A stretch of 64,000 bases of DNA, taken from contig OY730228.1 of assembly GCA_963422565.1 (NCBI GenBank), forward strand, positions 2,889,492 through 2,953,491. The letters run 5' to 3'. The DNA comes from Alphaproteobacteria bacterium. Its GTDB lineage: Bacteria; Pseudomonadota; Alphaproteobacteria; MPNO01. The notes under the pieces were generated by a model. The model made no database searches and was not told the DNA's origin. It saw only the letters and a list, made by a program, of their open reading frames with translations. The translations under genes were made by a program, and so were the position numbers. Position 1 is the first letter of the stretch. The number at the start of each line of letters is the position of its first letter. Positions 1 to 64,000 of the stretch are shown piece by piece.

Positions 1-1194
1 GGTCTGGGCGCGGCCTAGAATGAGGGCGTGAATGTCGTGGGTGCCCTCATAGGTGTAGACGGTCTCCATGTTCATGTGGTGGCGCATGACATGGTATTCG
101 TCGACGATGCCGTTGCCGCCATGCATGTCGCGGGCGTCGCGGATCAGGTCGCGCGCCTTGCCGGTCGAGTTGCGCTTGAGCATGGAGATCGCCTCCGGCG
201 AGCAGTTCCCCTCGTCCATGATCCGACCGAGCCGGAGGCAGGCCTGCAAGCCGATCGCGATCTCGGTCTGCATGTCGGCGAGTTTCTTCTGGACGAGCTG
301 GTTGGCGGCGAGCGGCCGGCCGAACTGGGTTCGCTCCAGCGTGTAGCGCCGCGCCGCATGCCAGCAGAACTCGGCCGCGCCCAGCGCCCCCCAGGCGATG
401 CCGTAGCGCGCGTTGTTGAGGCAGCCGAACGGCCCGCCGAGCCCGCGCGCGTGGGGAAGCCGGTTTTCCTCGGGCACGAAGACATCGTCCATCACGATCT
501 CGCCGGTGGCGGAGGCCCGGAGCGAAAGCTTGCCCTTCGACCAGGGCGTGGTCAGACCCTCGGCGCCCCGCTCCAGGATGAAGCCGTTGATCGTCCCCTC
601 GTCGTTCTTCGCCCATACGACGAACAGGTCGGCGACCGGCGCGTGGGAGATCCAGGATTTGGAGCCCTGGAGGAGATAGCCGCCGTCGACCGATCGCGCG
701 CGCGTCTTCATGCCGCCCGGATCGGAGCCGTGATCGGGCTCGGTCAGCCCGAACGCGCCGATCCATTCGCCGGTCGCGAGCTTAGGCAGATATGTCCGCC
801 GCTGCGCCTCGGTACCGTAATTGTAGATCGGCCACATGACCAGAGAGGACTGGACCGAGAGGCTCGATCGATAGGAGGAATCCACGGCCTCGATCTCGCG
901 TGCGACCAGCCCGTAGGCGACATAGGAAGCGCCGGCGCAACCATAGCCGTGGAGCGTCGAGCCGTGCAGGCCGAGCGCGCCCATCTCGGCGATGATCTCG
1001 CGGTCGAAGCGCTCGAGATTATAGGCCTCGACGATTCGCGGCAGGAGCTTCTCCCGCGCATAGTCGCGCGCGGTGTCGCGCACCAACCGCTCGTCCTCGG
1101 TGAGCTGCGCATCCAGGAGGAGCGGATCCTCCCAGTCGATTTTGCCCCATTTACGCGGTGCGTGGACGATTCCCGCGTCGACAGTCGTCGCCAT
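1..1194 (-). CDS. gcdH: glutaryl-CoA dehydrogenase (acyl-CoA dehydrogenase family); 3' end runs off the window
   Basis: Minus-strand ATG at 1194..1192 gives [59 protein letters not shown]... The frame stays open to position 1 and ends ...[40 protein letters not shown], a typical GCDH/ACAD C-terminus. It is missing from the ORF track because the frame is open at the edge. Confidence 0.85.
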
Positions 1195-1259
1195 GGTCGA
1201 TGTTCCCTCTTGCATGGTGGATTGCGCCGTCGGCCGCGCGACTATAGGCGAAAAGGACG

Positions 1260-2735
1260 GTGCTGTGTATTGACGCGCGCGACGCGCTCCGGTCAAACCT
1301 TGGGCGGAGACAGGCGCTGGAGGTGGACGTGCCGCATACCCTCAGGACATTTCTGGAATCGATCGACAATCGGATGCTGCATGTCCGCGAACCGGTGGAT
1401 CCCGTGAGCCAGATCGGCTATCTGTGCTCCGAGAGCCGAGGTCCGTTGACGTTTCACAACCTGACCGGCTTTCCTGGCTGGCGCCTGACGGACATCCTCA
1501 TCAAGGACCGCCACGGTCAGGCCGCGGCGCTCGGCCTCGACGACGTGAAGGAGGTCTGCCCGTATCTCGCCGGGCGCATGGCGGCCGGTCGCGGCCGGTC
1601 GGTCTTGGTCGACGACGGTCCGGTCAAGGAGGTCAAGCGGCTCGGCAAGGATGTCGATCTGCACCGGCTGCCGATCCCGCAGCATTCGGTCGGCGACGGG
1701 GGGCGCTATCTCGGCTCCGGAATCACCATCACCAGGGACCCCGAGACCGGCATCCGCAACGAGTCGATCATCCGCATGATGCTCACCGACGACCCGCGGA
1801 AATGCACGTTCTGGATGGCGGCGCGGCACAACTACGCCCACTATCTCAAATATGTCGCAAAGGATGCGCCGATGCCGATGGCCTTCGCCATCGGGTTGCA
1901 TCCGGTCTACGAGATCATGTCCAACTGGTCGGGGCGGCACGAGGACTTCGACGAGTTGGAATACGGTGCCGGCGTGCTCGGCGAAGATATCGAGATGATC
2001 CGCTGCGAGACCATCGACCTCGAGGTGCCGGCGCACGCCGAGATCGTCATCGAGGGGCTGGTTCACCCGCGCGACCGCATCCCCGAGGGGCCGTTCGGCG
2101 AGTTCACGACCTTCGGTTCGGGCGCCGAGGGGCCGGCGCCGGTTTTCCAGGTCACCGGCGTCACCCATCGTCGGGACCCGATCTTCCGCCACATGCAGGC
2201 GACCTGGTTCACCGACCACCAGCCTCTGATCACGCTGCCGATGGAGGCGACCTATTTCAACCGCCTGCGCGACACCCACGGCAACAGCCGCATCCTGGAC
2301 GTGTTCGTGCCGCCCTGGGCGTCGCAGTTCATGATGATCGTCCAGATGGAGGCGAAGTGGGACGGCCAGGCGCGCGACGTGCTGATGTCGGCGCTGACCG
2401 GTCCCAACCTTCACGTCAAGGTGGCGATCGCCGTCGACGAGGACGTCGACATCTACGATGCCCAGGACGTGATGTGGGCGCTGTCCTGCCGTACCAACCC
2501 GGCGGAGCATGTGCATGTCATGCCAGGGTCGCGGCTCCACCCGCTCGACATCTCGATCCCCGAGATCGGCGACGAATATACGGTGATGCGGATCGGCGGC
2601 AAGCTCGCCATCGACGCGACCAAGCCGCCGACCTGGAGGGCGGCGGAGCGCGCGCGGTTCAAACGGGTCGACCCCAGCGGCAAGGGCGACCCGGCGCTCG
2701 CCGCGCTCCTCGAACAGGTTCGGATACCGCGCTGA
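1260..2735 (+). CDS. UbiD-family (prenylated-FMN dependent) decarboxylase; true start uncertain (a GTG near 1324 or the ATG at 1374 are possible)
   Basis: The 491-aa ORF carries [21 protein letters not shown]...[18 protein letters not shown]...[13 protein letters not shown], which matches the UbiD / 3-octaprenyl-4-hydroxybenzoate carboxy-lyase family. It is divergent from gcdH. Confidence 0.8.
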
Positions 2736-2763
2736 CGGTCCCCCCGACCGGCCGCAAACCCGG

Positions 2764-4173
2764 TCAGACGCTGTAATACATCGCGAACTCGATCGGGTGC
2801 GGCGTGTACTCGAAAGCCTGTATTTCTTCGCGCCTGAGGTCCAGATAGCCGTCGATCAGATCGTCCGAAAACACGTCGCCCCGCTTGAGGAACGCCCGGT
2901 CGGTATCCAGAGCATCGACGGCCTCGCGGAGCGACCCGCAGACGGTCGGCACGTCCTCGAGCTCCTCGGGCGGCAGATCGTAGAGGTTCTTGTCCATCGG
3001 GTCGCCCGGATGGATCCTGTTCTCGATCCCGTCGATGCCGGCCATAAGCATCGCGGCGAAGGTGAGATAGGGGTTGGCCGCCGGGTCCGGGAAACGGACC
3101 TCGACCCGCTTGCCGTTGGGGCTCGATGCGAACGGGATGCGGCAGGCGGCGGAGCGGTTGCGCCCGGAATAGGCGAGCAGGACCGGCGCCTCGAAGCCGG
3201 GCACGAGACGCTTGTAGCTGTTGGTGGTTGGGTTGGAGAAGGCGTTGATTGCCTTGGCGTGCCGGATGATGCCGCCGATATAGTGGAGCGCCGTCTCGGA
3301 GAGGTCGGCATAGCCCGGCCCCGCGAAGATCGGCTCGCCGTTCTTCCAGATCGACTGATGCACATGCATTCCGGAGCCGTTGTCGTCGATCACGGGCTTC
3401 GGCATGAAGGTCGCCGTCTTACCGTAGGAATGGGCGACCGAATGGACGACGTATTTATATATCTGCACCTGATCGGCTATCCGGAGCAGATCGGTGCCGC
3501 GCATTCCGAGCTCGTTCTGGCTCGGTGCCACCTCGTGATGGTGCTTCTCGATGTCGATCCCCATCTCGCCCATCACGGTAAGCATCTCCGCCCGCAGATC
3601 AGCCATCGAATCCACCGGCGGCACCGGGAAGTATCCACCCTTGATCGCCGGCCGATGGCCGACATTGCCGCCGTCGAACTCGCGCCCGCTGTTATACGGT
3701 CCTTCTTCCTCGTCGATCGCATAGAAGCTCTTGTTCATCGACACATTGAAGCGGACATCGTCGAAGACGAAGAATTCGAGCTCTGGGCCGAACATGGCGG
3801 TGTCTCCGATCCCGCTCTGGTTGAGATAGGCGTGGGCGAGCCGCGCCGTCGAGCGGGGGTCGCGGGAATAGGGCTGTCCGGTGGTCGGCTCGAGCACATC
3901 GCAGAAGAGGATCAGCGAGGTCTGGGCGGAGAACGGGTCGAGCGTCGCGGTACCCAGGTCGGGCATCAGGCACATGTCGGATTCCGAGATGTCCTTCCAC
4001 CCGGCAATCGACGACCCATCGAACATCACCCCGCTCGCCAGCGCGTCTTCATCGATCGTGCGCACGGCCTGGGCGGTGTGCTGCCATTTGCCGCGCGGGT
4101 CGGTGAAGCGGAAGTCGACGTATTTGACGTCGTGCTCCTCGATCATCTCGAGAATCCTGGAGGCGTCGGACAT
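2764..4173 (-). CDS. glnA: glutamine synthetase type I
   Basis: The 469-aa ORF reads [32 protein letters not shown]...[25 protein letters not shown]...NRSAACRIP, the canonical GSI sequence. Confidence 0.95.
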
Positions 4174-4228
4174 ATCTGAGCTCCTCTATGCGTTCGTGAG
4201 TGGGAGGCCGGGCCGGCTGCAGGAGGGC

Positions 4229-4927
<699 letters not shown>

Positions 4928-4976
4928 TCATGAGGCCGATCGTGACATTGAGCGTCGGTCCTAAGCGTTCCGATCG

Positions 4977-5168
4977 ATGAGCGCCGAACTCATCGCGATC
5001 CTGGCCGTCGGCGTCGCCGATCTCGTGCTCAACGGCCAGCGCGCCAACCGCACCGAGACCGTCGGGATCCGCGACGAGATCGGCGATCTGGGGGAACGCA
5101 TGGCGAAGCTCGAAGGACTTCTCGAGGGTCTCCGCGAGGCTATCTCCGGCCGCCGGAGCGCCGTATAG
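4977..5168 (+). CDS. small hypothetical protein (63 aa)
   Basis: The ORF reads MSAELIAILAVGVADLVLNGQRANRTETVGIRDEIGDLGERMAKLEGLLEGLREAISGRRSAV. It is GC3-rich like the host genes. I recognise no family. Confidence 0.3.
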   Translation: MSAELIAILAVGVADLVLNGQRANRTETVGIRDEIGDLGERMAKLEGLLEGLREAISGRRSAV

Positions 5169-5333
5169 CCGCTTCCGGCCTCCGACCATCGTTTCGCGCC
5201 ATCTGCCGGCCCGTTTCGGACCGCCGTCCGCGCGCCCGGCAATACCGTCCGTCCGTCCGTAAGCTGTCCGACAAGCCGAGGCTACCCCACCGGTGGGGGC
5301 GCCGCCGCTTCCGCCCGCTTCGCGAGACGCCGT

Positions 5334-6989
5334 TCAGGCGACCGAGCGCATCCCGCCGGCGCGCGCGGAGGCCTTGATCATATCGGCCGCCTTCTCGCCG
5401 ATCATGATGGTCGGCGCGTTGGTGTTGCCGCCGACGATCGTTGGCATCACCGAGGCGTCGACCACCCGTAATCCGTCTACCCCGCGGACCCGGAGTTCCG
5501 GATCGACGACCGAGGCGGGGTCGACCCCCATCCGACAGGTCCCGACCGGGTGGAAGATCGTCGCCGAGTTCCGGCGCACCCAGTCGGCGAGGTCTGCGCC
5601 GTCGCCTATCTCGGGACCCGGCAGCCGTTCGCGCCCGCGATGTGCGTCGAAGGCGGGAGCGCGGATCAGCCGGCGCGCCAACCGGAACCCGGCCGTCAAG
5701 GTCTCCAGGTCGCCTTCTCCGGAGAAGAAGGCGGGATCGATCGCGGGCGCCGCCTCCGGGTCCGGGCTGGCGGGGGTGACGCTCCCCCGGCTCTTCGGAC
5801 GCAGCAGCACCGCGGTGATGCTGAAGCCATGCCCCCAGCCGAACGGTCTACCGTTCTTGCCGCGCTGTCCGGGGACGAAGACGAGCTGGATGTCGGGGCG
5901 GGAGCATGTCGGGTCGGTGCGAACGAAGCCGCCGCTCTCGATCAGGTTGCTCGCCCAGAAGCCGCGCCGGGCGAGCGCGTACTCGGCGACGCTCCAGGCC
6001 ATGCGCGGAAGGCTGCGGAGTGACAGGCCGTAGGCGGCAGTGGTCGAGTTGTCGAAATCGCTCCGCGCGGCGGCGTGATCCTGCAGGTTGCGCCCGACCT
6101 CCGGCAGGTCGTGGACGACCGGAATCCCGAGCCGGGCGAGCGTCTCTCCGCTGCCGATGCCGGACAGCATCAGGAGATGCGGCGAGGCGATTGCGCCGGC
6201 CGACAGGATGATCTCGTGCCGTACGCGAATCTCCTCCGTGCCGGCGGGGCCGGTAAGCGCGATCCCGACGGCGCGCCGCTTCTCGACGATCACGCGGGTG
6301 ACCCGGCGGCCGGTCAGCACCTCGAGATTGCGGCGCCGGAGGGCCGGCGTCAGGAAGGCTGTCGCCGCCGAGCAGCGCCGCCCGTTCTTCTGGGTGACCT
6401 GGTGGACCCCGAATCCTTCCTGCTCGGCGCCGTTGAAGTCGCGGTTATGTCGGAATTGCAGGCTCTCGGCGGCGGCGACGAAGACATCGCCGAGCGGGTT
6501 GGGCCGGTCGATGAAGGTCACCGTCAGCGGTCCCCCCTGGCCGTGCAGGGCGTCGTCGCCGAAGCATTCGTTGCGCTCGGACTTGAGGAAGTAGGGCAAC
6601 ACCCCGTCCCAGCCCCAACCGGCGAGGCCGGTGGCGGCCCACTCCTCGTAATCGTCGCGATGGCCGCGGACATAGACCATGCCGTTGATCGCGCTCGAGC
6701 CGCCCAGCGCGCGCCCGCGCGGGATATAGACCGAAGCGCCGTCCATCCGGTGCTGGGGCACTGTCTCGAACCGCCAGTTCAGGTTCCGATGGCGCATCAG
6801 CGCGAACAGGGCGGCGGGGATGTGGATGAGCGGGTTGCGGTCACGCGGCCCGGCTTCGACCAGGCAGACGCGGCAGGCGGGATCCTCGCTCAGCCGTCCG
6901 GCGAGCACGCATCCCGCGGATCCGCCTCCGACGATGACGTAATCGACGCTGCCCCCGTCCTTGAACTCGGTATCCGGCATGGCTCGCAT
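5334..6989 (-). CDS. GMC-family FAD oxidoreductase (choline dehydrogenase-like)
   Basis: The sequence has DYVIVGGGSAGCVLAGRLSED...GGSSAINGMVYVRG...HPVGTCRMG...VDASVMPTIVGGNTNAPTIMIGEKAADMI, which are GMC oxidoreductase signatures. The start may be the second ATG, giving MPDTE... at 6980. Confidence 0.9.
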   Translation of the reverse strand: MRAMPDTEFKDGGSVDYVIVGGGSAGCVLAGRLSEDPACRVCLVEAGPRDRNPLIHIPAALFALMRHRNLNWRFETVPQHRMDGASVYIPRGRALGGSSAINGMVYVRGHRDDYEEWAATGLAGWGWDGVLPYFLKSERNECFGDDALHGQGGPLTVTFIDRPNPLGDVFVAAAESLQFRHNRDFNGAEQEGFGVHQVTQKNGRRCSAATAFLTPALRRRNLEVLTGRRVTRVIVEKRRAVGIALTGPAGTEEIRVRHEIILSAGAIASPHLLMLSGIGSGETLARLGIPVVHDLPEVGRNLQDHAAARSDFDNSTTAAYGLSLRSLPRMAWSVAEYALARRGFWASNLIESGGFVRTDPTCSRPDIQLVFVPGQRGKNGRPFGWGHGFSITAVLLRPKSRGSVTPASPDPEAAPAIDPAFFSGEGDLETLTAGFRLARRLIRAPAFDAHRGRERLPGPEIGDGADLADWVRRNSATIFHPVGTCRMGVDPASVVDPELRVRGVDGLRVVDASVMPTIVGGNTNAPTIMIGEKAADMIKASARAGGMRSVA

Positions 6990-7369
6990 CGCCTCGCGCT
7001 TCGTTCCCCCCGGGCGAGGCTATTCTACGCAGACGGGCGCCGGTCGGCAGCCGTTCCGCGGCGGCGCGCCGGACCGAGGCCAAGCGATCCGATAGGACCG
7101 CGCTGCTCGGTCATCGGCGCATCGATGCCGAAGCCGGTGAAGCGGCGCCACAATGCCTGCAGCGCGGGAACTGCCGTTTCCAGCCCGTGTGCGACGATCG
7201 CCGCGCGGACCGTGCGAACGGTCGTCGGATCGCGTCCCCGACCAACGTCGTCAACGCCTCGTCTGGCAGCGATGCGACCGATAGCGCGGACGCGCGCCGG
7301 GCCGGTGTTCCGCCGCTATCGGCGGCTCCGAAGAGATCGATCTGTCGGGCCACGGCCGCGACCCGACGC

Positions 7370-8158
7370 CTATCTGCCCTGGAACCGCGGTGGGCGCTTC
7401 TCCATGAAAGCCGTCCGGCCCTCGACATAGTCGGCGCTGCGGTAGCAGTCGTCGATCAACACGCGGCACGCCTCGAGATCGCGGTCGGCGTCGGGCTTGA
7501 GGACCTCGCCGATGATCAGCTTCATTCCCTTGACGGTCAGCGGCGCGTTCGCGGCCACCATATCCGCATAGCTGGCGACGAAGTCGTGGAGCGTCCCGTC
7601 GGGAACGACCTTCTGGACCAGGCCGATCCGCAGCGCTTCGTCGGCGTCGAGCCGGCGGGCCGAGAAGGTGATGTCCCGCGCGGCGCCGGGCCCTACGGTG
7701 TCGACCAGCCGCTTGATCCCGGCGAATCCGTAACCGAGCCCGAGCCGCGCCGCCGGCAGGCCGAATTGGGACTTCGCCGAGCAGAACCGGAGATCACAGC
7801 AGACCGCGAGCGCGAGCCCGCCGCCTATGCAGTAGCCGTCGATTTCGGCGATGGTTGGCTTTGGCAGCGTCTCGAGTCTCTCGTTGGCGGCGGCGACGCG
7901 GTCGTTGTAACGGCGGATCGCCTCCGCGCTGTCGCGCTCCTCCCCGAAGCGCGAGATGTCCGCCCCCGAGACGAAGGATTTGCCGCCGGCGCCCGACAGG
8001 ATGACGACGCGGATCTCCGGGTCGCGGGCGAAATCGGCCAGGATCGTCTCCGCCGCCTCCCACATCGCCAGTGAGACCGCGTTGCGCCGTTCCGGGTTGT
8101 TGAAGATCATCTGCCCGATCGGGCCGGTCTTGCGCGAGAGCATCTTGTCGGTCGTCAT
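7370..8158 (-). CDS. enoyl-CoA hydratase/isomerase family protein
   Basis: The ORF (262 aa) carries IRVVILSGAGGKSFVSGADISRF...GYCIGGGLALAVCCDLRFCSAKSQFGLPAARLGLGYG..., the crotonase fold signature. Confidence 0.9.
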   Translation of the reverse strand: MTTDKMLSRKTGPIGQMIFNNPERRNAVSLAMWEAAETILADFARDPEIRVVILSGAGGKSFVSGADISRFGEERDSAEAIRRYNDRVAAANERLETLPKPTIAEIDGYCIGGGLALAVCCDLRFCSAKSQFGLPAARLGLGYGFAGIKRLVDTVGPGAARDITFSARRLDADEALRIGLVQKVVPDGTLHDFVASYADMVAANAPLTVKGMKLIIGEVLKPDADRDLEACRVLIDDCYRSADYVEGRTAFMEKRPPRFQGR

Positions 8159-8176
8159 TACCTTCGTCCCCGGAGG

Positions 8177-9370
8177 TTAGATCACGCCGCGATTGCGTAG
8201 CCGAGCGATCTCGTCGACATCGAGGCCGGCGGCAGAAAGGATCTCGTCGGTATGCGCGCCCGGCGCCGGCGCCGGCGCCGCCAACCTGCTCGGCGTGCGG
8301 CCGAGCGCAACCGGCTGGCCCAGCATGCGCGTTCGCCCGAAGGGCAGCGTCTCGATCGGCTGCGCCATGCCGAGATGGGCGACCTGCGGGTCCTCGAAGA
8401 CTTGTCCGATGTCGTAGATCGGCCCGGCCGGGACGCCCGCTTCGGCGAACAGCGCGATCCAGTGCCCGGACGGGCGTGTCCGGGTGATCGCCTCGATCAT
8501 GGCGTTGAGCGCCTGCCGGTTGGTCGACCGGTCCGGTTCGGCCGCGAACCGCTCGTCCTCGATCCATTCCGGCCGCTCCATCGCGCGGCAGAACCTGTCC
8601 CACATCCTCTGCCCCGAGACGCCGATATTGATGTGGCCGTCGGCGGTGCGGAACACCCCGGTCGGGATCGTCGTCGGATGGTCGTTGCCGGCCTGGCCGG
8701 GGATTGTGCCGTCGATGAGATAGCGCGCCGCCTGGAAGTCGAGCATGAAGACCTGGGCCTGGAGCAGGGATGTCTGCACCCACTGCCCCCGCCCCGAGGC
8801 CTCGCGTTCGAGGAGGGCGACCAGGATCCCGAGTGCGCAGTAGAGACCCGCCGTCAGGTCGGCGATGGGGATGCCCGCGCGCATCGGGCCGTCGCCGGGC
8901 GCGCCGGTGATCGACATCAGCCCGCCCATCCCCTGGGCGATCTGGTCGAAGCCGCCCCGCCCGGCCAGGGGGCCGTCCTGGCCGAAGCCGGAGATGCTAC
9001 CGAGCACGATGCGCGGGTTGACCGCCGCCAGGGCCTCGTAGTCGATCCCGAGCCGCGTCTTCACGTCCGGCCGGAAATTCTCCACCACGACATCGGCGGT
9101 CTCGACCAGCCGCATGAAGATGGCATGGCCGTCCGCGTCCTTGAGGTCGAGCGTCAGCGATCGCTTGTTCCGGTTGAGGCTTTGGAAGTCCGAGGAGGCG
9201 TTGGGCGCCCCGAGGGCGCCGTCGGCCCCGCGCGAGACCGGCGGCTCGATGCGGATCACGTCGGCGCCCCAATCGGCCATCTGGCGGACGCAGTTCGGGC
9301 CCGACCGCACGCGGGAAAGGTCGAGGACACGGATTCGGCGGAGCGCGTCGGAGGCTGGCAGATGCGGCAT
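8177..9370 (-). CDS. CoA-transferase family III (CaiB/BaiF-like)
   Basis: Internal ATG at 9370..9368 gives MPHLPASDALRRIRVLDLSRVRSGPNCVRQMADWGADVIRIEPP...ENFRPDVKTRLGIDYEAL...FGQDGPLAGRGGFDQIAQGMGGLMSITG. The ORF-track N-extension to 9535 is Arg/Pro-rich and probably spurious. Confidence 0.88.
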   Translation of the reverse strand: MPHLPASDALRRIRVLDLSRVRSGPNCVRQMADWGADVIRIEPPVSRGADGALGAPNASSDFQSLNRNKRSLTLDLKDADGHAIFMRLVETADVVVENFRPDVKTRLGIDYEALAAVNPRIVLGSISGFGQDGPLAGRGGFDQIAQGMGGLMSITGAPGDGPMRAGIPIADLTAGLYCALGILVALLEREASGRGQWVQTSLLQAQVFMLDFQAARYLIDGTIPGQAGNDHPTTIPTGVFRTADGHINIGVSGQRMWDRFCRAMERPEWIEDERFAAEPDRSTNRQALNAMIEAITRTRPSGHWIALFAEAGVPAGPIYDIGQVFEDPQVAHLGMAQPIETLPFGRTRMLGQPVALGRTPSRLAAPAPAPGAHTDEILSAAGLDVDEIARLRNRGVI

Positions 9371-9386
9371 CGGAAACTCCCGAGAT

Positions 9387-10706
9387 TCAGCGAGGCGCGC
9401 GTCCGGTTTCGCCTCGATCGACATTGCCGACGCGGTCCAGCCGCAGCCGCAGGGAGAGGGCATGGGCGTCGAGCCCCTCCGCCTCGGCGAGGATGGCGGC
9501 GCTCGGTCCGATTGCGGCCAGCGCCTCCGCGTCACAGCCGATCATCGTGGTCCGCTTCATGAAGTCCAGCACGCCCAGACCCGAGGAGAAACGGGCGCTG
9601 CGTGATGTCGGCAAGACATGGTTGGGACCGGCTATGTAGTCGCCCACCGCCTCGGGGGTGTACCGCCCGAAGAAGATCGCGCCGGCGTGGCGCACCCGCT
9701 CGGCCAGCGCTTCGGCGCACTCGCAGGCGAGCTCCAGATGTTCGGGCGCGAGGCGGTCGATCAGCGGCGGCGCGTCGTCCAGGCTCTCGGCGACGATGAC
9801 CGCGCCCTGGGTCGTCCAGCTTCGCCGCGCGATGTCGGCGCGCGGCAACCGCGCCAGCAGCGTCTCCGCCGCCGCCTCGACCGCATCCGCGAAGGTCGCG
9901 TCGTCGGCGATCAGGATCGGTTGCGCCTGCGGGTCGTGCTCGGCCTGCGAAAGCAGGTCGGCGGCGATCCATTCGGGGTCGCTGGCGGCGTCGGAGACGA
10001 CCAGGATCTCGGACGGGCCGGCGATCAGGTCGATTCCGACCGTGCCGAAGACCCGGCGCTTGGCCGTCGCGACATAGGCGTTGCCGGGGCCGGTGATCTT
10101 GTCGACCGGGGCGATGGTCCGGGTGCCGTAGGCGAAGGCGCCGATCGCCTGCGCGCCGCCCACCCGCCAGATCTCGTCGATTCCCGCGATGTCGGCCGCG
10201 GCGAGGACCGCCGGGGCGAGGCGGCCGTCGGGCGCCGGCACGGCCATGGCGATCCGCGCGACCCCCGCGATGCGGGCGGGCACCGCGTTCATCAGCACCG
10301 AGCTCGGATAGGCCGCGGTGCCGCCGGGGGTGTAGATGCAGACGGAGTCGATCGGCGTCCAGCGCTCGCCCAGCCGGACGCCCGCCCGGTCCCGGAACGA
10401 GATCGGCGCGGGGATCTGGCGGCGGTGGAACGCCGCGATCCGGGCGGCAGCCTCCTCGATCGCGGCGATCAGCCTGGCCGGGCAGGCGGTCCGCGCGGCG
10501 CGGCGCTCCGCCGCGGTGACGGCGAGGGACGCGGCGTCGGCGACCCGGAAGCGGTCGTAGCGGGCCGTGAGTTCGACCAGCGCGTCATCGCCGCGCGCGC
10601 GGACCTCGCGGAGGATGCGCGAGACGTCCTCGCCCACATCCGCTTCCGCCGCCAGACGGCGCGCGAGAAGCGCCGCGAACCGTTCCTCGAACCCGGCAGC
10701 GCCCAT
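9387..10706 (-). CDS. hisD: histidinol dehydrogenase
   Basis: ATG at 10706..10704 gives MGAAGFEERFAALLARR...SVCIYTPGGTAAYPSSVLMNAVPARIAGV...QAEHDPQAQ...HLE, the HisD signatures. The annotated N-extension overlaps hisG and is spurious. Confidence 0.92.
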   Translation of the reverse strand: MGAAGFEERFAALLARRLAAEADVGEDVSRILREVRARGDDALVELTARYDRFRVADAASLAVTAAERRAARTACPARLIAAIEEAAARIAAFHRRQIPAPISFRDRAGVRLGERWTPIDSVCIYTPGGTAAYPSSVLMNAVPARIAGVARIAMAVPAPDGRLAPAVLAAADIAGIDEIWRVGGAQAIGAFAYGTRTIAPVDKITGPGNAYVATAKRRVFGTVGIDLIAGPSEILVVSDAASDPEWIAADLLSQAEHDPQAQPILIADDATFADAVEAAAETLLARLPRADIARRSWTTQGAVIVAESLDDAPPLIDRLAPEHLELACECAEALAERVRHAGAIFFGRYTPEAVGDYIAGPNHVLPTSRSARFSSGLGVLDFMKRTTMIGCDAEALAAIGPSAAILAEAEGLDAHALSLRLRLDRVGNVDRGETGRAPR

Positions 10707-10713
10707 GTCCAGC

Positions 10714-11385
10714 CTAGCCGGCATCGACACCGTCCCGGAAGCGGTCGATCCAGGCCCCGATCTCGTCCGGACGGGTCTTGAGAGCGGCCCGGTTGATCGC
10801 GAGCCGCGCGCTGATCTCCGCGATCGTCTCGACCTCGACGAGGCCGTTGGCGCGGAGCGTGTCGCCGGTCGAGACCAGGTCGACGATCCGGCGGCAGAGG
10901 CCGAGCCTGGGGGCGAGCTCCAGCGCCCCGTTGAGCTTGATGCATTCGGCCTGAACGCCGCGCCGCGCGAAATGGCGCCGGGTGATGGCCGGATACTTGG
11001 TAGCGACCCGCACATGGCTCCAGCGCGAGGGGTCCTCCGCGGCCAGCAGCCCCGCGGTCGCCGCCACCGCCATGCGGCAGCGGCCGATCCCGAGATCGAG
11101 CGGTGCGTAGAGCTCGGAATAATCGAACTCCATCAGCACGTCGTTCCCCGCGACGCCCATATGCGCGGCCCCGAAGGCGACGAAGGTCGCGACGTCGAAG
11201 CTGCGGACGCGGATGATCGTCAACCCGTCGATATTGGTCTCGAAGCGAAGCTGCCGCGCGCGGTCGTCGTTGAAGGCGGGTTCGGGCACGATCCCGGCGG
11301 CGGCGAGAAGTGGCCGCAACTCCTCCAGGATCCGACCCCTCGGAACCGCCATGACCAGCCTCTTGCGGGCCGTCTTCCCAGCCAT
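10714..11385 (-). CDS. hisG: ATP phosphoribosyltransferase, short form
   Basis: The 223-aa ORF reads ...[21 protein letters not shown]...[31 protein letters not shown]...[14 protein letters not shown]. It stops 7 bp before the hisD start. Confidence 0.92.
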
Positions 11386-11391
11386 GCGCGT

Positions 11392-11823
11392 TCAACCCCG
11401 GTCGTGGTTCGGCCGCCAGCGCGTCGGCCAGCGATGGTCGAGATCGTCCATGCGACAGGCGATTCCGGAAGCCTCCAACCGGATATCGGCGCTGCCGGAG
11501 AATATCAGGTCGATATAGCCGTCGCCGGCCCGGATGGCGAGCAAGGCGAGGACACTGTCCCGCCGCCTGGGGTCGAAGCCCCGCCGCTTCACGCCGGCGA
11601 CGTTATGGAAGGAGACGGCGCAGTTGATCCGCTCATAGGGAACGCCCGCCGCTAAGCCGTCCGAGGCGCCTTCCCAGGCGAACCGGCTGCACACGAAGGC
11701 GAACACGCCTTCGCCGGCCAGATAGGACATCTCGCCGATCGGAACGGCGGCGTCCTGGAGGCAGGAGGAGACGATCGCGAGATCTTCCGCGTCCGTCGCG
11801 GCGAGTCTGAGCGGGTTGCTCAT
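11392..11823 (-). CDS. DUF2948-family hypothetical protein
   Basis: The 143-aa ORF reads [51 protein letters not shown]..., matching the conserved alphaproteobacterial DUF2948 protein usually found beside murA and hisD. Confidence 0.75.
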
Positions 11824-13091
11824 CCGGGCACCTTCTGCCGCTCGATGCGGGCGCCGCAGGCGGCGAGCTTGGCCTCGATGGTCTCGTATCCGCGGTCCAG
11901 ATGATAGACGCGGTGGATCACGGTCTCGCCTTCAGCGACCAGCCCGGCCAGGATCAGCGACACCGAGGCTCGGAGATCGGTCGCCATCACCGAGGCCGCG
12001 GTCAGACGTTCGACCCCGCGGATCAGCGCCGAGGCGCCGCGCACCCGGATGTCGGCGCCCATGCGGACGAGCTCGGGCACATGCATGAACCTGTTCTCGA
12101 AAATCGTCTCGGTAATGCGCGACGCGCCTTCCGCGACGCAGGCGAGCGCCATGATCTGAGCCTGCAGGTCGGTCGGGAAGCCGGGATAGGGCTGGGTGAC
12201 CAGATCCATCGCGCGGGCGCGGCGGCGCGCCGCCCCGATGCGGATGCCGTCGGGGGTCTCCCCGACCTCGATCCCGGCCGACGCGAGCACCGCGATCAGG
12301 CTGTTCAGACAGGTCGTTTGGGCACCGCTCAGCAGCACGTCGCCGCCGGTGACCGCAGCGGCGATGGCGTAGGTCCCGGTCTCGATGCGGTCGGCCATGA
12401 CGCGGTGCGCGACGCCGTCGAGCACTTCGACGCCCTCGATGTCGAGCGTGTCGGTACCGATCCCCTCGATTCGGGCACCCATCCCGGTCAGGCAGCGGGC
12501 GAGATCGGCGACTTCGGGCTCGCGCGCGGCGTTGCGGAGCACGGTTCGACCGCCCGCCAGGCAGGCGGCCATGAGCAGGTTCTCGCTCGCGCCGACCGAA
12601 ACGAAGGGGAAGGTGATCTCGGCACCGGTCAACCCGCGCGGCGCCCGGGCTTCGACATAGCCGTCTCTGAGCGCGATCTCGGCACCGAGCCGACGGAGCC
12701 CGTCCAGATGAAGGTCGATCGGCCGGGTGCCGATCGCGCAGCCGCCCGGCAGCGAGACCCGCGCCTCGCCGAGCCGGGAGAGCAGCGGCGCTAGAACCAG
12801 CACCGAGGCGCGCATTCGGCGCACCAGATCGTAGGGCGCCGTCGCGCTGGCGAGATGCGAGGCGTCGAAGACGGCGGCGCCCGGCTCCTCTCCGGCCTCG
12901 ATGCGCACGCCGAGGGTTTCAAGCAGCCCCGACATCGAACGGATGTCGGCGACGGCCGGCAGATTCGTCAGCCGTACCCGCCGGCCGCTCAGCAGCGTCG
13001 CCGCCATCAGGGGAAGGGCTGCGTTCTTCGCACCGCCGATCCGGATCGTGCCGCGAAGCGGCGCGCCACCACAGAGTCGGATTACGTCCAT
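11820..13091 (-). CDS. murA: UDP-N-acetylglucosamine 1-carboxyvinyltransferase
   Basis: ATG at 13091..13089 gives [34 protein letters not shown]...[23 protein letters not shown]...FPTDLQAQ, which is MurA. The ORF-track N-extension to 13220 is spurious. Confidence 0.93.
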
Positions 13092-13173
13092 GTACCGTCG
13101 TCGCCGGAATCGGGCCTTCGGCGGGCGTCGAGCATTCGCCGCATACGCCCTGCAGGCGCCGAACCGCCCGGAC

Positions 13174-14505
13174 TCAGACGATCGGGGCCTCGGCGGCGGT
13201 CGGTCGGTCGGACCGGGCACGCGCCTGCGACTTGCGTCGGCGGAGATTCTCGCGGAGCGCCGCGGCCTCGCGCCGCCGCCGATCGTCCGTCCTGCCGGCG
13301 CCTCCTACGTCCGCCGCCGACCGGCTATATCCGTCCCTGGTCTGCGGCAGGCGGCGGTCGAGGAGACGGCTCGCGACCACGTTGCGCAGAATCTGGGCGG
13401 TGCCGCCGCCGATGGCGAACATGCGGGCGTCGCGCACCATGCGCTCCAGCGGGCGCGACTGCGAATAGCCGGCGGCGCCGAAGAGCTGCAATGCGTCATT
13501 CGTCACCTTGATGGCCATCTCGGATGCGAAGACCTTGGCCTGGGCGGCGAGCAGGCTGTCGGGGAAACCGCCGCCCGCGCTCGACGCCGCCCGCCAGATC
13601 ATCGTCCGGGCGGCTTCGATCTGGATCGACATGTCGGCGAGCATCCATTGCAGACCCTGGAATTCGCAGATCGGCCGGCCGAACTGGTTGCGCGACCTGG
13701 TATAGGCGATCGCCTCGTCGTAGGCGCCGGTGGCGATACCCAGCGCCGCGGTCGCGGCACCGACGCGCTGGCTGTTATAGGCGTTCATCAGGTCGGCGAA
13801 GCCTTTCCGCAGCCCGCGCGGCGGGACCAGCATGGCCGAGGCCGGCAGCGCCATATCGCGGCAGTGGATTTCCGCCTCCGGGATGCCGCGCAGCCCCATC
13901 GTTCGTTCGCGGGCGCCGATGATCAGCCCCGGGGTCTCGCCGCGCAGCGCGATGAAGCCGGCGATTCCCTCCTCCGCGCCGCGCTCGTCGAAGACCCTGG
14001 CGAAAACGAGATGCAGCCTGGAGACGCCGCCGCCGGTGATCCAGTGCTTGGTGCCGTTGAGGACGTAGGTGCCGCCCCGCCGGTCGGCGCGCATCGTCAT
14101 CTCCGAGGCTGCGCTTCCAGCCTCCGGCTCGGTGATGCAGATCGCCGGCTTGTCGCCGCCGAGCACGGCCTCCGCCCAGAGCCGCTTCTGCGCCTCGGTT
14201 CCGTAGGCAAGAACCGTGGATAGCGCGCCCATATTGGATTCCACGACGATCCGCGCCGTCACCGCGCAGGCCTTGGCCATCTCCTCGATCACCAGCACCG
14301 CGTCGAGATAGGAGAGCCCCCGCCCGCCATAGGTCTCGGGGACCGTCATCCCCATGAACCCGGCGTCGCGGAGTAGCGCCACGGTCTCCCACGGATAGTC
14401 GCGGCTCTCGTCGATCTTGGCGGCCCGGGCGGCGATCGCGCCGCGCGCGAGGGTGCGGGCACGCTGCTGAAGGTCGCGCTGTCGCGCATTCAGTTCGAAA
14501 TCCAT
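13174..14505 (-). CDS. acyl-CoA dehydrogenase family protein with an Arg-rich C-terminal tail
   Basis: ATG at 14505..14503 gives [63 protein letters not shown]...[33 protein letters not shown], the ACAD motifs. About 55 aa of low-complexity tail follow the canonical end. Confidence 0.88.
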
Positions 14506-14777
14506 CTCTCGTCCTCGGTACGGCGCCAGCATATTCGCTCCGGTTTGTACCACGAATCGAGCCGCCGGGCCGGCATCGGCATCGTCGCCGACTTGACACG
14601 CATGCCCTGAAGCCATCCACTTGTGAGCAGTGCGTCATGGGGATTCGATCCCGACACGCCGTATTCCTGCCTCTGTTCCGACAAGCTCTACGCACCTTGC
14701 CTCACTCTTATTACATCTCGGTCGAACCGGGACTACGTGTATATGAAATATGTTCGAATAATTCGGAATCCTGTGGA

Positions 14778-14830
14778 GATTTTCCGGTATTCCATGCTCA
14801 TGCACACGGTAATGGATTTTTCGGTATTTC
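14778..14830. promoter_or_regulatory. imperfect 16-bp direct repeat in the AT-rich divergent promoter region; candidate transcription-factor operator
   Basis: GATTTTCCGGTATTCC at 14778-14793 and GATTTTTCGGTATTTC at 14815-14830, 21 bp apart. A near-palindrome TTCGAATAATTCGG lies nearby at 14753-14766. Both fall in the 386-bp intergenic region between the ACAD gene and the TPR gene. Confidence 0.35.
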
Positions 14831-14891
14831 GAGGCGCGGCCGGTTAACTCCGTCTTCGTTGGCGCATCTTCGTCGGTTCTAGAAGGTTGAC

Positions 14892-16238
14892 GTGGCGGTT
14901 TACCGGGATTGCCGCGGGCTCGCGGTCACCGTGGCGGGCGAGGGCGCGCTGCGAAGCTTCGATGCGACGGTCCGGTCCTTTCTCGGGTTGCGGCGGGACA
15001 CCGGCGATCATCTAAAGGCCGCGCTCGCGGCCGATGGCGGATTCCTGCTCGCGCACGTGCTGCGCGGCTATTTCATGCTGCTGTTCGCCAACCGCACCCT
15101 GATCGGCCGGGCGCGTGCCTCGCTCGCTGCCGCCGAAAGCGCTCGCGCGGCGCATGGCGCGACCGAAAGGGAACGCGGGCATCTGATGGCGCTCGACGCC
15201 TGGCTCGACGGGCAGCCGCGGCAGGCTCTCGCTTGCTGGACGCAGATTCTGGACCGGGATCCGCGCGATATCGTCGCGATCAAGCTCTCCGAATACTGGA
15301 ACTTCTATCTCGGCGACAGTGCCGGCATGTGCGCGGTCCAGGACCGGGTCGCGCCGGCCTGGGACGAGGGCGTACCGGAGTTCGGCAAGCTGCTCGGCAT
15401 GTCGGCCTTCGCCCTCGAGGAGGCCGGCGCCTATGCCGAGGCGGAACGGCGCGGGCGCCGGGCGGTGGACATCGACCCGACGGATCTGTGGTCCTGCCAT
15501 GCGGTCGCGCATGTGTTCGAGATGACTGGCCGGCGTCGGGAGGGGATCGACTGGATCTCCGGGCTCGGCCCCAACTTCCGCGACTGCAACGCGATGGCCA
15601 ACCATCTGTGGTGGCACCGTGCCCTGTTCTGGTTCGATCTCGGCCGCTTCGAAGAGGCGCTCGCGCTCCATGACGCGGAGATCGAACCCGAAAACGCAGT
15701 CGAGTATCTCGACATCTGCAACGCGGTCTCACTGCTGTGGCGGCTGGAGGAGGAGGGGGTCGATGTCGGCGCTCGCTGGTCCGCGCTGGCCGACCTCGCC
15801 GCGGCGAGGGCCGGCGACTTCCAGCTCGTCTTCGCCGATGTCCATTACGCGATGGCGCTCGCCGCCGCCGGACGGACGGAGGAGCTGGACCGCCTGCTTG
15901 CCGAGGCCGACGCCTTCGCCGGCGGCTCCGAGGACATCGCGGCCGGGATCATGGCGGAGGTCGGGCTCGCGCTCTGCCGGGCCGCTGCGGCCGCTCGCGC
16001 CGGCAGCTGGGGCAAAGCGGTCGCGCTCCTGTATCCACGCCGCAAGGCGATCCGGAAGATCGGCGGCAGCAACGCGCAGCGCGACCTGTTCGCGCGCATG
16101 CTCCTCCATGCGGCGGGGCGCGCCGGGCGGTCGGAGCTCGTGGCCGCGCTGGCCGCCGAGCGCCACCTCTCCAAACCGTACAGCCCGCCGACCGACGCCG
16201 TCTATGCGCGGTCGAACGCCGGACCGGGGCGCGGCTGA
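14892..16238 (+). CDS. tetratricopeptide-repeat protein (TTC38-like)
   Basis: The 448-aa ORF has a GTG start. Its Ala/Leu-rich helical repeats and WW/HRALF motifs are typical of TPR-family proteins. Confidence 0.7.
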   Translation: MAVYRDCRGLAVTVAGEGALRSFDATVRSFLGLRRDTGDHLKAALAADGGFLLAHVLRGYFMLLFANRTLIGRARASLAAAESARAAHGATERERGHLMALDAWLDGQPRQALACWTQILDRDPRDIVAIKLSEYWNFYLGDSAGMCAVQDRVAPAWDEGVPEFGKLLGMSAFALEEAGAYAEAERRGRRAVDIDPTDLWSCHAVAHVFEMTGRRREGIDWISGLGPNFRDCNAMANHLWWHRALFWFDLGRFEEALALHDAEIEPENAVEYLDICNAVSLLWRLEEEGVDVGARWSALADLAAARAGDFQLVFADVHYAMALAAAGRTEELDRLLAEADAFAGGSEDIAAGIMAEVGLALCRAAAAARAGSWGKAVALLYPRRKAIRKIGGSNAQRDLFARMLLHAAGRAGRSELVAALAAERHLSKPYSPPTDAVYARSNAGPGRG

Positions 16239-17410
16239 AGCCCGGCATGCGCCGCGACCTCGATCAGCGCCTCGTCCCGCATTCGCCCGGCCATGATCGA
16301 GACTCCGGTTGGCAGCCCATCGGCCTCGCCCAAGGGAAGATGGACCTGGGGGACGCCGGTCAGCCCGGCCGGCGCGGTCAGGCGGAGCGCGGCCGCGCGG
16401 AAGGCCTCAAGCTCCTCGGACTCCGCATCCCGCCGCGGCGGCAGGACCGCGGTCGGCAGGCACAGAAGTGTCCCGTCGTCGAGCAGCGCCTCCACATGCG
16501 CCGCCGCCTCCCGGCGCGACCGCCGCATCGCCGCGGCGGCGGCCTCGTCGACGCCGGCGGCCCAGGCAAGCCGGTCGGCGATGGCCGGGCTCAGATCCGG
16601 CCGATGGGCCTCCACCCAGGGGACGAGGGCCGCCTTGATCTCGCTCGCTTGGACGATCCGGAAGATGTCGGCCCATCGCGCCAGCCCCTGCGGCGCCAGG
16701 ACGACGGGCTCGGGGCCGGGGCAGCCCAGCGCGTCGGCGATTCTGTCCGTGAGGACGCGCACCTCCCGCGCGACCGGGGCCGGCGCGGCGTCGAGGGCAT
16801 CCTCGGCGATAAGCAGGCGCCTCGTCGGCGCCGGCGGGTGCCAGCCGGCGATCAGGGCGCGGCCGGCGCGGGCGAACGCCGATGGATCGGCGGCGAACCA
16901 GCCCACGACATCGAAGCTCGGGGCGAGGGCGAAGACCCCGGCGGTGGTGAGCCGCCCATGGCTCGGCCGGGCGCCGTAGAGCCCGCAGAACGCGGCGGGA
17001 ATGCGGACCGAGCCCGCGCAATCTGTGCCGAGCGCGATATCGGCGTCGCCCGCGGCCACGGCGACCGCCGAACCGCAGGAGGAGCCGCCGGGCAGCCGAT
17101 CCGGCGCCCGCGGGTTGATCGGGTCCCCATCATGGCGGTTGGTGCCGTTCAGGCTGTAACAGAGCTCGTCGCAGACGGTCCTGCCGACCAGCCGGGCACC
17201 GGAAGCGAGCAGCGCCCGGACCGCCGGCGCGTCGGTTTCGGCCGGCCGCGCATGTGCCCGCCATGTCGGCTGGCCGACCCCGGTGACGCGGCCGGCGAGG
17301 TCGAACACATCCTTCGCGGCGAAGCCGAGACCGGTCAAGGGACCGGACGGAGCGCCCCCGCGCCGATAGTCGCGATCGTGCAGGAAGGCGTTGAACCTGT
17401 CTTCCACCAT
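16202..17410 (-). CDS. amidase (amidase signature family)
   Basis: The sequence has GGSSCGSAVAVAAGDADIALGTDCAGSVRIPAAFCGLYG, the amidase signature with the Ser-cisSer-Lys region. Its 3' end overlaps the convergent TPR gene by 37 bp. Confidence 0.85.
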   Translation of the reverse strand: MVEDRFNAFLHDRDYRRGGAPSGPLTGLGFAAKDVFDLAGRVTGVGQPTWRAHARPAETDAPAVRALLASGARLVGRTVCDELCYSLNGTNRHDGDPINPRAPDRLPGGSSCGSAVAVAAGDADIALGTDCAGSVRIPAAFCGLYGARPSHGRLTTAGVFALAPSFDVVGWFAADPSAFARAGRALIAGWHPPAPTRRLLIAEDALDAAPAPVAREVRVLTDRIADALGCPGPEPVVLAPQGLARWADIFRIVQASEIKAALVPWVEAHRPDLSPAIADRLAWAAGVDEAAAAAMRRSRREAAAHVEALLDDGTLLCLPTAVLPPRRDAESEELEAFRAAALRLTAPAGLTGVPQVHLPLGEADGLPTGVSIMAGRMRDEALIEVAAHAGLQPRPGPAFDRA

Positions 17411-17528
17411 GCCGGGAGATTAGGTCATCGCCGATCGCGGCGGAACCGGCGCGGAACTTGACAGCCGGCGCGGCGGGCTTCGACGATGCGCGGCGGCCGA
17501 GGGCCGCGATGGAGCGAGGAGGAGAGAC

Positions 17529-18266
17529 ATGGCTCGCGTGATCGTCACCGGCGCCGCGAACGGGATCGGGCGCGCCTGCGCGCGCGACATGGCGGCGGAT
17601 GGCAACAAGGTTCTCGCCGTCGACCTCGACGAACGGGCGACGAGGGCCGCCCATCCGGACGCCGGCGGCAACCTCGTCTTCGAGGCCTGCGACGTGAGCC
17701 GTGCCGAGGACTGCGCGGCGGCGGTCGCGGCGGCGCTCGAACGCTTCGGTGCCGTGGACGCCTTGCTCCATTTCGCCGGGATCCACACGACCCGGGTCTG
17801 GGAGGAGGCGACTGCCGAAGAGTTCAACCGCGTTCTCGAGGTCAACGTCACCGGGTCGTTCCTCATGGCCCAGGCCGCGGCTCGCCCGATGGTCGCCGCT
17901 GGCAGAGGAGTGATCCTGTTCACCGCTTCGTCCATCGTCCATGCGGGGGGCGTCGGCGGCAGCGGGCGCGGCGGCCCTGCCTATGCGTGTTCGAAGGCGG
18001 CGATCATCGCTCTCACCCGGTCGTTGGCGCGGGCCCTCGGGCCGCAGGGAGTACGCGTCTGCGCGGTGGCGCCCGGTGCCACCGTGACGCCGATGACCGC
18101 CGGCTATACGGAGGCGCACTGGGCGCATGTCCGCTCCAGTGCTGCCCTCGGCCGGGAGGGGGATGCCGAGGATATCGCCGATGTTGCGCGGTTCCTGATC
18201 TCCGATCGGGCCCGCTACGTCACCGGCGAGATCGTGAACGTGAACGGCGGCGTGTCCTTCGCATGA
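17529..18266 (+). CDS. SDR-family oxidoreductase
   Basis: The sequence has VIVTGAANGIGRA...YACSKAAIIALTRSLA, the TGxxxGxG and YxxxK motifs. Confidence 0.9.
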   Translation: MARVIVTGAANGIGRACARDMAADGNKVLAVDLDERATRAAHPDAGGNLVFEACDVSRAEDCAAAVAAALERFGAVDALLHFAGIHTTRVWEEATAEEFNRVLEVNVTGSFLMAQAAARPMVAAGRGVILFTASSIVHAGGVGGSGRGGPAYACSKAAIIALTRSLARALGPQGVRVCAVAPGATVTPMTAGYTEAHWAHVRSSAALGREGDAEDIADVARFLISDRARYVTGEIVNVNGGVSFA

Positions 18267-19524
18267 GCGCGGCCGGTCGGCGGAAGCGGCCGGGCGCGTA
18301 AGGGGACGGGTCGATGTCGCCGTCGCGCCCGGCGATCAGATCGGCGACCAGCCGGCCGGTGACCGCCGCCATGGTCAGCCCTAGATGGCCATGCCCGAAA
18401 GCGAGGACCGCACGGTCCGTCCCAGGGGCGATGCCGATCACCGGCATGCTGTCGGGCATCGACGGGCGGTGCCCCATCCATTCCGCGCCGTCCTGGATGT
18501 CGAGATCGGGGACGAGCCTTCGCGCCATCGCCCCGAGCATGCGGGCGCGGCGGTAGTCGGGCGGCGCGTCCAGCGAGGCCATCTCGGCAGTGCCGGCGAG
18601 ACGGACGCCCTGCGTCATCGGCACGATACCGAAGCGATGGTCGCCGGCCATCACGGGAAGCCGGAGCGCGACACCGGGCGACGGCAGCATCAGATGGTAG
18701 CCGCGCTCGGTTTCGAGGGGCACGCGCGCGCCGAGCCGCGCGGCGAGACGCTTCCCGAACGCCCCGGCCGCCAGGACCAGGCGGTCGACCTCCCGCCGCC
18801 CGGCGGAAGTGACGATCGCGGCCGGCCCGTCCGGGCCGATTTCGATATCGCGCACCTCCTCGCGAAGGATCGCTCCGCCGCCCCGGAAGATGGCGTCCGC
18901 GAAACGCCGCGACAGCGCGAGCGGGTCCCTGACCATCAGGCAGTCCGGGGAAAACACCCCGCGAACGACCTCGCGCGTCAGCGCGGGCTCGAGCTGACGC
19001 ATTTCCGACGGGCCGAGCTCCTCGAGGGGAATGCCCCGCCTGCGCCTCAGCGCGTGTTCGGACCGGGCGGCTTCGAACGTTTCCAATCTGCGATAGGCGT
19101 AGAGGATACCGGTGGGCCGGAACAGATCCTCCGCACCGGCGGCGCGCAGCAGCGGCGCGTAGGCGTCCCAGGCGTGGTCGAGCAGGCCGGCGAGGGCGAA
19201 GGAGATCTCCTCGACACGGCCGGGCCGCGATGCCGCCGCGAAGCGGATCAGCCAAGGCGCGAGTCGCGCCAGATGGTGCCAGCGGACGACCAGCGGCCCC
19301 TCCGGGTCGAGCAGCATCGCCGGCGCCTTGCGGAGAATACCGGGCGTGGCGAGCGGTACGCAGGCGTCGACCTGGATCATCCCGGCATTGCCGTAGGATG
19401 TGCTCTCCCCGGGCGGCCCGCGGTCGATCAGCGTAACCCGGTGACCGTCGCGCAACAGCGAAAGGCCTGCGGCGAGGCCGACGATCCCGGCCCCGACGAT
19501 CGTCACGTCGCGAGGTTGGGTCAT
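18220..19524 (-). CDS. FAD-dependent oxidoreductase, D-amino-acid dehydrogenase (DadA) family
   Basis: The sequence has VTIVGAGIVGLAAGLSL...NAGMIQVDACVPLATPGILRKAPAMLLDPEGPLVVRWH..., a DadA-like dinucleotide-binding fold. Confidence 0.8.
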   Translation of the reverse strand: MTQPRDVTIVGAGIVGLAAGLSLLRDGHRVTLIDRGPPGESTSYGNAGMIQVDACVPLATPGILRKAPAMLLDPEGPLVVRWHHLARLAPWLIRFAAASRPGRVEEISFALAGLLDHAWDAYAPLLRAAGAEDLFRPTGILYAYRRLETFEAARSEHALRRRRGIPLEELGPSEMRQLEPALTREVVRGVFSPDCLMVRDPLALSRRFADAIFRGGGAILREEVRDIEIGPDGPAAIVTSAGRREVDRLVLAAGAFGKRLAARLGARVPLETERGYHLMLPSPGVALRLPVMAGDHRFGIVPMTQGVRLAGTAEMASLDAPPDYRRARMLGAMARRLVPDLDIQDGAEWMGHRPSMPDSMPVIGIAPGTDRAVLAFGHGHLGLTMAAVTGRLVADLIAGRDGDIDPSPYAPGRFRRPAALMRRTRRRSRSRSRR

Positions 19525-19537
19525 CGCTTCGGGCGCT

Positions 19538-20536
19538 TCACAGGGCCAGCAGAGCGCGGGCGTTGTTGCCGTAGATGTCCGCGCGTTCGGCCTCGCTGCA
19601 GCGCAGGCCGTCGATGACCGAGATCGTGTCCCGGATCAGGATCCGGCCGCCCTCCATATCGAACGGGCAGTCGGTGGCGAACAGCGAGCGGCCGGCACCG
19701 AAGAAATCGAGGCCGCACTGGCTGGCTTCCCTGGCGCCGAACATCGCGGTGTCGACGTAGAATTCCTTGAAGTATTCGATGGCGGGCCGGGCGAGCGCCT
19801 CGCGCAGCGGGCCGTAGCTGGCCTCGTCCGACTGCGAGGACCGACCGTCCCAGTGCGGGGTGATGCGGCCGCCGGCATGCGGGATATAGGCGCCCCAGTG
19901 ATGGGCGAGGACCTTGAGATTGGGGAGCTTGTCGAACAGGCCCGAGAACACGATTCGAGCCATCGCCGCGCTGGTCTCGTAGGCCCAGCCGAGACCCCAG
20001 AAAATCTCGAATTTGGAGACATCCTCGCCCAGATAGTCGGGATGCGACATCGGCCGCGCGGGATGGAGGAAGATCGGCCGGTCGCGCTGCGCCATCCGCT
20101 CGAACACCGGGAAGAAGGCCGGATCGTCGAGCGCGCGGCCGTTCACGTTGGAGTGGACCTGGAGGCCGCAGGCGCCGAGTTCGCCGACCGCGCGGTCGAT
20201 CTCCGCGACCGCGGCGTCGGGGTTGTTCATCGGTGGGCTCGCGAGGAAGCTCGGGAACCGATCCGGATCGGCGCGACACATCGCCGCCATCCCGTCATTT
20301 GCGGCGCGGGCGAGCGCGGGGGTTTCGTCGGGTCCGCCGAGAATATCGATGGGGGGTTGCGACATCGAGATGATCTGCTGCAGGTCGCCGAACTCATCGA
20401 GCAGGCGTTTCCGCGCGTCCATGTCGTAGAGCGTCGGGATCGAGAGCCAGCGCGCGACCGCCTTCTTGGGCATTCGCCGCTCCAGCGTGTCGATGACGCT
20501 CTTCGGAAATACGTGATTGAACACGTCGAGATGCAT
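19538..20536 (-). CDS. amidohydrolase-2 family protein (ACMSD/LigW-like metal-dependent decarboxylase or hydrolase)
   Basis: The sequence has MHLDVFNHVFPKSVID...PIFLHPARP...HHWGAYIPHAGGRITPHWD...FATDCPFD, the TIM-barrel amidohydrolase-2 motifs. Confidence 0.75.
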   Translation of the reverse strand: MHLDVFNHVFPKSVIDTLERRMPKKAVARWLSIPTLYDMDARKRLLDEFGDLQQIISMSQPPIDILGGPDETPALARAANDGMAAMCRADPDRFPSFLASPPMNNPDAAVAEIDRAVGELGACGLQVHSNVNGRALDDPAFFPVFERMAQRDRPIFLHPARPMSHPDYLGEDVSKFEIFWGLGWAYETSAAMARIVFSGLFDKLPNLKVLAHHWGAYIPHAGGRITPHWDGRSSQSDEASYGPLREALARPAIEYFKEFYVDTAMFGAREASQCGLDFFGAGRSLFATDCPFDMEGGRILIRDTISVIDGLRCSEAERADIYGNNARALLAL

Positions 20537-20611
20537 GGCCGGGTCTCCCTCGCCGACGGGTAGGGCGCCGATTCTGCCGCGCGCGGACGGACGGGTCCAA
20601 TCGGCCGGAGG

Positions 20612-21598
20612 TCAGCGCACGCCGGCGTCGGCGCTCCGTCCGAGCCCTGCGTTCTCGATGGCCGGCGCGATGGCCGACGGATTGACCGGCGCCATGAGAT
20701 GCGCGCCGGCGACGCCCGGGATCTCCGCGAGCCGCTGGATCAGTTCGGCGCAGATCGCGATTCCCTCGGCCTCGGGATCCGCGGCGCCCTCCATCCGATC
20801 GATCAACGCGTCCGGGATCGTCACCCCCCAGAGCCTGTCGCGCATCCAGCGCGCCGAGCGCGCCGAGGCGAGCGGGCCGAGCCCGATCAGAATGAACAGC
20901 CGTTCCGCGAGACCGAAATCGGCGAGGCGTCCGACATAGCGCCCAATCAGGCCGATATCGAAGCAGAGCTGAGTCTGGACGAATCGGGCACCGGCGTCCA
21001 ACTTGCGACGGAGCGAGTCGGGCCGCCAATCGGGCGGCGGGTCGATCGGTGTATCGGCGGCGCCGATGAAGAAGCGGGGCGGACTGTCGATCTTCCTGCC
21101 GCCGGGCAGGACCCCCTCGTCGCGCATCCCGGCCGCGATGCGCGCGAGATCGACGCTTTCGAGATCGAAGACCGGCTTGGCGTTCGGCTGGTCGCCGGCG
21201 GCCGGATCGTCGCCGCGCAGGATCAGCAGGTTGTGGATGCCGAGCGCCGAGGCGCCCAGGAGATCCGCCTGGAGCGCGATCCTGTTGCGGTCGCGGCAGG
21301 TGAACTGCAGGACGGGCTCGATGCCGTCCGCCCTGAGAAGCGCGGCGGCAGCGAGGCTCGAAAGATGGACCCGGGCGCTCGCCCCGTCGGTTACGTTGAT
21401 TGCATCGACGCGGCCGACAAGGGGGCGGGCCCGGGCGAGGAGGGCGTTCTTGCCCCCGGTGACCGGGGGCGCGACCTCGGCGGTGAGGGCGAACCCGCCG
21501 CCGGCCAGCCTCCGGGCCAGCGCGCTCTCTGTCGGAAGCGCCGCCTGCGGCCGCGCGGTTTCAATCGCGCCGCCGCGAGACGACGAAGGATTCGTCAT
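20612..21598 (-). CDS. methylenetetrahydrofolate reductase family protein (MetF-like)
   Basis: The 328-aa ORF has FALTAEVAPP...VDAINVTDGASARVHLSSLAAAALL...EPVLQFTCRDRNRIALQADLLGASALGIHNLLILRGDDP, a MetF fold. Confidence 0.75.
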   Translation of the reverse strand: MTNPSSSRGGAIETARPQAALPTESALARRLAGGGFALTAEVAPPVTGGKNALLARARPLVGRVDAINVTDGASARVHLSSLAAAALLRADGIEPVLQFTCRDRNRIALQADLLGASALGIHNLLILRGDDPAAGDQPNAKPVFDLESVDLARIAAGMRDEGVLPGGRKIDSPPRFFIGAADTPIDPPPDWRPDSLRRKLDAGARFVQTQLCFDIGLIGRYVGRLADFGLAERLFILIGLGPLASARSARWMRDRLWGVTIPDALIDRMEGAADPEAEGIAICAELIQRLAEIPGVAGAHLMAPVNPSAIAPAIENAGLGRSADAGVR

Positions 21599-22970
21599 GG
21601 AACCAGAGTCCTCCGTTGGCGCTCAGTACGTCGCGGGTAGCTTTCAGGTAGAAGCTGTCAGAGACCGCCTCGTCGAGGCGCTCGTCCTCGATCTGGGCGA
21701 CATAGATGGCAGCGTTCCATGCCGCGAACAAGGTCGAGGTTCCGATATTCGACCCCTCGATCTCGGTCGGCAGGGTGTGCATGTCGTAGCGGAAGATCGC
21801 CCGTCGATCCGAATAGGCGTTGTATTTGAGGTCGCGCCGCGTTTTGCCGATCTCCGCCTTTAATGTCTTCAACAGCAGATGACGGTCGGTCCGGAAGGGC
21901 TGCTCCTCCGGCCAGATCCGGCGAATGATCTCCATGCCGGGATCGCCGCCGCAGGACTGGATGCAGAGCAACCTGCCGCCCGGGGCGAGGCTCCTGGCCA
22001 ACGGCGTGAGAACCCGCCGCACCTTGAACTCAGCCGGCATCCGCGCGCGGTAGGGCTGGGAGGCGATGATCAGGTCGTAGTCGGCCATCGCCCGGCCGGG
22101 TCTCGGGATGACCCCGTCGAGCAGGAATTTGTGATCCTCCCGGTAGAGGACCAGGACCGAGGGGCGGACATAGAGCGGATTGCCCGTCCTGGGGCTCGAT
22201 CGGACACGCCAACTCTCGGACAGCAGCGGCTGGAGCGACGAGATCTGTTCGTGGAACTCGTGCGCGGTGTTCCCCGACAGCGGGGTGTCCATCCAGTTCA
22301 GCGCCGCCGCCGCCCGCATCGTGCGCGGCGTCAGACCGGGCGCTTCGGTGTAGTGGAGATTGGTGACCACGAGGACCGTCGCCGGATGCTCGAAGAAGCG
22401 GTCGGACATCTTCTCGAGGCTGAGCCTCACGTCCTCGAGAGAGATCTCCTTGCCGACGATATAGAAGGGCAGGGTCGGGAACCGCCGGTGCATCCGCCGC
22501 ATGACGCCGGTCAGCACCGTGCCGTCGCCCATTCCGGCATCGAAGAGCTTGAGCGCGGGGGGGTGGGGCTGCACCTGGCCGAGCTCCATGCCGGCGCGCT
22601 CGGCAACCACCCATTTTTCGCTGCAGGTGTTGACGAACATCAGATATTTCTGACGGTTGTCGTAGAAGCGAAAGGCGGTCCGGTCGGCGCCCCGCGTCTG
22701 GCCCTCGCGCGGCGTCGGCTCGGCGGTGGGAGCGGTCGGCGCATCTCCGTCGGGCGCCGCGCTGTTGTCGGCGAGATAGCGCCGGACCTGCGAGATTTCT
22801 TCGGCGGCGGCCGCTGTGCCGCCGCGCAGCCGGCTCAGGAACGCGTCGTCGTCGAGCGCCTGCTTGCCGAAGGCCCGCGCGTCGAGACCGCGGTCCCGGC
22901 AGAAGGCCTCGATATCCGAGATGAGTCGTTGCCGTTCATCCATGACACCGTCCCGAATAGCCGTCGACAC
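21561..22970 (-). CDS. hypothetical protein with Rossmann/SAM-methyltransferase-like motifs
   Basis: The 469-aa ORF starts MSTAIRDGVMDERQRLISDIEAFCRDRGLDARAF, then has an Ala/Pro linker. Its core carries LFDAGMGDGTVL (motif-I-like), DLIIASQPY and LAPGGRLLCIQ. It overlaps the downstream metF-like start by 38 bp. I did not recognise a family. Confidence 0.6.
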   Translation of the reverse strand: MSTAIRDGVMDERQRLISDIEAFCRDRGLDARAFGKQALDDDAFLSRLRGGTAAAAEEISQVRRYLADNSAAPDGDAPTAPTAEPTPREGQTRGADRTAFRFYDNRQKYLMFVNTCSEKWVVAERAGMELGQVQPHPPALKLFDAGMGDGTVLTGVMRRMHRRFPTLPFYIVGKEISLEDVRLSLEKMSDRFFEHPATVLVVTNLHYTEAPGLTPRTMRAAAALNWMDTPLSGNTAHEFHEQISSLQPLLSESWRVRSSPRTGNPLYVRPSVLVLYREDHKFLLDGVIPRPGRAMADYDLIIASQPYRARMPAEFKVRRVLTPLARSLAPGGRLLCIQSCGGDPGMEIIRRIWPEEQPFRTDRHLLLKTLKAEIGKTRRDLKYNAYSDRRAIFRYDMHTLPTEIEGSNIGTSTLFAAWNAAIYVAQIEDERLDEAVSDSFYLKATRDVLSANGGLWFHDESFVVSRRRD

Positions 22971-23232
22971 CGGTCATTATGGCGAAGCGCCGCGCTAGGC
23001 CAACGCCGCCGTGCCGCGGCCGGCGACGAAGGACCGGTTGGACCGGATGCAAGGGCTTGGCCTGGAACCCACCATCGGCCGCGAGCGCGATCCTCCGCTT
23101 CCCGGAGCGCGCCACGCACGACGCGCGCAGCCGGGTCGCCAAGAGCCGTTGACAAGCTCCCCGACAGAAGCATATATTGCGAATTAGTCCAATGAAATCA
23201 GTAGATTGTAATCCAGAAAACCTTCTGATCGA

Positions 23233-24576
<1,344 letters not shown>

Positions 24577-24622
24577 TGGCGACGATGTCCGGCGCCCTAC
24601 GCCCCGCCGGCGGGGTCGAAGA

Positions 24623-25273
24623 ATGTCGCGGCTGACCCCCGAGATCCTGCTACAGGCATACGCGGTCGGCCTGTTCCCGATGGCGGAGCGGCGCGACGAC
24701 CCGACCCTCTACTGGATCGACCCCGAGAAGCGCGGCATTCTTCCTCTCGATGCCGTCCACATCCCCCGCCGGCTGAGCCGCACCGTGCGCGGCGGTGTCT
24801 TCGAAGTCCGCTGCGACACGGCCTTCGATCGAGTCATCGCCGCCTGCGCCGCGCCCGGGGTGAACCGCGGCGAGACCTGGATCAACGACGAGATCATTGA
24901 GCTCTACGGTGCGCTGCACCGGATGGGGCGCGCCCATTCCGTCGAATGCTGGCGGGACGGCGGTCTGGCAGGCGGGTTGTACGGCGTGTCGCTCGGGGCC
25001 GCGTTCTTCGGCGAGAGTATGTTCTCGCGGGTCCGCGACGCGAGCAAGGTCGCACTCGTCCATCTGGTCGCGAGGTTGCGCCTGGGCGGTTTCAGACTGC
25101 TCGATGTCCAGTTCGTGACCCCGCATCTCGGCCGGTTCGGCGCCGTGGAGCTGCACCGGTCGGGCTACCGTCAGATCCTCGCCGACGCCCTCGACCGCAG
25201 CGCGACCTTCTACCGGGAGCTTCCCTCCTCGGCACTCGCCGCGGTCCTGCAGCCGACGACCCAGACGTCGTAG
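24623..25273 (+). CDS. aat: leucyl/phenylalanyl-tRNA--protein transferase
   Basis: ATG at 24623 gives [51 protein letters not shown]...[30 protein letters not shown], the Aat signature. The 22-aa ORF-track N-extension is Arg-rich. Confidence 0.9.
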
Positions 25274-25598
25274 ACGGGGTGTTCCAGACTGGACAGCGCC
25301 GGGCTCGACGCGAACATCCAGCCGCTGAAGACGCGCTTCGGCGGCCGGCGCTGGCGCAGCTCGTCGATTTCCAGAAAGGCGGTCGTCTCCGGAGGCTGCT
25401 CGGGCGGTCTTTCGCGGCAGTAGCGGGCGGCGATCCTGAGCGTGCCGAAGTCGACGACACCCTCGACGGCGCCTCGATGGTGAAGATCCGGGCCGTCACC
25501 TTGTCCAGACCTCGCAAGACCGCGACGCGGGTCTCGGCCGCAACCGGCCAACAGGCCAGCGCCGCCAGAACGGAAAGGACGATCCCCCCGCCGTTCAT
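25210..25598 (-). CDS. DUF2155-family secreted protein, interrupted by a 1-nt frameshift near 25465-25472
   Basis: ATG at 25598..25596 overlaps the upstream methyltransferase stop as ATGA. It gives a signal peptide [44 protein letters not shown] in one frame. The protein continues as [41 protein letters not shown]... in the +1 frame, down to 25210. The junction lies in gcgcc|gtcgag. Confidence 0.6.
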
Positions 25599-26380
25599 CC
25601 GCCTTCGCCACAGCTGGGCTTGAAGGCGCGGAACCGCAGCCGCACATAGTCCGCGACCCAGCCCGCCGCCGGATCGTAGATCTGCGGGCGCAGGATCTCC
25701 CGCACCCGGTCGACCACCGCCGGGCGGTCCGCGGCGTCCAGCGCCAGCAGCACCCGTTCGGCAAAGGTCTCCAGCCAAGCGGCGATGTCGCCCGGCAGCC
25801 TGGTCGGCCTCTCGATCAGCTCGATCGACGCGACCGCGAAGCCTCGGGCCTCGAGGCGGTCGCGATACTCCTCGACGGAGGGGAAGTACCAGCGGAACAG
25901 CGCCGCCGCGTCGACTCCGCAGGGCGCCGCGGCGGTCTCCAGCGCCTCGCGGATGCGCCGGACATTGCCCTCGCCGCCCATCTCTCCCACCACCCTGCCG
26001 CCCGGGCGCAGAGCGCGCCAGATGCCCTCGATCACCGCGTCGGGCCGGGCCATCCAGTGGAGGGCGGCGTTGGTGAAGACCGCGTCGAAGGCCGCCTCGA
26101 AGCGCAGATCGTGCCCATCGACGACACGAGCATCGAGGCTGCGCGCGCGGGCCGCGGCGACCTGCTCCGGGCTCGCGTCCACGCCGACGACCGCCTTGCA
26201 CCGCCCGGCGAGCTCCGCGGTGAGCGCGCCGTCCCCGCATCCCAGATCGAGGATCTCCTCATGCGGGCGCGGTTCCAGCAGATCGATCAGCGGTGCGCCG
26301 AGCTCGGCGACGAAGCGTGCATTCCGCGCATAGCGGTCGGGGTCCCAGGACTGATCGGAAGCTCGTTCATGTCTCGTCAT
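25595..26380 (-). CDS. class I SAM-dependent methyltransferase (trans-aconitate methyltransferase-like)
   Basis: The sequence has ILDLGCGDGALTAEL...VVGVDASPEQV...FDAVFTNAALHWM...LRPGGRVV, methyltransferase motifs I to III. Confidence 0.88.
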   Translation of the reverse strand: MTRHERASDQSWDPDRYARNARFVAELGAPLIDLLEPRPHEEILDLGCGDGALTAELAGRCKAVVGVDASPEQVAAARARSLDARVVDGHDLRFEAAFDAVFTNAALHWMARPDAVIEGIWRALRPGGRVVGEMGGEGNVRRIREALETAAAPCGVDAAALFRWYFPSVEEYRDRLEARGFAVASIELIERPTRLPGDIAAWLETFAERVLLALDAADRPAVVDRVREILRPQIYDPAAGWVADYVRLRFRAFKPSCGEGG

Positions 26381-26398
26381 CGACCCCGCCGTTCCGAC

Positions 26399-26872
26399 TC
26401 ATCGGCCGGCGATCCCGCCGCCCGCGTCGTCGTCCGCCTGCCCGAAAAACGCGCGGCCGAGCAGGGAGTAGAGGTCGACGGCGCCCTGGGTGGTCTCGAT
26501 CTCTCCTCCGGCGGCGATCATCTCCTCCGCGCCGCCCGGGGAGAGGGTCACATATTTGTCGCCGAGCAGCCCGTCCGTCGAGATCGCCGCCGACGTGTCC
26601 TCGGGCAGTTCGATGGAATCGTCGATGGCCAGCGTCAGGACCGCCAGATAGGAAACCGGATCGAGCGCCTGCGCGACCACGGTGCCGATCTTGATGCCGC
26701 TCATCTGCACGTCGCTCCCGCGGCGAATGCCGTCGATCCGGTCGAATTTCGCGGTCACGCGGTAGCCGTCCACGGCGTCCACATCCGCGCTGTCATAGGC
26801 GAATACGAGAAAGAGGACGGCGACCGCGACCACGACGGCGCCGGCCACCGTCTCGATCGAGCTTCGTTGCAT
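26399..26872 (-). CDS. mlaD: outer-membrane lipid asymmetry maintenance protein MlaD (MCE domain)
   Basis: The sequence reads MQRSSIETVAGAVVVAVAVLFLVFAYDS...YRVTAKFDRIDGIRRGSDVQMSGIKIGTV, an N-terminal TM helix followed by an MCE domain. Confidence 0.85.
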   Translation of the reverse strand: MQRSSIETVAGAVVVAVAVLFLVFAYDSADVDAVDGYRVTAKFDRIDGIRRGSDVQMSGIKIGTVVAQALDPVSYLAVLTLAIDDSIELPEDTSAAISTDGLLGDKYVTLSPGGAEEMIAAGGEIETTQGAVDLYSLLGRAFFGQADDDAGGGIAGR

Positions 26873-26927
26873 GCGGCGAGGGTCCTTCCGGTGCGCGGGG
26901 GGTCAGGCTCTCCGGCCCGCTACCGTA

Positions 26928-27284
26928 TCACGGCGGCTGCCAGGGCTGGTATTCGCTGCGCGCCCGCGCGCGCCGCGCGCCCATCAGAAGATGGCCCGAA
27001 GGACGATAGGCCGCCACCGTGCCGGTGGCGTTGGGGCGATGGGGCTTCTGCCATCCGCGCCTCGGGCCGCCGTCCGCCGCCGGCACCCGGTCGGTGGTGT
27101 GGTGGAGCCAAGCATGCCATTCCGGCGGCACGCGCGAGGCCTCGACTGTCCCCTCATAGATCACCCAACGGCGCTCCCGGCCGCTGGCGGGTCTGGATTT
27201 CTGGCGGTAGTAGCGGTTGCCCGCATCGTCGCGGCCGACCGGATCGCCAGTCCACCAGGTGAAGATCCGCGTCCCGATCGTCAT
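26928..27284 (-). CDS. NADH:ubiquinone oxidoreductase subunit NDUFA12-like protein
   Basis: ATG at 27284..27282 gives MTIGTRIFTWWTGDPVGRDDAGNRYYRQKSRPASGRERRWVIYEGTVEASRVPPEWHAWLHHTTDRVP, a canonical NDUFA12-family sequence. It is embedded in a spurious 704-aa ORF on the track. Confidence 0.88.
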   Translation of the reverse strand: MTIGTRIFTWWTGDPVGRDDAGNRYYRQKSRPASGRERRWVIYEGTVEASRVPPEWHAWLHHTTDRVPAADGGPRRGWQKPHRPNATGTVAAYRPSGHLLMGARRARARSEYQPWQPP

Positions 27285-27455
27285 CGGACCTCCCGACCCG
27301 AACTCGTCCGCCTCTCCTGCGGCCGCGACTATCGCAGCAGCGGCCGGCGCCGTCCAGACGGTGTTTCGCCAACCCGTCCCGGTTTGGCTTGCCATGCTTC
27401 GTCCGACGGCATTGAATGCGTGGAGCGCGACGGATCGGACGAACGGGAGAACGCG

Positions 27456-27920
27456 ATGTCTGGACGAATCGAGGCTCGGCTCCGCGAGATCGGCATCGAG
27501 CTTCCGGCGCCTTCCCTGCCGCAAGCCAACTACGTCCCGTTCGTCAGGACCGGCAACCAGCTGTTCATCGCCGGCCAGATCCCGGTGATCGACGGCCGGA
27601 TCGTCACCGGCAAGCTGGGCGCCGGGCTCGACGTTTCGGCCGGTCGGGAGGCGGCGCGGGCCTGCGCGCTCAGCCTGATCGCCCATGCCAGGACCGCCTG
27701 CGGCGGCGACCTCGACCGGGTCGTCCGCTGGGTGAAGCTCGGCGGGTTCGTACAGGGAACGCCCGATTTCACGGACGCCCCTCGGGTCGTCAACGGCGCC
27801 TCGGATCTGCTGGTCGAGCTGTTCGGAGAGGCCGGCAAGCACGCCCGCTTCGCTGTCGCGGTCGCCTGCTTGCCGCTGGATTCGGCGGTGGAGATCGACG
27901 CGGTTCTCGAGATCGGCTAG
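27456..27920 (+). CDS. RidA/YjgF-family protein
   Basis: ATG at 27456 gives MSGRIEARLREIGIELPAPSLPQANYVPFVRTGNQLFIAGQIPVIDGRIVTGKLG...FAVAVACLPLDSAVEIDAVLEI, typical of RidA. Confidence 0.88.
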   Translation: MSGRIEARLREIGIELPAPSLPQANYVPFVRTGNQLFIAGQIPVIDGRIVTGKLGAGLDVSAGREAARACALSLIAHARTACGGDLDRVVRWVKLGGFVQGTPDFTDAPRVVNGASDLLVELFGEAGKHARFAVAVACLPLDSAVEIDAVLEIG

Positions 27921-27929
27921 GCGGGCGCG

Positions 27930-29105
27930 ATGCCGGACGGCGGCTCCGCGATCACCGTCAAGGTCTATGGCGGGATATCTGAGATCGCGGCCCAGGAATG
28001 GGATGTCTGCGCCGGGGCCGACAACCCCTTCGTCTCGCACGCGTTCCTCGACGTGGCCGAGCGCAGCGGTTCCGCCTGCCCCGAAACCGGTTGGCTTCCC
28101 TGCCATGTCGGGATCGAAGGGGCGGACGGACGGCTCATCGGCGCGGTCCCCTGCTATCTGAAGGGTCACTCCTACGGCGAGTACGTGTTCGACTGGGGTT
28201 GGGCCGAGGCGTTCGAGCGCGCAGGCGGGCGGTACTACCCCAAGCTCCAGGCCTCCGTCCCCTTCACCCCGGTCGCCGGTCCGCGGTTGCTGGTACGGCC
28301 CGGAGAGGACGCCCCGCGAATCCGCGAAATGCTGACCGCGGGGCTGGTCGAGATCGCCAAGCGTCACGGCGTCTCGTCGCTCCATATCACCTTCTGCGCG
28401 GAGGACGAATGGCGCGAGCTCGGCGATGCCGGTCTGCTGCAACGGATGGGACAGCAGTTCCACTGGCACAACCGGGGCTATGAGACCTTCGACGATTTTC
28501 TTGCCGCGCTGTCCTCGCGCAAGCGCAAGGCCATCCGCAGGGAGCGCCGCGTGGCCAACGAGGGCGGGCTCGTCATCGAGACGCTGACCGGCGCTGCGCT
28601 GCAGGAACGCCATATGGACGCCTTCTACGGCTTCTATCTCAATACCGTCGAACGCAAATGGGCGCACGCCTATCTCAACGCCGCGTTCTTTCAGCTGCTC
28701 CGCGAACGGCTGGCCGACAGCCTCGTGCTGGTGATGGCGTCGGATGGCGGGCGCTATGTGGGCGGCGCTCTGAACCTGCTGGGCGGCGACACGCTGTACG
28801 GGCGCAACTGGGGCTGCGAGGCGCGCTACCGGATGCTCTATTTCGAGGCCTGCTTCTACCGGGCGATCGATTTCGCGATCGCCCGGGGCCTGGCGCGGGT
28901 CGAGGCCGGCGCCCAGGGGCCGCACAAGATTCAACGCGGCTATCTCCCCAGCCCGACCTACAGCGCCCACTGGATCCGGGAGCCCCGGTTTCGCAAGGCG
29001 GTCGGCGATTTCCTCGGTCGCGAACGCGCGATGATCGGCCACGAGATGGACATGCTGGGCGAACGCGGCCCCTACCGCAGGGACCGCCCGGACGGCATCA
29101 TCTGA
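27930..29105 (+). CDS. GNAT-fold N-acyltransferase (FemAB/BioF2-like, DUF482 family)
   Basis: The 391-aa ORF has HAFLDVAERSGSA...GHSYGEYVFDWGWAEAFERAGGRYYPKLQ...YLNTVERKWAHAY...LNLLGGDTLYGRNWG, a conserved DUF482 acyltransferase-like protein. Confidence 0.8.
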   Translation: MPDGGSAITVKVYGGISEIAAQEWDVCAGADNPFVSHAFLDVAERSGSACPETGWLPCHVGIEGADGRLIGAVPCYLKGHSYGEYVFDWGWAEAFERAGGRYYPKLQASVPFTPVAGPRLLVRPGEDAPRIREMLTAGLVEIAKRHGVSSLHITFCAEDEWRELGDAGLLQRMGQQFHWHNRGYETFDDFLAALSSRKRKAIRRERRVANEGGLVIETLTGAALQERHMDAFYGFYLNTVERKWAHAYLNAAFFQLLRERLADSLVLVMASDGGRYVGGALNLLGGDTLYGRNWGCEARYRMLYFEACFYRAIDFAIARGLARVEAGAQGPHKIQRGYLPSPTYSAHWIREPRFRKAVGDFLGRERAMIGHEMDMLGERGPYRRDRPDGII

Positions 29106-30543
29106 GCTTGCCGGGGAGCCAGGTCGCGACCTCGGGCACGACGATCAGGAGGATCAGCACCGCGAGCTCGATCAGAATGAAAGGCATGGCGGACATCACG
29201 ACCTGTCCGAGGGTGACGTTGAACGGCGCCACCCCCTTCATCACATAGAGCAGGAGACCGAACGGCGGCGTGAGAAGGCTGATCTCCATGGTGATCAGCA
29301 TCAGCACCATCAGCCAGATCACGTCGATCTGGAACACCGCCTGGAGCGATTGCGCGCCGAGCAGGAAGAACGGCAGGGTGAGCAGAAGCATGCTCACCTG
29401 GTCCATGAAGGCGCCGAGGAACAGCAGCACCGCCATCATGATGATCACCACCGCGAGGGGGGTCAGATCCATCGCGGTCACCGCCCGCAGCAACCCGTCG
29501 GTCGCGCCGGAATTGGACAGCGCCTGGCTGAACACGAGCGATCCCGCGATGATGAACAGGATCATCACGTTGATCTTTGCGGTTTCCATCAGCGACTTGG
29601 CGATCGCCCGCCAGTCGAAGTCGGCGCCGTCGATGCCGGTGACAGTCACGATGCGGCGGAACAGCTTGAAGAAGTAGCAGGCGGCCAGTGCGGCGAGACA
29701 GCCGAGCGCTGCGGCCTCCGTCGGCGCCGCGATCTTGAAGAAGATGCTGCCGACGACCACCACGAAGATGATCATCAGAGGCAGGATGTAGAGCAGGAAC
29801 GGGAGCACCCGGTTGACCGCCTGGCGGTAGCGGCCGCCATAGGTCCACGACCAGCGGGTCGCCCCGGCAAGGTTGAGCGCCACCGTCACCGGCTTGTCGA
29901 TCTCGCCGGTATCCGGCGCGTAGGCGGGCGCAAGCGCCGGTTCGATCAGGCAGCGCCCGACGACATAGGCGAAGAACAGCACGGCCATCAGGATGCCGGG
30001 GACGATGCCGGCGATCAGCAACAGCGCCACCGACTGCTCGGCGAGGCTTGCCAGCAGGACCGCGAGCGCCGAGGGCGGGATCAGCATCGCGATGCCGCCG
30101 ACCGCCATGATCGGCCCCATGGCGATCGACGGCCGGTAGCCGCGCTTGACCATGTCGGGCAGCAGCACCGAACCGAGAATCGCGGTGTTGGCGATGGTCG
30201 AGCCCGACAGCGAGGAGAAGATCGTCCCGCCGACGATGGAGACCACCGAGAGCCGGCCGGGTACGCGCGCGATCATCCGGTCGATCGCCCCGATCGCCTT
30301 GAATGCCACCCCGGTCTGGAGAAGTATCTCGCCCATCAGCAGGAACAGCGGGATCGGCGCCAGCGTGAACTTGATCGCGTTGTGGAACTCGGCCGGCATG
30401 AACACCAGCCCGATATCGCCGTTGATGAAAAGCGCCGTGCCGAGCACGTTCGCGGCGAAGAAGGCGAACGCGACCGGCATGCCGAGGAACATCGCGGTGC
30501 ACACCGTCCCGAGCAGCAGAATCAAGGCGTAGTACCATTCCAT
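29098..30543 (-). CDS. dctM: TRAP transporter large permease
   Basis: The 481-aa ORF is a polytopic membrane protein with MEWYYALILLLGTVCTAMFLGMPVAFAF...GIAMLIPPS, matching the DctM family. Confidence 0.92.
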   Translation of the reverse strand: MEWYYALILLLGTVCTAMFLGMPVAFAFFAANVLGTALFINGDIGLVFMPAEFHNAIKFTLAPIPLFLLMGEILLQTGVAFKAIGAIDRMIARVPGRLSVVSIVGGTIFSSLSGSTIANTAILGSVLLPDMVKRGYRPSIAMGPIMAVGGIAMLIPPSALAVLLASLAEQSVALLLIAGIVPGILMAVLFFAYVVGRCLIEPALAPAYAPDTGEIDKPVTVALNLAGATRWSWTYGGRYRQAVNRVLPFLLYILPLMIIFVVVVGSIFFKIAAPTEAAALGCLAALAACYFFKLFRRIVTVTGIDGADFDWRAIAKSLMETAKINVMILFIIAGSLVFSQALSNSGATDGLLRAVTAMDLTPLAVVIIMMAVLLFLGAFMDQVSMLLLTLPFFLLGAQSLQAVFQIDVIWLMVLMLITMEISLLTPPFGLLLYVMKGVAPFNVTLGQVVMSAMPFILIELAVLILLIVVPEVATWLPGKLR

Positions 30544-30546
30544 GGC

Positions 30547-31068
30547 TCAGAACCCGGACCCGGCGGGGGCGCCCTCGTCCTCTGCGGCACCGTCCGCAGC
30601 CCGGCGGAAGCGGAGCATGAACTCGACCGCGAGCAGCAGGAACGAGAGCGCGAAGACGGCCATCATGTAACCGTTCTCTATCCGAAGGTCCTTGTCGGGC
30701 AGCGTGCCGTCCTCGAACTCGAGAAGCGTCGCGCGCAGGCCGTAGACCGACAGCAGCAGGCAGAGCAGAAACCCTGCGGCATCCAGGATCTTCTCGAGCC
30801 TGGCTGCCGCGCTCCCCGGAAGCGCCGCGATGACCACGTCGACGCGGATATGCGCGCCCTGGCGGAGCACCCAGGGCGCGCCGATGAAGACGCCGACATA
30901 GAGCGCATACTCGACCGCCTCGTAGAGCCAGGCCAAACTGCCCCATCCGACGAAGACCAGGAACAGGTTGAGCGGGATCAGAATCGCGAACAGGCCGATG
31001 GAGACGGCGACGGACGCGGCCAACCACCCGACGAAACGGGCGAACGCGGCGTCGATCCGGCGTCGCAT
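30547..31068 (-). CDS. dctQ: TRAP transporter small permease
   Basis: ATG at 31068..31066 gives MRRRIDAAFARFVGWLAASVAVSIGLFAILIPLNLFLVF..., a DctQ-like four-TM protein. The track's 44-aa N-extension is Ser/Arg-rich. Confidence 0.85.
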   Translation of the reverse strand: MRRRIDAAFARFVGWLAASVAVSIGLFAILIPLNLFLVFVGWGSLAWLYEAVEYALYVGVFIGAPWVLRQGAHIRVDVVIAALPGSAAARLEKILDAAGFLLCLLLSVYGLRATLLEFEDGTLPDKDLRIENGYMMAVFALSFLLLAVEFMLRFRRAADGAAEDEGAPAGSGF

Positions 31069-31162
31069 CCCGCGGCCCGCGCTCAACCGATACGGAAAAC
31101 CGGAGCCCGAGCGAGAACCGGCGCGCGGCGCCGGTTCCGTCGGCCGGGCCGCCCCGGCGCGG

Positions 31163-32143
31163 CTACTCCACGACGAACAGCTTGCGGAGCTTCGCCCCAT
31201 GTTCGGGGCTCCGCTTCAACACCTGGGCCCAGGCCGCATCCTGAGCCGTCTTCGACCATTTCTCGCCCTCGGCCCCGGTGAAAGCGACGGTCTTCATTCC
31301 CTCGCCGGCCATCCAGGCGATCTGCTTCTTGTATCGGGCCTGGAAAGCCGGTCCGGCCTGTTCGGCGTCGACTTCGAATTCGAGGCCGATTCTGCCGATC
31401 GCCGCGCGTGCCGCCTCGGACGCCTTCTTCCATGCCTTCAGGTTCGCCAATGTATGCAGCGTGGCGTTGTAGAAGCCGGGTTCGACCCGGAACTTGGCGA
31501 CCTTGATCCAAGCCGGCACCCAGCCTACCGCAGGCCAGCCGAAGCCCTGGACGGTTCCGTTCTCCATGTAGGTATAGACCTGCGCGATGTTCGAGAGTTG
31601 GGTAGTCGCGCCGAGCGCCTTGAAGAACGAGGTGTAGACCGGCGACACGCGGAGATGGAGGCCGGTCAGATCCGGCTTGGTGATCGGCTTCGACAGCCAA
31701 AGATAGAACGGGCCGTTATCGTCGTGACGGGCGATGAAGTGGAGATTCTTCGCGCCCATCAGGCGCTGCATATAGTCGATCGCCCCGTTTTCGCGCAGCT
31801 TGGCGTAGGTTGTGTTGCTCAGCCGCAACACCGGTGCCTCGGGCAGGACATTGCCGAAATAGGCTTCCGTGCAGCCGACCAAGTCATAGGCGCCCTTGGC
31901 CGTCTTCTGGGTCAGGGTGAAGGGGCTGCCGATCGCCGGCGCGCCGCCCCTGAGGTCGATCTCGACCGCGTCGCCGGCCTCGGCGTTTATCTTCTTGACC
32001 AACGCCTCGAAGGAACGGCCCGGCGGGCTGCCGATCGGGAAGCAGCTCGCGGCGGTCAGCGTCGTCGCGGCGGACGCCGGCGCCGCAAGACCGCAGACCG
32101 CCGCAACCGCGGCCGTATAGGCGAATCCGATATGCTTGGTCAT
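31163..32143 (-). CDS. dctP: TRAP transporter substrate-binding protein
   Basis: The sequence has a signal peptide MTKHIGFAYTAAVAAVCGLAAPASAA and DctP-family motifs. It completes a dctPQM operon. Confidence 0.9.
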   Translation of the reverse strand: MTKHIGFAYTAAVAAVCGLAAPASAATTLTAASCFPIGSPPGRSFEALVKKINAEAGDAVEIDLRGGAPAIGSPFTLTQKTAKGAYDLVGCTEAYFGNVLPEAPVLRLSNTTYAKLRENGAIDYMQRLMGAKNLHFIARHDDNGPFYLWLSKPITKPDLTGLHLRVSPVYTSFFKALGATTQLSNIAQVYTYMENGTVQGFGWPAVGWVPAWIKVAKFRVEPGFYNATLHTLANLKAWKKASEAARAAIGRIGLEFEVDAEQAGPAFQARYKKQIAWMAGEGMKTVAFTGAEGEKWSKTAQDAAWAQVLKRSPEHGAKLRKLFVVE

Positions 32144-32283
32144 CTGAAGCCTCCCCTGTCCATCTGCCGATCATGCCGGTAGTCCGATACCCGACCTTAC
32201 GCCGAAGCCCCTCGGGTTTCAAGCCGCGGGCGGCGGTCGGGATATCGGGCCGCTATCGAGCGGCGGCTCGACCGGCGAAACGC

Positions 32284-34614
32284 TCAGCTTACGGGCTCGG
32301 CAAGCTTGGCGGGCGAGCCGCGCTCGAGCTTCTTGCGCTTGCCGCCGCGCGGGGGGAGAAATTTGAACTTCAGCCGCCCGCCGTCCAGGCCGATGCGGAC
32401 GATGCCGCCCTTGGCGAGCTTCCCGAACAGGAGCTCGTCGGCCAGCGGCGTCTTGATATGGTCCTGGATCACTCGGGCGAGCGGGCGGGCGCCGTAGGTC
32501 ACGTCATAGCCGGTCTTGACCAGCCAGTCGCGCGCCTCGGGGGTCAGTTCGATGGCGACGTTGCGGTCCTGGAGCTGGGCCTCGAGCTGGATCACGAACT
32601 TGTCGACCACGCGGGCGACGATCTCGGCCGGCAGTGCGGCGAACCGGATCGTCTTGTCGAGCCGGTTGCGGAACTCGGGCGAGAACATGCGCTTGATGGC
32701 TTCTTCGTCCTCGCCGACGCGCACTTCCCGCTCGAAGCCGATCGCGGGCTTCGCCAACTCCGCGGCTCCGGCGTTGGTCGTCATGATCAGAATGGCGTTG
32801 CGGAAATCCACGCTCTTGCCGTTGTGATCGGTGAGTCGCCCGTGATCCATGATCTGGAGCAGGATATTGAACAGATCCGGGTGCGCCTTCTCGATCTCGT
32901 CGAGCAGGAGAACCGCGTGCGGGTGTTGGTCGATGGCGTCCGTCAGAAGCCCGCCCTGGTCGAACCCCACATAGCCCGGCGGCGCGCCGATCAGCCGGGA
33001 GACCGAATGCCGTTCCATATATTCCGACATGTCGAAACGGATCAGCTCGATTCCCATCGTCAGCGCGAGCTGGCGGGCGACCTCGGTCTTGCCGACCCCG
33101 GTCGGCCCGGAGAAGAGATAGCAGCCGATCGGCTTCTCGGGCTCGCGCAGGCCGGCGCGGGCGAGCTTGATCGCCGCGGCCAGCGCCGCGATTGCATCGT
33201 CCTGCCCGAAGACGACCGTCTTCAGGTTTCGCTCGAGCGTCTTGAGCGTCTCCTGATCGTTCCGCGAAACCGATTTGGGCGGGATGCGGGCGATCTTCGC
33301 GACCACCGCCTCGACATCCTTGACGGTGATCAGCTTCTTGCGCCGGCGCTCGGGGAGAAGTTTCTGTGCGGCGCCGACCTCGTCGATGACGTCGATTGCC
33401 TTGTCGGGAAGCTTCCGGTCGTTGATATAGCGCGCGGCGAGCTCGACCGCCGTGCGGATCGCCTCGGCGGTGTAGCGGACCCGGTGATGCTGCTCATAAT
33501 AGGGCTTCAGCCCACGCAGAATCTTGACCGCGTCATCGACGGTCGGCTCGACGATATCGATTTTCTGGAAGCGCCGGACCAGCGCCCGGTCCTTCTCGAA
33601 ATAGGACCGGAACTCCTTGTAGGTCGTCGAGCCAATGCAGCGCAGCGTCCCGGCCTGCAAGGCCGGCTTGAGCAGGTTGGACGCGTCCATCGAGCCGCCG
33701 CTGGTCGCGCCGGCTCCGATCACCGTGTGGATCTCGTCGATGAACAGGATCGCCCCGTCATGGGCCTCGAGCTCGGCGACCACAGCCTTCAACCGCTCCT
33801 CGAAATCGCCCCGGTAGCGGGTTCCGGCGAGCAGGGCGCCCATGTCGAGGGCGAAGATCGTCGCGTCCCGGAGGATGTCGGGCACCTCGTTCTTGACGAT
33901 GCGCCGCGCGAGGCCCTCGGCGAGGGCGGTCTTGCCGACCCCCGAATCGCCGACGAAAAGCGGGTTGTTCTTGGTCCGCCGGCACAGCACCTGGATCGTG
34001 CGCTCGATCTCGGCCTCGCGGCCGATCAGGGGATCCACCTTCCCCGCCTCGGCCTTGCGATTGAGATCGACGCAGTAGGCGGCGAGCGCCTCGTTGGCCG
34101 ATTTTTCGGGCTTTTCGGCGGCGTTCTCGTCGCCGCCCCGGCGTTCGGCCCCCTGCACGGTCTGGCTCTCGGACCGGCCGGGCACCTTGGCGATGCCATG
34201 CGAGATATAGTTCACTGCGTCGAAGCGCGACATGTCCTGCTCGTGCAGATAGAAGACCGCGTGCGACTCGGCTTCGGAGAACATCGCGACCAGGACGTTG
34301 GCGCCGGTGACCTCCTGGCGGCCCGACGACTGGACATGGATCGCCGCCCGCTGGACCACACGCTGGAAGCTCGCCGTCGGCTTCGGGTCCTCGCCGCCGT
34401 CGACCGCGAGGTTCGAGAGCTCGTTGTCCAGATAGCCCTGCAGGTCGTTACCCAACCGCGCAACATCGACGCCGCAGGCGCGCAGAACCGCCACCGCATC
34501 CTGATCCTCGGTCAGCGCCATCAGCAGATGTTCGAGAGTGGCGTATTCGTGATTGCGGTCGTTGGCGAGCGCCAGCGCGCGGTGGAGGCTCTTCTCGAGA
34601 TTGCGCGACAGCAT
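32284..34614 (-). CDS. clpA: ATP-dependent Clp protease ATP-binding subunit ClpA
   Basis: The 776-aa ORF has two AAA+ modules, GDSGVGKTA and GPTGVGKTE, plus the ClpA N-domain [31 protein letters not shown]. Confidence 0.96.
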
Positions 34615-34620
34615 CGTCGG

Positions 34621-34989
34621 TCACGCCTTCTCGAGCGTGCATTGCAGCGGATGCTGGTGCTGCCGCGCCATGTCCATCACCCGCGCGACCTTGGTCTCCG
34701 CGATCTCGTAGGTGAAGACCCCGCACACCCCCACCCCCTTCTGGTGGACATGCAGCATGATATGGGTGGCCTCTTCATGGGACTTGTTGAAGAAACGCTC
34801 GAGGACCATCACGACGAACTCCATCGGGGTGTAATCGTCGTTGAGCATGAGCACCTTGTACATCGAAGGCTTCTTGACCCCGGCCTTGGGCTTGACGACG
34901 ACGCCGGTGGCGGGCCCCCGGCCCCCCTCGTCGTCGCGCCCGCCGCCCGAGCGGCGGCGAACGAGCGTCGAGTCCTGTCCGTTGATCAT
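34621..34989 (-). CDS. clpS: ATP-dependent Clp protease adaptor ClpS
   Basis: The sequence has [63 protein letters not shown], the ClpS core. Confidence 0.93.
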
Positions 34990-35160
34990 GCTGGCGACCT
35001 CCGGCGCAGATGATATTTAAACCGAGGCCGGGGCGCAAAGCGGTTTCCCGGTCCCCCTCTGCCCGCAGGCACGAAAGCGCCGTGGACATCGACGCCCTCA
35101 GCAGCTACCAAACTCGGAGGCTGCCGGGTTCCCGACGCCCGGACCGCGAGGGAGCGGGCG

Positions 35161-36213
35161 ATGCTCGTCCAACAGACCGGTGTCACCTGCCACGACCGCC
35201 GGCGAGCCACCCCGGGCTACACCCTGTTCTCTCGGACGCAGACTCGGGACGTCTATCTGATCGACATGGAGGGCGATGTCGTCCATCGCTGGGAGACCGG
35301 CGGCGGCTCGACCCATTTTATCTGTCTTCTCCCCAACGGCAATCTATGGGTCTGCGAACGCGCGGACGATGCACCCTCGATCATGGCCGGCCCCGGCGGG
35401 CGCATCCGGGAATATGGCTGGGACGGCAGAATCGTCTGGGAGCATCTCGACCGGATGCAGCATCACGACGCCCGGAGGCTGGCGAACGGCGGTGCGGTCT
35501 ATATCGCCTGGGAGCGGCTCGACGCGGACCAGGCGAGACAGGTCCGCGGCGGCGTACCCGGCACCGAACCCGCCGACGGAATGCTCGGCGAGGTGGTCCG
35601 CGAGGTCGACGCCCGTGGCGACCCGGTCTGGGAGTGGCGGCTCGCCGAGTGCGGGCTGGATCGCTATCCGATCCACCGCAACGCGCCGCGGGCGATCTAC
35701 GGCCACGCCAACGCGATCGACGCACTGCCCGACGGGAACTATCTGGTCAGCTTCAAGACGCTCAACCTGCTCGCCATCATCGACCGGCGGACCGGCAGGG
35801 TGACATGGGAGTTCCAGGACGACGCGCTCGGCGGGCAGCATGATTCCCAGATGATCGACAACGGCAACATCCTGGTCTTCGCCAACGGCGCCTACGCCTC
35901 CGACATCCAGTTCTCGACCGTCTGGGAGATCGCGCCGGCGACCAGGGAGGTCGTCTGGCAGTACAAGGCGAAGCGAAACGCCTGCTCCTTCTACAGCCCG
36001 CATATCAGCGGCTGCCAGCGTCTTCCGAGCGGGAACACCTTGATCTGCGAGGGAGCCAAGGGCGCCGTCTTCGAAGTGACGCCCGATCGCGACGTGGTGT
36101 GGGAATATGTCTGCCCGTTCTGGGGCGCCCACCCGCATCTGGGCGAGATCAACTTCCTGTTCCGCGCCAGGCGCTATGCCGCTGACTCGCCCGAAATCCG
36201 CAACCGGGTCTGA
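35161..36213 (+). CDS. arylsulfotransferase (ASST)-family beta-propeller protein
   Basis: The 350-aa ORF has repeated YLIDMEGDVVHRWE / GRIVWEH / GDPVWEW / GRVTWEF / REVVWQY / RDVVWEY blades, typical of the ASST propeller family. Confidence 0.7.
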   Translation: MLVQQTGVTCHDRRRATPGYTLFSRTQTRDVYLIDMEGDVVHRWETGGGSTHFICLLPNGNLWVCERADDAPSIMAGPGGRIREYGWDGRIVWEHLDRMQHHDARRLANGGAVYIAWERLDADQARQVRGGVPGTEPADGMLGEVVREVDARGDPVWEWRLAECGLDRYPIHRNAPRAIYGHANAIDALPDGNYLVSFKTLNLLAIIDRRTGRVTWEFQDDALGGQHDSQMIDNGNILVFANGAYASDIQFSTVWEIAPATREVVWQYKAKRNACSFYSPHISGCQRLPSGNTLICEGAKGAVFEVTPDRDVVWEYVCPFWGAHPHLGEINFLFRARRYAADSPEIRNRV

Positions 36214-36249
36214 CACCCCGCCCCGCCATCTCGACCGGGACGACCGAAC

Positions 36250-36906
36250 ATGCCCTATGGCCTCGACCTCTATCACGACCAGTTTACGAGGAACGGCGCC
36301 GTCGCGCGGCCCCTGCCGCCTGCCAACCGGATACTCTATGTCCGCCATGGCGAGGTGCGGATCGACGGCACGGCGCACGGACCCGATTCGGCGCTTTTCG
36401 CAAGCGGGAATGTGGAGATGTCCGGGATCGCCGATTGGTCCCAGGTCTGGCGCTGGGAGATCGCGCCACCCAACCACGACCCGGTGCTGCTCGACGGGGA
36501 CGGCCTGTTGTCGATGCGCCGCATGTCGCGGGTGATCACCAGCCTTGATATGCCGCCCGGCAGCAGTTGGCTGTTCCGCCTCGACCGGATCACCTCGCCG
36601 CCGGGGCGCGTCGCGGACCGGCATCGGCATTCCGGCCCCGGCATCCGTTGCCTGCTGGAAGGAACGTTCAACGTTCAGCAGAATGCGGAATCGATACGGG
36701 CATGTGCGCCGGGCGACCCGTGGTGGGAGACCGGCGAGGACATCGTCGTCGCCTGGGGATCGCGGACGATGCATGCGCGGTTCCTGCGCGGCATGGTGCT
36801 GCCGGCCGAATGGGTGGGCCGGGTGACCGGCGAGTGGCTGTCCGGCGACAGGACGGCCCGGCGTGGCGACTGGCGTCTCCTCGTCGACCGGATCGTCACC
36901 GTCTGA
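36250..36906 (+). CDS. cupin-domain protein
   Basis: The 218-aa ORF carries HRHSGPGIRCLLEGTFNV, a cupin motif-1-like sequence. Confidence 0.6.
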   Translation: MPYGLDLYHDQFTRNGAVARPLPPANRILYVRHGEVRIDGTAHGPDSALFASGNVEMSGIADWSQVWRWEIAPPNHDPVLLDGDGLLSMRRMSRVITSLDMPPGSSWLFRLDRITSPPGRVADRHRHSGPGIRCLLEGTFNVQQNAESIRACAPGDPWWETGEDIVVAWGSRTMHARFLRGMVLPAEWVGRVTGEWLSGDRTARRGDWRLLVDRIVTV

Positions 36907-36946
36907 TCTCGGGCGGACGGGGTCGGACAGGAAAGGACGTGGCAGG

Positions 36947-38596
36947 ATGACGGAAACGGCGAACAGGCTCCCCACGCTTACCACCGGCGAGGCGATCGCC
37001 AGATCGCTCGTCCTACACGGGGTCGACACGGTGTTCGGGATCCCGGGCGCGCACATGTACCATTTCAACGACGCGCTGGCGCGGGAGCGCGACCGGATCG
37101 CCTTCATCACCACGCGCCACGAGCAGGGCGCGGCGCATATGGCGTTCGGCTACGCCAAGTCGACCGGTCGCGCGGGCGTCTACACGGTGGTGCCCGGGCC
37201 GGGCGTGCTCAACTCGGCGGCGGCGCTCAGCATCGCCTACGGCGCCAACACCCCGGTTCTGTGCGTGACCGGGAACATCATGGCGGATCTGATCGGGCGC
37301 GGCCGCGGCCAGCTCCACGAACTGCCGGATCAGCTCGCCACGCTGCGCGGCTTCACGGGTTGGGCGCAGCGCATCGACCATCCGACGGCGGCGCCCCGCC
37401 TTGTCGCCGAGGCCTTCCGCAGTATGTTCGCTGGCCGCATCAGGCCGGCGGCGATCGAGGCGCCCTGGGACGTCTTCGGTCTCGCCGCCCAGGTCGATCT
37501 CGCGGTCGACCGCAGCACCCCCCCGCCGCCGCCGCCCGATACCGACGCGGTCGCCGCCGCCGCGCGGCTGATCCGCGAGGCGAAGAACCCGTTGATCGTC
37601 GTCGGCGCCGGCGCTCAGCATGCCGCGGAGGAAGTCACCGCGCTGGCCAGGCTCGTTCAGGCCCCGGCGACCAGCTTCCGCAGCGGCAAGGGCGTCGTCT
37701 CCAACGACGACCCCTACGGCCTTCTATCCGCGGCCGCCTACGAGTACTGGCCCAAATGCGATCTCCTGATCGGCATCGGCAGCCGACTCGAGCTGATCCA
37801 TTTCCGCTGGCGCTGGTCGCCCGAGGGCATGAAGACCGTCCGTATCGATATCGACCCCACCGAGTTCGTCCGCATCAGGCCGGATGTCGGCATCGTGACC
37901 GATGCGAAGCTCGGAACCTCGGCCCTGATCGATGCGCTCGAGAAGAGCCTCGACAAGCGCCGATCCAGGGCCGAGGAGTTTCTCGGCTACAGCGCGATCG
38001 CGACGGAGAAGATTTCGGTCGTGCAGCCCCAGATGGCCTTTCTCGATGCGCTTCGGTCCGCCCTGCCCCCGGACGGCTTTTTCGTCGAGGAGATCACCCA
38101 GATCGGCTTCGCCGCCCGTTTTGGCTTCCCCGTCTACGGCCCCCGGCAATACGTGACCTGCGGCTATCAGGACAGTCTGGGCTTCGGGTTCCAAACCGGC
38201 CTCGGGGTCAAGATCGCCAACCCCGGCCGCTGCGTGGTCTCGATCTCCGGCGACGGCGGCTTCATGTTCGGGGTCCAGGAACTGGCGACTGCCGTCCAGC
38301 ACGGCATCAATCTGGTGGCGGTCGTGTTCAACAATGCGAGCTTCGGCAATGTCCGGCGCGATCAGATGACTGTTTTCGACGGGCGGCTGCTTGGCGCCGA
38401 ACTCGTCAACCCGGACTTTGCCGCCATGGCCGAGAGCTTCGGTGCCAAGGGCGTGCGGGCATCGACGCCGGAGGCATTGCGTGCGGCGATCGAGGACGGG
38501 TTCAAGGAGGACGGACCGGTCCTGATCGAGGTGCCGATCGAGCGGGGAAGCGAGGCCTCTCCCTGGCCGTTCACGCACCCCCTGACCGGGCGGTGA
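36947..38596 (+). CDS. thiamine-pyrophosphate-dependent enzyme (acetolactate synthase-like family)
   Basis: ATG at 36947 follows a GGAAAGGA Shine-Dalgarno-like stretch and gives MTETANRLPTLTTGEAIARSLVLHGVDTVFGIPGAHMYHFNDALAR... The TPP-binding GDGGF...NN motif follows: ISGDGGFMFGVQELATAVQHGINLVAVVFNNASFG. Confidence 0.88.
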   Translation: MTETANRLPTLTTGEAIARSLVLHGVDTVFGIPGAHMYHFNDALARERDRIAFITTRHEQGAAHMAFGYAKSTGRAGVYTVVPGPGVLNSAAALSIAYGANTPVLCVTGNIMADLIGRGRGQLHELPDQLATLRGFTGWAQRIDHPTAAPRLVAEAFRSMFAGRIRPAAIEAPWDVFGLAAQVDLAVDRSTPPPPPPDTDAVAAAARLIREAKNPLIVVGAGAQHAAEEVTALARLVQAPATSFRSGKGVVSNDDPYGLLSAAAYEYWPKCDLLIGIGSRLELIHFRWRWSPEGMKTVRIDIDPTEFVRIRPDVGIVTDAKLGTSALIDALEKSLDKRRSRAEEFLGYSAIATEKISVVQPQMAFLDALRSALPPDGFFVEEITQIGFAARFGFPVYGPRQYVTCGYQDSLGFGFQTGLGVKIANPGRCVVSISGDGGFMFGVQELATAVQHGINLVAVVFNNASFGNVRRDQMTVFDGRLLGAELVNPDFAAMAESFGAKGVRASTPEALRAAIEDGFKEDGPVLIEVPIERGSEASPWPFTHPLTGR

Positions 38597-38796
38597 CCGG
38601 GAGGGGGGAGAGATGACCGGCGCGGGGCGCGCCGACTACCGCGCCTTCGTAGCCGGACCGGACCCGGATCGCCATGGGCGCATCGTCCGGGCGCGAACCC
38701 GCCCTCGCCGCCCGCGCGGGGGGTGGCGCGGGACACGCTGACCGCGTCGGCGGCTGCGGCCGGGCCGTTCGATCTGGCCCGGTGTCAACGCTCGAG

Positions 38797-38841
38797 GGCG
38801 TCGTGTCTGCGCGCCGCGAAGCGTCCCGCAGACACGACGCC
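38797..38841. repeat. perfect 15-bp inverted repeat (hairpin) with a 15-nt loop
   Basis: GGCGTCGTGTCTGCG at 38797-38811 pairs exactly with CGCAGACACGACGCC at 38827-38841. No U-tract follows. Confidence 0.6.
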
Positions 38842-39087
38842 AGGGCAGCCCCTCGTGTAAGCTGGCGTGCAGGCTTCGTACCCGCATGGGGGTCCTCCTT
38901 CGGCTGCTTGTTCACACCGACAGCCTCGGAGACCCCCAACCCCGATTCAAGGCCCGCGTCTCACATCCGTTCTTCGTGGGCCGAAGTCGATCGCAAGACA
39001 GAAGAGATCGATCCAGGTTCTTGATTCCTTCCCGCTGCGGAGATTATCGAAGAGCTATCGGCAACAGTCGAACCAGGAGGAAAAGAG

Positions 39088-39168
39088 ATGGAAATGTCCC
39101 GTTTGGCCACACTCTCGGCCTTGGCTTTCTGCCAGTCCTTGCCGTATCCGGTTTGGGCAGGCGAGTAA
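39088..39168 (+). CDS. 26-aa hydrophobic peptide ORF with a strong Shine-Dalgarno site (hypothetical)
   Basis: AGGAGG sits 8 nt upstream of the ATG. The peptide is MEMSRLATLSALAFCQSLPYPVWAGE. It lies at the start of a low-GC block. Confidence 0.3.
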   Translation: MEMSRLATLSALAFCQSLPYPVWAGE

Positions 39169-39221
39169 GTTTTATTTTGCAGCGTTAAGCATCCTAACGT
39201 GCCGAAGTTAAGAGACAGAAG

Positions 39222-39425
39222 GTGCTAGTGATTACGTCGGATGGGGAGAAAGTTATTGAAAATGAAGGAGAAGATTTAATTGGCTCTATGATAGATAGCA
39301 TTAGCCATTTATTTGTCTCGACGATCAACGAGATGACCGATGATGGCTTTGAACCTGTGGGTGGCGTTTCTATTGCACTTGGCTATTGTGGCCCGACAGT
39401 ATGTCAGGTCTTGTATGACGACTAG
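39222..39425 (+). CDS. 67-aa acidic, Cys-containing small protein (hypothetical)
   Basis: A GTG start follows GAAGG. The protein is (M)LVITSDGEKVIENEGEDLIGSMIDSISHLFVSTINEMTDDGFEPVGGVSIALGYCGPTVCQVLYDD. Its local GC is about 35-50% against a host background above 65%. Confidence 0.35.
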   Translation: MLVITSDGEKVIENEGEDLIGSMIDSISHLFVSTINEMTDDGFEPVGGVSIALGYCGPTVCQVLYDD

Positions 39426-39457
39426 TCATCTGGAGCTGAAGTAAGTGTCATTATAGG

Positions 39458-39754
39458 ATGTCCATCGGGATTGGATTTGGGAGGTTTCCCCCGATGGCTC
39501 GTGGCGTTGGCCGTCCGCTGGCGGCCTACGAGGCCAAGGTAGCGGCGCGCGCCGGGCGCAAGGGCCGGGCCAAGGGCAAGCGGCCGAAGCCGCCTGGGGG
39601 GACGCCGCGCGGGGACGAGCAGAGCAACCTGAGCGACCCTGACAGCCGGCTGATGCGCAAGAGCAGGAGGCACGAGTTCCGCCCGAGCGGGGCCGGGACA
39701 GCGGTGAAGGAAACCGAGCCCAAAGTCCGACAGACTGATAGGGCATGTTCTTGA
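39458..39754 (+). mobile_element. IS1182/IS5-superfamily transposase N-terminal fragment (relic)
   Basis: The fragment reads ...RPLAAYEAKVAARAGRKGRAKGKRPKPPGGTPRGDEQSNLSDPDSRLMRKSRRHEF..., the conserved (T/S)DPDSR(L/I)M(K/R) region of IS1182-family transposases. It is only about 98 aa and decays before the DDE domain. Confidence 0.65.
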
Positions 39755-39777
39755 TTTATTCCGAAAGATCCGGCAGT

Positions 39778-40866
39778 ATGCCCCCCATGGAGGCTCCTCT
39801 GCCGGAATGTCCTCGCAAGGGGCGGGGCGCGGTCAGCAACCGCGCCGGACGCTTCGAGCCGCACCAGCGCCATGCGGTCGACGACGGATGGCTGCCGACG
39901 GACGAAGATCCACCGCCGCTCCGCACCACCGTCACGGCCGACCGCGCGCGCAGCATCCTCACGCGCAACTCCTCGCCAGACCTGCCGTTCGACCGGTCGA
40001 TCAACCCCTATCGCGGCTGCGAGCATGGCTGCGTCTATTGCTTCGCCCGGCCGACCCATGCCTTTCTCGGCCTGTCTCCGGGGCTCGATTTCGAGTCCAG
40101 ACTTTTCTACAAGCCGGATGCGCCCCGGCTTCTCGAGGAGGCGCTGCGCAAGCCCGACTACCGCTGCGCGCCGATCGCGATGGGCACCAACACGGATCCC
40201 TACCAGCCGATCGAGAGAGAGCTCGGTCTGACCCGGGCGGTCCTGGAGGTGCTGGACCGCTGCAACCACCCGGTCGGCATTGTCACCAAATCGACGCTGG
40301 TCCTGCGCGATGCCGATATTTTGGGGCGAATGGCCGCGCGTGGGCTCGCGCGGGTGTGCGTGTCGGTGACGACCCTCGATCGGCGGCTCGCGCGCAGGCT
40401 GGAGCCGCGCGCCCCGACCCCGCCGCGGCGGCTCGCTGCGCTGCGCGGCCTGAGCGACGCCGGCATCCCGACCGGCGTGATGGTCGCGCCGATCGTTCCG
40501 GGGCTGACGGACATGGAGATCGAGGAGATCCTGGAGGCGGCGCGCGCGGCCGGGGCCGGGACCGCCGGACATGTCCTGCTCCGGCTGCCGCTCGAGATCG
40601 CCGACCTCTTCGTCGAATGGCTCGAGGCCCATTATCCGGCGCGGGCGGCGCGTGTGCTGAGCCTGATCCGGCAGACACGCGACGGCGGCCTCTATCAGAC
40701 GGGCTTCGGCCTGCGTATGCGCGGATCTGGCCCCTATGCCGAGATGCTGAAGACCCGCTTCGCCCGCGCCTGCCGGCGCCTCGGCTATGCGCCGCGAGGC
40801 CCGGCGCTCGACGGCTCTTCCTTCGTGCCGCCCGTTCGCCAGGGGGACCAGCTCCCGCTTTTGTGA
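39778..40866 (+). CDS. radical SAM protein, PA0069 family (SplB-like)
   Basis: The sequence has KGRGAVSNRAGRFEPH...NPYRGCEHGCVYCFARPTHAFLG with the CxxxCxxC cluster. The exact start is uncertain; an ATG at 39745 is also in frame. Confidence 0.85.
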   Translation: MPPMEAPLPECPRKGRGAVSNRAGRFEPHQRHAVDDGWLPTDEDPPPLRTTVTADRARSILTRNSSPDLPFDRSINPYRGCEHGCVYCFARPTHAFLGLSPGLDFESRLFYKPDAPRLLEEALRKPDYRCAPIAMGTNTDPYQPIERELGLTRAVLEVLDRCNHPVGIVTKSTLVLRDADILGRMAARGLARVCVSVTTLDRRLARRLEPRAPTPPRRLAALRGLSDAGIPTGVMVAPIVPGLTDMEIEEILEAARAAGAGTAGHVLLRLPLEIADLFVEWLEAHYPARAARVLSLIRQTRDGGLYQTGFGLRMRGSGPYAEMLKTRFARACRRLGYAPRGPALDGSSFVPPVRQGDQLPLL

Positions 40867-40878
40867 TCGCCGCGCGTC

Positions 40879-41565
40879 ATGGCGCGCTATGTTGGCTCCC
40901 GGATGGAGCAGCGCGCCCGACAACGACCCGACGACGCGATCGAACGCGGCCTTCGCGGCCTCGTCGCCGGAGTCGACGAAGCGGGTCGCGGACCGTTGGC
41001 GGGACCGGTGGTCGCCGCCGCCGCCGTCTTGCCGCTGGACGGGCTGCCCCCCGCCCTCGCCGCGGAGATCAGGGACTCCAAACAGCTCGCTCCCGCGCGG
41101 CGCCGGGCGCTGTACCCGGCCATTCGCCGGCATGCGGCGATCGGCGTCGGCGCGGCCAGCGTCGCCGAGATCGAGACCGTCAACATCCTCGCCGCGACCA
41201 TGCGGGCGATGGCTCGCGCCGTCGCGGCGCTGCCGCTGCGGCCCTCGGTCGCCCTGGTCGACGGCAACCGCGCCCCCGACCTGCCCTGCCGGGTCGAGAC
41301 CCTCGTCGGCGGCGACGCCAGGTCGCTGTCGATCGCCGCGGCGTCGATCGTCGCCAAGGTCACCCGCGATCGGATCATGGCCCGCCTCGCGGTCCGCTAT
41401 CCCGGCTTCGGCTGGGAGCGCAATTCCGGCTACGGGACCGCAGCCCACAGATCCGCGCTGCGGAGCCTCGGGATCACCCGCCACCATCGCCGGACCTTTG
41501 CCCCCGTCCGGGCGTGTCTGACCGCGGTCGATAGCCGATCTTCCCCGCCGCCCCGTAAGCGCTGA
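40879..41565 (+). CDS. rnhB: ribonuclease HII
   Basis: The sequence has [21 protein letters not shown]...IRDSKQL...VDGNRAPDL...[15 protein letters not shown], the RNase HII motifs. Confidence 0.93.
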
Positions 41566-41631
41566 TTTGTTCGCCGTGTTCGGATGATGCGTTCGGCGAT
41601 CCGCCGCCCCATCGCAGATATCCCGAACAAG

Positions 41632-42732
41632 TCAGCGCTTACGCCCAGATGCCCCGCCGTCCGTCCCGAGGGCATGGCGGACCACCTTCTTCATCAGGGT
41701 GGGCAGCGCCTGCTCATCGAGCCGCGCGACCGGCCACCAGAAGCCGTCGATCTCGCGCCGGCAGGCCCCGATGCGGGCGCGGGCGACGGTCAGTTCAAGG
41801 CTGAAATGGGTGAACGCGTGCCGCACCCGGCCCGGCAGCAGACGCCAGTCGGCGGCGGCCGGCGCGCGCGCGACCGCCGAGTCCGGCGGCCAGGGCCGGT
41901 CGCGCCAATCGGTCGAGGGGATCTCCACCATTCCACCCAGCAGCCCGGACGGCGGCCGCCGGCGCAGCAACACCGCGCCGTCGTCCCGCACGGCCCAGAA
42001 CGCGACCCCGTGACGCCTCGGCCGCATCGCGCGCGGCGTCCGCCTCGGCAGGCGTTCCGGGGCGCCGGAAAGCCGGGCGCGGCAGGTCTCCCGCCAGGGG
42101 CAGCAACCGCATGACGGGGTGCGCAGGGTGCATAGCAGCGCCCCCAGATCCATCATCGCCTGGGCATGGTCTCCCGGCCGCGCCTCGGGGGTCAGCAGAC
42201 CGGCGAGCCGGCGGAGCGCCGGCCGGGCGGCGGGAAGCGGCGTCTCGACCGCGAACAGCCGTGCCACCACGCGCTCGACATTGGCGTCGAGAACCGCCGA
42301 GGGCCGGTCGAAAGCGATCGCGGCGATCGCCGCCGCGGTGTACGGACCGATCCCGGGCAGTGCCCTGAGCGCGGGCTCGGTCGCCGGGAAACGGCCGCCA
42401 TGCTGCTCGGCGACGATGCGGGCGCAAAGATGCAAATTGCGCGCCCGCGCGTAATATCCGAGCCCCTGCCAGCCATGCAGCACATCGTCGATCGTCGCCG
42501 CTGCGAGATCGCCAACGGTCGGCCAGCGCGCGAGGAAGCGCGGATAATAGCCTTTCACCGTTGCGACGGTCGTCTGTTGCAGCATGATCTCGCTGAGCCA
42601 GACATGGTAGGGGTCCGGCGCGGTATTGGGCGGCGCGCGCCAGGGTAGGTCGCGGCGGTTCTCGTCGTACCAGGCGAGCAGCCGCCCGGCCTGGGCGGCG
42701 ATGGCGGCCTCCTCGGCGCGTTTTTGAACCAT
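41632..42732 (-). CDS. mutY: A/G-specific adenine DNA glycosylase
   Basis: ATG at 42732..42730 gives MVQKRAEEAAIAAQAGRLLAWYDENRRDLPWR...PYHVWLSEIMLQQTTVATV...CTLRTPSCGCCPWRETC, a HhH-GPD plus 4Fe-4S loop. The 115-aa N-extension on the ORF track is Arg/Pro-rich and spurious. Confidence 0.92.
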   Translation of the reverse strand: MVQKRAEEAAIAAQAGRLLAWYDENRRDLPWRAPPNTAPDPYHVWLSEIMLQQTTVATVKGYYPRFLARWPTVGDLAAATIDDVLHGWQGLGYYARARNLHLCARIVAEQHGGRFPATEPALRALPGIGPYTAAAIAAIAFDRPSAVLDANVERVVARLFAVETPLPAARPALRRLAGLLTPEARPGDHAQAMMDLGALLCTLRTPSCGCCPWRETCRARLSGAPERLPRRTPRAMRPRRHGVAFWAVRDDGAVLLRRRPPSGLLGGMVEIPSTDWRDRPWPPDSAVARAPAAADWRLLPGRVRHAFTHFSLELTVARARIGACRREIDGFWWPVARLDEQALPTLMKKVVRHALGTDGGASGRKR

Positions 42733-43062
42733 CGTCGATATCGCTCCGCGGCGCGGGCAGGCGGCATCGGCCGGCATCTGTAGCACATCGACAGGCCGCG
42801 CGATCGTCGTGCCGCAGCTCGGCGGCGCGCGCGGCACCCGGTCCGCAAAAGTGCGGCGGGGAGAGCCATCGGGATGCTCGAGAATCCGCCTCCCTGCGGG
42901 AGGGGGACGGGCAGGGGAGGGGTTTCCGGCACCGGCGGGACCGCCACGCGGCGGCATGTCGAGACCGCTCGCGAGTTCCAGGTCCGGTCCCGACTTCGCG
43001 GAAGCGGGAAGACGGCGGCGCGATGCCTGGCCGCCATGCCGTGCTTGAAAACAGACCATCGG

Positions 43063-44299
43063 ATGGTCGATATGCATTATCTGCCCAGAGTCGCCTCGAA
43101 CCTGATCGCGCGCGCCATGGACGCCTTTCCCGTCGTCGTGCTGATGGGCGCGCGCCAGAGCGGCAAGAGCACTCTGGCGCAGTCGGAACCCTTTCTGCGG
43201 GAACCGGCTCTATCTTGCGCTCGACGATCCAGATGTTCGCGAGCGGGCTCGCATGGCGGCCCGCAACCTGGTGCGCAGCCCACCCCGGCTCACCCTCGAC
43301 GAGGTGCAGCGCGGGCCCGATCTGCTGCTCGCGGTCAAGCGCGCCGTCGACGAGGATCGGCCGCGCCGGAACGGCCGCTTTGTCCTCACCGGCTCCGCGA
43401 ATCTGTCGCTCATGCGGCGTGTCTCCGAGACGCTCGCGGGGCGGGCGACCTACGTGAATCTCTGGCCGCTGACCCGCCGGGAGCGCCTGGGGTGTGGGGC
43501 GCCGGGTCTTTGGACCAAGCTGCTGGCGACGCCCGCTGTCGAATGGCCGGATCTGCTGGAAGCCCGGCAGACCGTCCCCGCCGACTGGCGGGGCGAGGTC
43601 CGCGCGGGTGGCTACCCGACGCCGGCGATAGAGCTGGACGACGGCGAGGCCCGCTCGCTCTGGTTCGACGGCTATCTGCGCACCTGTCTCGAACGTGACG
43701 TTCGGACCCTGGCGGCGATCGGCAATCCGGTCGATTTCCGGCGGCTCATGCGGGCCGCGAGCCTCCGTCTCGGAGCTTTGCTCAACCAGGCTGAGCTCGC
43801 CCGCGATACCGGTATCCCGCGCTCGACCGTACAGCGCTATCTCAACCTGCTCGAAGCCTCCTATCAACTCGTCCGGCTGGAATCTTTCTCCGTCAACCGC
43901 AGCAGGCAACTCATCAAGAGCCCGAAGCTCTACCGGAGCGATCCCGGGCTCGCTTTGTGGCTCTGCGGAGCCGAGGCGGCCGCCGGAGCGGATCTGAAGA
44001 ATCTCGTTCTGGCCGATCTTCTGGCATGGTGGGATGAGCAGGCCCCGGCCCCGGAGTTGCTCTTCTGGCGCACGACGACCGACCTCGATGTCGATTTCGT
44101 GATCGAGTCCGGCCGCCGGCTCCTGCCGATCCAGGTCAAGGCCGCCGCGCGACCGGGGCACGCCGATACGCGCGGCCTGCGGGCCTTCCGAGAGGAGCAT
44201 CCGGAGCGGTTCACCGGCGGCCTGCTGCTCTGCGGCGGCCGAGAAGCGCAGTGGCTGTCCGACCGCATCCTCGGGGTCCCCTGGTGGCGGGTGCTGTAA
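43063..44299 (+). CDS. AAA-family ATPase with DUF4143 C-terminal domain, interrupted by a 1-nt frameshift near 43195-43205
   Basis: Frame A gives MVDMHYLPRVASNLIARAMDAFPVVVLMGARQSGKSTLAQSEPFLRE (Walker A). The protein continues in the +1 frame as NRLYLALDDPDVRERARMAARNLVRSPPRLTLDEVQRGPDLLLAVKRAVDEDRPRRNGRFVLTGSAN... The junction is ctgcggg|aaccgg and is restored by adding one G or A. Confidence 0.7.
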
Positions 44300-44323
44300 T
44301 ATGGCGGCCGGGCGGAGCGGGTC

Positions 44324-44659
44324 ATGGCTGTTGCACTTGGCGGGTTGGTACCGGGGATGATCGAGGGCGCGCTCCGGCGCCGGGGCTTCACCGAACCGGC
44401 GCTGGTCCTGCAGTGGCGGAGTATCGTGGGTCCCGAGCTCGCCGATCGGACATCGCCGCTGCGCGTCGCCTTTCCCGCCCGCAAACGCACCGGCGGCGTC
44501 CTGCACATACGGGTCGAGGGTCCGTTCGCCGTCGAGCTCCAGCACATCGCTCCGCAGGTCGTCGAGCGCCTGAACGGGTTCTACGGCTATGCGGCGCTCG
44601 ATCGGCTGGCGCTGCACCAGGCGCCCGTCGCCCCGCCGACGGAGCGCGGCGGCGGCTGA
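44324..44659 (+). CDS. DUF721-family protein (DciA-like)
   Basis: The sequence has RRRGFTEPALVLQWRSIVGPELADRTSPLRVAFPARKRTGGVLHIRVEGPFAVELQHIAPQVVERLNGFYG, matching DUF721 proteins found next to mutY in alphaproteobacteria. Confidence 0.8.
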   Translation: MAVALGGLVPGMIEGALRRRGFTEPALVLQWRSIVGPELADRTSPLRVAFPARKRTGGVLHIRVEGPFAVELQHIAPQVVERLNGFYGYAALDRLALHQAPVAPPTERGGG

Positions 44660-44747
44660 CCGGAGCCCGGCGCGGCCGCGGTTGCAGGAACGAAGCCGTC
44701 CGTGCCATACTCAACATGTTGTCGTATGGGAGGGTGCGGTGGCTCGC

Positions 44748-45455
44748 ATATTGAGGTCAGGCGACCGGCCGAAATGGCTCGATATCTGCCGGCGGGTCGC
44801 CGCTGCCGCCCTTTTGACCGCTTTCCTGCCGGCGGCCGACCGGGCCGAAACCCTGGCGAGCGCGCCCGATCGGCTCCAGCTCGCTCAGGCCCAGGCGCCC
44901 GCGCCCGAGGAGACCTTCGACAATGTGGCCGTCGCCGAGACGGATCTGGTGGTGGGCGAGGCCGGCGCCCCGGTGACCATCGTCGAATACGCGTCGTTGA
45001 CCTGTCCCGCTTGCGCGGAGTTCCGCGCGAACGTGCTTCCTCGACTCATGAAGCCCTATGTCGAGACCGGCAAGGTCAGGTTAGTCTACCGCGACTTCCC
45101 GCTCGACGGGCTCGCTCTCGCGGCGGCGACCCTCGCGCGCTGCTTCGACGGCAAGCGTTCTCTCGACTTCATCGACCTGCTGTTCCGAGAGCAGGCCCGC
45201 TGGGCCCGCGGCAGGGAGGGGCTGGCGGTGCTGATCCGCCTCGCCCGGCTGAGCGGCGTCTCGGCGGCGCGGGCCGCCTCCTGCATCCAGGACGAAGCGA
45301 AGCAGCGGATCGTGCTCGAACAGAGACAGACGGCGAGCCGTCGGTTCGGCATCAGCGCGACGCCGACTCTGCTGGTGAATGGCCGCAAATATTCCGGGGG
45401 CCTCGCCTTCGACCAGCTCGGCGCGGTGATCGAGGCGCTCCTGTCGGAGTCGTAA
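44748..45455 (+). CDS. DsbA-family thiol:disulfide oxidoreductase (secreted)
   Basis: A GTG at 44748 follows GGGAGGG. It gives a signal peptide (M)ARILRSGDRPKWLDICRRVAAAALLTAFLPAA and then IVEYASLTCPACAEF, a CPAC thioredoxin motif. Confidence 0.85.
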   Translation: MLRSGDRPKWLDICRRVAAAALLTAFLPAADRAETLASAPDRLQLAQAQAPAPEETFDNVAVAETDLVVGEAGAPVTIVEYASLTCPACAEFRANVLPRLMKPYVETGKVRLVYRDFPLDGLALAAATLARCFDGKRSLDFIDLLFREQARWARGREGLAVLIRLARLSGVSAARAASCIQDEAKQRIVLEQRQTASRRFGISATPTLLVNGRKYSGGLAFDQLGAVIEALLSES

Positions 45456-45471
45456 CGGGCGTCGGGCTAAA

Positions 45472-48400
45472 GTGCACGTCACGCGGCTGCGCCTCAGCGG
45501 GTTCAAGTCCTTCGTCGACCCGACCGAGGTCCATTTCGTGCCGGGGCTCACGGGAATCGTCGGCCCGAACGGCTGCGGCAAGTCCAATATCGTCGACGCG
45601 CTGCGCTGGGTCATGGGAGAGGCGGCCCCCAAGCAGATGCGCGGCGGCGAGATGGACGACGTGATCTTCGCGGGAACGTCGGCGCGGCCGGCGCGGAACA
45701 TCGCCGAGGTGCTACTCAATCTCGACAACGCCGATCAGTCGGTCGCCGTTTCCGGGGTTCGGAGCGCGGAGATCGACGTGACCCGGCGCGTCGAGCGCGG
45801 GCGCGGCTCGCTCTACCGCATCAACGGCCGCGAGGCGCGCGCTCGCGACGTACAGACGCTGTTCGCCGACGGCTCGTCGGGTGCCCGCGCGACGGCGATC
45901 GTCGGTCAGGGCCGGATCGCCGACGTCATCAACGCGAAGCCGACGGAACGGCGCGCCGTGCTCGAGGAGGCGGCGGGCATCGCCGGGCTGCATGCCCGAC
46001 GCCACGAGACCGAGTTGCGACTCCATGCCGCAGAGGCGAATCTCGCTCGGCTCGAAGACATGATCGAAACGCTGGACGAGCAGCATCGCGCGCTCAAACG
46101 GCAGGCCCGGCAGGCCAATCGGTATCGCGGTCTCGGCGCCCAGCTGCGGCGCACCGAGGCGATGCTGCTGCATCGGCGCTGGACTTCCGCGAACGCCGCC
46201 ACGACAGCGGCGCTGGACGCGCTTCGCGAGGCCGAAGACCGGGTCGCGGAGCAGAGCCGCGTCGCCGCCCGGGCTGCCGCCGACTACGAGCGGGCGGCCG
46301 GCGCGCTCCCCGGGCTGCGCGCGGCCGAGCGCGACGCCGCCCAGCTCGTGCAGGGCGCGCAGAAGCGGCGCGACGCGTTGGCCGCCGAGGAGAGCCGGAT
46401 CGAGAGCGCCCGGCGCACGCTGGACGCGCGTCTCGATCAGATCGACGGCGATCTCGCGCTGGAGCGGGGCCGCAGCGCCGACGCGCGCCAGGCCCTGGAG
46501 CGTCTCGACGGGGAGCGCGCGGCGTTGCGCGAGGTCGAGGCGGGGCTCGCGGCGTCGGCGGAAGCGCTCGCCGCGCGGTTGGCGGACACGGACCGCGCGG
46601 TCGCCGCTTCGGAGGCGAAGCGGGACGATGCCCAGCGCGTTCTGACCGCCGCCGAATCGCGGCGGCATGCGATCGAGGACCGGCTCCGGGGGCTCGCCGC
46701 GCAACGCGGGCGAATCGAGGACCGCCGTCGCGGTCTCGGCCGCGAGCAGGCCGATCGGGACGGCGAAGCCGCGCTCGAGGCGGCGCTAGAAGCGGCCGAG
46801 GCGGCCGCTGCTCTGGCGGTCGCGGCGTTCGCCGCCGCGGGGAACCGGCTCGAAGCGGCGGAGAACGCGCAAGCTTGCGCGGAAGAGGCGCGTGCGGCAT
46901 CGCACGAGGCGCTCCGCGCCACACGCATCGAGACGGATGGGCTCGAGACCGAGAGCGGCGCCCTGGCGTCGCTGATGAAGGCCGAAGCGCCGGGGGGCCG
47001 GCCGGCCGTGATGGATGCGGTCTCCGTCGTGCCGGGCTACGAGGCGGCGCTCGGCGCGGCATTGGGCGACGATCTGCTGGCCCCCGACGACGAGGCCGCG
47101 CCGAGGCATTGGCGCGCGCTCGGTCCCGACCCCGGCGCCCCGCCTCTGCCCGCCGGCGCGCGCCCCCTATCCGATCTGGTCTCGGCCCCGGCCGCTCTGC
47201 GACGGCGGCTCGATCAGATCGGGCTGGTGGAGGACGAAGCCGCCGCCGAGAGCCGCGTCGGCGACATCGTCCAGGGCCAGCGCCTTGTTACCGGCTCGGG
47301 GGCGCTCTGGCGTTGGGACGGCTATCGCATCGCTGCCGGCACCGAGACGCCGAGCGCCGTCCGCCTGGCGCAGCGGAACCGGCTGGCGGAGTTGGAGCGC
47401 GGGCTGGCGGCCGCGCGGGCGGCGCAGGCCGCGGCCGCGCGGCGCGAAGCCGAGGCGCGGGCCGGCCTCGCTGCGGCCGCCGCCGAGACCCGCGCCGCCC
47501 GCGCGGCCCGGCGCTCGGCCGAAGCGGCGATGAATGTCGCGACCGAGGCCAAGGCCGGGAAGGCGGCGCGCCTCGCCGCGGCGCGGCTCCGATGTCGCGC
47601 CAACGAGGACGCGCGCGCGGCGCTCACGGTCGAGCTCGCCGAGACCGACTCCCAGCTCGCCGAGGCCCGCCGAGAGAGGGACATGCTTCCCGACCTCGCG
47701 GCGGCGCGGGCCGCGGCCGAGGACGCGCGGCGGGGACTCGCCCGCGTCCGCGGCGAGGCGGAGCATGCGCGGCGCGACCATCAGCGCTCTTTGGCCGAGA
47801 TGGAGGCGCGGCGGCGGAGGATCGGGGCGATCGAAACCGAGACCGCATCCTGGCGCGCGCGCGCCGCCGATTATCTGCGGCATGACGGGATTCTCGAGGC
47901 CCGGCGCGAGGAAGCGCGAATCCAGTTGCAGGCGCTGGACGGACGGCCGGCCGCGCTGAAGCGCGAGATGGCGGCGCTCGACCGCCAGATCGCCGATGCC
48001 GGCGCGGGTCATGACCGGGCCGTCGCCGCGCTCGCCGACGCGGAAGCCGAGATCGCCGCCGGCGGCCGCGCCGTTCGCGCTGCCGAGACGGAGCTGGCCG
48101 ACCGGCGGGAGGAACGGGTCCGACGCGACGCCGCGCGCGAACGGGCGGAGGCCGAAGCGCGCGCCCTGTCCGACACCGCCCGCGAGCGGCTTGGCTGCGC
48201 GCCCGACGAAGCGCTCGCGGCGGCGGGGCCGGATGCGGCGGCCGATATCCCCGACATCCCGTCTCTGGAGTCGCGGCTCGCACGCCTTCTCCGGGCTCGC
48301 GAGAACATGGGTCCGGTCAATCTGCGCGCCGACATGGAGGCCGACGCGCTCGGCAAGAGGATTTCGGAAATTCACGACGAGCGCGCGGATCTGCTCGGCG

Positions 48401-48933
48401 CCATCTCCCGCCTGCGCCGCGCCATCGCCGAGCTCAACCGGGAGGGGCGGGCGCGGCTGCTGACCGCTTTCGAGACCGTCGACGGCAACTATCGGGCGAT
48501 CTTCACCCGGCTGTTCGGCGGCGGTCAGGCACGGCTGGTCCTCACCGAGGACGAGGACCCCTTCGCTTGCGGCCTCGAGGTCATGGCGAGCCCGCCGGGC
48601 AAGCGGCTGCGCGCGATGTCGCTGATGTCGGGCGGCGAGAAGGTCCTGTCGGCGTTATCGTTGCTGTTCGCTATCGCCCGCACCAACCCGGCCCCGATCT
48701 GCGTGCTCGACGAGGTCGATGCCGCCCTCGACGACCAGAACGTGGAGCGGTTCTGCGACCTGCTGTCAGAGACCGCGGCCGAGACCGGCATGCGCTTCGC
48801 GATCGTCACCCATCACCGCCTGACGATGGCGCGGATGGAAAGGCTCTACGGGGTCACGATGACCGAGCCGGGCGTCTCGCGAATCGTCTCGGTCGATCTG
48901 CAGACCGCCGACCGACTGCGAGAGTCGGCCTGA
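45472..48933 (+). CDS. smc: chromosome segregation protein SMC
   Basis: The 1153-aa ORF starts at a GTG. It has the N-terminal Walker A FKSFVDPTEVHFVPGLTGIVGPNGCGKSNIVDALRWVMGE, long coiled coils, and the C-terminal LSGGEKVLSALSLLFAI...VLDEVDAALDD. Confidence 0.95.
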   Translation: MHVTRLRLSGFKSFVDPTEVHFVPGLTGIVGPNGCGKSNIVDALRWVMGEAAPKQMRGGEMDDVIFAGTSARPARNIAEVLLNLDNADQSVAVSGVRSAEIDVTRRVERGRGSLYRINGREARARDVQTLFADGSSGARATAIVGQGRIADVINAKPTERRAVLEEAAGIAGLHARRHETELRLHAAEANLARLEDMIETLDEQHRALKRQARQANRYRGLGAQLRRTEAMLLHRRWTSANAATTAALDALREAEDRVAEQSRVAARAAADYERAAGALPGLRAAERDAAQLVQGAQKRRDALAAEESRIESARRTLDARLDQIDGDLALERGRSADARQALERLDGERAALREVEAGLAASAEALAARLADTDRAVAASEAKRDDAQRVLTAAESRRHAIEDRLRGLAAQRGRIEDRRRGLGREQADRDGEAALEAALEAAEAAAALAVAAFAAAGNRLEAAENAQACAEEARAASHEALRATRIETDGLETESGALASLMKAEAPGGRPAVMDAVSVVPGYEAALGAALGDDLLAPDDEAAPRHWRALGPDPGAPPLPAGARPLSDLVSAPAALRRRLDQIGLVEDEAAAESRVGDIVQGQRLVTGSGALWRWDGYRIAAGTETPSAVRLAQRNRLAELERGLAAARAAQAAAARREAEARAGLAAAAAETRAARAARRSAEAAMNVATEAKAGKAARLAAARLRCRANEDARAALTVELAETDSQLAEARRERDMLPDLAAARAAAEDARRGLARVRGEAEHARRDHQRSLAEMEARRRRIGAIETETASWRARAADYLRHDGILEARREEARIQLQALDGRPAALKREMAALDRQIADAGAGHDRAVAALADAEAEIAAGGRAVRAAETELADRREERVRRDAARERAEAEARALSDTARERLGCAPDEALAAAGPDAAADIPDIPSLESRLARLLRARENMGPVNLRADMEADALGKRISEIHDERADLLGAISRLRRAIAELNREGRARLLTAFETVDGNYRAIFTRLFGGGQARLVLTEDEDPFACGLEVMASPPGKRLRAMSLMSGGEKVLSALSLLFAIARTNPAPICVLDEVDAALDDQNVERFCDLLSETAAETGMRFAIVTHHRLTMARMERLYGVTMTEPGVSRIVSVDLQTADRLRESA

Positions 48934-49213
48934 CCGGCCGCCGCACAGGTCGTATGCGCCGAGGGTGCCCGTCTTGCCGGCGCTTGCGGTCGCACGAACG
49001 GACGGAAACGGCCGTACATATCGGGCTTCGGCGTCGCGCCGACGGCGGGTCGGCGGGTGGCCCGTAGCGCGACCGCTCCCCGGTCGCCCTGCCCGAGGCG
49101 CCCGGGCGACGCGATCGCCGTCGCTTCCGGTCTGCTCCTGCCATCGCTTGCGTCGAGGCCCGACAAAGCTTGGCACCGCATCATCCGGCGGTTGGAGAGA
49201 GGGCGGATACCGA

Positions 49214-50281
49214 TCACTCCCGGCGCTGGGTGCGTTCGTGGTCGATCTGCAGCCGGGTCAGGAACGGCACCATCGGATGGACACCGAGAGCGCGCATCCG
49301 GTCCATGTCGAGGCTCGCCAGCGCCTCGGTCTCGTCCTCCGACAGCCCTGCGGCCCTAGCGTAGGCTTCGGGATCGGCAGCGTATTTCGCGCGCTCCGCC
49401 GGGTCGTTCGACAGGACGTGCAGCCGTCGGGTCAGCGCCACCCGGTCGGCGCGGACGGGCGGGTAATGCGGCCTGTGCGGCGTCTCGGTCGGCGGAGTAT
49501 ACCAACCCAGCGTACCGTAGACGTGATGCCAGCTCGGGTCGAGCCGCACCATGTCGGGCACCCGATCGCCGAGCGCGCCGGCGCCGACCGCCCAGCAGCG
49601 CAGCTCGACATTGCCCGTTTCGTCGAGCCTCTTTTCGTCGAGCGAGAGCAGCGTCTTCAGCCGGCCCTGCCGCAACGGTTCGAGCAGTGCCTCGTCGAAC
49701 GCGAGGTCGGGGTCGGCGTAGCGCTCCGTGCCGGGGAAGTGCGACATGCCGCCGCTCGCGACGACCACGGCGCGAATCCCGGTCGCCGCCAGCCCGCGTG
49801 CCAGCGCCTGCCCGAAGAGATAGCAGCGCTCTACGCTCGGCTGAGGCGGCACATAGGCATTGGCGTAGATGGGAATGATCGGTGCCGTCACCCCGAGATG
49901 GGTGAGGGGAATGCCGAAGGCGTAGTCGATCTCCGCGCTCGACGTGAAGGCCGGGTCGAATCCCTCGGCCTGGAGATGGCGAAGCAGGGCGTAGGCCGCG
50001 TCGCTCGCGACCTCGTAGGAGAAATCCCGTCCGGCGAAGGAGCCGCGCGCGCGGCCGCCCGTGTGGATGGTGAAGGGCGGGGTGCAATGGAGAAAGAACT
50101 GGTTGACGTGATCGTTGGCGACGATGATCCAGACGTCGGGCGCGAGCCGGTCGAGCGCGCGGCCGATCCGGGCCGCCGCCGCGCGCACGCGTGCGACGGT
50201 CGCCGCATCCTCGGTTTCGGGCATGGTGAAGAATTGCGGTGCATGCGGCACGAAGGCGCCGCCCAGTACATGGGTGTTCAT
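49214..50281 (-). CDS. class III extradiol ring-cleavage dioxygenase (LigB-like catalytic domain fused to a LigA-like C-terminal domain)
   Basis: The sequence has MNTHVLGGAFVPHAPQFF...IVANDHVNQFF...GGMSHFPG. The C-terminus reads LSNDPAERAKYAADPEAYARAAGLSEDETEALASLDMDRMRALGVHPMVPF, typical of LigA-like subunits. Confidence 0.8.
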   Translation of the reverse strand: MNTHVLGGAFVPHAPQFFTMPETEDAATVARVRAAAARIGRALDRLAPDVWIIVANDHVNQFFLHCTPPFTIHTGGRARGSFAGRDFSYEVASDAAYALLRHLQAEGFDPAFTSSAEIDYAFGIPLTHLGVTAPIIPIYANAYVPPQPSVERCYLFGQALARGLAATGIRAVVVASGGMSHFPGTERYADPDLAFDEALLEPLRQGRLKTLLSLDEKRLDETGNVELRCWAVGAGALGDRVPDMVRLDPSWHHVYGTLGWYTPPTETPHRPHYPPVRADRVALTRRLHVLSNDPAERAKYAADPEAYARAAGLSEDETEALASLDMDRMRALGVHPMVPFLTRLQIDHERTQRRE

Positions 50282-50357
50282 CGCCGCTCTCCCCGCATCG
50301 GGCCGCGGCCATCTTAGGGGAGATGCGACCGGCTCGAAACGCGCGGCCGCGGATGCG

Positions 50358-51032
50358 CTACAGCCGGGTGAACTCCCGGCGGACCCGAGCGATGAAGCGC
50401 GCGCAGCGCTTGTGCGGCGCGGTGTCGACGCCGTAGAGCGAGAGCATGCGGAACGACGCCCTGCCGGCGCAGAGCCCGAAGACGCCGTTGCCGATCTGAC
50501 GGCGGACCGGGTTGCGCATATAGCCCTCGGCGATCCAGCGGGGCGATCCGGTCGTGGTCACGACATGGACGCTGCGGAGCTTGCCGAGACGCGGCCGCAA
50601 CCGTAGCGCCAGCATCCACCATCGCGACCTGGCTTCCGAGCGGAGCGCACGGAACAGGTCGGCCGGCCCCTGGCCCTCCGGGGCCGGGGCGAAGGCGATT
50701 CCGGGCACGAAGACCCGGTCGATGAAGCCCTTGAGGATCGCCGGCGGGCCGAACCACCATTGCGGGAAGACCAGAACGATCCCGTCCGCCTCGCGCAGCC
50801 TCGCGCAGTAGCGCGCGACATCCTGGGGCGGCGCGTAGCCAGGTTCGAAATAGGCCTCGCGCTCCTCGGCGCGGAGGCGCGGATCGAAGTCCTCCCGGTA
50901 CAGGTCGACCAGGTCCGCCTCGTGCCCCGCCGCCGCGAGCCCGTCGAGGACCGCATCGCGGAGCGCCGCCCCGAGACTGGCGTGGAGGGGGTGTGCGTGG
51001 ACGACCATGAAACGCCGCTGCGACCCGCTCAT
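50358..51032 (-). CDS. NAD(P)H dehydrogenase (quinone)-like flavodoxin-fold oxidoreductase
   Basis: ATG at 51032..51030 gives MSGSQRRFMVVHAHPLHASLGAALRDAVLDGLAAAGHEADLVDLYREDFDPRL...ADGIVLVFPQWWFGPPAILKGFIDRVF, an NQO1/MdaB-like fold. The 68-aa N-extension on the track is spurious. Confidence 0.85.
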   Translation of the reverse strand: MSGSQRRFMVVHAHPLHASLGAALRDAVLDGLAAAGHEADLVDLYREDFDPRLRAEEREAYFEPGYAPPQDVARYCARLREADGIVLVFPQWWFGPPAILKGFIDRVFVPGIAFAPAPEGQGPADLFRALRSEARSRWWMLALRLRPRLGKLRSVHVVTTTGSPRWIAEGYMRNPVRRQIGNGVFGLCAGRASFRMLSLYGVDTAPHKRCARFIARVRREFTRL

Positions 51033-51326
51033 GCGGACCTCCCTAACGTCGTGCCGCGCCCTGCGCCTCGCGCTGCCATGGCCAGTATACGCGCCGGATG
51101 CCGCGCCGACGCGACGCCGCCGAGCCCCGGATGGGCGGACCGGCCGGACGCGGTGCATGTGTCGGAGCGCCGGGGCGAAAATTCGGGCCATCGCGGGGGC
51201 CTTTCCCGACGGGCTCGAGATGTGGATGCTGGGCACCCGGTGCTCGCGCCGCCTCGTCGACCGTCGGCTCGACCGGCCGTGCCGCCCCCGGCGCCACTCG
51301 AACGTATGAGGCTGAAAGAGCGAGAC

Positions 51327-52331
51327 ATGTCACATCACGCATCCATCGACATCCACGCCCATTTCTACCCCGAAGCCTATATCCGGCTGATCGAGTCGCA
51401 GGGCTCGCGATTCGATGCCGGCTGCGAGACCATGGCTGAGGGGGTGCGGATCACGACCGGCCGGCTCTCCATCGGCCCCCTGCCGCGGCGGTTCACCGAT
51501 GTCGATCTGCGCGTTGCCGAAATGGACCAGATCGGGGTGGACATCCACGCTTTGTCCCTCACCACCCCGATGGTCGACTTCGCCGACGGCCCCTTCGCGC
51601 GCAAGCTGGCGGCGGCGTTCAACGACGGCTGCGCCGAGGCACACGAGGCGCATCCCGACCGCCTTGCGGGGCTGGCGGCGCTACCCTGGCATGCGCCCGA
51701 TCTCGCGGTCGAGGAACTGTCCCGCGCGGCGGGGCTTCCCGGTATCCGAGGGGTCTACGCGCCGACCCATGTGCTCGATCGCGAGCTGGGCGACGATGCG
51801 TTCCAGCCCGTCTACGAGATGATGGCGGATCTGGGCCTCGCCTTGTTCCTGCACCCGGTGCATGTCGTCGAGCCGGCCCGGCTCGCCCGCTACTATCTGA
51901 CCAACCTGATCGGAAACCCGACCGAATCGGGGATCGCCGCCGCCCATCTCATATTTTCCGGCACGCTGGACAGGTTCCCCGGGCTCGATGTCTGCCTGCC
52001 CCATGCCGGAGGGATCTTTCCCTACATCTCCGGCCGGCTCGATCACGGGAGCAGGGTCAGGCCGGAAATGGCGCATCGCGAACCCGGCGTGAGCCGGTAT
52101 ATCCGGCGGTTTCACTACGACACCGTGAGCCACTCCCCGGAGACGCTCGCCTTCCTCGTCGACCTCGTCGGCGCGGATCGAGTGATGTTGGGAAGCGATT
52201 ACTGTTTCGACATGGGTTACGAGCGTCCGGTCGAGGTGGTGACCGGCCATCCGGCGATCGACGAGGCGGCGGCGGCCCGTATCCTCGGCGGCAACGCGAA
52301 GACTTTGCTCAAGCTCGCCGAAGCGTCGTAG
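51327..52331 (+). CDS. amidohydrolase-2 family protein (ACMSD/LigW/gamma-resorcylate decarboxylase-like)
   Basis: ATG at 51327 gives MSHHASIDIHAHFYPEAYI...LFLHPVHV...CLPHAGGIFPYISGRLDHG...MLGSDYCFD, the metal-ligand motifs of ACMSD-type decarboxylases. Confidence 0.85.
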   Translation: MSHHASIDIHAHFYPEAYIRLIESQGSRFDAGCETMAEGVRITTGRLSIGPLPRRFTDVDLRVAEMDQIGVDIHALSLTTPMVDFADGPFARKLAAAFNDGCAEAHEAHPDRLAGLAALPWHAPDLAVEELSRAAGLPGIRGVYAPTHVLDRELGDDAFQPVYEMMADLGLALFLHPVHVVEPARLARYYLTNLIGNPTESGIAAAHLIFSGTLDRFPGLDVCLPHAGGIFPYISGRLDHGSRVRPEMAHREPGVSRYIRRFHYDTVSHSPETLAFLVDLVGADRVMLGSDYCFDMGYERPVEVVTGHPAIDEAAAARILGGNAKTLLKLAEAS

Positions 52332-52355
52332 GGCGCGCGCGGAGCCGGCGCGGCG

Positions 52356-52688
52356 TCAGCCGTCCATATGGTTCACGGTCTCCGCCGGGAGGCGGAGCAC
52401 GATGCCGTCCTCGGCCGCCGTGACCGCGATCTGGCAGCCGAGCCGGGAGGTCGGCGTCACCCCCCAGGCGAGGTCGAGCATGTCCTCCTCGTCCTCGGAT
52501 GGCGCGGGCAGACGGTCGAAGTCCTCTGCCGACAGGATCACATGGCAGGTCGAGCAGGCCATCGCGCCCTCGCAAGCGCCCTCGATCCCGATGTCGTTCT
52601 CCCATGCGATCTCGAGCACCGTCTTCCCCGGCGCGGCGTCGAGGACGCGCCGGGCGCCGTCGGGGAGGATGAAGGTGACGCGTGCCAA
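52356..52688 (-). CDS. fdx: [2Fe-2S] ferredoxin, adrenodoxin type
   Basis: A TTG start at 52688 is the probable initiation codon. The protein reads (M)ARVTFILPDGARRVLDAAPGKTVLEIAWENDIGIEGACEGAMACSTCHVILSAEDFDRLPAPSEDEEDMLDLAWGVTPTSRLGCQI, with the four Cys ligands. Confidence 0.85.
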   Translation of the reverse strand: MARVTFILPDGARRVLDAAPGKTVLEIAWENDIGIEGACEGAMACSTCHVILSAEDFDRLPAPSEDEEDMLDLAWGVTPTSRLGCQIAVTAAEDGIVLRLPAETVNHMDG

Positions 52689-52702
52689 GAGAGACGTCCG
52701 GC

Positions 52703-53818
52703 TCAGGCCGCGCGGGCCTGCGCCCGGTTCCAGAGCGCCGCCCAGGCCGCGGCATAGCGGGCGGTCTCGTCCTCGCGGCTGTGCCAGCCGAGGCTCACCC
52801 GGACCGCCGCCCGGGCCTCGGCCTCCGGCGCTCCCATGGCTTCGAGCACATGGGGCAAGTCGGCCCTGCCCGAGGCGCAGGCCGACCCGGCGCTGATCGC
52901 GATTCCTTCCAGGTCCATCGCGATGACCTGGAGGTCGCGTGCGACCCCGGGCATCGCGTGTTTGGAGGTGTTGGGCAGACGGGGTGCGGCGGCGCCGAAC
53001 ACGGTCGTGCCGGGGGCGATCGCCGCGAGCCGCGCTTCGAGCGCGTCGCGCAGCCGGGCGAGGCGGCGGAAGTCGTCGAGCTTGGTGGCGGCGATGCCGG
53101 ATGCGGCGCCGAAACCGGCAATCCCGGCGACATTCTCGGTCCCGGCGCGCAGGCGGCGTTCCTGCGAGCCTCCGTGGATGAAGCGGCCGACTCCACCCGG
53201 GTCGCGGATGACGAGCGCCCCCACGCCTTGTGGGCCGCCGATCTTGTGGGCCGACAGGGCGTAGCTGTCGGCGCCGAGGGCGGCGACATCGACGGGGATC
53301 TTGCCGGCGGCTTGGATCGCGTCGCAGTGGAGCCGGCCGCCATGGGTACGGACCAGCCGGGCGATCTCCGCGACCGGCTGGATGACGCCGGTCTCGTTGT
53401 TGGCCAGCATGACCGAGACCAGCGCGGGCGCGGCCAGGGCGGCGAGCATGCGGTCCAGCGCGGCGAGATCGACGATGCCGTCGGGGCGGGCGGGAATCCA
53501 TTCGGCCCCGGAATCGGCCAGCAGAACCGATTCGTGCTCGATCGCGGAAACCAGGAGCGGGGTCCGCCCGCGCGCCCTGATCGCCTGGTTGTTGGCCTCG
53601 GTGCCGCCGCCGGTGAAGACGATCATGTCTGGGTCGGCGGCGACCAGACCGGCGACCGCCCGTCGCGCTTCCTCGATCCGCGCGCGGGCGGCGCGGCCTT
53701 CGGCGTGGACGGAGGACGCGTTTCCGGTCGCCGCGAGCGCCTCGGCGACGGTTTGGACGACCTCCGGCCAGACCGGCGCGGTGGCGTTGTAGTCGAGATA
53801 GATTCTGCCACTGTCCAT
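52703..53818 (-). CDS. cysteine desulfurase (NifS/IscS family)
   Basis: ATG at 53818..53816 gives MDSGRIYLDYNATAPVWPEVV...SAHKIGGPQGVGALVI...SAGSACAS, the PLP-lysine and active-site Cys motifs. Confidence 0.9.
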   Translation of the reverse strand: MDSGRIYLDYNATAPVWPEVVQTVAEALAATGNASSVHAEGRAARARIEEARRAVAGLVAADPDMIVFTGGGTEANNQAIRARGRTPLLVSAIEHESVLLADSGAEWIPARPDGIVDLAALDRMLAALAAPALVSVMLANNETGVIQPVAEIARLVRTHGGRLHCDAIQAAGKIPVDVAALGADSYALSAHKIGGPQGVGALVIRDPGGVGRFIHGGSQERRLRAGTENVAGIAGFGAASGIAATKLDDFRRLARLRDALEARLAAIAPGTTVFGAAAPRLPNTSKHAMPGVARDLQVIAMDLEGIAISAGSACASGRADLPHVLEAMGAPEAEARAAVRVSLGWHSREDETARYAAAWAALWNRAQARAA

Positions 53819-54037
53819 GGGCGTCGCGCATCCTTGCGGGTCGTTGCGGCCGGGCCGCACGGATCGTTCGCGACCTTGAACCGACATCCCGCGGTCATGA
53901 TATAAGGTGGCCCAACGGCGCGGCGGCCGCGTCCGGGCCGCATTTCCAGCGGCCGGGGCGGGACTCTAGGGTCGCGGAGCGGGCTGTCAACGCCCCGAGA
54001 TGCCGCGCGGACCACGGCGAGGAGGATTCGAGCGGCA

Positions 54038-54712
54038 ATGTCCGAGGTCATATTCAACGGTCCGGAGGGACGGTTGGAAGGCCGCTATCGCCACGGCGGA
54101 GCGCCCGGAGTTCCGATCGCGGTCGTGCTTCATCCGCACCCGCAATTCGGCGGGACGATGAACAACAAGGTCGTCTTCCAGATATATCGAGCGTTCATGC
54201 GGCGCGGCTTCTCGACGTTGCGGTTCAATTTCCGCGGTGTCGGCCGGTCGCAGGGTGCGCGCTGCGTCTACGGCGAAGACGACGGCGTCGGCGAGCTGAG
54301 CGACGCTGCGGCCGCGCTCGACTGGCTGCAGTCCTGCAACCCCGACGCGCCCCAATGCTGGGTCGGGGGTTTCTCGTTCGGGGCGTGGATCGGCATGCAG
54401 CTCCTGATGCGTCGGCCGGAGATCACGAGCTTCATCTCGGTCGCGCCGCCGGCCGACAGGTACGACTTCACCTTTCTCGCCCCTTGTCCGTCGTCGGGGC
54501 TCTTCGTCCACGGCGACGCCGACGATGTGGTGCCGCTCGAGTCCGTCTCGGCGCTCGCCGAGAAGCTCTCGGCCCAGCGCGGGGTCGCCATCGACTACCG
54601 GGTGATCCGGGGAGCCAATCACTTCTTCAACCAGCATCTGGAGGCGCTGACGGAGGAGATCGAGCACCATCTCGACGGGAGTTACGGCACGGCGGAAGAT
54701 GCCGCGAGCTAG
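54038..54712 (+). CDS. alpha/beta-fold hydrolase
   Basis: The 224-aa ORF has VVLHPHPQFGGTMNNKV...GFSFGAWIG (a GxSxG-like nucleophile elbow)...VHGDADDVVPL. Confidence 0.8.
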   Translation: MSEVIFNGPEGRLEGRYRHGGAPGVPIAVVLHPHPQFGGTMNNKVVFQIYRAFMRRGFSTLRFNFRGVGRSQGARCVYGEDDGVGELSDAAAALDWLQSCNPDAPQCWVGGFSFGAWIGMQLLMRRPEITSFISVAPPADRYDFTFLAPCPSSGLFVHGDADDVVPLESVSALAEKLSAQRGVAIDYRVIRGANHFFNQHLEALTEEIEHHLDGSYGTAEDAAS

Positions 54713-54719
54713 GGCGTGT

Positions 54720-54845
54720 TCACACTAACGCAGTGCCTCGACGATGAGCGCGAAGGTGATGAAGCCGAGGAAGATGACGTCGAGCTTGTCGTAGCGTGTG
54801 AAGTGAGGTGGGCTCGCCTTTTCGGACAGCCTGGCGGCGATCTTG
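54720..54845 (-). mobile_element. IS5-family transposase C-terminal fragment (orfB end)
   Basis: The minus-strand translation ends ...HFKIAARLSEKASPPHFTRYDKLDVIFLGFITFALIVEALR*, which matches the conserved ...RIATRYDKLxxNFLxFIxLAxIxxWL terminus of IS5 (IS427-group) transposases. Confidence 0.55.
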
Positions 54846-55251
54846 AAGTGTATCTTGGTTGAAGTTCAGGCCGCCATCCAGCGCACCATCGCGGACGAGC
54901 AGGTGGCCGAAGTGATCGAGCGGACGCTGGAGACGACACCGGCGGACGCCACCCACCGGTCGCTGCGCTCGATGGCGAAGGAGGCGGGGTTGTCGCATAG
55001 CTCGATCTGGCGCATCCGGGGTGCGTTCGGCCTGCAGCCGAACCGGTCGGAGACCTTCAAGCTCTCCAGCGATCCCGCACTTCGTGGACAAGGTCCGCGA
55101 CATCATCGGCCTCTATCTGTCGCCTCCCGACCGCGCGTTGGTGCTCTGTGTCGACGAGAAGAGCCGGATCCAGGCCCTCGACCGCACCCGGCCGGTCTCC
55201 CCGACTGGCCGCCCGCCCCGTGGCGCGATGCCGAGGTCGAGGGCGAGGTGA
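54843..55251 (+). mobile_element. IS630-family transposase fragment (frameshifted and truncated)
   Basis: One frame gives ...[41 protein letters not shown]. The next frame gives [40 protein letters not shown], the hallmark IS630 motif. The frame ends before the DDE region. Confidence 0.75.
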
Positions 55252-55309
55252 TCTGGACCGCCTGCACCCTCACCCTCACATCCAGCATACCCACCGGAGG
55301 AGACCTTCA

Positions 55310-55483
55310 ATGAGCTTTGCCGAGAAGTTTGGCCACTTCCTGCTGTTCCTCATACTGACGATCATCACCCTGTTCATCTATCCGATCTACTTCATGGTCA
55401 CCACGATCAGAGAGCAGAACCTGCTGTTGGCCGAAATTCGGGATTCCCTCAAGGCCCGACCGCCTTCGGCGCCAGATCGCTAA
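55310..55483 (+). CDS. 57-aa small membrane protein (hypothetical), nested among IS fragments
   Basis: GGAGGAG lies 9 nt upstream of the ATG. The protein is MSFAEKFGHFLLFLILTIITLFIYPIYFMVTTIREQNLLLAEIRDSLKARPPSAPDR, a single TM helix. GC is lower than the host average. Confidence 0.4.
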   Translation: MSFAEKFGHFLLFLILTIITLFIYPIYFMVTTIREQNLLLAEIRDSLKARPPSAPDR

Positions 55484-55591
55484 CGATGTATGGAACACGA
55501 TCGAGATTCGCGCGTGGAACCGCGCCTGCCGATGGCGGTCCTCCCGCTCGTGGTCCTGGTCCTCGCCACTTCTCCGGACTTGGGAGATCGG

Positions 55592-55846
55592 CTACCGCAT
55601 CCTGTGCAAGCGCGAACGCGCTGAATGGGCAAAGGGGGCGACCGGCAGCAGTCGCCACGGGCAGCCCGAGCGCAAGATGTACAGAACCGCGTTCACTACG
55701 TCCCGCAAGTCTGTCGTCCGCGGTCGGCCCAGAGCTTGCGCCGCCGGCATATGGGGTTCGATCGACTTCCACTCATCGTCGGTAAGATCGCTCGCATAGC
55801 GCAACTTCTCGCGGTCATACTTCGGTCGAGTGATTTCGGTCCACAT
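55592..55846 (-). mobile_element. IS5-family (IS427-group) transposase orfA fragment
   Basis: The fragment reads [68 protein letters not shown]..., the canonical orfA N-terminus of IS427-group elements. The tail is diverged and no intact orfB follows. Confidence 0.75.
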
Positions 55847-56236
55847 GTTGTGCCTCCGTGCTCGTCCAACACAAGCAAGTGAAGCACAACATACTGAGAT
55901 CACTCAATTCATTTCGGGCCAGACACTCAGTCATTAGCTATCCCGACAGGAATCGAAGCTCCATGAAGGGAGTGTACGGCCGGAACCTCGCAAAATGGGA
56001 GAATTGTCGTCTGATGATCTGTCAGGCCAACCTCAGCTTGACGAAGCGGCACCTCGCGGGTCCGCGAGAAGCGCACCGTCATGCAGTCTTCGACCTCCTC
56101 GATCTCGGGGCGAGGCAGCCTCGTGGAGGCACGACCGTTCCGCCATGGTGACCGTTCCACGGCTCCCGTCAAATCGCCTCTTGGTTTGCGGTACCGTATG
56201 AATTATCTCACCTCTGGTTTACTTGGAGGCCTCGCG

Positions 56237-56512
56237 ATGCCGGCAACTGAACGGCTCACCACCACGATCTTGACCAAGGGCCAGGTGGTTCTGCCCAGAG
56301 CGATCCGTCGAACGCTGCGCTGGGAGTCGGGAATGCGGCTGGCGGTGGAGAACACGCCCGAGGGCGTGCTGCTGAAACCCGCGCGCGTGTTTGCCGAGAC
56401 CCGGCCCGAGGATGTATTCGGCTGCCTTGCCTGCGATGGCCCACCCAGATTCATGGCGGAGATGGAGGCGGGGGTCCTGGCGGAGGCGAAGCGGCGCCAT
56501 GCGGGCGGTTGA
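56237..56512 (+). CDS. vapB: AbrB/MazE/SpoVT-family antitoxin (VapB-like)
   Basis: GGAGG lies 8 nt upstream. The protein reads MPATERLTTTILTKGQVVLPRAIRRTLRWESGMRLAVENTPEGVLLKPA..., a swapped-hairpin DNA-binding domain. It overlaps the downstream PIN gene by 14 nt. Confidence 0.8.
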   Translation: MPATERLTTTILTKGQVVLPRAIRRTLRWESGMRLAVENTPEGVLLKPARVFAETRPEDVFGCLACDGPPRFMAEMEAGVLAEAKRRHAGG

Positions 56513-56884
56513 TACCAATGTCGTTGTTCGATACCTGACCGGCGACGAGCCGGTGCAGGCCGCCAAGGCCAGAGCCGTGATCGAGGCCGGGCATGTCTTC
56601 GTCGGCACCACGGTTCTGCTGGAAAGCGAACGGGTGCTGCGTAGCGTCTACGGTTTCGGCGGAATCGAGGTTGCGGCGGCGCTTCGCGCCTTCGCAGGAC
56701 TGCCCGGCGTCTTGGTGGAGAGCCCTGCCGTACTCGCCGACGCACTCGACTGGCCGACGAGGGCATGGACTTCGCCGACGCACTCCATCTCGGCGCTGCC
56801 GGACGTCGCGAGGCCATGCTGACCTTCGACCGCCGGTTTATCGAGACTGCCAAGGATCTTCCTGTCGGGGTGACCGCAGCTTGA
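56499..56884 (+). CDS. vapC: PIN-domain toxin VapC, interrupted by a 1-nt frameshift near 56752-56758
   Basis: Frame A gives MRAVDTNVVVRYLTGDEPVQAAKARAVIEAGHVFVGTTVLLESERVLRSVYGF...VLADALDW. The protein continues in another frame as ...DEGMDFADALHLGAAGRREAMLTFDRRFIETAKDLPVGVTAA*. The junction is gactgg|ccgac and is restored by adding one G to make TGG GCC GAC. Confidence 0.7.
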
Positions 56885-57102
56885 TGTCCGCGTCGATCGC
56901 AGCGGAACGGGAGCGAAGCTCGATAGGCAGGACCTGCGGTAGCTGTTCGCCCGGTCCTTCGGTAATGACGCAAGGATTGCCGTCTGTCGGCGCCGAAATC
57001 TCCGTTCTCTCGACGCGGAAAGACGATCCCGATGGCCTCTCCCCTCCCACCCATGCGCCAAACAACCCGTATGACCGGAAACCAGGCTTGTTCGGACCGT
57101 CC

Positions 57103-58256
57103 CTAGGATCCGTCGCCGGGGCGGTTCGCGGAGGTTTCCGGAGATCCGGTTCCGGTAGTAGATCGCCCGGGCGACGGGCGGAGCGCGCATCGGGGCCGGA
57201 ACAGCCGCCCGCCGGTGATCGGCCGGGCGACGCCCGTCGTCGTCGGCAGGCTCAACGGCAGGCCGCGCAGGCTCCGTACCGCGAGGAAGGCGAAGGCCTG
57301 CGCCTCGAGCGCGTCGCCCGCCCAGCCCTCGCGCTCGACCGGTAGGCAGGGAACGCCGAGGACGCGGCGCAGCCGGGACATGATCGCCGGGTTGCGTCGC
57401 CCGCCGCCGGTTGCCAGCCACAGCCTGGGCGGCGCCGGCAGGCAGGCGGCCGACCGCCGGATCGCCTGGACCGTCACCTCGACCAGCGTGGCGGCCCCGT
57501 CGGCGAGCGCCATGTCGCCGAGCGGATCGAGGTCGAACGCCAACCGATCCAGCGACTTCGGCGGGAGGCGGGCGAAATAGGGGGCGGCGAGATAGCGCGC
57601 CACCGCCGCCGGGTCCGCCGCACCTGCGGCGGCGATCCGCCCGTCCTCGTCGAACGGGCGGCCGGTCCGATCCTCGACCCAGCGGTCGATCAGCGCGTTG
57701 CCGGGGCCGGTGTCGAAGGCGATCGGCGGCGCGCCGGCGCGGATCCAGGTCAGGTTGGCGATTCCGCCGATATTGAGCAGGGCGACCGGGCCCTTCAGCC
57801 GCGCGGCGAGCGCCTGATGATAGAGGGGCGCGAGCGGCGCGCCCTCGCCGCCGGCAGCGACATCGGCGCTCCGGAAATCGCAGACCACCGGGATGCCGAG
57901 CTCCTCCGCGAGGAGCGCGCCGTCGCCGATCTGGAGCGTCCGCCCGGCCCGCGGGCGTGATCGATCGTATGGCCGTGGAAGCCGACCAGACCGACGCCCG
58001 GATGGCCGGCGACGAGGCGGTGGGCGGCCCCCGCGTGGAGCCGGGTGAGCTCCGCCTCCACTGCCTCGTAGCCGGTCGTCCTGCCCAGCGTCGCCGCGAG
58101 CCTACGGCGAAACGACGCCGGGTAGGGGACCGTCATATGGGGTCCGAACGCTGCGACGGTCTCTCCGTCCGTCCGAATCAGCGCCGCGTCGATGCCGTCG
58201 AGCGAGGTTCCGCTCATCAGGCCGAGCGCCCAGAGGGCGGCCGGGCCGCCCGCCAT
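57103..58256 (-). CDS. anmK: anhydro-N-acetylmuramic acid kinase, interrupted by a 1-nt frameshift near 57940-57950
   Basis: The N-terminal frame, with ATG at 58256, gives MAGGPAALWALGLMSGTSLDGIDAALIRTDGE...GFHGHTIDHARGPG. The C-terminal frame gives ...RTLQIGDGALLAEELGIPVVCDFRSADVAAGGEGAPLAPLYHQALA... The minus-strand junction gggccggg|cggacg is restored by adding one G. The start overlaps the upstream deacetylase stop as TGATG. Confidence 0.8.
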
Positions 58257-59125
58257 CAGATATGCGGTCCGGTCGCGAGATAGTGGTCGATGATCTCGGA
58301 TCCGGTTGCCCGCCAGACGCCTTCATGCGCGCAGATATGGTCGAGAACCGAATCCAGAGCGTGGATCCGATGGGGGACCCCGATCACGAAGGGGTGGAGG
58401 CAGATCGCCATCACCCGGCCGGACTCCGCGCCCTCGCGGTAGAGCGTGTCGAACTGGCGGCGAGCCATCGCCGCGAACTCCTCGGAGCTTCGGCCCATTC
58501 TCAGAATCTGGGGTAGGTCGTTGATCTCGCCCGAATAGGGGATCGAGCAGATGCGTCTGTCGCCCACCTCCATCGCGTAGGGCTGATCGTCGTTGATCCA
58601 GTCGGCGACATAGTCCGCCCCCGCGTCGATCAGATTCTCCAGCGTCTGCCGGCTCTCCTGGAGGCCCGATGACAGCCAGCCGCGCGGCCGCGTCCCCGTC
58701 GCCGCCTCGATACGGTCGAAGACGCGCATCACCGCCGCCCGCTCCTCCTCCGGGGTCATCAGATGGAGATAGCGGCTGTTGCTCTCGTTATGGCCCATGA
58801 ACTCCCAGCCCAGCGCCCTGGCGTCCTCGACGATCTGCGGATAGTCGTCGCAGACCTCGCTGTTGAGGGCCGCGGTGCCGCGCACGCCGTGCCTGGCCAT
58901 CACCTCCATGATCCGGAAGATGCCGACCCGCGCCCCGTAGTCCCGCGCCGCCCAGTTGATGATGTCGTGCGGCTTGCCGGTACCGCCGGGAACCGGCTCG
59001 TCGAGCGGGAAGACCTCGATATTGGGGATCACCCAGAGGGCGAGGCGCGCGCCGCCTGGCCATTCCAGCCTGGGCCGTCGGTTGATGGGCACATAGGGGA
59101 AGGGGCCGTAGCGCCGCGGTTCCAT
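58256..59125 (-). CDS. polysaccharide deacetylase family protein (PuuE/allantoinase-like)
   Basis: The 289-aa ORF has EWPGGARLALWVIPNIEVF...HGVRGTAALNSEVCDDYPQIVEDARALGWEFMGH, the NodB-fold family. Confidence 0.8.
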   Translation of the reverse strand: MEPRRYGPFPYVPINRRPRLEWPGGARLALWVIPNIEVFPLDEPVPGGTGKPHDIINWAARDYGARVGIFRIMEVMARHGVRGTAALNSEVCDDYPQIVEDARALGWEFMGHNESNSRYLHLMTPEEERAAVMRVFDRIEAATGTRPRGWLSSGLQESRQTLENLIDAGADYVADWINDDQPYAMEVGDRRICSIPYSGEINDLPQILRMGRSSEEFAAMARRQFDTLYREGAESGRVMAICLHPFVIGVPHRIHALDSVLDHICAHEGVWRATGSEIIDHYLATGPHI

Positions 59126-59182
59126 CGCCTGTCTCCGTCTGCGGATCGGTCGGACTCGGCCGCCATGCTATAAGAGCCCGCC

Positions 59183-60439
59183 ATGACCGAATATCGTTCC
59201 GGCTTCCTGCGCGCCGTCGCCGGGCGCGGCTTCGTCCATCAATGCACCGATGCCGCCGCGCTCGACGCGCTGCTCGCCGAAGGGCCTCCGAGGGTCTGCT
59301 ATATCGGGTTCGACTGCACGGCCGACAGCCTGCATGTCGGATCGTTGGTGCCGATCATGCTGCTGCGCTGGTGGCAGGAAGCCGGCCACAAGCCGATCGT
59401 GCTCATGGGTGGCGGAACGACCAAGGTCGGGGATCCGTCCGGTCGGGACGAGACCCGACGCCTGCTCGACGGCGCGCAGATCGCGGCCAACATGGCCGGG
59501 ATCAAGAAGGTCTTCTCGCAGTTCCTGACCTTCGGCGACGGCCCCGCGGACGCGGTGATGATCGACAATGCCGACTGGCTCGACGGGCTCGCCTACATAC
59601 CCTTCCTGCGCGAATACGGGAGCCATTTCTCGGTCAACCGGATGCTCGGCTTCGATTCGGTCAAGCTGCGGCTCGACCGCGCGCAGCCGCTGACCTTCCT
59701 GGAGTTCAACTACATGGTGCTCCAGGCCTACGACTTCCTCGAGCTCCACCGTCGCACGGGCTGTCTGGTCCAGATGGGTGGCTCCGACCAGTGGGGCAAC
59801 ATCGTCTCCGGGATCGAGCTCGGCCGCCGTCTGGAGGGCGCGCGGCTCCTCGGGCTGACGACGCCGCTCATCACGACCGCATCCGGCGCGAAGATGGGCA
59901 AGACCGCCGCCGGCGCGGTGTGGCTTAACGCCGAGCGCGTTTCTCCCTACGACTACTACCAGTTCTGGCGCAACGCGGCCGACGCCGACGTGGGTCGTTT
60001 CCTGCGTCTGTTCACGATGCTGCCAGAGGGCCGGATCGCCGCCCTCGAGGCGCTGAAGGAGGCGGAGCTGAACGAGGCGAAAAAGGCGCTCGCCCATGCC
60101 TGCACCGCGCTCTGTCACGGCGCCGAGGTGGCGGACGCGGCGGCGGAAACCGCGGCGGCGACGTTCGAGGCCGGGGCGCTCGGGCGCGGCCTGCCGCGCA
60201 TCGCGCTTCCCCGCGCCGAACTCGAAGCCGGCATCCCGGCGTTCGAGCTGTTGTGCCGCGCCGATCTTGCCCGGTCGCGGAGCGACGCGCGCCGGCTGAT
60301 CCGCGGCGGCGGCGGGCGGCTCAACGATCGCGCGATCGCGAGCGAGACCCGGACGGTAACCCTGGGCGACCTCTCCGCCGACGGGGTCATCAAGCTCTCG
60401 GCCGGGCGCAAGAAGCATGTCGTCGTCGAGCCGCGCTGA
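59183..60439 (+). CDS. tyrS: tyrosine--tRNA ligase
   Basis: The sequence has [51 protein letters not shown] (HIGH region) and KMGKT (KMSKS variant). It is divergent from anmK, a conserved arrangement. Confidence 0.96.
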
Positions 60440-60457
60440 AGCGGTCGGTGCCGCCGG

Positions 60458-61489
60458 TCAATGCCGGCGCGGGAGCTTCATATAGTCGTAACGGTCGCCC
60501 GCCTCGACCCGCAGCGAAAGCACATCGTCGTCGCGCAGCAGAGTGAAGCGCAGCTTGGCGCCCGGCGGGCCGGCTGCCCATAATGTCCTGTAGTAATGGC
60601 CCAGCCCGCTCACGGCGACGCCTTCGAGCGACAGCAGGACATCGCCCGGCTGGAGCCCGGCCTGATCGGCGGGCGCGTTGGGGGCGACCCCGGTGACGAT
60701 CAGCCGCCGTTCGGACTCGCCGACATACATCCCGAGCCATGGGCGCGGCGGCCGGGCCGCCCGCCCGGTCCGGATCATCGCCGGCCCGATCGGCTCCAGC
60801 AGATCGATCGGGACGAACATGTTGCCGGGCGCCGGCGCGTCGCCTTCGATGGCGTGCTCGATATAGAGCGAGCCGATCCCGACCAGCTCGCCCCTGCGAT
60901 CGATCAGCGCCGCCCCGCCCCAATAGGGATGCATCGGCGCCGTGTAGACCGCCCGATCGAGCATGTACTCCCAGGAGCCGGCGAATTCGTGGATCGAGAC
61001 GACATTGGCGGCGATCGCATGATCCTCGCCGCCGCAGGAGGCGACGATGACGGGATCGGATTCGGCGAGCCGCGCCGAACGGCCGATCGGCACGGGCGCG
61101 ACCCCGAGCGGCGCGCGCGCCCGCACCATGCCGAAACCGGTCTCGTGATCGTAGGCAACGGGGTCGGCCTCGACCTTCCTGCCGTCGCGGCCGAGGAGGG
61201 TCACGGCGCTCGCCTCGCTCATCAGATAGCCGATCGTCAGCACGAGGCCGTCCGCATCGATCGCGACCCCGTTGCCCTCGCGTTCGGTGCCGAGGATAGA
61301 GGCGGTGAAGGCCGTTCGCGGCACCTCGGCATGGAGCCGGAAGACGGCGTCCAGCACGCGGTCGAGATCGTAGCCGATGGCCGCGCGGTCGGGCCGCGGC
61401 GCGCGCAGCAGGGCGGGGTGGACGCCACCCGGCACCCCCTGCGGCCGATACCCGTTGGCGTGCTCGATTCCCGCCATTGACCCCGCCAT
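60458..61489 (-). CDS. trypsin-like serine protease with C-terminal PDZ domain (S1C/DegP-like)
   Basis: The likely start is the internal ATG at 61489 (MAGSMAGIEHANGYRP...). The sequence has GTEREGNGVAIDADGLVLTIGY...GGAALIDRRGELVGI and a PDZ-like C-terminus, GLQPGDVLLSLEGVAV. Confidence 0.75.
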   Translation of the reverse strand: MAGSMAGIEHANGYRPQGVPGGVHPALLRAPRPDRAAIGYDLDRVLDAVFRLHAEVPRTAFTASILGTEREGNGVAIDADGLVLTIGYLMSEASAVTLLGRDGRKVEADPVAYDHETGFGMVRARAPLGVAPVPIGRSARLAESDPVIVASCGGEDHAIAANVVSIHEFAGSWEYMLDRAVYTAPMHPYWGGAALIDRRGELVGIGSLYIEHAIEGDAPAPGNMFVPIDLLEPIGPAMIRTGRAARPPRPWLGMYVGESERRLIVTGVAPNAPADQAGLQPGDVLLSLEGVAVSGLGHYYRTLWAAGPPGAKLRFTLLRDDDVLSLRVEAGDRYDYMKLPRRH

Positions 61490-61696
61490 CCCGCCGGCGC
61501 CATGGGCCAGCCTCGGCAGGCTAGCGGATGGCGGCCATCCGGACAAACCGGCGTCCGCTTTCGTGCCCCGGCCCATGGGTGCGACCATACGCTTCGCCGG
61601 GCGTCATCTGTCTCGGCCCCGGGGCGTCCGAATTGCCCTCGCCCGCTTTCCCTACAAAAGCCGTCAACCAGATGCCGTTGCCGGATATGCGAATGT

Positions 61697-62347
61697 TCAC
61701 TGCGAGAGACCGCTGACGAAACCGCAAAGTTTCTCGAATGCCGGAGACATAAAATTCCAGATGTTCTGCTGCGCGGCTTCCCCGACTCGTGCCATCGGAT
61801 CCGGCATCGCGGCGAGATAGGCATGCGCGAAACTCTTGTCCATATTGGCCGACATTATCGCGCCTTCTGCTGTGAGGCATTCCATATACTTCTCAACGCA
61901 TCGAGCGATAACTGTCCCCTCGAAAGACTGTCGGCACAGGGTTTCCAGACTGCCGAACTCATCGCGATCCGGCACGATGAACACGCCAACGGAGGGAACC
62001 GAACCCGAGAATAGTCCGGGGAAGTCGAGCGGTTCGTATCCAGACTGCAAGAGATGGCTTCTGATGCTTTGAAATGCACCGTCCGGGTTGTTGTCGGCGT
62101 CTCGGACGACACCGATGGATTGGAGCGTGGGCCGTGTTCGTACTGCGGCGCGTATCGCTTTCAGTCTTCCGGGAAACCGGTCTTTTCCCCCGGCATCGAT
62201 CACCTGAATATCCGACACGCCGCCAAGGCAATACCGGATCAGGGCACGGAACAGATTGACCTCGTCCCGCCCCTCGACGAGCAAGAGTCGGTCGGAATCG
62301 ATGCTCAGCTTCTCCTTCCGGCCTTCCTCCGGATTCTCTTGCGGCAT
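61697..62347 (-). CDS. DUF4435/TOPRIM-like protein (AbiLii/AriB-like putative nuclease partner of an ABC-type ATPase)
   Basis: The ATG at 62347 overlaps the upstream ATPase stop. The protein reads MPQENPEEGRKEKLSIDSDRLLLVEGRDEVNLFRALI...SIGVVRDADNNPDGAFQSI, with a conserved Glu and a DxD as in TOPRIM/OLD-type domains. GC is lower than the flanks. Confidence 0.6.
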   Translation of the reverse strand: MPQENPEEGRKEKLSIDSDRLLLVEGRDEVNLFRALIRYCLGGVSDIQVIDAGGKDRFPGRLKAIRAAVRTRPTLQSIGVVRDADNNPDGAFQSIRSHLLQSGYEPLDFPGLFSGSVPSVGVFIVPDRDEFGSLETLCRQSFEGTVIARCVEKYMECLTAEGAIMSANMDKSFAHAYLAAMPDPMARVGEAAQQNIWNFMSPAFEKLCGFVSGLSQ

Positions 62348-63399
62348 TCATCTGACCTCGAGGTCAAGTTCGCGGGCTCCCGCCAGCGCCTCTCCAGTGA
62401 ATGTCGCGGCTTCCGTTCGTCCCGTATTTTCGTTACGGAAAAGCTTGTGGATGGCGAGATCCGCGGGGGCGTCGGCGAAGGCGTCTATCGCCGCGTCGAT
62501 GAATTCGCCGCTATGGGTCGTTGCGATGAATTGCACGTTCCATTGCTTCATCCACTGGCGCACCTTGCTCCATATGTCGCGTTGCGCGGAACAATGGATA
62601 CCGTTTTCCAGCTCGTCCACCAGCAGAACGGATTCTCGACAGGCCGAGAAACTGAGCAGCAATCGCACCAGTCTCACGGCACCGCCTCCGAGATCGTGAA
62701 GCGGCCTGGGCTTTCCGCCCGCCACTGTGACCGAGAGATAGGACTCCCCGCTACCGTCGGTCAGAATCTCCACATCGTCGCTTCCATCGACGACCAGGTT
62801 GAGGGCCTTCACCAGCTCCTTCTTGCGACCGTCTCTGACCAGGCTCGAATATCTCTGAAAATATTCGTCGGGGGTCTCCTGCTAAAATCTCGTGCTTTCT
62901 ATGATGCAGTTCCGATGTTCAGATGGCGGTTTTTGATATGGGAGGAGCACCGTCCCCGAGGGTGTAACCTGGATCGCATTTACCTCGTCTCCTACGGGTT
63001 TCCGTCGAGATAGGTGCGGATTAATCCCATCACCGGAGATAGTTTCTCTGTATTTCCTTGCAGAGATCGGACGATAGCTCCTTCGGAGGAAACATCGTTG
63101 ATCTTCTCGAAAATGAATCCGACCTCCTGTTTCGTTCCACATTCTTTTCCGCGAAGGGTCAACGCGCCGCCCGTCAGCCGGGATATTGGATCCAGGGGCG
63201 GAACGCGGGAGCGCTGCACGTTCGCGTTCCACAACAGACTTGGATTGTATCGCCCGACGAACAGCCACATCGCCTCGATCAGAGCCGTCTTGCCGACGCC
63301 GTTCGCGCCGGTGATCAGATTGGCCCTCGTCAGAAGGGGAAGATCGAGGCCGTCGATGCCGCGGTAGCGAACGGCCGTGAATCTCTCTAGTCGAACCAT
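62348..63399 (-). pseudogene. ABC-type ATPase (AAA_21/AAA_15-like, AbiLi/AriA/OLD-ATPase-like), disrupted by a frameshift near 62993-62999 and an in-frame TAG at 62882-62884
   Basis: The N-terminal frame gives MVRLERFTAVRYRGIDGLDLPLLTRANLITGANGVGKTALIEAMWLF (Walker A) and stops at 62992. The +1 frame continues ...PVGDEVNAIQVTPSGTVLLPYQKPPSEHRNCIIESTRF and then hits TAG. The same frame reads on as QETPDEYFQRYSSLVRDGRKKELVKALNLVVDG...LLVDELENGIHCSAQ (Walker B / D-loop)...FIATTHSGEF (H-loop) to 62348. Confidence 0.65.
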
Positions 63400-63516
63400 C
63401 GCGTTTCTCTGTCGAGCGGATCCGCAGGACAGTCCGGGCCGACCGCCGCGCTCTCCGCATCTGCCGGACCGGTGCGAGAACCGATGCCCTGCGGAGGCGC
63501 GGACCGCCGCCGCCGT

Positions 63517-64000
63517 TCAGGCGATCGCCGCAGCCCCGGTCTCCTCGATGCGCACCGGGTGATCGTAGCGATCAACCATCTCGTGGGGAACGACCTGCCA
63601 GAAGCGCGGGAACTCGCGCTTCCAGTCGATCAGCAGTCGTTCGGCGAAGCGCGACCGGGTCTCCCGGACATGTTCCTCGATCAGCGATCTCAGCGCGTCC
63701 TCCCAATGGGAAAGCCGGATCCGCTGGTAGAAGACGGTGTCCTCGTTGACGCGGGCGCCGAAGGTCCCGTCCGAGTCGTAGACGAAGGCCATGCCGCCGG
63801 TCATGCCGGCGGCGAAATTGTCCCCGACCGCGCCGAGGATGACCGCGGTCCCGTTGGTCATGTATTCGCAGCCGTTGGAGCCGCAGCCCTCGATCACCGC
63901 GACGGCGCCGGAGTTGCGCACCGCGAAACGCTCCCCGGCCTGGCCCGCGGCGAACAGGCGGCCCGCCGTGGCGCCGTAGAGCACGGTGTTGCCGATGATC
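63517..64000 (-). CDS. gltB: glutamate synthase large subunit, C-terminal GXGXG domain; 5' part lies beyond the window
   Basis: The sequence has LYGATAGRLFAAGQAGERFAVRNSGAVAVIEGCGSNGCEYMTNGTAVILGAVGDNFAAGMTGGMAFVYDSDGTF...LIEEHVRETRS, the canonical GltB C-terminal domain. The frame is open to the window edge. Confidence 0.9.
   Translation of the reverse strand, partial: IIGNTVLYGATAGRLFAAGQAGERFAVRNSGAVAVIEGCGSNGCEYMTNGTAVILGAVGDNFAAGMTGGMAFVYDSDGTFGARVNEDTVFYQRIRLSHWEDALRSLIEEHVRETRSRFAERLLIDWKREFPRFWQVVPHEMVDRYDHPVRIEETGAAAIA

Follow-up and report, generated by a model that had tools for sequence, protein, structure and literature searches.

The four closely spaced, co-directional minus-strand genes found in the 64,000-nucleotide stretch of DNA analyzed here (the window) raise two questions: whether they constitute a novel C1-linked catabolic module, as the original prediction proposed, and what role is played by the product of the first gene, here called X. 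The arrangement itself was confirmed by ORFs, coding signature, and spacing. In order, the minus-strand ORFs are X (21561-22970 in its longest form, which opens with a GTG and has 469 aa; no match to Pfam or NCBIfam), a methylenetetrahydrofolate (methylene-THF) reductase, or MTHFR (20612-21598; 328 aa; Pfam PF02219, 1.3e-31), an amidohydrolase (19538-20536; 332 aa; Pfam Amidohydro_2, 8.5e-34, as had been predicted), and a DAO-family flavoprotein (18220-19524; 434 aa; Pfam DAO, 3e-61). The predicted convergent SDR was also found on the plus strand (17529-18266; Pfam adh_short_C2, 2e-56) and lies outside the X-MTHFR unit. The coding signature was present in all four minus-strand genes (GC3 of 0.85-0.87 and GC2 of <0.56, in a genome of 69% GC), and these genes and the SDR are real. 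The 38-bp overlap reported for X and MTHFR holds with the MTHFR start at ATG 21598, the start that this figure assumes and the only canonical one that exists. The MTHFR-amidohydrolase and amidohydrolase-DAO gaps are 75 bp and 13 bp, and the 3' ends of the DAO and SDR genes overlap by 47 bp. Because the four genes are co-directional and close together and no terminator-like site was found between them, they may be co-transcribed here. The window's neighborhood is one of housekeeping genes (murA-like, hisG, accC, and aat surround the cluster) and not a catabolic island.

The unit that is conserved is the uncharacterized pair of X and MTHFR, not the four-gene row, and this pairing is kept in hundreds of bacteria. 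Among 81 X-homologue loci with at least 900 bp of downstream sequence, an MTHFR-like ORF was located directly 3' of X on the same strand at 65, the two being spaced by -49 to +288 bp, and 3 further X loci had an MTHFR-like gene nearby that was arranged otherwise. An amidohydrolase gene adjoined X at none of the 80+ X loci elsewhere. Among 83 X loci, weak amidohydrolase homologues (28-33% identical) were found about 3-7 kb from X at L001/L002, L007, L008, and L060, and a DAO homologue was near X at only one, 6.6 kb away. None of 62 amidohydrolase-centered metagenome loci contained X, an MTHFR gene, or a DAO gene. Both the amidohydrolase gene and the DAO gene are lineage-specific local additions outside the conserved unit. 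Co-conservation, the absence of which was to refute the proposed module, thus fails for the third and fourth genes, and the four genes are not a module; what does exist here is a conserved X-MTHFR unit linked to C1/methyl metabolism.

Gene X (21561..22943, minus strand), the first of the conserved pair, almost certainly begins at ATG 22943 and encodes 460 aa. The 469-aa version described earlier exists as a mechanical ORF reaching GTG 22970, but three features point to the shorter form: homologues open with MDE..., an identical database protein (P0001) has 460 aa, and a promoter-like element (TTGGCC-16-CATAAT, 22976..23003, minus strand; 9/12 matches, a consensus match only) lies upstream of ATG 22943. 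This element ends 5 bp upstream of GTG 22970, and transcription driven by it would begin at or after the GTG.

The C-terminal domain of X (residues 89-460; 21564..22679, minus strand) was modeled as a Rossmann-like alpha/beta fold that shows the seven-stranded methyltransferase topology of the class I superfamily and has an inserted cap. On this model, X belongs by fold to the class I SAM methyltransferases, and SAM/SAH binding and methyl transfer would be expected of it. The Gly-rich and acidic motifs reported earlier are both present and conserved. Motif I, FDAGMGDG (residues 134-141; 22521..22544, minus strand), makes up the Gly-rich loop behind beta1, where class I methyltransferases usually bind SAM; it follows strand 47-51 of the C-domain model and is (nearly) invariant in alignments A1 and A2. 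GKEIS (residues 164-168; 22440..22454, minus strand) contains the acidic residue ending beta2, the usual ribose-hydroxyl ligand (motif II), and both motifs are invariant or nearly so even in X homologues at 35-40% identity. Right after strand YDLIIAS (205-211 of the C-domain model) comes ASQPY (22050..22064, minus strand), whose residues A294, S295, Q296, P297, and Y298 are invariant in A1 and which, by sequence, seems to resemble the (D/N/S)PP(Y/F) motif IV of N-methyltransferases. Many polar residues outside the SAM site are also invariant (e.g., those in YREDH, SQPYRAR, and AAWNAA).

The profile-HMM and structure searches that had been suggested for this protein gave no family match and the class I fold model just described, which bears out its description as unclassified. 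No Pfam or NCBIfam family, including Methyltransf_* and SABATH (PF03492), was matched at E <=0.01, and no PDB sequence was matched at E <1. Fold matches had only 8-13% identity and a TM of about 0.48, the best being an N-methyltransferase. Homologues fall into >8000 clusters (1268 representatives at 50% clustering), with 62-75% identity among the top 120 and 57-82% C-domain identity across proteobacterial classes. X is an unnamed, unclassified, and very strongly conserved methyltransferase-like protein. One 38%-identical homologue is encoded within a catabolic operon in which stop and start codons overlap.

The N-terminal helical extension noted earlier was also predicted here, as a four-helix module (residues 1-60; 22764..22943, minus strand) with AF2 helices at 3-18, 22-30, 35-40, and 47-59 and pLDDT of 82-90. 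It is followed by an Ala/Pro/Gly-rich, predicted disordered linker (residues 61-88; 22680..22763, minus strand; pLDDT 21-39) that differs in length and sequence among homologues (alignment columns 75-130 are variable). The N-domain is possibly a DNA-binding module, and its putative recognition stretch reads DDDAFLSRLRGG in the window versus NDGKFVGRLRDG in the family consensus. No match was obtained to Pfam HTH models or PDB profiles, and comparison with the XRE HTH by hhalign gave a probability of 0.7%. Some X homologues lack the N-domain (e.g., P0130 in L088).

The partner gene product belongs to the MTHFR family, as had been proposed: it matched PF02219 with 110.5 bits (cutoff, 24) and has the equivalents of E. 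coli Glu28, Asp120, and Gln183. Its top NCBIfam match was the C-terminal half of the bifunctional YitJ-type PRK08645 (NF006396; 9e-58), but at 195.7 bits versus a cutoff of 453 and over profile positions 306-594 only, which places it outside YitJ itself. Its PDB relatives are the Thermus thermophilus and human MTHFRs (6e-9 to 3e-8). Type-4 MTHFRs, which oxidize CH3-THF and are S6MTHFR-like, carry the signature Leu48-Pro49 (loop beta2-alpha3), Arg78, and Pro268-Phe269 (loop beta8-alpha11), and their Leu blocks NADH (PMC11868366). The window MTHFR reads T-D-G-A versus the T-Y-G-A of types 1 and 2, with Gly and not Leu at this site in the HMMER alignment to T. thermophilus MTHFR (MAFFT shifts the loop), and no S6MTHFR-like PDB match was found at E <=1e-3. 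Two non-orthologous MTHFR types that form separate sequence clusters occupy the slot beside X in different lineages: type a, which includes the window protein (motifs TAEVAPP, NVTDGA, FTCRDRN, LRGDDP, and VQTQ) and whose homologues begin within about 20 bp of the X stop, and type b, which was not detected with a type-a tblastn query. Since the equivalents of the three catalytic residues are kept in both, the link of X is to MTHFR activity rather than to one particular protein.

MetE-like genes are a further recurrent neighbor, present at 22+ X loci in one to four "core" copies per locus; most X-MTHFR loci have none, and none is present in this window. Their products are single-domain proteins without the folate-binding N-domain and fall in NCBIfam PRK06520 (474 bits versus a cutoff of 313). 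Of 35 aligned rows, one of which is E. coli MetE, 33 retain every one of the seven Zn and homocysteine residues, and the retained homocysteine-binding residues suggest that these neighbors form methionine. At about 15 Xanthobacteraceae-type loci, pcaHG and a thiolase gene are followed directly, and in one direction, by the X-MTHFR pair and a tandem of 1-4 core MetE paralogues; the pcaHG link is limited to one lineage, and a promoter-sized gap separates pcaG from X. At L084 and L085 (about 74% identity to the window), the closest to the window among loci lacking MTHFR beside X, X is divergent from a MetE-like operon, which is the typical position of a regulator. No folD, purU, fhs, metK, or ahcY gene was found among the conserved neighbors of X, nor was any gene for DUF1852/MesX or a corrinoid protein found near the X-linked MetE-like genes. 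The recurrence of MTHFR, of two types, and of core MetE-like genes with X argues for the methionine/SAM methyl branch rather than amine catabolism.

A palindrome is enriched upstream of X. The pattern [TG]GGG[AC]N4[GT]CCC[AC] occurred 79 times in 1.17 Mb of loci, and 64 of these occurrences were within 300 bp upstream of X, spread over 53 of 87 loci. Its strict version, TGGGAN4TCCCA, occurred 23 times, always upstream of X. The palindrome is seen with type-a and type-b MTHFR genes alike, in Alpha- and Betaproteobacteria as well as in a Myxococcota MAG, the sole gene constant across the palindrome-bearing loci is X, and GTGGGATATATCCCAC is an example from the promoter of a relative (Pseudolabrys sp. 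Root1462, L066). The 77 loci whose N-domain has "NDGK" carry at least 2 half-sites upstream of X, mostly 3-9, and four loci with GDGR or NDGT have 1-2 half-sites without a palindrome. The window, where the N-domain has DDDAF, lacks the palindrome and has zero half-sites upstream. This co-variation is confined to one clade and so counts as one evolutionary event, and since the window has no operator, nothing regulatory is demonstrable at these coordinates.

Taken together, these results suggest that X probably senses or uses S-adenosylmethionine and manages methyl-group supply. The best explanation, which we advance tentatively, is that X binds SAM/SAH, may be catalytic as well, and both heads and autoregulates a methyl-tetrahydrofolate operon. 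Its class I methyltransferase-fold domain would hold S-adenosylmethionine and/or S-adenosylhomocysteine, and its N-domain would be a tethered DNA-binding module. The operon would have a dedicated methylene-THF reductase as its constant second gene and core MetE-type homocysteine methyltransferases as frequent extras. Reading the methyl status of the cell via its SAM/SAH pocket, X would bind the palindromic operator in its own promoter and, if the direction of control is as we propose, set the expression of enzymes that make 5-methyl-THF and methylate homocysteine. The logic would be that of SahR/SamR, executed by a protein family unrelated to them. Since its capped substrate pocket is so heavily conserved, X may in addition be an active methyltransferase of small molecules, probably an N-methyltransferase, and the missing operator and diverged putative recognition helix suggest that the regulatory half may have been altered or lost in the lineage of the window. 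Against a sensor, the C-domain is conserved well past the needs of ligand sensing, a pattern that fits an enzyme, and the palindromic operator could belong to a factor other than X. The failure of the N-domain to match any HTH family, the homologues that have no N-domain, and the 38%-identical homologue in a catabolic operon also speak against it.

This conservation leads to the alternative, which we consider rather unlikely, that X has an enzymatic role only: it would methylate a common metabolite as a SAM-dependent small-molecule methyltransferase, probably of the N- or carboxyl- kind, and be supplied with methyl groups by the adjacent MTHFR and, at loci that have it, core MetE. The supply line would run from CH2-THF to CH3-THF, methionine, SAM, and the product of X, with the N-domain as a docking or accessory module. 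The very strong conservation extends over the entire C-domain, including the SQPY after beta4 that resembles the NPPY of N-methyltransferases. Homologues without the N-domain, the catalytic residues kept in both MTHFR types, and, in the HMMER alignment, the Gly at the NADH-blocking Leu site of type-4 enzymes (PMC11868366) are also consistent with an enzyme, as is the lack of folD, purU, and fhs among the conserved neighbors, unlike in known oxidative demethylation clusters. The homocysteine-binding residues of the MetE-like neighbors, which mark these as methionine forming, fit as well. However, this reading names no acceptor substrate, neither metK nor ahcY is a conserved neighbor of X, and the X-specific upstream palindrome, the divergent X/MetE-like layout, and the tandem arrays of 2-4 MetE-like paralogues are left unexplained.

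It is also conceivable, but improbable, that X works within a methyl funnel: core MetE paralogues would shift methyls from environmental donors (e.g., methoxylated aromatics) to homocysteine, the methionine would be converted to SAM, X would pass the SAM methyl to N5 of tetrahydrofolate or a delivering intermediate, and the partner MTHFR would oxidize 5-methyl-THF to methylene-THF for assimilation. We know of no SAM-to-THF methyltransferase, and such a route would spend ATP on each methyl group. It would be a cobalamin-independent analogue of the demethylase and type-4 MTHFR pairs, a coupling that is documented for LigM, DesA, CmuAB, and Dmt (PMC11868366). The pcaHG-thiolase loci favor this route, as do a VanA-like Rieske oxygenase gene adjoining a distant X homologue and the window's next gene after MTHFR, which encodes a homologue of LigW/gamma-resorcylate-type aromatic decarboxylases. 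Close X-MTHFR translational coupling suggests a shared intermediate, and universal-cofactor substrates on both sides would account for the unusual conservation of X. On the other hand, folD, purU, and fhs are not conserved beside X, the pcaHG association has the lineage limit and promoter-sized gap described above, most X-MTHFR loci have no MetE-like gene, and the HMMER alignment shows no type-4 Leu-Pro signature in the window MTHFR (MAFFT places the loop differently).

The remaining two genes bear on the original proposal of amine catabolism. Judged by its PDB relatives (3ij6, 7.5e-31; gamma-resorcylate decarboxylase, 1.6e-27; LigW, 2.2e-27; IDCase, 2e-24; and ACMSD, 8e-22), the amidohydrolase is in the ACMSD/non-oxidative decarboxylase branch of Amidohydrolase_2, so its earlier assignment to the ACMSD family is correct in a broad sense, although the nearest solved relatives are non-oxidative decarboxylases. 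The label "DadA-like" is likewise correct at the level of the DAO family or superfamily (PF01266, 208 bits) but not for DadA itself (NF001933/PRK12409; 199.7 bits versus a cutoff of 383, and 121.1 versus 494), and the closest solved relatives are glycine and sarcosine oxidases (glycine oxidase 4ysh, 9e-26). A four-gene module that degrades N-methylated amines or amino acids, with the flavoprotein oxidizing the N-methyl and the C1 unit entering the folate pool, is very unlikely. The close, terminator-free spacing, the relatives of the DAO protein, and the N-methyltransferase fold match of X favor it, but the combination is not conserved at the 83 X or 62 amidohydrolase loci, the amidohydrolase is of the decarboxylase branch and not an amide/amine hydrolase, the flanking genes are housekeeping, and none of the four proteins matches the GcvT-type THF-binding domain PF01571, unlike sarcosine and dimethylglycine oxidases and dehydrogenases. 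The analogy drawn earlier with an N-methyl amine oxidase paired with a THF enzyme depends on the non-conserved DAO gene and is not supported.

The preferred reading, X as the SAM/SAH-binding head of its own methyl-THF operon, invites comparison with known regulators. SahR is reported (Novichkov et al. 2014) to couple a methyltransferase-like ligand domain with an N-terminal module that binds DNA. SahR, which responds to SAH, and the related SamR are SAH- or SAM-responsive regulators of methionine and SAM-cycle genes in Proteobacteria; they recognize palindromes and regulate metF, metE, and metH, and samR lies together with methionine synthase genes (PMC4239095). Similarly, X has a methyltransferase-like domain behind a possibly DNA-binding N-domain and lies beside MTHFR/MetE-type genes, a putative palindromic operator is present in promoters of relatives, and the putative targets are MTHFR and methionine synthases. 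Unlike SahR/SamR, X is unrelated in sequence, matches no ArsR/HTH or Methyltransf Pfam model, and lacks an ArsR-type winged HTH; its putative ligand domain, of about 375 aa, carries a large cap, is far more conserved, and is joined by a long disordered linker. The operator that X relatives would bind is TGGGA-N4-TCCCA, versus the ATC-N10-GAT type of SahR/SamR. A regulator of that kind would have a palindromic operator ahead of its own gene and of its methionine-branch targets; the palindrome upstream of X at 53 of 87 related loci, absent from the window, would be a counterpart if X is the factor that binds it.

Several enzyme systems also share features with the pair. LigM-MetF-LigH of Sphingobium SYK-6, CmuAB, and Dmt combine a THF-dependent demethylase with a type-4 MTHFR (PMC11868366). 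As in these, a methyl-handling protein, X, is encoded directly beside a dedicated MTHFR, and protocatechuate genes adjoin in some lineages. Unlike LigM, DesA, and DmdA, however, X has a class I fold and not the GcvT/aminomethyltransferase fold of PF01571, its partner MTHFRs do not look S6MTHFR-like by sequence (no such PDB match at E <=1e-3), with the Leu-Pro signature unseen in the HMMER alignment, and no ligH, folD, or purU accompanies the pair. X resembles the capped small-molecule enzymes of class I (the methyltransferases histamine N-MT 1jqd, mycobacterial fatty-acid O-MT 5f2k, SABATH 1m6e and 2eg5, and TmtA 5egp) in its overall fold, in having a Gly-rich motif I and an acidic residue that follows beta2, and in the helical cap that covers the active site, but at the low identity and TM given above and with no Pfam membership; X also has an additional beta-rich segment inserted between beta3 and beta4, as well as the added N-terminal domain. 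In YitJ (PRK08645), an MTHFR of a similar type is physically linked to a methionine-branch methyl-transfer protein, there a fused zinc homocysteine S-methyltransferase domain (PF02574) and in the window the separate, unrelated class I-fold protein X. Finally, the X-linked MetE-like proteins resemble the core methionine synthases MesA-D in lacking the folate N-domain and in raising the same question of methyl source (PMC7857596). Unlike MesD, which is MetF independent (PMC7857596), and unlike MesX-associated genes, the X-linked MetE-like genes occur with neither DUF1852/MesX nor a corrinoid protein and go instead with an MTHFR.

An ORF scan of positions 18220 to 22970 found, on the minus strand, the four codirectional genes put forward in the original prediction: a DAO-type flavoprotein gene (18220-19524; PF01266, 3e-61), an Amidohydrolase_2 gene (19538-20536; Pfam, 8.5e-34), an MTHFR gene (20612-21598; PF02219, 1.3e-31), and the gene for the uncharacterized protein X, whose mechanical ORF (21561-22970) matched no Pfam or NCBIfam model. 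Their predicted spacing was also borne out, with a 38-bp overlap between X and MTHFR followed by gaps of 75 bp and 13 bp. All four genes had a GC3 of 0.85 to 0.87, which is the bias of real genes in a sequence of 69% GC, and opposite-strand alternative ORFs across the row had no family match. For X, GC3, conservation, and a confident fold together ruled out a spurious ORF. The surroundings in the window were housekeeping genes (murA-like, hisG, accC, aat, and MlaD). The nonconserved neighbors located 3' of the row included two genes. The first was a convergent SDR gene (17529-18266), whose 3' end overlapped that of the DAO gene by 47 bp (18220-18266), with no terminator-like hairpin between the two. 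The second was a minus-strand amidase gene (16202-17410) matching the NCBIfam equivalog PRK08310 (435.9 bits versus a cutoff of 391), a homologue of which (40 to 41% identity) was found approximately 1.5 kb away in four amidohydrolase-seeded metagenome loci. The plus-strand gene for an AccC-type biotin carboxylase with three Pfam domains (23233-24576) was preceded by a strong promoter-like site (TTGACA-18-TATATT, 23149-23178) but by no biotin-carboxyl-carrier gene, and overlapped at its 3' end by 20 bp with a plus-strand leucyl/phenylalanyl-tRNA-protein transferase gene (24557-25273). A second methyltransferase, encoded on the minus strand 2.6 kb from X (25595-26380), was of the ordinary class I type (Methyltransf_11/25/12), whereas X matched none of these three models.

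The most likely start of X is the ATG at 22943, giving a protein of 460 aa: homologues begin with MDE, the identical protein in the database has this same length, and only 5 bp separate the end of a promoter-like site (TTGGCC-16-CATAAT, 23003-22976) from the GTG at 22970, too few to fit an RBS ahead of that codon. More than 8000 homologue clusters were found for X. The best 120 of these were 62 to 75% identical over 97 to 99% of its length, included two shorter entries (81 to 83% identity over 80%), and were labeled "hypothetical protein," with one "SAM-dependent methyltransferase"; identity between classes was 57 to 75%. Searches of Pfam, NCBIfam, and the PDB, by single sequence and by profile, gave no match to X, nor did a tblastn search of 72,556 plasmids, and X is described in no paper or curated model that our literature search on X-like proteins turned up. 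Since the 1268 matches from a HMMER scan of 1.84 billion representatives were mostly fragments of X's own family, X is isolated in sequence space. A homologue with 38% identity to X, P0143, was encoded inside an operon with overlapping stop/start codons (YjgF-X-ADP-forming acyl-CoA synthetase-SDR-tautomerase-isochorismatase-ECH-amine oxidases; locus L089, 1282-6443), which contained no MTHFR gene; next to it were genes for an AraC regulator and a VanA-like Rieske oxygenase.

Alignment divided X into a conserved N-terminal domain of 60 residues, for which AF2 predicted four helices, an Ala/Pro/Gly-rich linker of 25 to 60 residues that varied in length and sequence, and a very strongly conserved C-terminal domain of approximately 375 residues. 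The full-length AF2 model, made from 30 close homologues, had a pLDDT of 54.8, and only its N-domain was usable; the C-domain model (residues 85 to 460), made from a more diverse alignment, had a pLDDT of 90.3 and a pTM of 0.90. The methyltransferase fold of X ruled out a LigM/GcvT-type demethylase. The Gly-rich and acidic motifs noticed in the original prediction, identified here as FDAGMGDG after beta1 and GKEIS after beta2, were conserved even in relatives with 35 to 40% identity to X, and the stretch YDLIIAS-QPY appears to resemble the beta4 strand and (D/N/S)PP(Y/F) motif of N-methyltransferases. For the N-domain, a PDB profile search and a Pfam search at E values of up to 10 gave nothing significant, and hhalign comparisons with five XRE HTH domains were nonsignificant; judged from its sequence, an HTH identity would be a mere resemblance.

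The comparison covered 80 retrieved genome loci encoding an X homologue, from Rhodospirillales-like and other Alphaproteobacteria, Hyphomicrobiales, Burkholderiales, some Gammaproteobacteria, and one Myxococcota MAG, and a further 9 obtained by contig look-ups. When 83 of these were searched by tblastn with the window proteins, the window-type MTHFR (type a) was found after X in 14, and neither the amidohydrolase nor the DAO gene was adjacent to X in any. ORF clustering identified a second, sequence-distinct family in the same slot in 55 loci. This proved to be a divergent MTHFR (type b; PF02219, 3.6e-11) that matched positions 62 to 226 only of PF02219, carried the motifs SLEATRP...GGD...GYPEGHP...SQF, and was found instead of type a in Hyphomicrobiales and Burkholderiales, for example, directly downstream of X in L032 (9476-10426) and L075 (9409-10335). 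Both types kept the equivalents of Glu28, Asp120, and Gln183 of the E. coli enzyme (reference sequence from NC_000913). With HMMs of both types, 65 of the 81 loci with enough downstream sequence proved to have a codirectional MTHFR-type ORF immediately following X, at gaps of -49 to +288 bp. The four loci nearest to the window X (L004, L005, L084, and L085; 72 to 75% identity) had no adjacent MTHFR gene. An amidohydrolase-seeded metagenome scan returned 62 loci with 32 to 54% identity, of which 61 had at least 44%, and none of the 62 contained DAO, MTHFR, or X.

The second recurrent partner of X was a single-domain MetE homologue of approximately 370 aa (NCBIfam PRK06520, 474 bits versus a cutoff of 313) from which the folate-binding N-domain was absent. 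Such genes were present in at least 22 X loci, frequently as two to four tandem paralogues (for example, L003, 10446-13914; L044, 2783-7220; L073, 10431-14857), and approximately 15 Xanthobacteraceae-type loci had the order thiolase-pcaH-pcaG-X-MTHFR followed by two to four MetE-like genes. A MetE-like gene was near X in L004 and L005 too, and in L084 and L085, X was divergent from a MetE-like/GATase/FAA-hydrolase operon (L084, 260-2954; L085, 4178-7834), the GATase/Peptidase_C26 product being of the gamma-glutamyl hydrolase type and L085 additionally carrying a class II aldolase gene. The four zinc ligands and three homocysteine-binding residues defined in PMC7857596 were all intact in 33 of 35 aligned MetE-like rows, one of which was an E. 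coli reference. No MetE-like gene was found in the window by tblastn. The evidence as a whole establishes X-MTHFR, with or without core MetE, as a conserved unit and ties it to the 5-methyl-THF/homocysteine/SAM branch.

In the related loci, words overrepresented within 250 bp upstream of X resolved to the palindrome [TG]GGG[AC]-N4-[GT]CCC[AC] (e.g., GTGGGATATATCCCAC), accompanied by extra CCCA[CT] half-sites and an element, TTGTGGTTGAC, containing a -35-like TTGAC. Across 1.17 Mb of loci, 64 of the 79 occurrences of the palindrome were within 300 bp before X, as were all 23 sites of the strict form, TGGGA-N4-TCCCA. The degenerate palindrome was present upstream of X in 53 of 87 loci (for example, at 0 to 300 bp in L001, L003, L011, L049, and L066, the last from Pseudolabrys sp. 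Root1462, NZ_LMFS01000004). It was found beside either MTHFR type and across phyla, which leaves X as its only constant companion gene. The obvious candidate for its binder is X's own N-domain. At least two, and mostly three to nine, half-sites were present in loci where this domain has NDGK in its putative recognition stretch, the four GDGR/NDGT loci had one or two and no palindrome, and the window X, with DDDAF at this position, had neither half-sites nor palindrome upstream. This covariation is suggestive and, coming from a single clade, is not statistical. A scan of the window for the palindrome gave only one match with one mismatch, at 39478, which is chance level, and the X-accC intergenic region held no inverted repeat; the regulatory element is absent from the window, and the regulatory claim is drawn wholly from the relatives. 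Rfam detected no riboswitch or other RNA in the whole window or in eight related loci, and control by a SAM or B12 riboswitch was rejected on this result.

By analogy, we tentatively favor SahR-like control of the methyl-THF operon by X. The methyltransferase-fold domain would bind SAM/SAH, the tethered N-terminal module would bind the palindrome in X's own promoter, and X would thereby control the dedicated MTHFR and methionine-synthase-type genes. Some weight for an enzymatic role comes from the capped pocket of X, which is very strongly conserved, from the existence of homologues without the N-domain, and from the distant homologue embedded in an operon. X might then be a methyltransferase that uses SAM to modify a small molecule and has a methyl-supply line dedicated to it, a reading we consider unlikely. 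It is improbable that the genes form a methyl funnel, similar to the pairs of demethylase and type-4 MTHFR in PMC11868366, in which core MetE paralogues would load methyl groups onto homocysteine, X would return the SAM methyl to THF, and MTHFR would oxidize it. Two observations count mildly against an oxidative MTHFR role: folD, purU, and fhs are missing from the conserved neighbors of X, and a Gly occupies the position that blocks NADH in type-4 (CH3-THF-oxidizing, S6MTHFR-like) enzymes, as placed by a HMMER alignment to T. thermophilus MTHFR. We are equally doubtful that X is a new kind of SAM/methionine-to-folate methyl-transfer enzyme (e.g., a SAM:tetrahydrofolate N5-methyltransferase) in a cobalamin-independent funnel. 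There, X, its dedicated MTHFR, and the arrays of core MetE paralogues would together gather environmental methyls, such as those of lignin-derived methoxy-aromatics, onto homocysteine and channel them into C1 metabolism, and X would also autoregulate the operon via its tethered N-domain. Literature searches on MetE-like O-demethylases, X-like proteins, and PP_4638/ACIAD1783 returned nothing beyond PMC7857596 and PMC11868366. The four-gene N-methyl catabolic module of the original prediction, to which spacing in one genome lends local support, is very unlikely, with the amidohydrolase and DAO genes falling outside the conserved unit.

The X family comprises thousands of clusters in Alpha- and Betaproteobacteria and beyond, without a name or a Pfam/NCBIfam model, and is tightly tied to the committed step of methyl-group synthesis, so that knowledge of its role would fill a gap in methyl-group control or routing in many soil and marine bacteria. 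It could explain where single-domain MetE homologues in aerobes obtain their methyl groups and what the function of divergent MTHFR paralogues is; by description, type b may be likened to the ACIAD1783/PP_4638-type proteins left unexplained in PMC7857596. The conserved palindrome provides a ready experimental handle. Should X be only a SahR-like sensor, the outcome would be a modest, useful annotation, and should it be an enzyme joining the SAM and folate pools, its reaction would be new to central C1 metabolism. SahR and SamR, the known SAH- and SAM-responsive regulators on which the favored SahR-like reading is modeled, have palindromic sites, target metF, metE, and metH, and are colocalized with their target genes (PMC4239095). 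X has no sequence relationship to either; its fold is an already known one, and there is precedent for a methyltransferase-like protein encoded next to metF.

Follow-up and report, generated by a model that had tools for sequence, protein, structure and literature searches.

The window, which is the whole 64,000-nt stretch of DNA analysed here, lies within a single contig of 3,443,779 bp and contains five genes that are each split between two consecutive reading frames. They encode a DUF2155 protein, a DUF4143 ATPase, a VapC toxin, an anhydro-N-acetylmuramic acid kinase, and a second ATPase resembling a component of a defence system. Two truncated transposase relics and the intact neighbours of two of the split genes complete the set (Table 1). 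The IS630-family relic has its own +1 frame break near 55060, which is the sixth frame break in the window.

Table 1. Split genes, their intact neighbours, and transposase relics, with coordinates counted from the first nucleotide of the window
Feature	Position	Strand	Supporting match
DUF2155 gene	25210..25598	-	Pfam 1-89/89 after repair
AAA_14/DUF4143 ATPase, PADLOC candidate PDC-S01	43063..44299	+	Pfam AAA_14 + DUF4143; PDC-S01 E = 6.8e-102
IS630-family transposase relic, truncated	54843..55251	+	NCBIfam NF033545 53-127 and 118-169 of 299, two frames
IS5-family transposase relic, truncated, N-terminal DUF4096 part only	55592..55903	-	Pfam DUF4096 1-57/76; NCBIfam NF033580 2-61/258
vapB antitoxin (AbrB/MazE type), intact	56237..56512	+	Pfam MazE_antitoxin; 14-nt overlap with vapC
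vapC PIN-domain toxin, frame broken	56499..56884	+	Pfam PIN 3-119/120 after repair
anmK (anhydro-N-acetylmuramic acid kinase)	57103..58256	-	Pfam AnmK (PF03702) 4-365/367, E = 3.4e-81 after 1-nt repair
DUF3226 partner gene, PADLOC PDC-M38B, intact	61697..62347	-	Pfam DUF3226 2-203/208; directly downstream of broken ATPase
AAA_15/AAA_21 ATPase, PADLOC PDC-M38A / AbiLi match	62348..63399	-	Pfam, PADLOC

The five split genes

A preliminary description of this DNA had attributed all five breaks to single-base deletions at short homopolymers. The splits themselves are real. All five sequence strings quoted for the breaks occur at the positions given, and in five of five genes the two consecutive frames join into one full-length family member after a one-nucleotide repair, as judged by Pfam on the repaired proteins. 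When orthologous loci are compared, none of the five repaired proteins has an alignment gap at its junction, and the orthologs of all five are single ORFs. A codon-usage Viterbi scan detected no further frame breaks in the genes of the window, and about 40 other genes compared with Pfam had neither a frame break nor an in-frame stop, most of them matching over their full length. A quinone-reductase-like ORF (50358-51041) and an amidase (16202-17419) gave partial profile matches only, yet each is a single frame with a family-typical C-terminus. An ARAGORN call of tRNA-Pro at 61058-61135 was rejected, being inside a protease ORF and without Rfam support.

The DUF2155 gene is missing one base (G on the gene strand) between 25468 and 25467, and HMM scoring places the best repair at 25466-25469. 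Once repaired, the protein is gap-free at the junction and keeps all residues that are invariant among the aligned orthologs. Likewise, anmK is missing one base. The locus named in the preliminary description was correct, but a better fit lies about 12 nt upstream of the site proposed there, most probably between 57957 and 57956 (GATCAC/GCCCG, reading HRPRAGRT after repair), where repair scores 601.3 bits against 591.3. AnmK retains more than 110 invariant columns, including every residue common to ten orthologs. The gene has CGA at 57192..57190, where the nine nearest aligned orthologs stop, resulting in a 29-amino acid tail. The lost stop hints at relaxed constraint and hence at a real pseudogene.

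The DUF4143 ATPase gene differs from the other four. There is one base too many within CGGGAAC (43198-43204), and the gene is 1 modulo 3 in length, such that the frame returns only when one base is removed, not added. Because removal gives a protein of 411 amino acids, the usual ortholog length, and an alignment free of gaps, the lesion is an insertion. The score is 756.7 bits if the base removed is an A of AA and 755.6 if it is a G of GGG. The earlier claim that adding one base restores each frame therefore stands for DUF2155, vapC, anmK, and the defence ATPase, whereas the claim that all lesions run in the same direction fails at this gene. After repair, the protein matches the PDC-S01 profile over residues 3-408, has conserved Walker A residues, and keeps all residues invariant among aligned homologs alongside the single lesion. 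By profile and domain content, the gene is a candidate single-gene defence system, PDC-S01.

In vapC, one base is missing at TGG/CC/GAC (56753-56756). Repaired VapC is 52-59% identical to 129-amino acid plasmid VapCs, with no gap at the junction, and the acidic residues D5, E42, D94, and D111 are conserved. Plasmid homologs of vapB share both the 14-nt overlap and the 276-nt length of the antitoxin gene, and its exact 91-amino acid product is a recorded protein of the source contig. The pair thus has the features of a VapBC type II toxin–antitoxin module, a PIN toxin with its acidic residues and an overlapping AbrB/MazE antitoxin gene in front. As in the DUF4143 gene, there is a single lesion, and the residues invariant among aligned homologs are all present.

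The defence ATPase carries two lesions. One base is missing within GGAAACCC (63003-62996). The other lesion is an in-frame TAG at 62884..62882, which replaces the near-invariant Gln of RFQHETP and persists after the +1 repair. The repaired protein matches homologs of 349-350 amino acids end to end, without a gap at either the junction or the stop, the latter aligning with the Q of RFQHETP. PADLOC scores the ATPase as PDC-M38A (1.7e-35) and AbiLi (2.7e-31), and the adjacent gene as PDC-M38B (9.2e-13). The arrangement is that of PDC-M38 (AbiL-like), in which an AAA_15/21 ATPase (A) adjoins a DUF3226 protein (B), and the two genes sit on an island with a GC content of 57-59% against 68.5% for the window. 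We regard them as a candidate PDC-M38 defence system, predicted from these matches, in which the ATPase is inactivated.

Sequence context of the lesions

Homopolymer context had been read as a sign of sequencing error. In all five genes the lesions are at runs of 1-3 nt. Within the window, 58% of inter-base junctions adjoin a run of at least 2 nt and 98.7% of 13-nt windows hold such a run. Short runs are nearly ubiquitous in sequence of 68.5% GC, so this context is no more than expected by chance. The concentration of errors at long homopolymers that marks nanopore R9, 454, and Ion Torrent data is absent here, with no frame break at any of the 106 runs of at least 5 nt in the window, 23 of which are at least 6 nt. 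No shared sequence or methylation motif was found at the five sites, as no 4-, 5-, or 6-mer is enriched (max-statistic P = 0.3-0.9, allowing for multiple testing). Unusual substitutions number 5 of 144 in AnmK, 21 of 225 in the DUF4143 protein, and 8 of 111 in the ATPase, values within or near the orthologs' own range and thus uninformative as a sign of relaxed constraint.

Read-built contigs separate two of the lesions

To bring in evidence outside the assembly, we used public Logan contigs for run ERR11641160, which derive directly from its raw reads. In Logan, every public read set is assembled separately, and k-mers that occur only once are dropped (PMC12424806). Three contigs correspond to the window. 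L086 covers 24553-25551 (999 nt) and has a C/G added at 25467/25468, L085 covers 62179-63166 (988 nt) at 100% identity, and L087 matches 43789-46004 exactly. Over the 4,203 nt compared there is a single difference, indicating that a single strain gave rise to both reads and assembly. The comparison spans the lesion sites of two of the five loci, those of DUF2155 and the defence ATPase. L087 begins at 43789, with the lesion of the DUF4143 gene outside it and the 3' part of that gene identical. For the anmK, vapC, and DUF4143 sites, exact-protein look-ups through vapB, VapC-N, the AnmK fragments, a PuuE-like gene, and MutY returned no Logan contig, and neither did those of MlaD and GlnB, which would have lengthened the comparison.

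At DUF2155, the window reads GCGCCGTCGAG and the independent reads GCGCCGGTCGAG. The extra base of L086 sits exactly at the predicted site and yields an intact frame. The lesion is thus missing from independent reads, as expected of an artefact, and is an assembly consensus error or, less likely, a minority allele. With two majority calls for one strain that disagree by a single base, a consensus error is the simplest explanation, although a true polymorphism between the two libraries is conceivable instead.

The defence ATPase gave the opposite result. An intact allele in the reads would be GGAAAACCC, or CAG at 62884..62882. Instead, L085 carries both the frameshift and the TAG. Because both lesions recur in the read-built contig, the gene is a genuine pseudogene, inactivated by a frameshift and a separate CAG-to-TAG nonsense mutation, that is, by more than one independent inactivating lesion. 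The view that all five breaks are sequencing errors consequently holds for DUF2155 and breaks down at the ATPase. The related warning that calling these genes pseudogenes would mislead divides in the same way, being justified for DUF2155 and mistaken for the ATPase.

The origin of the reads also bears on the unpolished long-read or flow-based assembly that had been proposed. The known runs within ERR11641069-085 are PacBio Sequel II/IIe data and those within ERR11641095-156 are Illumina RNA-seq or Hi-C data, all from the Sanger Tree of Life programme. The platform of ERR11641160 itself is inferred from these adjoining accessions. The Logan contigs are 1-2 kb in length, which fits short reads. 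Because the accession block of the run consists of Wellcome Sanger Tree of Life data, PacBio HiFi and Illumina, the sequence probably comes from a host-associated alphaproteobacterium that this programme assembled from PacBio HiFi reads, at odds with the proposed assembly type. Residual indel errors of such an assembly would be rare and would have no tie to long homopolymers. If ERR11641160 instead represents the long reads behind the assembly, the agreement at the ATPase is less independent, but a nonsense substitution arising from systematic error is still unlikely.

The nearest relatives, as best matches, share 74% identity in TyrS (scan of genome contigs) and 77% in AnmK. No same-species genome for comparison was found by the TyrS scan, in clusters at 90% identity, where each window protein tested is the sole member, or by an exact 26-mer search of JGI metagenome contigs, which gave 0 matches. 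The route used here, from exact-protein look-up of short neighbouring ORFs to Logan contigs, allows single-base lesions to be tested without sequenced relatives.

Discussion

Taken together, it is likely that the five splits, though truly present in the deposited sequence, do not have one common origin. The distribution of the lesions is consistent with this. Errors would be expected to spread by gene length regardless of function, and the lesions do not. Defence, toxin, or IS sequence, which makes up 4.3 kb of 58.6 kb coding (7.4%), holds three of the five lesions (binomial P = 0.0035), or four of six when the IS630 relic is counted (P = 0.0004), bearing in mind that the gene classes were set after seeing the data and that accessory regions in metagenomes may have lower coverage or mixed strains and thereby a higher local error. 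Since three of the five hits are on genes that are dispensable and may be costly, and decayed IS elements lie in the region, the lesions in vapC and the DUF4143 ATPase are more likely genuine inactivations. For the anmK break, another consensus error and a recent mutation are about equally likely, given that the gene is otherwise perfectly conserved and, like DUF2155, a core gene.

It is very unlikely that the genes are all intact in the organism and that the five breaks were introduced by sequencing or assembly errors in an unpolished long-read or flow-based assembly. Such a reading would account for the absence of the DUF2155 lesion from independent reads, for the good conservation of all five genes and their gap-free alignment at the breaks, for a single 3.44-Mb contig, typical of long-read assembly, and for 5 of about 62 genes being broken, which is high for a free-living bacterium. 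It would leave unexplained why L085 repeats the frameshift and the nonsense codon of the ATPase over 988 identical bases, why the DUF4143 lesion is an insertion and runs of at least 5 nt are all spared, and why the lesions cluster in defence and toxin genes. The run's accession block moreover indicates a HiFi and Illumina project. The converse, that all five are genuine mutations in the population of a host-associated bacterium gaining pseudogenes, with DUF2155 polymorphic and its lesion the majority in the long-read library but the minority in the other, is somewhat less improbable but still unlikely. The read-confirmed lesions of the ATPase, the truncated IS relics and low-GC islands as traces of ongoing gene decay, the lost stop codon of anmK, and the run's origin in a programme in which host tissue is sequenced along with its bacteria all favour it. 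Against it, the sole difference between L086 and the window over 999 nt is the base that restores DUF2155, and both DUF2155 and AnmK keep every residue invariant among aligned orthologs.

On/off switching of defence and toxin genes is known in other organisms, and three of the affected genes are of this kind, raising the possibility that the breaks are functional, through programmed ribosomal frameshifting or phase variation. The break of the ATPase is at C GGA AAC, similar to a -1 slippery heptamer and two codons short of a zero-frame stop. We give this reading almost no credence and have rejected both mechanisms, as a canonical X XXY YYZ heptamer is missing from all five junctions, the runs of 1-3 nt are too short for slippage, and the orthologs are uninterrupted. 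Moreover, the ATPase has a TAG downstream in frame, and the DUF2155 break is missing from the reads.

Returning to breaks of mixed origin, the main relevance is to annotation, as no single label, be it 'pseudogenes' or 'sequencing errors', fits every split gene of the window. The appropriate annotation is an intact gene for DUF2155 and a pseudogene for the PDC-M38A-like ATPase. Beyond annotation, it is possible, at a little under even chances, that this lineage, whose sequenced relatives are at most about 75% identical in protein sequence, sheds its defence and toxin genes singly, losing PDC-S01, VapC, and PDC-M38A while the partners stay intact. If so, the window would capture a symbiont that has only begun to lose its defence systems, with each gene felled by a single recent point lesion.

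Several known phenomena invite comparison. The DUF2155 break, GG read as G in an otherwise intact gene, is like the residual one-nucleotide consensus indels that split gene calls in long-read (meta)genome assemblies. Sereika et al. 2022 (PMC9262707) describe indels of this type and point out that bins of low coverage need polishing. These classically concentrate at long homopolymers, whereas here 106 runs of at least 5 nt are in frame and one of the two testable lesions is an artefact. In programmed -1 frameshifting, as in dnaX and the IS3-family transposases, one protein likewise arises from two overlapping frames, but the present genes have no canonical heptamer, their orthologs lack the two-frame layout, and one of them has an extra stop. 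Phase variation by slipped-strand mispairing also inactivates accessory genes through single-base length changes. Phase-variable tracts are typically much longer than the 1-3 nt seen here. The decay of defence and toxin genes beside IS relics is commonplace, and the PDC-M38A/AbiLi-like ATPase resembles other pseudogenes of defence and toxin–antitoxin systems in its two read-confirmed lesions, its low-GC island, and its intact partner. The vapC and PDC-S01-like ATPase genes differ in that they carry one lesion each, with the enrichment test as the sole argument that these are genuine.

Split genes and their repair

The window is 64 kb long with a GC content of 68.5% and contains no N. The preliminary description quoted five strings as sites of split genes; each is found where it was placed, and at each locus the halves of one protein lie in two consecutive reading frames. 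We matched each product to Pfam profiles after one-base repair, and all five match their family profile end to end. Ortholog or homolog alignments of AnmK, DUF4143, ATPase, DUF2155 and VapC have no gap at the junction.

Coordinates of the features discussed; profile positions of the five split genes refer to products after one-base repair
Feature	Position	Strand	Description
DUF2155 gene	25210-25598	-	family profile 1-89/89
Low-GC patch	38800-39800		54-57% versus 68.5% GC
ORF in patch	39222-39425		67 aa
Segment in patch	39518-39727		210 nt, weak signal in the codon model
DUF4143 ATPase gene	43063-44299	+	AAA_14 plus DUF4143 profile
Quinone-reductase-like ORF	50358-51041	-	flavodoxin fold
IS630-family relic	54843-55251	+	positions 53-169 of 299; own +1 frame break near 55060
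IS5-family relic	55592-55903	-	positions 2-61 of 258 kept
vapC	56499-56884	+	PIN profile 3-119/120
anmK	57103-58256	-	AnmK profile 4-365/367
CGA at anmK 3' end	57190-57192	-	
PuuE-like polysaccharide deacetylase gene	58256-59125	-	between anmK and tyrS
tRNA-Pro(CGG) call	61058-61135	-	ARAGORN; none found by Rfam
DUF3226 partner gene	61697-62347	-	downstream of ATPase; intact
Defence ATPase gene	62348-63399	-	AAA_15/AAA_21 profile
TAG in defence ATPase	62884-62882	-	remains after frame repair

Every possible single-base repair was scored against ortholog HMMs. This scoring agrees with the proposed sites in DUF2155, DUF4143 and the ATPase but not in anmK, where the best fit is ~12 nt upstream, between GATCAC and GCCCG (601.3 versus 591.3 bits), and repair gives HRPRAGRT, recovering the conserved H-R-P..G of AnmK. 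The vapC site is borne out by reading the junction directly against the VapC alignment. The lesions had all been described as 1-nt deletions. However, the length of the DUF4143 gene is 1 modulo 3. An added base leaves it unrepaired, whereas removal of one yields 411 aa, as is usual for its orthologs, and the alignment is then free of gaps; judged by length and alignment, its lesion is an insertion within CGGGAAC. In the defence ATPase an added base does restore the frame, but not an intact ORF, because a TAG is left. It aligns with a nearly invariant Gln of homologs (RFQHETP), implying a CAG-to-TAG substitution.

Read-based comparison

The source is a single contig of 3,443,779 bp (NCBI and ENA), from which the AnmK C-, DUF4143 C-, VapC N- and both ATPase fragments are on record as in the window, as are intact TyrS and AccC. 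In a set of about 15 billion proteins, each of these, like every window protein tested, stands alone in its 90%-identity cluster. The closest relatives reach 74% identity for TyrS (one-genome-per-species GTDB) and 77% for AnmK. The only other trace of the organism is in Logan, where each public read set is assembled separately as a k-mer graph and k-mers seen once are discarded (PMC12424806). Two window ORFs led to contigs there, all from run ERR11641160.

Contig L086 (1000 nt) is window 24553-25551 plus one extra base at 25467/25468, otherwise identical. Along the gene strand the contig has GCGCCGGTCGAG and encodes intact DUF2155, matching the predicted repair exactly. L085 (988 nt) is identical to window 62179-63166, including CTCGACGGAAACCCGTAGG and GATTTTAGCAGG, so the reads hold both ATPase lesions. 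L087 (2216 nt) is identical to window 43789-46004. Across the three contigs 4,203 nt were compared with one difference, at the DUF2155 lesion; reads and assembly thus come from the same strain.

ERR11641160 is cited in no paper in the searchable literature. It falls in a block of accessions submitted by Wellcome Sanger Tree of Life, in which ERR11641069-085 are PacBio Sequel II/IIe runs and ERR11641095, 097, 141, 143-146, 148, 155 and 156 are Illumina RNA-seq or Hi-C runs. Bacterial genome bins of the programme come from HiFi data processed with metaMDBG, at about 5-27x coverage, and contigs of 1-2 kb are consistent with short reads. On these grounds, the source genome most likely comes from a host-associated bacterium sequenced with HiFi reads, and ERR11641160 is most likely an Illumina library. 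The organism probably lives, uncultured, in association with a eukaryotic host. The outcome at the two tested loci holds for any platform of the run.

Survey of the window

A codon-usage Viterbi model recovers the four of the five frame switches that are in normal-GC sequence, to within a few bases of the best-fit sites, and no further switch in the window outside the IS-relic region. Codon usage in the ATPase island is foreign, and the model calls only part of it as coding. About 40 other window genes were compared with Pfam; most matched full length, a few were partial or unmatched, and none had a frame break or in-frame stop. A sixth break, of +1 type, lies in the truncated IS630 relic beside the truncated IS5 relic; both decayed relics are just upstream of vapBC.

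Other features were seen in passing. The low-GC patch, where the codon model sees hardly any coding signal and little is present besides the two short segments listed, could represent a further small insert of foreign origin or a decayed gene. In the quinone-reductase-like ORF, similarity to solved structures and Pfam ends at ~residue 115-123, followed by an insertion-like stretch of ~25 aa; the codon model keeps a single frame, so this appears to be a lineage-specific insertion, not a frame error. The tRNA-Pro call overlaps the part of a DegS/HtrA-like ORF that encodes its protease domain and is almost certainly spurious.

Origin of the lesions

The origins of the five lesions are mixed. All had been read as probable sequencing errors, which fits DUF2155, where the reads carry the restoring base and every residue invariant among orthologs is kept: this is a consensus error, with polymorphism or a minority allele less likely. 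It fails for the ATPase (PDC-M38A/AbiLi by PADLOC, its partner PDC-M38B), whose two lesions are in the reads; this PDC-M38A-like gene is a genuine pseudogene. Homopolymer context, offered as the signature of error, does not discriminate. Runs at the lesion sites are 1-3 nt; 58% of all junctions in the window touch a run of at least 2, and of 13-nt windows, which allow for positional uncertainty, 98.7% hold a run of at least 2 and 47% one of at least 3. None of the 106 runs of at least 5 nt (23 of them at least 6 nt) is the site of a frame break; a homopolymer-driven error process would predict the reverse (Sereika et al. 2022, PMC9262707). No shared k-mer motif was found at the lesion sites. 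Neither the blanket reading nor its signature argument is supported, though for one of the genes the caution was warranted. Programmed frameshifting is excluded, as is phase variation: slippery heptamers and long tracts are both absent, the orthologs are each encoded in one ORF, and the ATPase contains an additional stop.

Three of the five lesions fall in defence, toxin or IS sequence, 7.4% of coding bases (P = 0.0035), or 4/6 with the IS630 relic (P = 0.0004), the classes being chosen post hoc in both cases. Such a concentration is expected if selection on these genes is relaxed or negative, but not from a uniform error process, although consensus may be locally poorer in accessory regions of metagenomic assemblies. 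The DUF4143, vapC and ATPase genes lie in or near low-GC patches, and none of 80 relatives' tyrS neighbourhoods has a vapC or ATPase match. We consider the vapC and DUF4143 lesions each probably genuine, with equal likelihood. The DUF4143 ATPase is PADLOC candidate system PDC-S01 (6.8e-102). Its 69-77% identity to proteins labelled Acidobacteriota or Bryobacterales by their sources, and its position between mutY and the DciA-DsbA-smc cluster, suggest a horizontally acquired single-gene insert despite native-like GC.

For anmK, neither error nor a genuine frameshift is favoured. It keeps every residue invariant among its orthologs, but its stop is lost: CGA stands where the nine nearest aligned orthologs end (..GGRLFRP), so the ORF is extended by 29 residues, a second oddity of this gene. 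Unlike in the window, where the PuuE-like gene separates them, anmK and tyrS lie directly side by side in divergent orientation in 65 of the 80 relatives. With no departure from them seen here, all findings fit known phenomena.

Follow-up and report, generated by a model that had tools for sequence, protein, structure and literature searches.

In bacteria, the decay of passenger genes into pseudogenes and IS relics is a general pattern of genome reduction and junk accumulation. Our literature search on the passenger genes of IS1182 returned only generic papers. The locus described here lies in a stretch of 64,000 nucleotides from an alphaproteobacterium, which is referred to as the window throughout. 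It shares with IS-associated passenger-gene decay a low-GC cargo beside a transposase remnant, a synteny breakpoint, an occurrence in several genomic contexts, and independent inactivation by deletion, point mutation and IS insertion. It differs from the described cases in that neither an intact flanking IS pair nor terminal repeats can be defined, and in that the cargo proteins belong to unannotated families.

Relative to the IS1182 family itself, homologues of the transposase remnant match the family model at positions 157–358, and the related sequence L082 keeps the C-terminal VEPVFG.IK region of the family (DDE_Tnp_1_6). The window, in contrast, keeps only ∼75 codons of mid-protein and late sequence, without the N-terminal domain, the DDE core, the C-terminus or the left end. 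Given the fact that these domains and the left end are missing, the element is unable to transpose. The partner gene of the cargo encodes a 276-aa lipoprotein that can be likened to YcdA and YjhA of Bacillus (PDB 4r4g and 3cfu) and to ApaG-like β-sandwich domains. The two sides differ in that sequence identity is 12–14% and there is no Pfam, NCBIfam or PDB sequence match, and the window retains 17 codons of the gene. A 26-aa ORF of the block resembles the type I toxin peptides, as it is short, hydrophobic and preceded by a strong ribosome-binding site. Unlike them, it is what remains of the signal peptide of a longer gene, the scan for RNA families gave no antisense RNA for it, and it is not conserved as a standalone gene.

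As judged from the comparison of sequences, the block is very probably a horizontally acquired, low-GC, two-gene passenger cassette in a late state of decay beside a dead IS1182-family element. The same comparison points to ordinary mobile-DNA decay at the locus rather than to a concealed system for a toxin or peptide.

Composition and setting of the low-GC block

An earlier note on this DNA had described a sharp drop in composition between the gene of a TPP-dependent enzyme and a radical-SAM gene, and the GC scan of the 64 kb bore this out. The GC minimum of the window was found at 38971–39489 (∼47% versus 68.5%), and the five lowest-GC 400-nt windows of the scan all fell within the block (0.468 against a mean of 0.685, sd 0.046). 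The 200-nt windows across 38900–39500 gave GC values of 0.44–0.51, as compared with 0.65–0.78 for the flanking genes, and the individual 60-nt lines of 39001–39480 gave 0.33–0.55. The block lies at a synteny breakpoint immediately 5′ of the conserved radical-SAM-rnhB core. The coordinates of the features are collected in Table 1.

The 26-, 67-, 98-, 112- and 276-aa proteins were searched against Pfam, NCBIfam and PADLOC, and the only result was a weak IS1182 match. An Rfam scan of 37500–41000 at E ≤ 1 gave no relevant match, with one chance hit elsewhere. No blastn match to the block was present among the PLSDB plasmids, and tblastn detected no second copy of the IS, the lipoprotein gene or the small gene within the 64-kb window.

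Table 1. Features of the block and its flanks (window coordinates).
Feature	Position	Strand	Evidence or remarks
TPP-dependent enzyme gene, left flank	36863–38596		Three TPP_enzyme Pfam domains
Helix-turn-helix gene remnant, mobile-element type, GC-rich	38597–38890	−	Broken by frame changes and deletions; three-frame translations compared for the window, L081 and L082
Deletion junction	38970/38971		blastn against L081 and L082, and junction sequences
Last 17 codons and stop of the lipoprotein gene (WAEVDRKTEEIDPGS and stop)	38971–39024	+	tblastn of P0032 residues 260–276, 94% identity
AGGAGG ribosome-binding site of the small gene	39075–39080	+	Identical in the window, L081 and L082
Pseudogene of a ∼112-aa protein with predicted Sec signal peptide	39088–39425	+	Contains both small ORFs; colinear with the intact orthologues
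Nonsense codon TAA, codon 27	39166–39168	+	Window-specific; TAC (Tyr) in L081 and L082
1-nt deletion	39204–39212	+	Window-specific; GAAGTTAAG versus GAAGTTTA(A/G)G in L081 and L082
Low-GC spacer between the small gene and the IS relic	39426–39489		100% identical to L081
IS1182-family transposase remnant, 72% GC	39490–39721	+	Homologues P0004–P0029, NF033551 mapping, tblastn
Junction of the further 384-bp deletion and last few tens of nt of the IS 3′ non-coding end	39711–39745	+	
Radical-SAM gene, right flank			PA0069 family; NF033668, E 2.7e-153, 510 bits

The two small ORFs as halves of one gene

The two small ORFs of the block were recovered on the plus strand with the translations quoted in the earlier note, the 26-aa ORF at 39088–39168 and the 67-aa ORF, which has a GTG start, at 39222–39425. 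Both had been described as preceded by a Shine-Dalgarno sequence, which holds for the first ORF only. Its AGGAGG is present, with a 7-nt spacer to the ATG at 39088. The second ORF has only a weak GAAGG, which in the intact homologues is simply part of the reading frame (P-K-V-L-V).

The comparison with the close relatives showed that the two ORFs belong to a single gene. Intact orthologues are found at 5594–5932 of L081 (P0030, 112 aa) and at 7001–7336 of L082 (P0031, 111 aa), and in both the reading frame opens at the very ATG of the 26-aa ORF and ends at the stop codon that closes the 67-aa ORF. The 26-aa ORF corresponds to the signal-peptide part and the 67-aa ORF to the C-terminal part of the intact gene, and tblastn of the intact protein covered both window halves in two frames. 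The proposals that the first ORF encodes a type-I-toxin-like or leader peptide, and the second a precursor or immunity protein, therefore fail, since the ORFs are colinear parts of one protein that is predicted to be exported.

Two lesions specific to the window separate the halves, more specifically the nonsense codon and the single-nucleotide deletion listed in Table 1. The lost T falls in GAAGTTTAAG, which contains a short T run (TT/TTT), and its loss places the 67-aa ORF in another frame. The ORF of 112 codons is restored by two reversions, that of TAA to TAC and that of the one missing T. Apart from this T, every indel in the gene spans a multiple of 3 nt; among them are a 6-nt deletion, which leaves the hydrophobic core of the window signal peptide 2 residues shorter than that of L081 and L082, and, relative to both intact copies, a 6-nt insertion close to the C-terminus. 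The charged n-region of the window signal peptide also carries a K2E change (MEMSR versus MKKSR).

The N-terminus of the intact proteins (P0030 and P0031) reads MKKSR / LAALSVLALAFCQSL / PYPVWA↓GE. By inspection of its n-, h- and c-regions and of the −3/−1 rules, the intact small protein is a predicted Sec-exported substrate of signal peptidase I. Its mature region contains two invariant Cys. The AlphaFold model of the small protein was too poor for a fold search (pLDDT 60).

Neither the 26-aa nor the 67-aa sequence was found as a separate protein in databases of 5.8 billion clusters and 1.8 billion representatives, and exact-sequence look-ups of the small ORFs gave no match in the collection searched. 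Protein patterns and a conserved DNA pattern revealed no extra alleles of the small gene in the JGI metagenomes and IMG/VR. A sensitive HMMER search proposed giant MBG-repeat proteins as homologues, at ∼30 bits per repeat and with the alignment running through the signal peptide; this candidate kinship was rejected on both of these grounds and because Pfam sees no MBG domain in the query. No link was found to a giant protein downstream of the L084 homologue.

No plus-strand promoter-like (sigma-70-like) site was detected upstream of 39088; in an alphaproteobacterium, neither this nor the lack of an Rfam family counts as strong evidence. One minus-strand promoter-like hexamer pair is located at 39071–39043, and a novel RNA is possible. 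It is possible that the 26-aa fragment is translated from the intact ribosome-binding site, and it is likely that no functional product arises from the block today.

The lipoprotein partner gene and the probable 869-bp deletion

At the deletion junction, L081 and L082 carry ∼869 extra bp (L081 4608–5476), which comprise the upstream or promoter region of the cassette and codons 1 to ∼259 of the 276-aa lipoprotein gene. The window is therefore left without 94% of this gene, and the retained codons encode the conserved C-terminal motif of the family, PW.E..R.TEEI.PG. As the complete gene is present at three other loci and only its 3′ end in the window, a deletion in the window lineage is the parsimonious explanation, and we infer a loss in the window rather than a gain in the relatives.

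The 276-aa protein has ∼50 homologues and no Pfam, NCBIfam or PADLOC assignment. In 33 homologues, Cys37 is invariant and is preceded by L..G, a lipobox that lies in the part of the gene deleted in the window. This invariant Cys after a signal sequence identifies the partner as a predicted bacterial lipoprotein, which would be exported. Its structure model reached a pLDDT of 87, the best folds were the Bacillus lipoproteins YcdA and YjhA, and on this model the protein is a β-sandwich lipoprotein. A profile search of the PDB with this family gave no match.

A run of G that varies in length is located directly 3′ of TTGACA, upstream of the lipoprotein gene and in the region deleted in the window. 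It has 11 G in L081 (4622–4650), 6 in L082 (∼6034–6052), 8 in L083 (∼5908–5935) and 6 in L091 (∼5905–5930), and it could be either a phase-variable promoter spacer or a long-read homopolymer error.

The IS1182-family transposase relic

The 98-aa ORF at 39458–39754 contains the SDPDSRLMRKS motif. Pfam gave no match for this ORF, and the NCBIfam model of the IS1182 family (NF033551) matched it at 14.9 bits (E 0.009) over positions 228–265 only, the curated cutoff being 270 bits. Its homologues match NF033551 with E values of 1e-17 to 1e-23 and carry PF01609, and the longer of them (P0004, P0014 and P0017) reach 63–82 bits over positions 157–358 of 488. The family identity suggested earlier is thus confirmed by way of the homologues, and by these matches the window piece is best described as derived from the family and not a functional member. 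It had also been called an N-terminal fragment; it is instead a mid-protein piece (profile ∼228–265 of 488) with a short later piece.

The remnant joins a mid-protein linker (AYEAKVAAR...SNLSDPDSRLMRKS.RHE) directly to the later piece (FRPSGAGTAVKE), with the junction near 39665–39680. In agreement, tblastn of P0004 gave two joined segments in the window, which correspond to residues 2–58 and 132–147. The residues between them (∼59–131), bearing DDE_Tnp_1, are missing from the window, L081 and L082, and this common deletion, which lies between two RRHE/DF motifs, took away ∼80 codons with the beginning of the DDE domain among them. The further deletion of 384 bp, which lies between short similar repeats, is shared by the window and L081 but not by L082, where 7636–8019 keeps the transposase C-terminus (VEPVFGVIKAVLGF...) and the 3′ end of the element. 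As a result of this deletion, the 98-aa ORF runs at its end into IS DNA that was formerly non-coding.

The left end of the IS is missing. A 19-nt direct repeat (39014–39032 and 39744–39762, 16/19 identical) brackets the small gene and the IS relic, and is probably due to chance, as ∼0.4–1 such pairs are expected. Its core GTTCTTGATT, repeated directly at 39017 and 39747, is of a size expected by chance. The core was considered as a target-site duplication and rejected as unsupported, since its first copy belongs to the cassette. This first copy overlaps the stop codon of the lipoprotein gene and is present too in L083, which is without IS1182.

Relatives, mobility and alternative states of decay

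The genomes compared belong to very close relatives or to co-resident organisms of a single metagenome assembly (ERZ21742408), and the polarity of the changes rests on parsimony. L081 was found by a protein search with the 98-aa ORF, which returned a 93%-identical copy on a 4.6-Mb contig. L081 and L082 share the same gene order (TPP gene, 276-aa gene, 111/112-aa gene, IS1182 relic and radical-SAM gene) and are ∼97.6% identical to the window across the TPP gene. Against the window, L081 is 94.6% identical over 36209–38970 and 91.5% over 38971–39824.

The cassette was also identified at an unrelated locus of a 6.3-Mb genome, between genes for a molybdopterin dehydrogenase and an AAA_14 ATPase (L083 and L091). 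The copy at this locus includes, besides the lipoprotein and small genes, the TTGACA/poly-G region upstream of them, and is accompanied by neither the IS1182 relic nor a radical-SAM gene. In L083, the lipoprotein gene is intact (91% DNA identity) and only the last ∼30 codons of the small gene remain. In L091, a 99%-identical sister of L083, a clean deletion has taken out the lipoprotein ORF, and an IS4-type insertion interrupts the small gene. The only short copy found elsewhere, the 34-aa P0088, is a product of an IS insertion. The window, L081, L082, L083 and L091 provide five snapshots of how a cassette falls apart along different routes in a single microbial community.

The more remote homologues of the lipoprotein gene are located among IS256, IS21, IS1182 and IS4/5 transposases and integrases. 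This presents an unannotated lipoprotein family of ∼50 members that resides habitually among IS elements.

In a wider comparison, the radical-SAM loci of 80 species-level relatives (59–70% protein identity) were inspected. The TPP gene, the cassette or IS1182 was not observed within 6 kb upstream of the radical-SAM gene in any of the 80. The radical-SAM-rnhB pair is kept in 59 of these relatives, with mutY following it in 13. The GC minimum, the absence from all 80 distant relatives and the second, unrelated locus support the proposal of the earlier note that the block is a horizontally acquired cargo remnant beside an IS relic.

Divergence of the intact small gene

The intact small genes of L081 and L082 differ at 64 of 330 aligned nucleotides in addition to indels (80.6% identity), with a dS of 0.17, a dN of 0.25 and a dN/dS of ∼1.5. 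Between the same two sequences, the TPP gene is 99.6% identical (dS 0.005), the lipoprotein gene differs at 5 of 831 nucleotides (dS 0.010), and the immediate flanks of the small gene are 97–100% identical. These differences are concentrated in three patches of loop size that also contain in-frame indels, and two of the patches fall on loops to which the weak structure model gives low confidence. The allele of the window is mosaic in that it agrees with L081 in two patches and with L082 in the third. The trees also conflict, given that the IS relic groups the window with L081 and the TPP gene groups L081 with L082, which indicates recombination among co-resident strains.

It is conceivable, though unlikely, that the small gene is a genuine hypervariable locus, and with three alleles the patches would fit diversifying selection as well as short-tract allele exchange. 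If this were so, an orphan exported protein would travel with an IS-hopping lipoprotein, for example as a strain-recognition, phage-receptor or antagonism-related pair. The small gene was also considered as the target of a diversity-generating retroelement. This candidate was rejected, as no second copy of any part of the block occurs in the 64-kb window and the patch differences are wholesale replacements with indels and are not A-specific.

Alternative readings and proposed history

The small gene might be intact in the organism, with the TAA and the frameshift introduced as sequencing or assembly errors into one functional 112-aa secreted protein. The position of the frameshift in a TT/TTT run, the remaining indels in multiples of 3 and the perfectly conserved ribosome-binding site are what such a gene would present, yet two independent lesions are needed, one of them a substitution, and the signal peptide also has K2E and has lost two hydrophobic residues. 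The 869-bp loss of the upstream gene and upstream region admits no base-calling error, and the independent inactivations in L083 and L091 point to a small gene that is readily lost, which leaves an intact gene very unlikely. The 1-nt deletion in the T run could be an assembly error, and an error is less likely for the TAA substitution; even if both lesions were such errors, the locus would by its sequence be one gene and not two. It is extremely improbable that the block holds two separate small genes that both function, the first for a type-I-toxin-like or leader peptide of 26 aa and the second for a precursor or immunity protein of 67 aa. The strong ribosome-binding site and the hydrophobic peptide would suit the first and the weak GAAGG before the GTG would suit the second, but both pieces are colinear with one ORF in L081 and L082, neither fragment exists as a separate protein in the searched databases, and the hydrophobic stretch ends in a signal-peptidase-type site (VWA↓G). 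Nor was an RNA family (E ≤ 1, 37500–41000) or a plus-strand promoter-like site detected.

The adjacency to a radical-SAM gene and the Cys in the C-terminal tail could suggest that the small ORF encodes a RiPP precursor matured by the adjoining enzyme, a reading that we regard as almost certainly wrong. The enzyme is of the PA0069 family (NF033668, 510 bits), with no peptide-maturase model among its matches, and belongs to a widely conserved radical-SAM-rnhB(-mutY) block, at none of whose 80 radical-SAM loci the small gene was found. The small gene is instead associated with the lipoprotein gene, and in L083 and L091 no radical-SAM gene accompanies it; the small gene carries a predicted Sec signal peptide, and the IS relic lies between it and the enzyme gene. 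The decayed two-gene cassette remains the preferred reading. It also offers a caution, as Shine-Dalgarno-preceded short ORFs in low-GC islands beside IS debris can mimic hidden toxins or precursors. Here, a comparison with a close relative settles at once that the ORFs are fragments of one broken gene.

According to this preferred reading, the original cassette would have comprised an upstream region, the gene of the 276-aa β-sandwich lipoprotein and the gene of the ∼112-aa secreted protein. The last shared ancestor of the window, L081 and L082 would already have had IS1182 and the cassette 5′ of its radical-SAM gene. The IS would then have lost its 5′ half and its catalytic (DDE) core, and later another 384 bp. 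In the window lineage, an illegitimate deletion of ∼869 bp would have taken the upstream region and left only 17 codons of the lipoprotein gene in place. The orphaned small gene would finally have gained the nonsense codon, the frameshift and the changes that weaken its signal peptide, leaving the 26-aa and 67-aa fragments. We infer the order of these events from the individual states, which were observed directly.

Rearrangements around the block and other relics in the window

In L081, homology to the radical-SAM gene stops after ∼15 codons, and from 6330 onward an island with HsdM_N, AbiEii and DUF6088 genes is found instead. In L082 (8095–10981), the radical-SAM gene is split into ORFs of 193 and 127 aa and is then cut by an IS21 element. 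On the sequences compared, the radical-SAM locus appears as a rearrangement hotspot in the window, L081 and L082.

On the left side, the homology of the window to its relatives starts at a 218-aa gene 5′ of the TPP gene (window 36209, L081 1820, L082 3403). To the left of 36209, the three differ: an arylsulfotransferase-like gene (35161–36213) is found in the window, IS66-type genes in L082 and a transposase of the IS5 type in L081. It is possible that the TPP segment, too, belongs to a larger region that is mobile or has been rearranged.

The helix-turn-helix remnant between the TPP gene and the deletion junction has a conserved AGGAGG and ATG start at 38887 on the minus strand and contains …AADAVSVSRAT…. 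The alignment of the window to L081 has ∼130 gap columns over this remnant, and the gene is more complete in L081 and L082 (…GVSRATLYRWETR…). The frame-corrected sequence of L081 matched HTH_3 at E 6e-5 and other helix-turn-helix models too. A near-perfect hairpin with 21-nt arms, a 3-nt loop and no T-tail is located at 38797–38841, in a ∼51-nt stretch that is absent from L081. It was considered as a repeated REP/MITE-like element and rejected, as it occurs in a single copy in the window.

A second low-GC patch at 61697–63399 on the minus strand encodes a DUF3226/OLD-TOPRIM-like protein and an AAA_21 ATPase. The ATPase is split into two ORFs (62348–62812 and 62992–63399), and a tRNA-Pro adjoins at 61058–61135. 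The best PADLOC matches of the patch were the candidate defence pair PDC-M38A/B and AbiLi, and it may represent a decayed islet of defence genes beside a tRNA gene. A further low-GC patch at 55592–55903 (minus strand) holds the N-terminal DUF4096 fragment of an IS5-family transposase, and it is adjoined at 56081–56822 (plus strand) by a MazE/AbrB-PIN toxin-antitoxin-like gene pair.

Follow-up and report, generated by a model that had tools for sequence, protein, structure and literature searches.

Background

OLD nucleases are divided into class 1 (P2 Old, TsOLD), class 2 (GajA of Gabija) and class 3 (retron effectors), and in this family the ATPase and the TOPRIM domain are fused. In PARIS, which is often phage- or satellite-borne, an ABC ATPase of about 55 kDa (AriA) is paired with a DUF4435 TOPRIM nuclease (AriB). 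PARIS is triggered by phage anti-restriction proteins, and AriB cleaves host tRNA-Lys (PMC11464382); the system behaves as a type II toxin-antitoxin pair (PMC13064643). AbiL, from lactococcal plasmids, consists of the ATPase AbiLi and of AbiLii, reported to be an OLD-type TOPRIM protein by structure prediction (PMC13064643). The PDC systems are a set of 145 candidates, among them PDC-M38, a "guilt-by-embedding" candidate whose definition came from cassettes lying within BREX, DISARM or type I restriction-modification (R-M) systems (Payne et al., bioRxiv 10.1101/2024.01.29.577857). Our literature search found neither DUF3226 nor PDC-M38 in the main text of any paper, and PDC-M38 only in a supplementary table.

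Here we examine a low-GC locus within a 64,000-nucleotide stretch of an alphaproteobacterial contig (hereafter the window). The reading we prefer, with a probability of roughly 0.8, is that the locus is a horizontally acquired PDC-M38-type two-gene cassette whose ATPase gene was recently inactivated, that is, a dead copy of a candidate system.

Gene layout

The low-GC locus comprises two abutting minus-strand genes located between gltB and a serine-protease gene, with the following features.

62348–63399, minus strand: ATPase gene with two lesions, mapped against the 120 intact homologues listed (about 350 aa each)
63001–63399, minus strand: 5′ segment of the ATPase gene, codons 1–133 (ORF list, tblastn), with Walker A GANGVGKT at 63286–63309
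62992–63399, minus strand: 5′ ATPase ORF as read, 135 aa, ending at a premature TAG (62992–62994)
62348–62998, minus strand: 3′ segment of the ATPase gene, codons 134–350, in the −1 frame (tblastn), with stop codon TGA at 62348–62350
62348–62812, minus strand: 3′ ATPase ORF, 154 aa, its frame open upstream as far as the in-frame TAG
62999–63001, minus strand: A3 run with a 1-nt deletion that shifts the frame by −1 (ancestral GGA AAA CCC GTA, G-K-P-V)
62882–62884, minus strand: nonsense codon TAG, in frame, where the ancestral codon was CAG (Gln); plus-strand base 62884 is A, ancestrally G
61697–62347, minus strand: DUF3226 / OLD-type TOPRIM gene, intact, 216 aa, a putative nuclease effector
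63400–63516, minus strand: spacer from the gltB stop to the ATPase start, 117 nt, host-like GC
61478–61696, minus strand: spacer from the DUF3226 stop to the protease start, about 220 nt, the protease gene probably starting at the ATG at 61477

The protease start is placed at 61477 because the alignment with homologues of the protease begins only at residue 37/38. The coupled minus-strand gene pair of the preliminary description is borne out by the ORF list, the TGA of the ATPase gene directly abutting the ATG of the 216-aa gene (62345–62347), which is preceded by GAGG 8 nt upstream. The ORF translations likewise contain in place the three ATPase motifs read earlier, namely GANGVGKT, the Walker B/D-loop LLVDELENGIH (62594–62626) and the H-loop TTHS (62510–62521), together with an ABC signature, LGGGA (62678–62692); in homologue P0001 the Walker A lysine is K37 and the Walker B glutamate E263.

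No recognisable promoter was found in 63400–63516 and no minus-strand terminator in 61478–61696, neither scan yielding anything above shuffled expectation, and neither spacer shares conserved DNA with other loci, conservation across 7 loci being absent outside coding regions. The flanks of the gene pair carry no significant direct or inverted repeats and no element ends. Rfam gave no match in 60000–64000. A tRNA-Pro called by ARAGORN at 61058–61135, considered as an integration site, was rejected as a false positive since it lies inside the protease CDS and receives no support from Rfam.

Comparison with known systems

The profile search proposed in the preliminary description was run on the ATPase and its partner, and on best profile scores, with PADLOC's own thresholds not applied, both genes match PDC-M38. 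PDC-M38A is the best PADLOC match for both ATPase fragments (E = 7.8e-9 for the 5′ and 1.6e-25 for the 3′ fragment), with weaker matches of the 3′ segment to AbiLi (2.6e-20) and AriA (2.6e-14). When the ATPase is repaired, PDC-M38A scores 121.3 bits (E = 1.7e-35), followed by AbiLi (PDLC02336) at 107 bits, and AriA scores 72 bits. In Pfam, AAA_23, AAA_15 and AAA_21 match the N-terminal segment and AAA_21 the 3′ segment (E = 8e-11). The 216-aa protein matches positions 6–204 of 220 of PDC-M38B (PDLC04624; 46.4 bits, E = 9.2e-13), and PDC-M38A and PDC-M38B are also the best PADLOC matches of an intact homologue pair. By sequence profile, then, the gene pair is the PADLOC candidate PDC-M38, a family that the preliminary description had left unassigned. 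The pair shares with that candidate its gene order (ATPase, then small partner), strand and tight coupling, and one homologue immediately adjoins a type I R-M system, as in the candidate's definition; it differs in that the window's ATPase gene is a pseudogene, so that only one of the two genes is intact.

The AbiL/PARIS architecture proposed earlier holds for the split between ATPase and TOPRIM protein but not for the identity of the partner as AriB or AbiLii. Where PARIS has a DUF4435 protein, the partner here is DUF3226 without an AriB HMM match, and its structural similarity to AriB is weak (Foldseek E of about 0.02, TM about 0.3); the ATPase, at about 350 aa, also differs from the 55-kDa AriA. 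AbiL resembles the pair in having two genes, and its AbiLi model is the second-best match of the ATPase, but PDC-M38A outscores AbiLi, AbiLii models do not match the DUF3226 protein at E ≤ 0.1 (nor homologue P0224 at E ≤ 0.01), and the host range and vehicle of AbiL are not those of the window's pair. Unlike the fused OLD proteins, the ATPase and TOPRIM proteins have a gene each, in the window as in all sampled homologues, and neither a UvrD-like helicase (class 2) nor a retron reverse transcriptase or ncRNA (class 3) adjoins the pair. Sequence searches found no solved relative of the ATPase or of the DUF3226 protein; PH0156 of Pyrococcus horikoshii, a structural-genomics protein (PDB 2P62), is 18% identical, and the family profile has no sequence match to it.

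Genomic contexts of the family

The ATPase and DUF3226 genes are neighbours whose stop and start codons overlap or abut in 6/6 sampled loci, and their adjacency extends to five relatives just 31–34% identical. At 50% identity the family falls into about 4,250 clusters, and its partnership with the ATPase is strictly conserved. One sampled pair (L001) directly follows hsdRMS and a PIN toxin-antitoxin pair, a second (L084) lies among transposases and a third (L087) within a defence island; the other three are bare two-gene islets among housekeeping genes without defence neighbours. Whereas PARIS often travels on phages or satellites, no PDC-M38-type pair turned up on a sequenced phage or plasmid: tblastn found the family on none of 72,556 plasmids (PLSDB) and none of 50,697 phages (INPHARED), and IMG/VR held just four distant copies.

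These contexts suggest, through guilt by association, a defence function for PDC-M38-type pairs. It is unlikely that the family instead has no anti-phage role and serves as a selfish addiction module of toxin-antitoxin-like character or as a pair that repairs or processes nucleic acids, in which case the window's copy would be a decaying selfish element. Half of the sampled copies are, as such a function would allow, bare islets amid housekeeping genes, the ATPase fold is equally near the SMC, Rad50 and RecF repair proteins, and PARIS, too, behaves like a type II toxin-antitoxin pair (PMC13064643). Nevertheless, the best profile matches of the ATPase are all defence or defence-candidate ATPases (PDC-M38A, AbiLi, AriA, PtuA and MAD3), the candidate family is defined by its embedding in R-M, BREX and DISARM systems, L001 and L087 lie in defence islands, and sporadic distribution together with foreign GC is atypical of housekeeping repair genes.

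In PDC-M38-type pairs the first gene encodes an ABC ATPase that resembles SMC/Rad50 proteins and is about 350 aa long, and the second a stand-alone DUF3226 protein with an OLD-type TOPRIM metal-dependent nuclease domain as its core. By analogy with PARIS, AbiL and OLD systems, the ATPase of intact copies may act as an ATP-dependent sensor or regulator that binds and controls the TOPRIM effector. Phage infection might then release or activate the effector, which would cut nucleic acid (tRNA or DNA) and thereby stop the infected cell or the phage.

The TOPRIM partner

The 216-aa protein is a member of DUF3226 (PF11536), with a score of 98.1 bits (E = 7.7e-28) that exceeds the gathering threshold of 27 bits and near full-length coverage of the model (profile positions 2–203 of 208); its homologues carry precomputed PF11536 annotations. 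It contains both the Glu motif and the DxD motif first noted from the sequence, the former as E25 in LLLVEGRDE (62261–62287) and the latter as D83-A-D85 (62093–62101). The protein has the TOPRIM fold, with the conserved Glu on the first strand, and the catalytic E and DxD are invariant, as expected of a TOPRIM / OLD-type nuclease domain; the score against Pfam OLD-like_TOPRIM is below the Pfam cut-off. The TOPRIM half of the original DUF4435/TOPRIM label is thus retained, whereas the DUF4435 half gives way to DUF3226: DUF4435 (PF14491), AriB and AbiLii were all rejected as identities for the protein, no model of theirs in Pfam or PADLOC matching at E ≤ 0.1.

The reading frame is intact, but at positions conserved in the family the window's DUF3226 copy is more divergent than every one of 119 homologues, deviating at 5/61 conserved columns (homologue mean 0.77, maximum 4). 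Its five atypical substitutions are P107L, H110P, G128R, A133S and G191A. These deviations are consistent with relaxed or attenuating selection.

Base composition and synteny

The GC content of the gene pair is 57.3%, that of the range 61590–63516 is 58.7% and that of the whole window 68.5%. Same-sized windows average 68.6 ± 3.3% GC, and the gene pair, the lowest such stretch in the window, falls short of the window's GC by 11 points or about 3.4 SD; only 0.16% of such windows are as low. Third-position GC (GC3) is 66–70% in the gene pair against 87–90% in the flanking genes, about 20 points lower, and each of the six homologue cassettes examined lies 7.5–16 points below its own flanks in GC. 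The foreign composition proposed for the patch is therefore supported, although its GC had been put at 45–57% and windows of 300 nt span 51–61%, so that the lower bound of 45% does not stand.

Insertion into a conserved backbone, as envisaged in the preliminary description, was not demonstrated. A synteny search across 185,579 species-representative genomes took the protease as its anchor; the closest relatives were only 65–67% identical. Of 80 related protease loci, none has gltB or the gene pair in the surrounding 10 kb. The five closest relatives lose synteny precisely on the gene-pair side of the protease, and the genes found upstream of the protease are not gltB but those for a thioesterase, an LLM oxidoreductase, prfB and PBP1A, all of which are absent from the entire window. 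Because the relatives differ at this junction, the comparison is uninformative with regard to insertion and shows only a synteny break; as no empty site turned up, it is only the base composition that points to insertion.

Lesions in the ATPase gene

Eight intact homologues aligned by tblastn to the ATPase gene as two collinear segments. For 6/8 of them, residues 1–133 map to 63399–63001 and residues 134–350 to 63001–62351 in the −1 frame, the latter segment with 62–70% identity to the intact homologues, and the frame switch is located at GGAAACCC. Adding one A to the A3 run restores YLDGKPVG, in which K is the commonest residue of its column (53 of the 120 homologues listed), and the DNA of homologue L001 reads GGA AAA CCG GTG at the corresponding position. 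The frameshift reported at this A-run is thus confirmed as a 1-nt deletion by both tblastn and homologue DNA. The second reported lesion, the in-frame TAG at 62882–62884, is equally real in the sequence and independent of the frameshift, lying 39 codons downstream of it. Its column is Gln in 104 of the 120 homologues listed, and the codons at this position in six homologue DNAs are CAG (5/6) and CAA (1/6). Each of the 120 homologues listed is encoded by one uninterrupted ORF. No intact-ATPase strain relative was found: the protein cluster has one member, and a metagenome scan gave only a 33%-identical match.

Under the preferred reading, loss of one A from an A4 run brought the premature TAG into frame after 135 codons, and the independent CAG→TAG change is a second knock-out of the same gene. 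Given the frameshift and the nonsense codon, only a Walker-A-only ATPase fragment could be made, and we infer that the window's copy would be non-functional in vivo. The TOPRIM gene, by contrast, keeps both an intact reading frame and its catalytic residues.

Outside the two lesions, conservation of the ATPase matches that of its intact homologues, with deviations at a typical 2/98 conserved columns; since there is no excess of substitutions, the lesions may be very recent or partly sequencing artefacts. We regard it as quite improbable that the gene pair is intact in the organism and that the missing A, and possibly the TAG too, are sequencing or assembly errors. Such errors would fit an indel in a homopolymer and a source that is a single 3.44-Mb contig, but a run of three or four A residues is very short for a homopolymer, a stop-creating C→T substitution is untypical of consensus errors, and two independent errors less than 120 nt apart in one gene are improbable. 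Moreover, the 44 host-type genes in the window are unfragmented, with a median of 381 codons, which argues that the lesions do not reflect general assembly noise.

The suggestion of an unusual mechanism found no support, and programmed recoding that throttles a toxic system, by a −1 frameshift at A_AAC_CCG (which formally fits X_XXY_YYZ, with a 0-frame stop directly after) and read-through of the second TAG, is extremely improbable, as it would need two separate recoding events, homologues are uninterrupted and sampled homologue DNAs show no shift, CCG is a poor slippery triplet as YYZ at −1 frameshift sites, RNA downstream of the shift site folds no better than shuffles (z = −0.6), and TAG is an ordinary stop that terminates 8 of the 44 host-type genes.

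Implications

For the source genome the consequence of a recently inactivated PDC-M38-type cassette is minor: its annotation here should read pseudogenised candidate defence cassette, rather than active system, PARIS or AbiL. Of more interest than the window's copy is the family, with its OLD-type TOPRIM core and strict ATPase partnership. As a speculation to which we give well under even odds, the ATPase and DUF3226 proteins might form a functional split OLD-like ("PARIS/AbiL-like") branch of immunity, in which the TOPRIM protein has a family-specific invariant Cys3-His cluster (C138, C150, C157 and H175) and which may spread autonomously into high-GC genomes as an islet of two genes that has no recognisable mobility genes. 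The window would then show sensor-first loss, with the effector gene kept but attenuated, and such loss, if true, would help to tell an ATPase that restrains the nuclease from one that activates it. Intact pairs such as those of L001 (10001–11709) and L002 (10001–11703) could bear on whether split ATPase-TOPRIM systems besides PARIS use tRNA cleavage.

Gene layout and lesions of the ATPase gene

The ORF list contains three ORFs on the minus strand of 61697-63399:

62992-63399, minus strand: ORF of 135 aa, 5′ part of the ATPase gene
62348-62812, minus strand: ORF of 154 aa from a GTG, its frame open upstream up to a TAG at 62882-62884
61697-62347, minus strand: ORF of 216 aa, the DUF3226 gene

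The TGA of the 154-aa ORF abuts the ATG of the 216-aa ORF, which has a GAGG 8 nt before it. All motifs quoted in the preliminary description (GANGVGKT, LLVDELENGIH, TTHS, LLLVEGRDE and DADNNPDG) were found.

The two lesions proposed for the ATPase gene, a frameshift at an A-run and an in-frame TAG, were both mapped against intact homologues by tblastn and alignment columns. For the reconstructed 350-aa ATPase, 120 intact homologues were listed, most of them 349-351 aa in length, with 53-67% identity and, for 119 of them, 100% coverage. Eight intact homologues searched against the window by tblastn gave two collinear segments; for six of them the first segment pairs residues 1-133 with 63399-63001, and the second, in the -1 frame, pairs residues 134-350 with 63001-62351. 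The second segment continues straight across the TAG. The column of this TAG is Gln in 104 of the 120 homologues and the codon is CAG in five of six homologue DNAs and CAA in the other, so the TAG is a C→T nonsense mutation. Where the frame changes, the window has GGAAACCCGTA, versus GGA AAA CCG GTG in the homologue locus L001. Restoring one A yields YLDGKPVG, in which Lys is the commonest residue of its column, and therefore one A appears to have been lost from an A4 run (62999-63001). As assembled, the gene is predicted to yield only a 135-aa fragment with Walker A alone.

Fragmentation is absent from the 44 host-type genes of the window, which are long (median 381 codons), indicating that the assembly is not riddled with indels, and a stop-creating substitution is atypical as a consensus error. 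A near-identical relative was sought among metagenomes without success. The preliminary description had also allowed for an unusual mechanism, and the ATPase might be made by programmed recoding, with a -1 shift at A_AAC_CCG followed by read-through of the TAG. Although this heptamer, with a 0-frame TAG directly behind it, has the form of a slippery site, all listed ATPase homologues are single ORFs, the RNA downstream of A_AAC_CCG is only as stable as shuffled sequence (z = −0.6), TAG terminates 8 of the 44 host genes, and a second, independent read-through event would be needed. Recoding is therefore not supported.

Identity of the pair

The 216-aa protein had been described as DUF4435; Pfam gives no DUF4435 match and instead identifies DUF3226 (PF11536; 98 bits, profile positions 2-203 of 208), while the OLD-like_TOPRIM model scores just under its cut-off. 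Among 42 family members no variation is seen at E25, D28, E29, D83 and D85, nor at C138, C150, C157 and H175. The latter four belong to the helical C-terminal portion of DUF3226 (61697-62347, minus strand), and three invariant Cys and one His suggest a putative structural or regulatory metal site. The best two Foldseek matches are PARIS AriB chains, and these are weak (E about 0.02, TM about 0.3).

Pfam places the ATPase among the AAA_21/AAA_15 ABC ATPases, and the structure model of its closest intact homologue (pLDDT 86.5) is about equally close to SMC, Rad50 and RecF repair proteins. The preliminary description left the family unassigned, but profile searches of PADLOC-DB with the reconstructed ATPase and its partner made it assignable as PDC-M38. 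The top matches are PDC-M38A for the ATPase (E = 1.6e-25 and 7.8e-9 for its fragments) and PDC-M38B for the partner (E = 9.2e-13), whose sole other PADLOC match is the TOPRIM part of a GajA model. Once repaired, the ATPase scores 121 bits with PDC-M38A, 107 with AbiLi and 72 with AriA, and the intact homologue pair P0014/P0224 gives the same PADLOC ranking. No specific NCBIfam model was found for either protein, and our literature search found no paper naming DUF3226. PDC-M38 is one of 145 'phage defence candidates' without experimental test, defined by embedding in or beside BREX, DISARM or type I R-M (Payne et al., bioRxiv 10.1101/2024.01.29.577857).

The proposed likeness to AbiL and PARIS holds for architecture, since the pair resembles both as a split OLD (OLD nucleases themselves being fused), but it belongs to neither system because its effector is of a different family, nor is it a fused OLD nuclease. 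The module belongs to DUF3226 and to PDC-M38, a candidate family already known but uncharacterised; with its ATPase pseudogenised, this copy is a dead one.

Distribution and contexts of the family

The DUF3226 profile matches 4,252 representatives at 50% clustering (E ≤ 1e-3; 2,263 at E ≤ 1e-10), nearly all of them stand-alone proteins of about 200-220 aa. The family has no match in PLSDB or INPHARED and is rare in IMG/VR. In all six sampled homologue loci the ATPase gene is immediately 5′ of the DUF3226 gene with overlapping stop and start, and the adjacency is also kept in five relatives at just 31-34% identity, which argues strongly that the two form an obligate functional pair.

Contexts vary. 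The L001 module comes after hsdRMS and a FitA/PIN pair, that of L084 lies amid IS66, mutator and DDE transposases and a ThsB-TIR fragment, and L087 is a defence island with a second ATPase gene and a truncated DUF3226 gene. In L002, L085 and L086, as in the window, the module is a bare two-gene islet among housekeeping genes. The additional genes in L087 (6864-8275), ~1.7 kb from the intact pair, encode an AAA_15/21 ATPase and, after it, a DUF3226 protein cut to 94 aa; they represent another decayed copy, with the effector as the broken partner.

The cassette (~10001-11710 in each locus; 50-58% GC, hosts 65-70%) is 7.5-16 GC points under its flanks in all six loci. Across these loci we saw no DNA conserved outside coding regions, no terminal repeats and no integrase.

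Composition and neighbourhood of the module

With 57.3% GC, versus 68.5% for the window and 68.6 ± 3.3% for same-sized windows, the two module genes are the lowest-GC stretch of the 64 kb, and their GC3 is 66-70% versus 87-90% in the flanking protease gene, tyrS and gltB. Composition is thus clearly atypical as described, but the lower bound of 45% is not reached (minimum 300-nt window, 51%).

A protease-anchored search recovered 80 loci, the closest five being uncultured Alphaproteobacteria MAGs (65-67% identity). Over 10 kb around the protease, the ATPase gene, the DUF3226 gene and gltB are missing from all 80. The five close relatives have the protease, tyrS and the two genes beyond it in common with the window; on the upstream side of their protease lie thioesterase, LLM oxidoreductase, prfB and PBP1A genes, which are nowhere in the window, placing the module exactly at a synteny breakpoint. 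Composition and sporadic distribution support a probable horizontal acquisition. Of the proposed insertion into a conserved backbone, the foreign origin is thus supported, but a clean insertion between adjacent core genes found no support in these loci.

Other features of the region were also seen. The protease-tyrS gap measures about 6.6 kb in the five closest relatives (in L005, 11021-17692) and only 18 nt in the window (60440-60457), which would be a second rearrangement or deletion at the locus. The protease, DegS/HtrA-like and of type S1C, has a PDZ domain and falls under all NCBIfam equivalog cut-offs. Its longest ORF (376 aa) runs 37 codons past the homologues' alignment start (61478-61588, minus strand), and translation probably begins at the ATG at 61477 (MAGIEHANG...), since all homologues align only from there. 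ARAGORN places a tRNA-Pro(CGG) within this CDS (61058-61135, minus strand), where Rfam finds no tRNA at E ≤ 1; it is almost certainly a false positive rather than an integration target. A stretch of 1.15 kb at 38594-39741 (61.4% GC), between TPP-enzyme and radical-SAM-like genes, has no host-type ORF, and nor does a second atypical patch about 5 kb from the module (54710-57105; 62.6% GC), which looks like degenerate mobile and toxin-antitoxin DNA:

55148-55483: small DUF4234 ORF
55592-55903, minus strand: IS4/5-family transposase N-terminal fragment (DUF4096), 67.6 bits
56081-56512: MazE/AbrB-like ORF, sub-threshold match
56391-56822: PIN-like ORF, sub-threshold match

Possible function and decay

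The family obligately pairs an ABC ATPase with all catalytic motifs and a TOPRIM protein with an intact metal-binding site; in the window copy the ATPase is truncated. In PARIS, AriA sequesters AriB until ATP-dependent detection of a phage protein frees AriB, which cuts tRNA-Lys (PMC11464382); AriB is toxic and AriA is its antitoxin (PMC13064643). OLD enzymes are two-metal TOPRIM nucleases (PMC10568477). By analogy with PARIS and OLD, the ATPase of intact copies might sense infection and control the DUF3226 nuclease, which would then cut RNA or DNA and abort infection.

In the ATPase, 2 of 98 family-conserved columns deviate, which is typical and indicates that its lesions are recent. In DUF3226, 5 of 61 conserved columns deviate (P107L, H110P, G128R, A133S and G191A), more than in any of 119 homologues (mean 0.77, maximum 4), which would fit attenuation of the effector or a relaxed constraint on it. 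We speculate that, with such an effector, losing a restraining ATPase could be tolerated. Intact homologues make the family worth testing by experiment.
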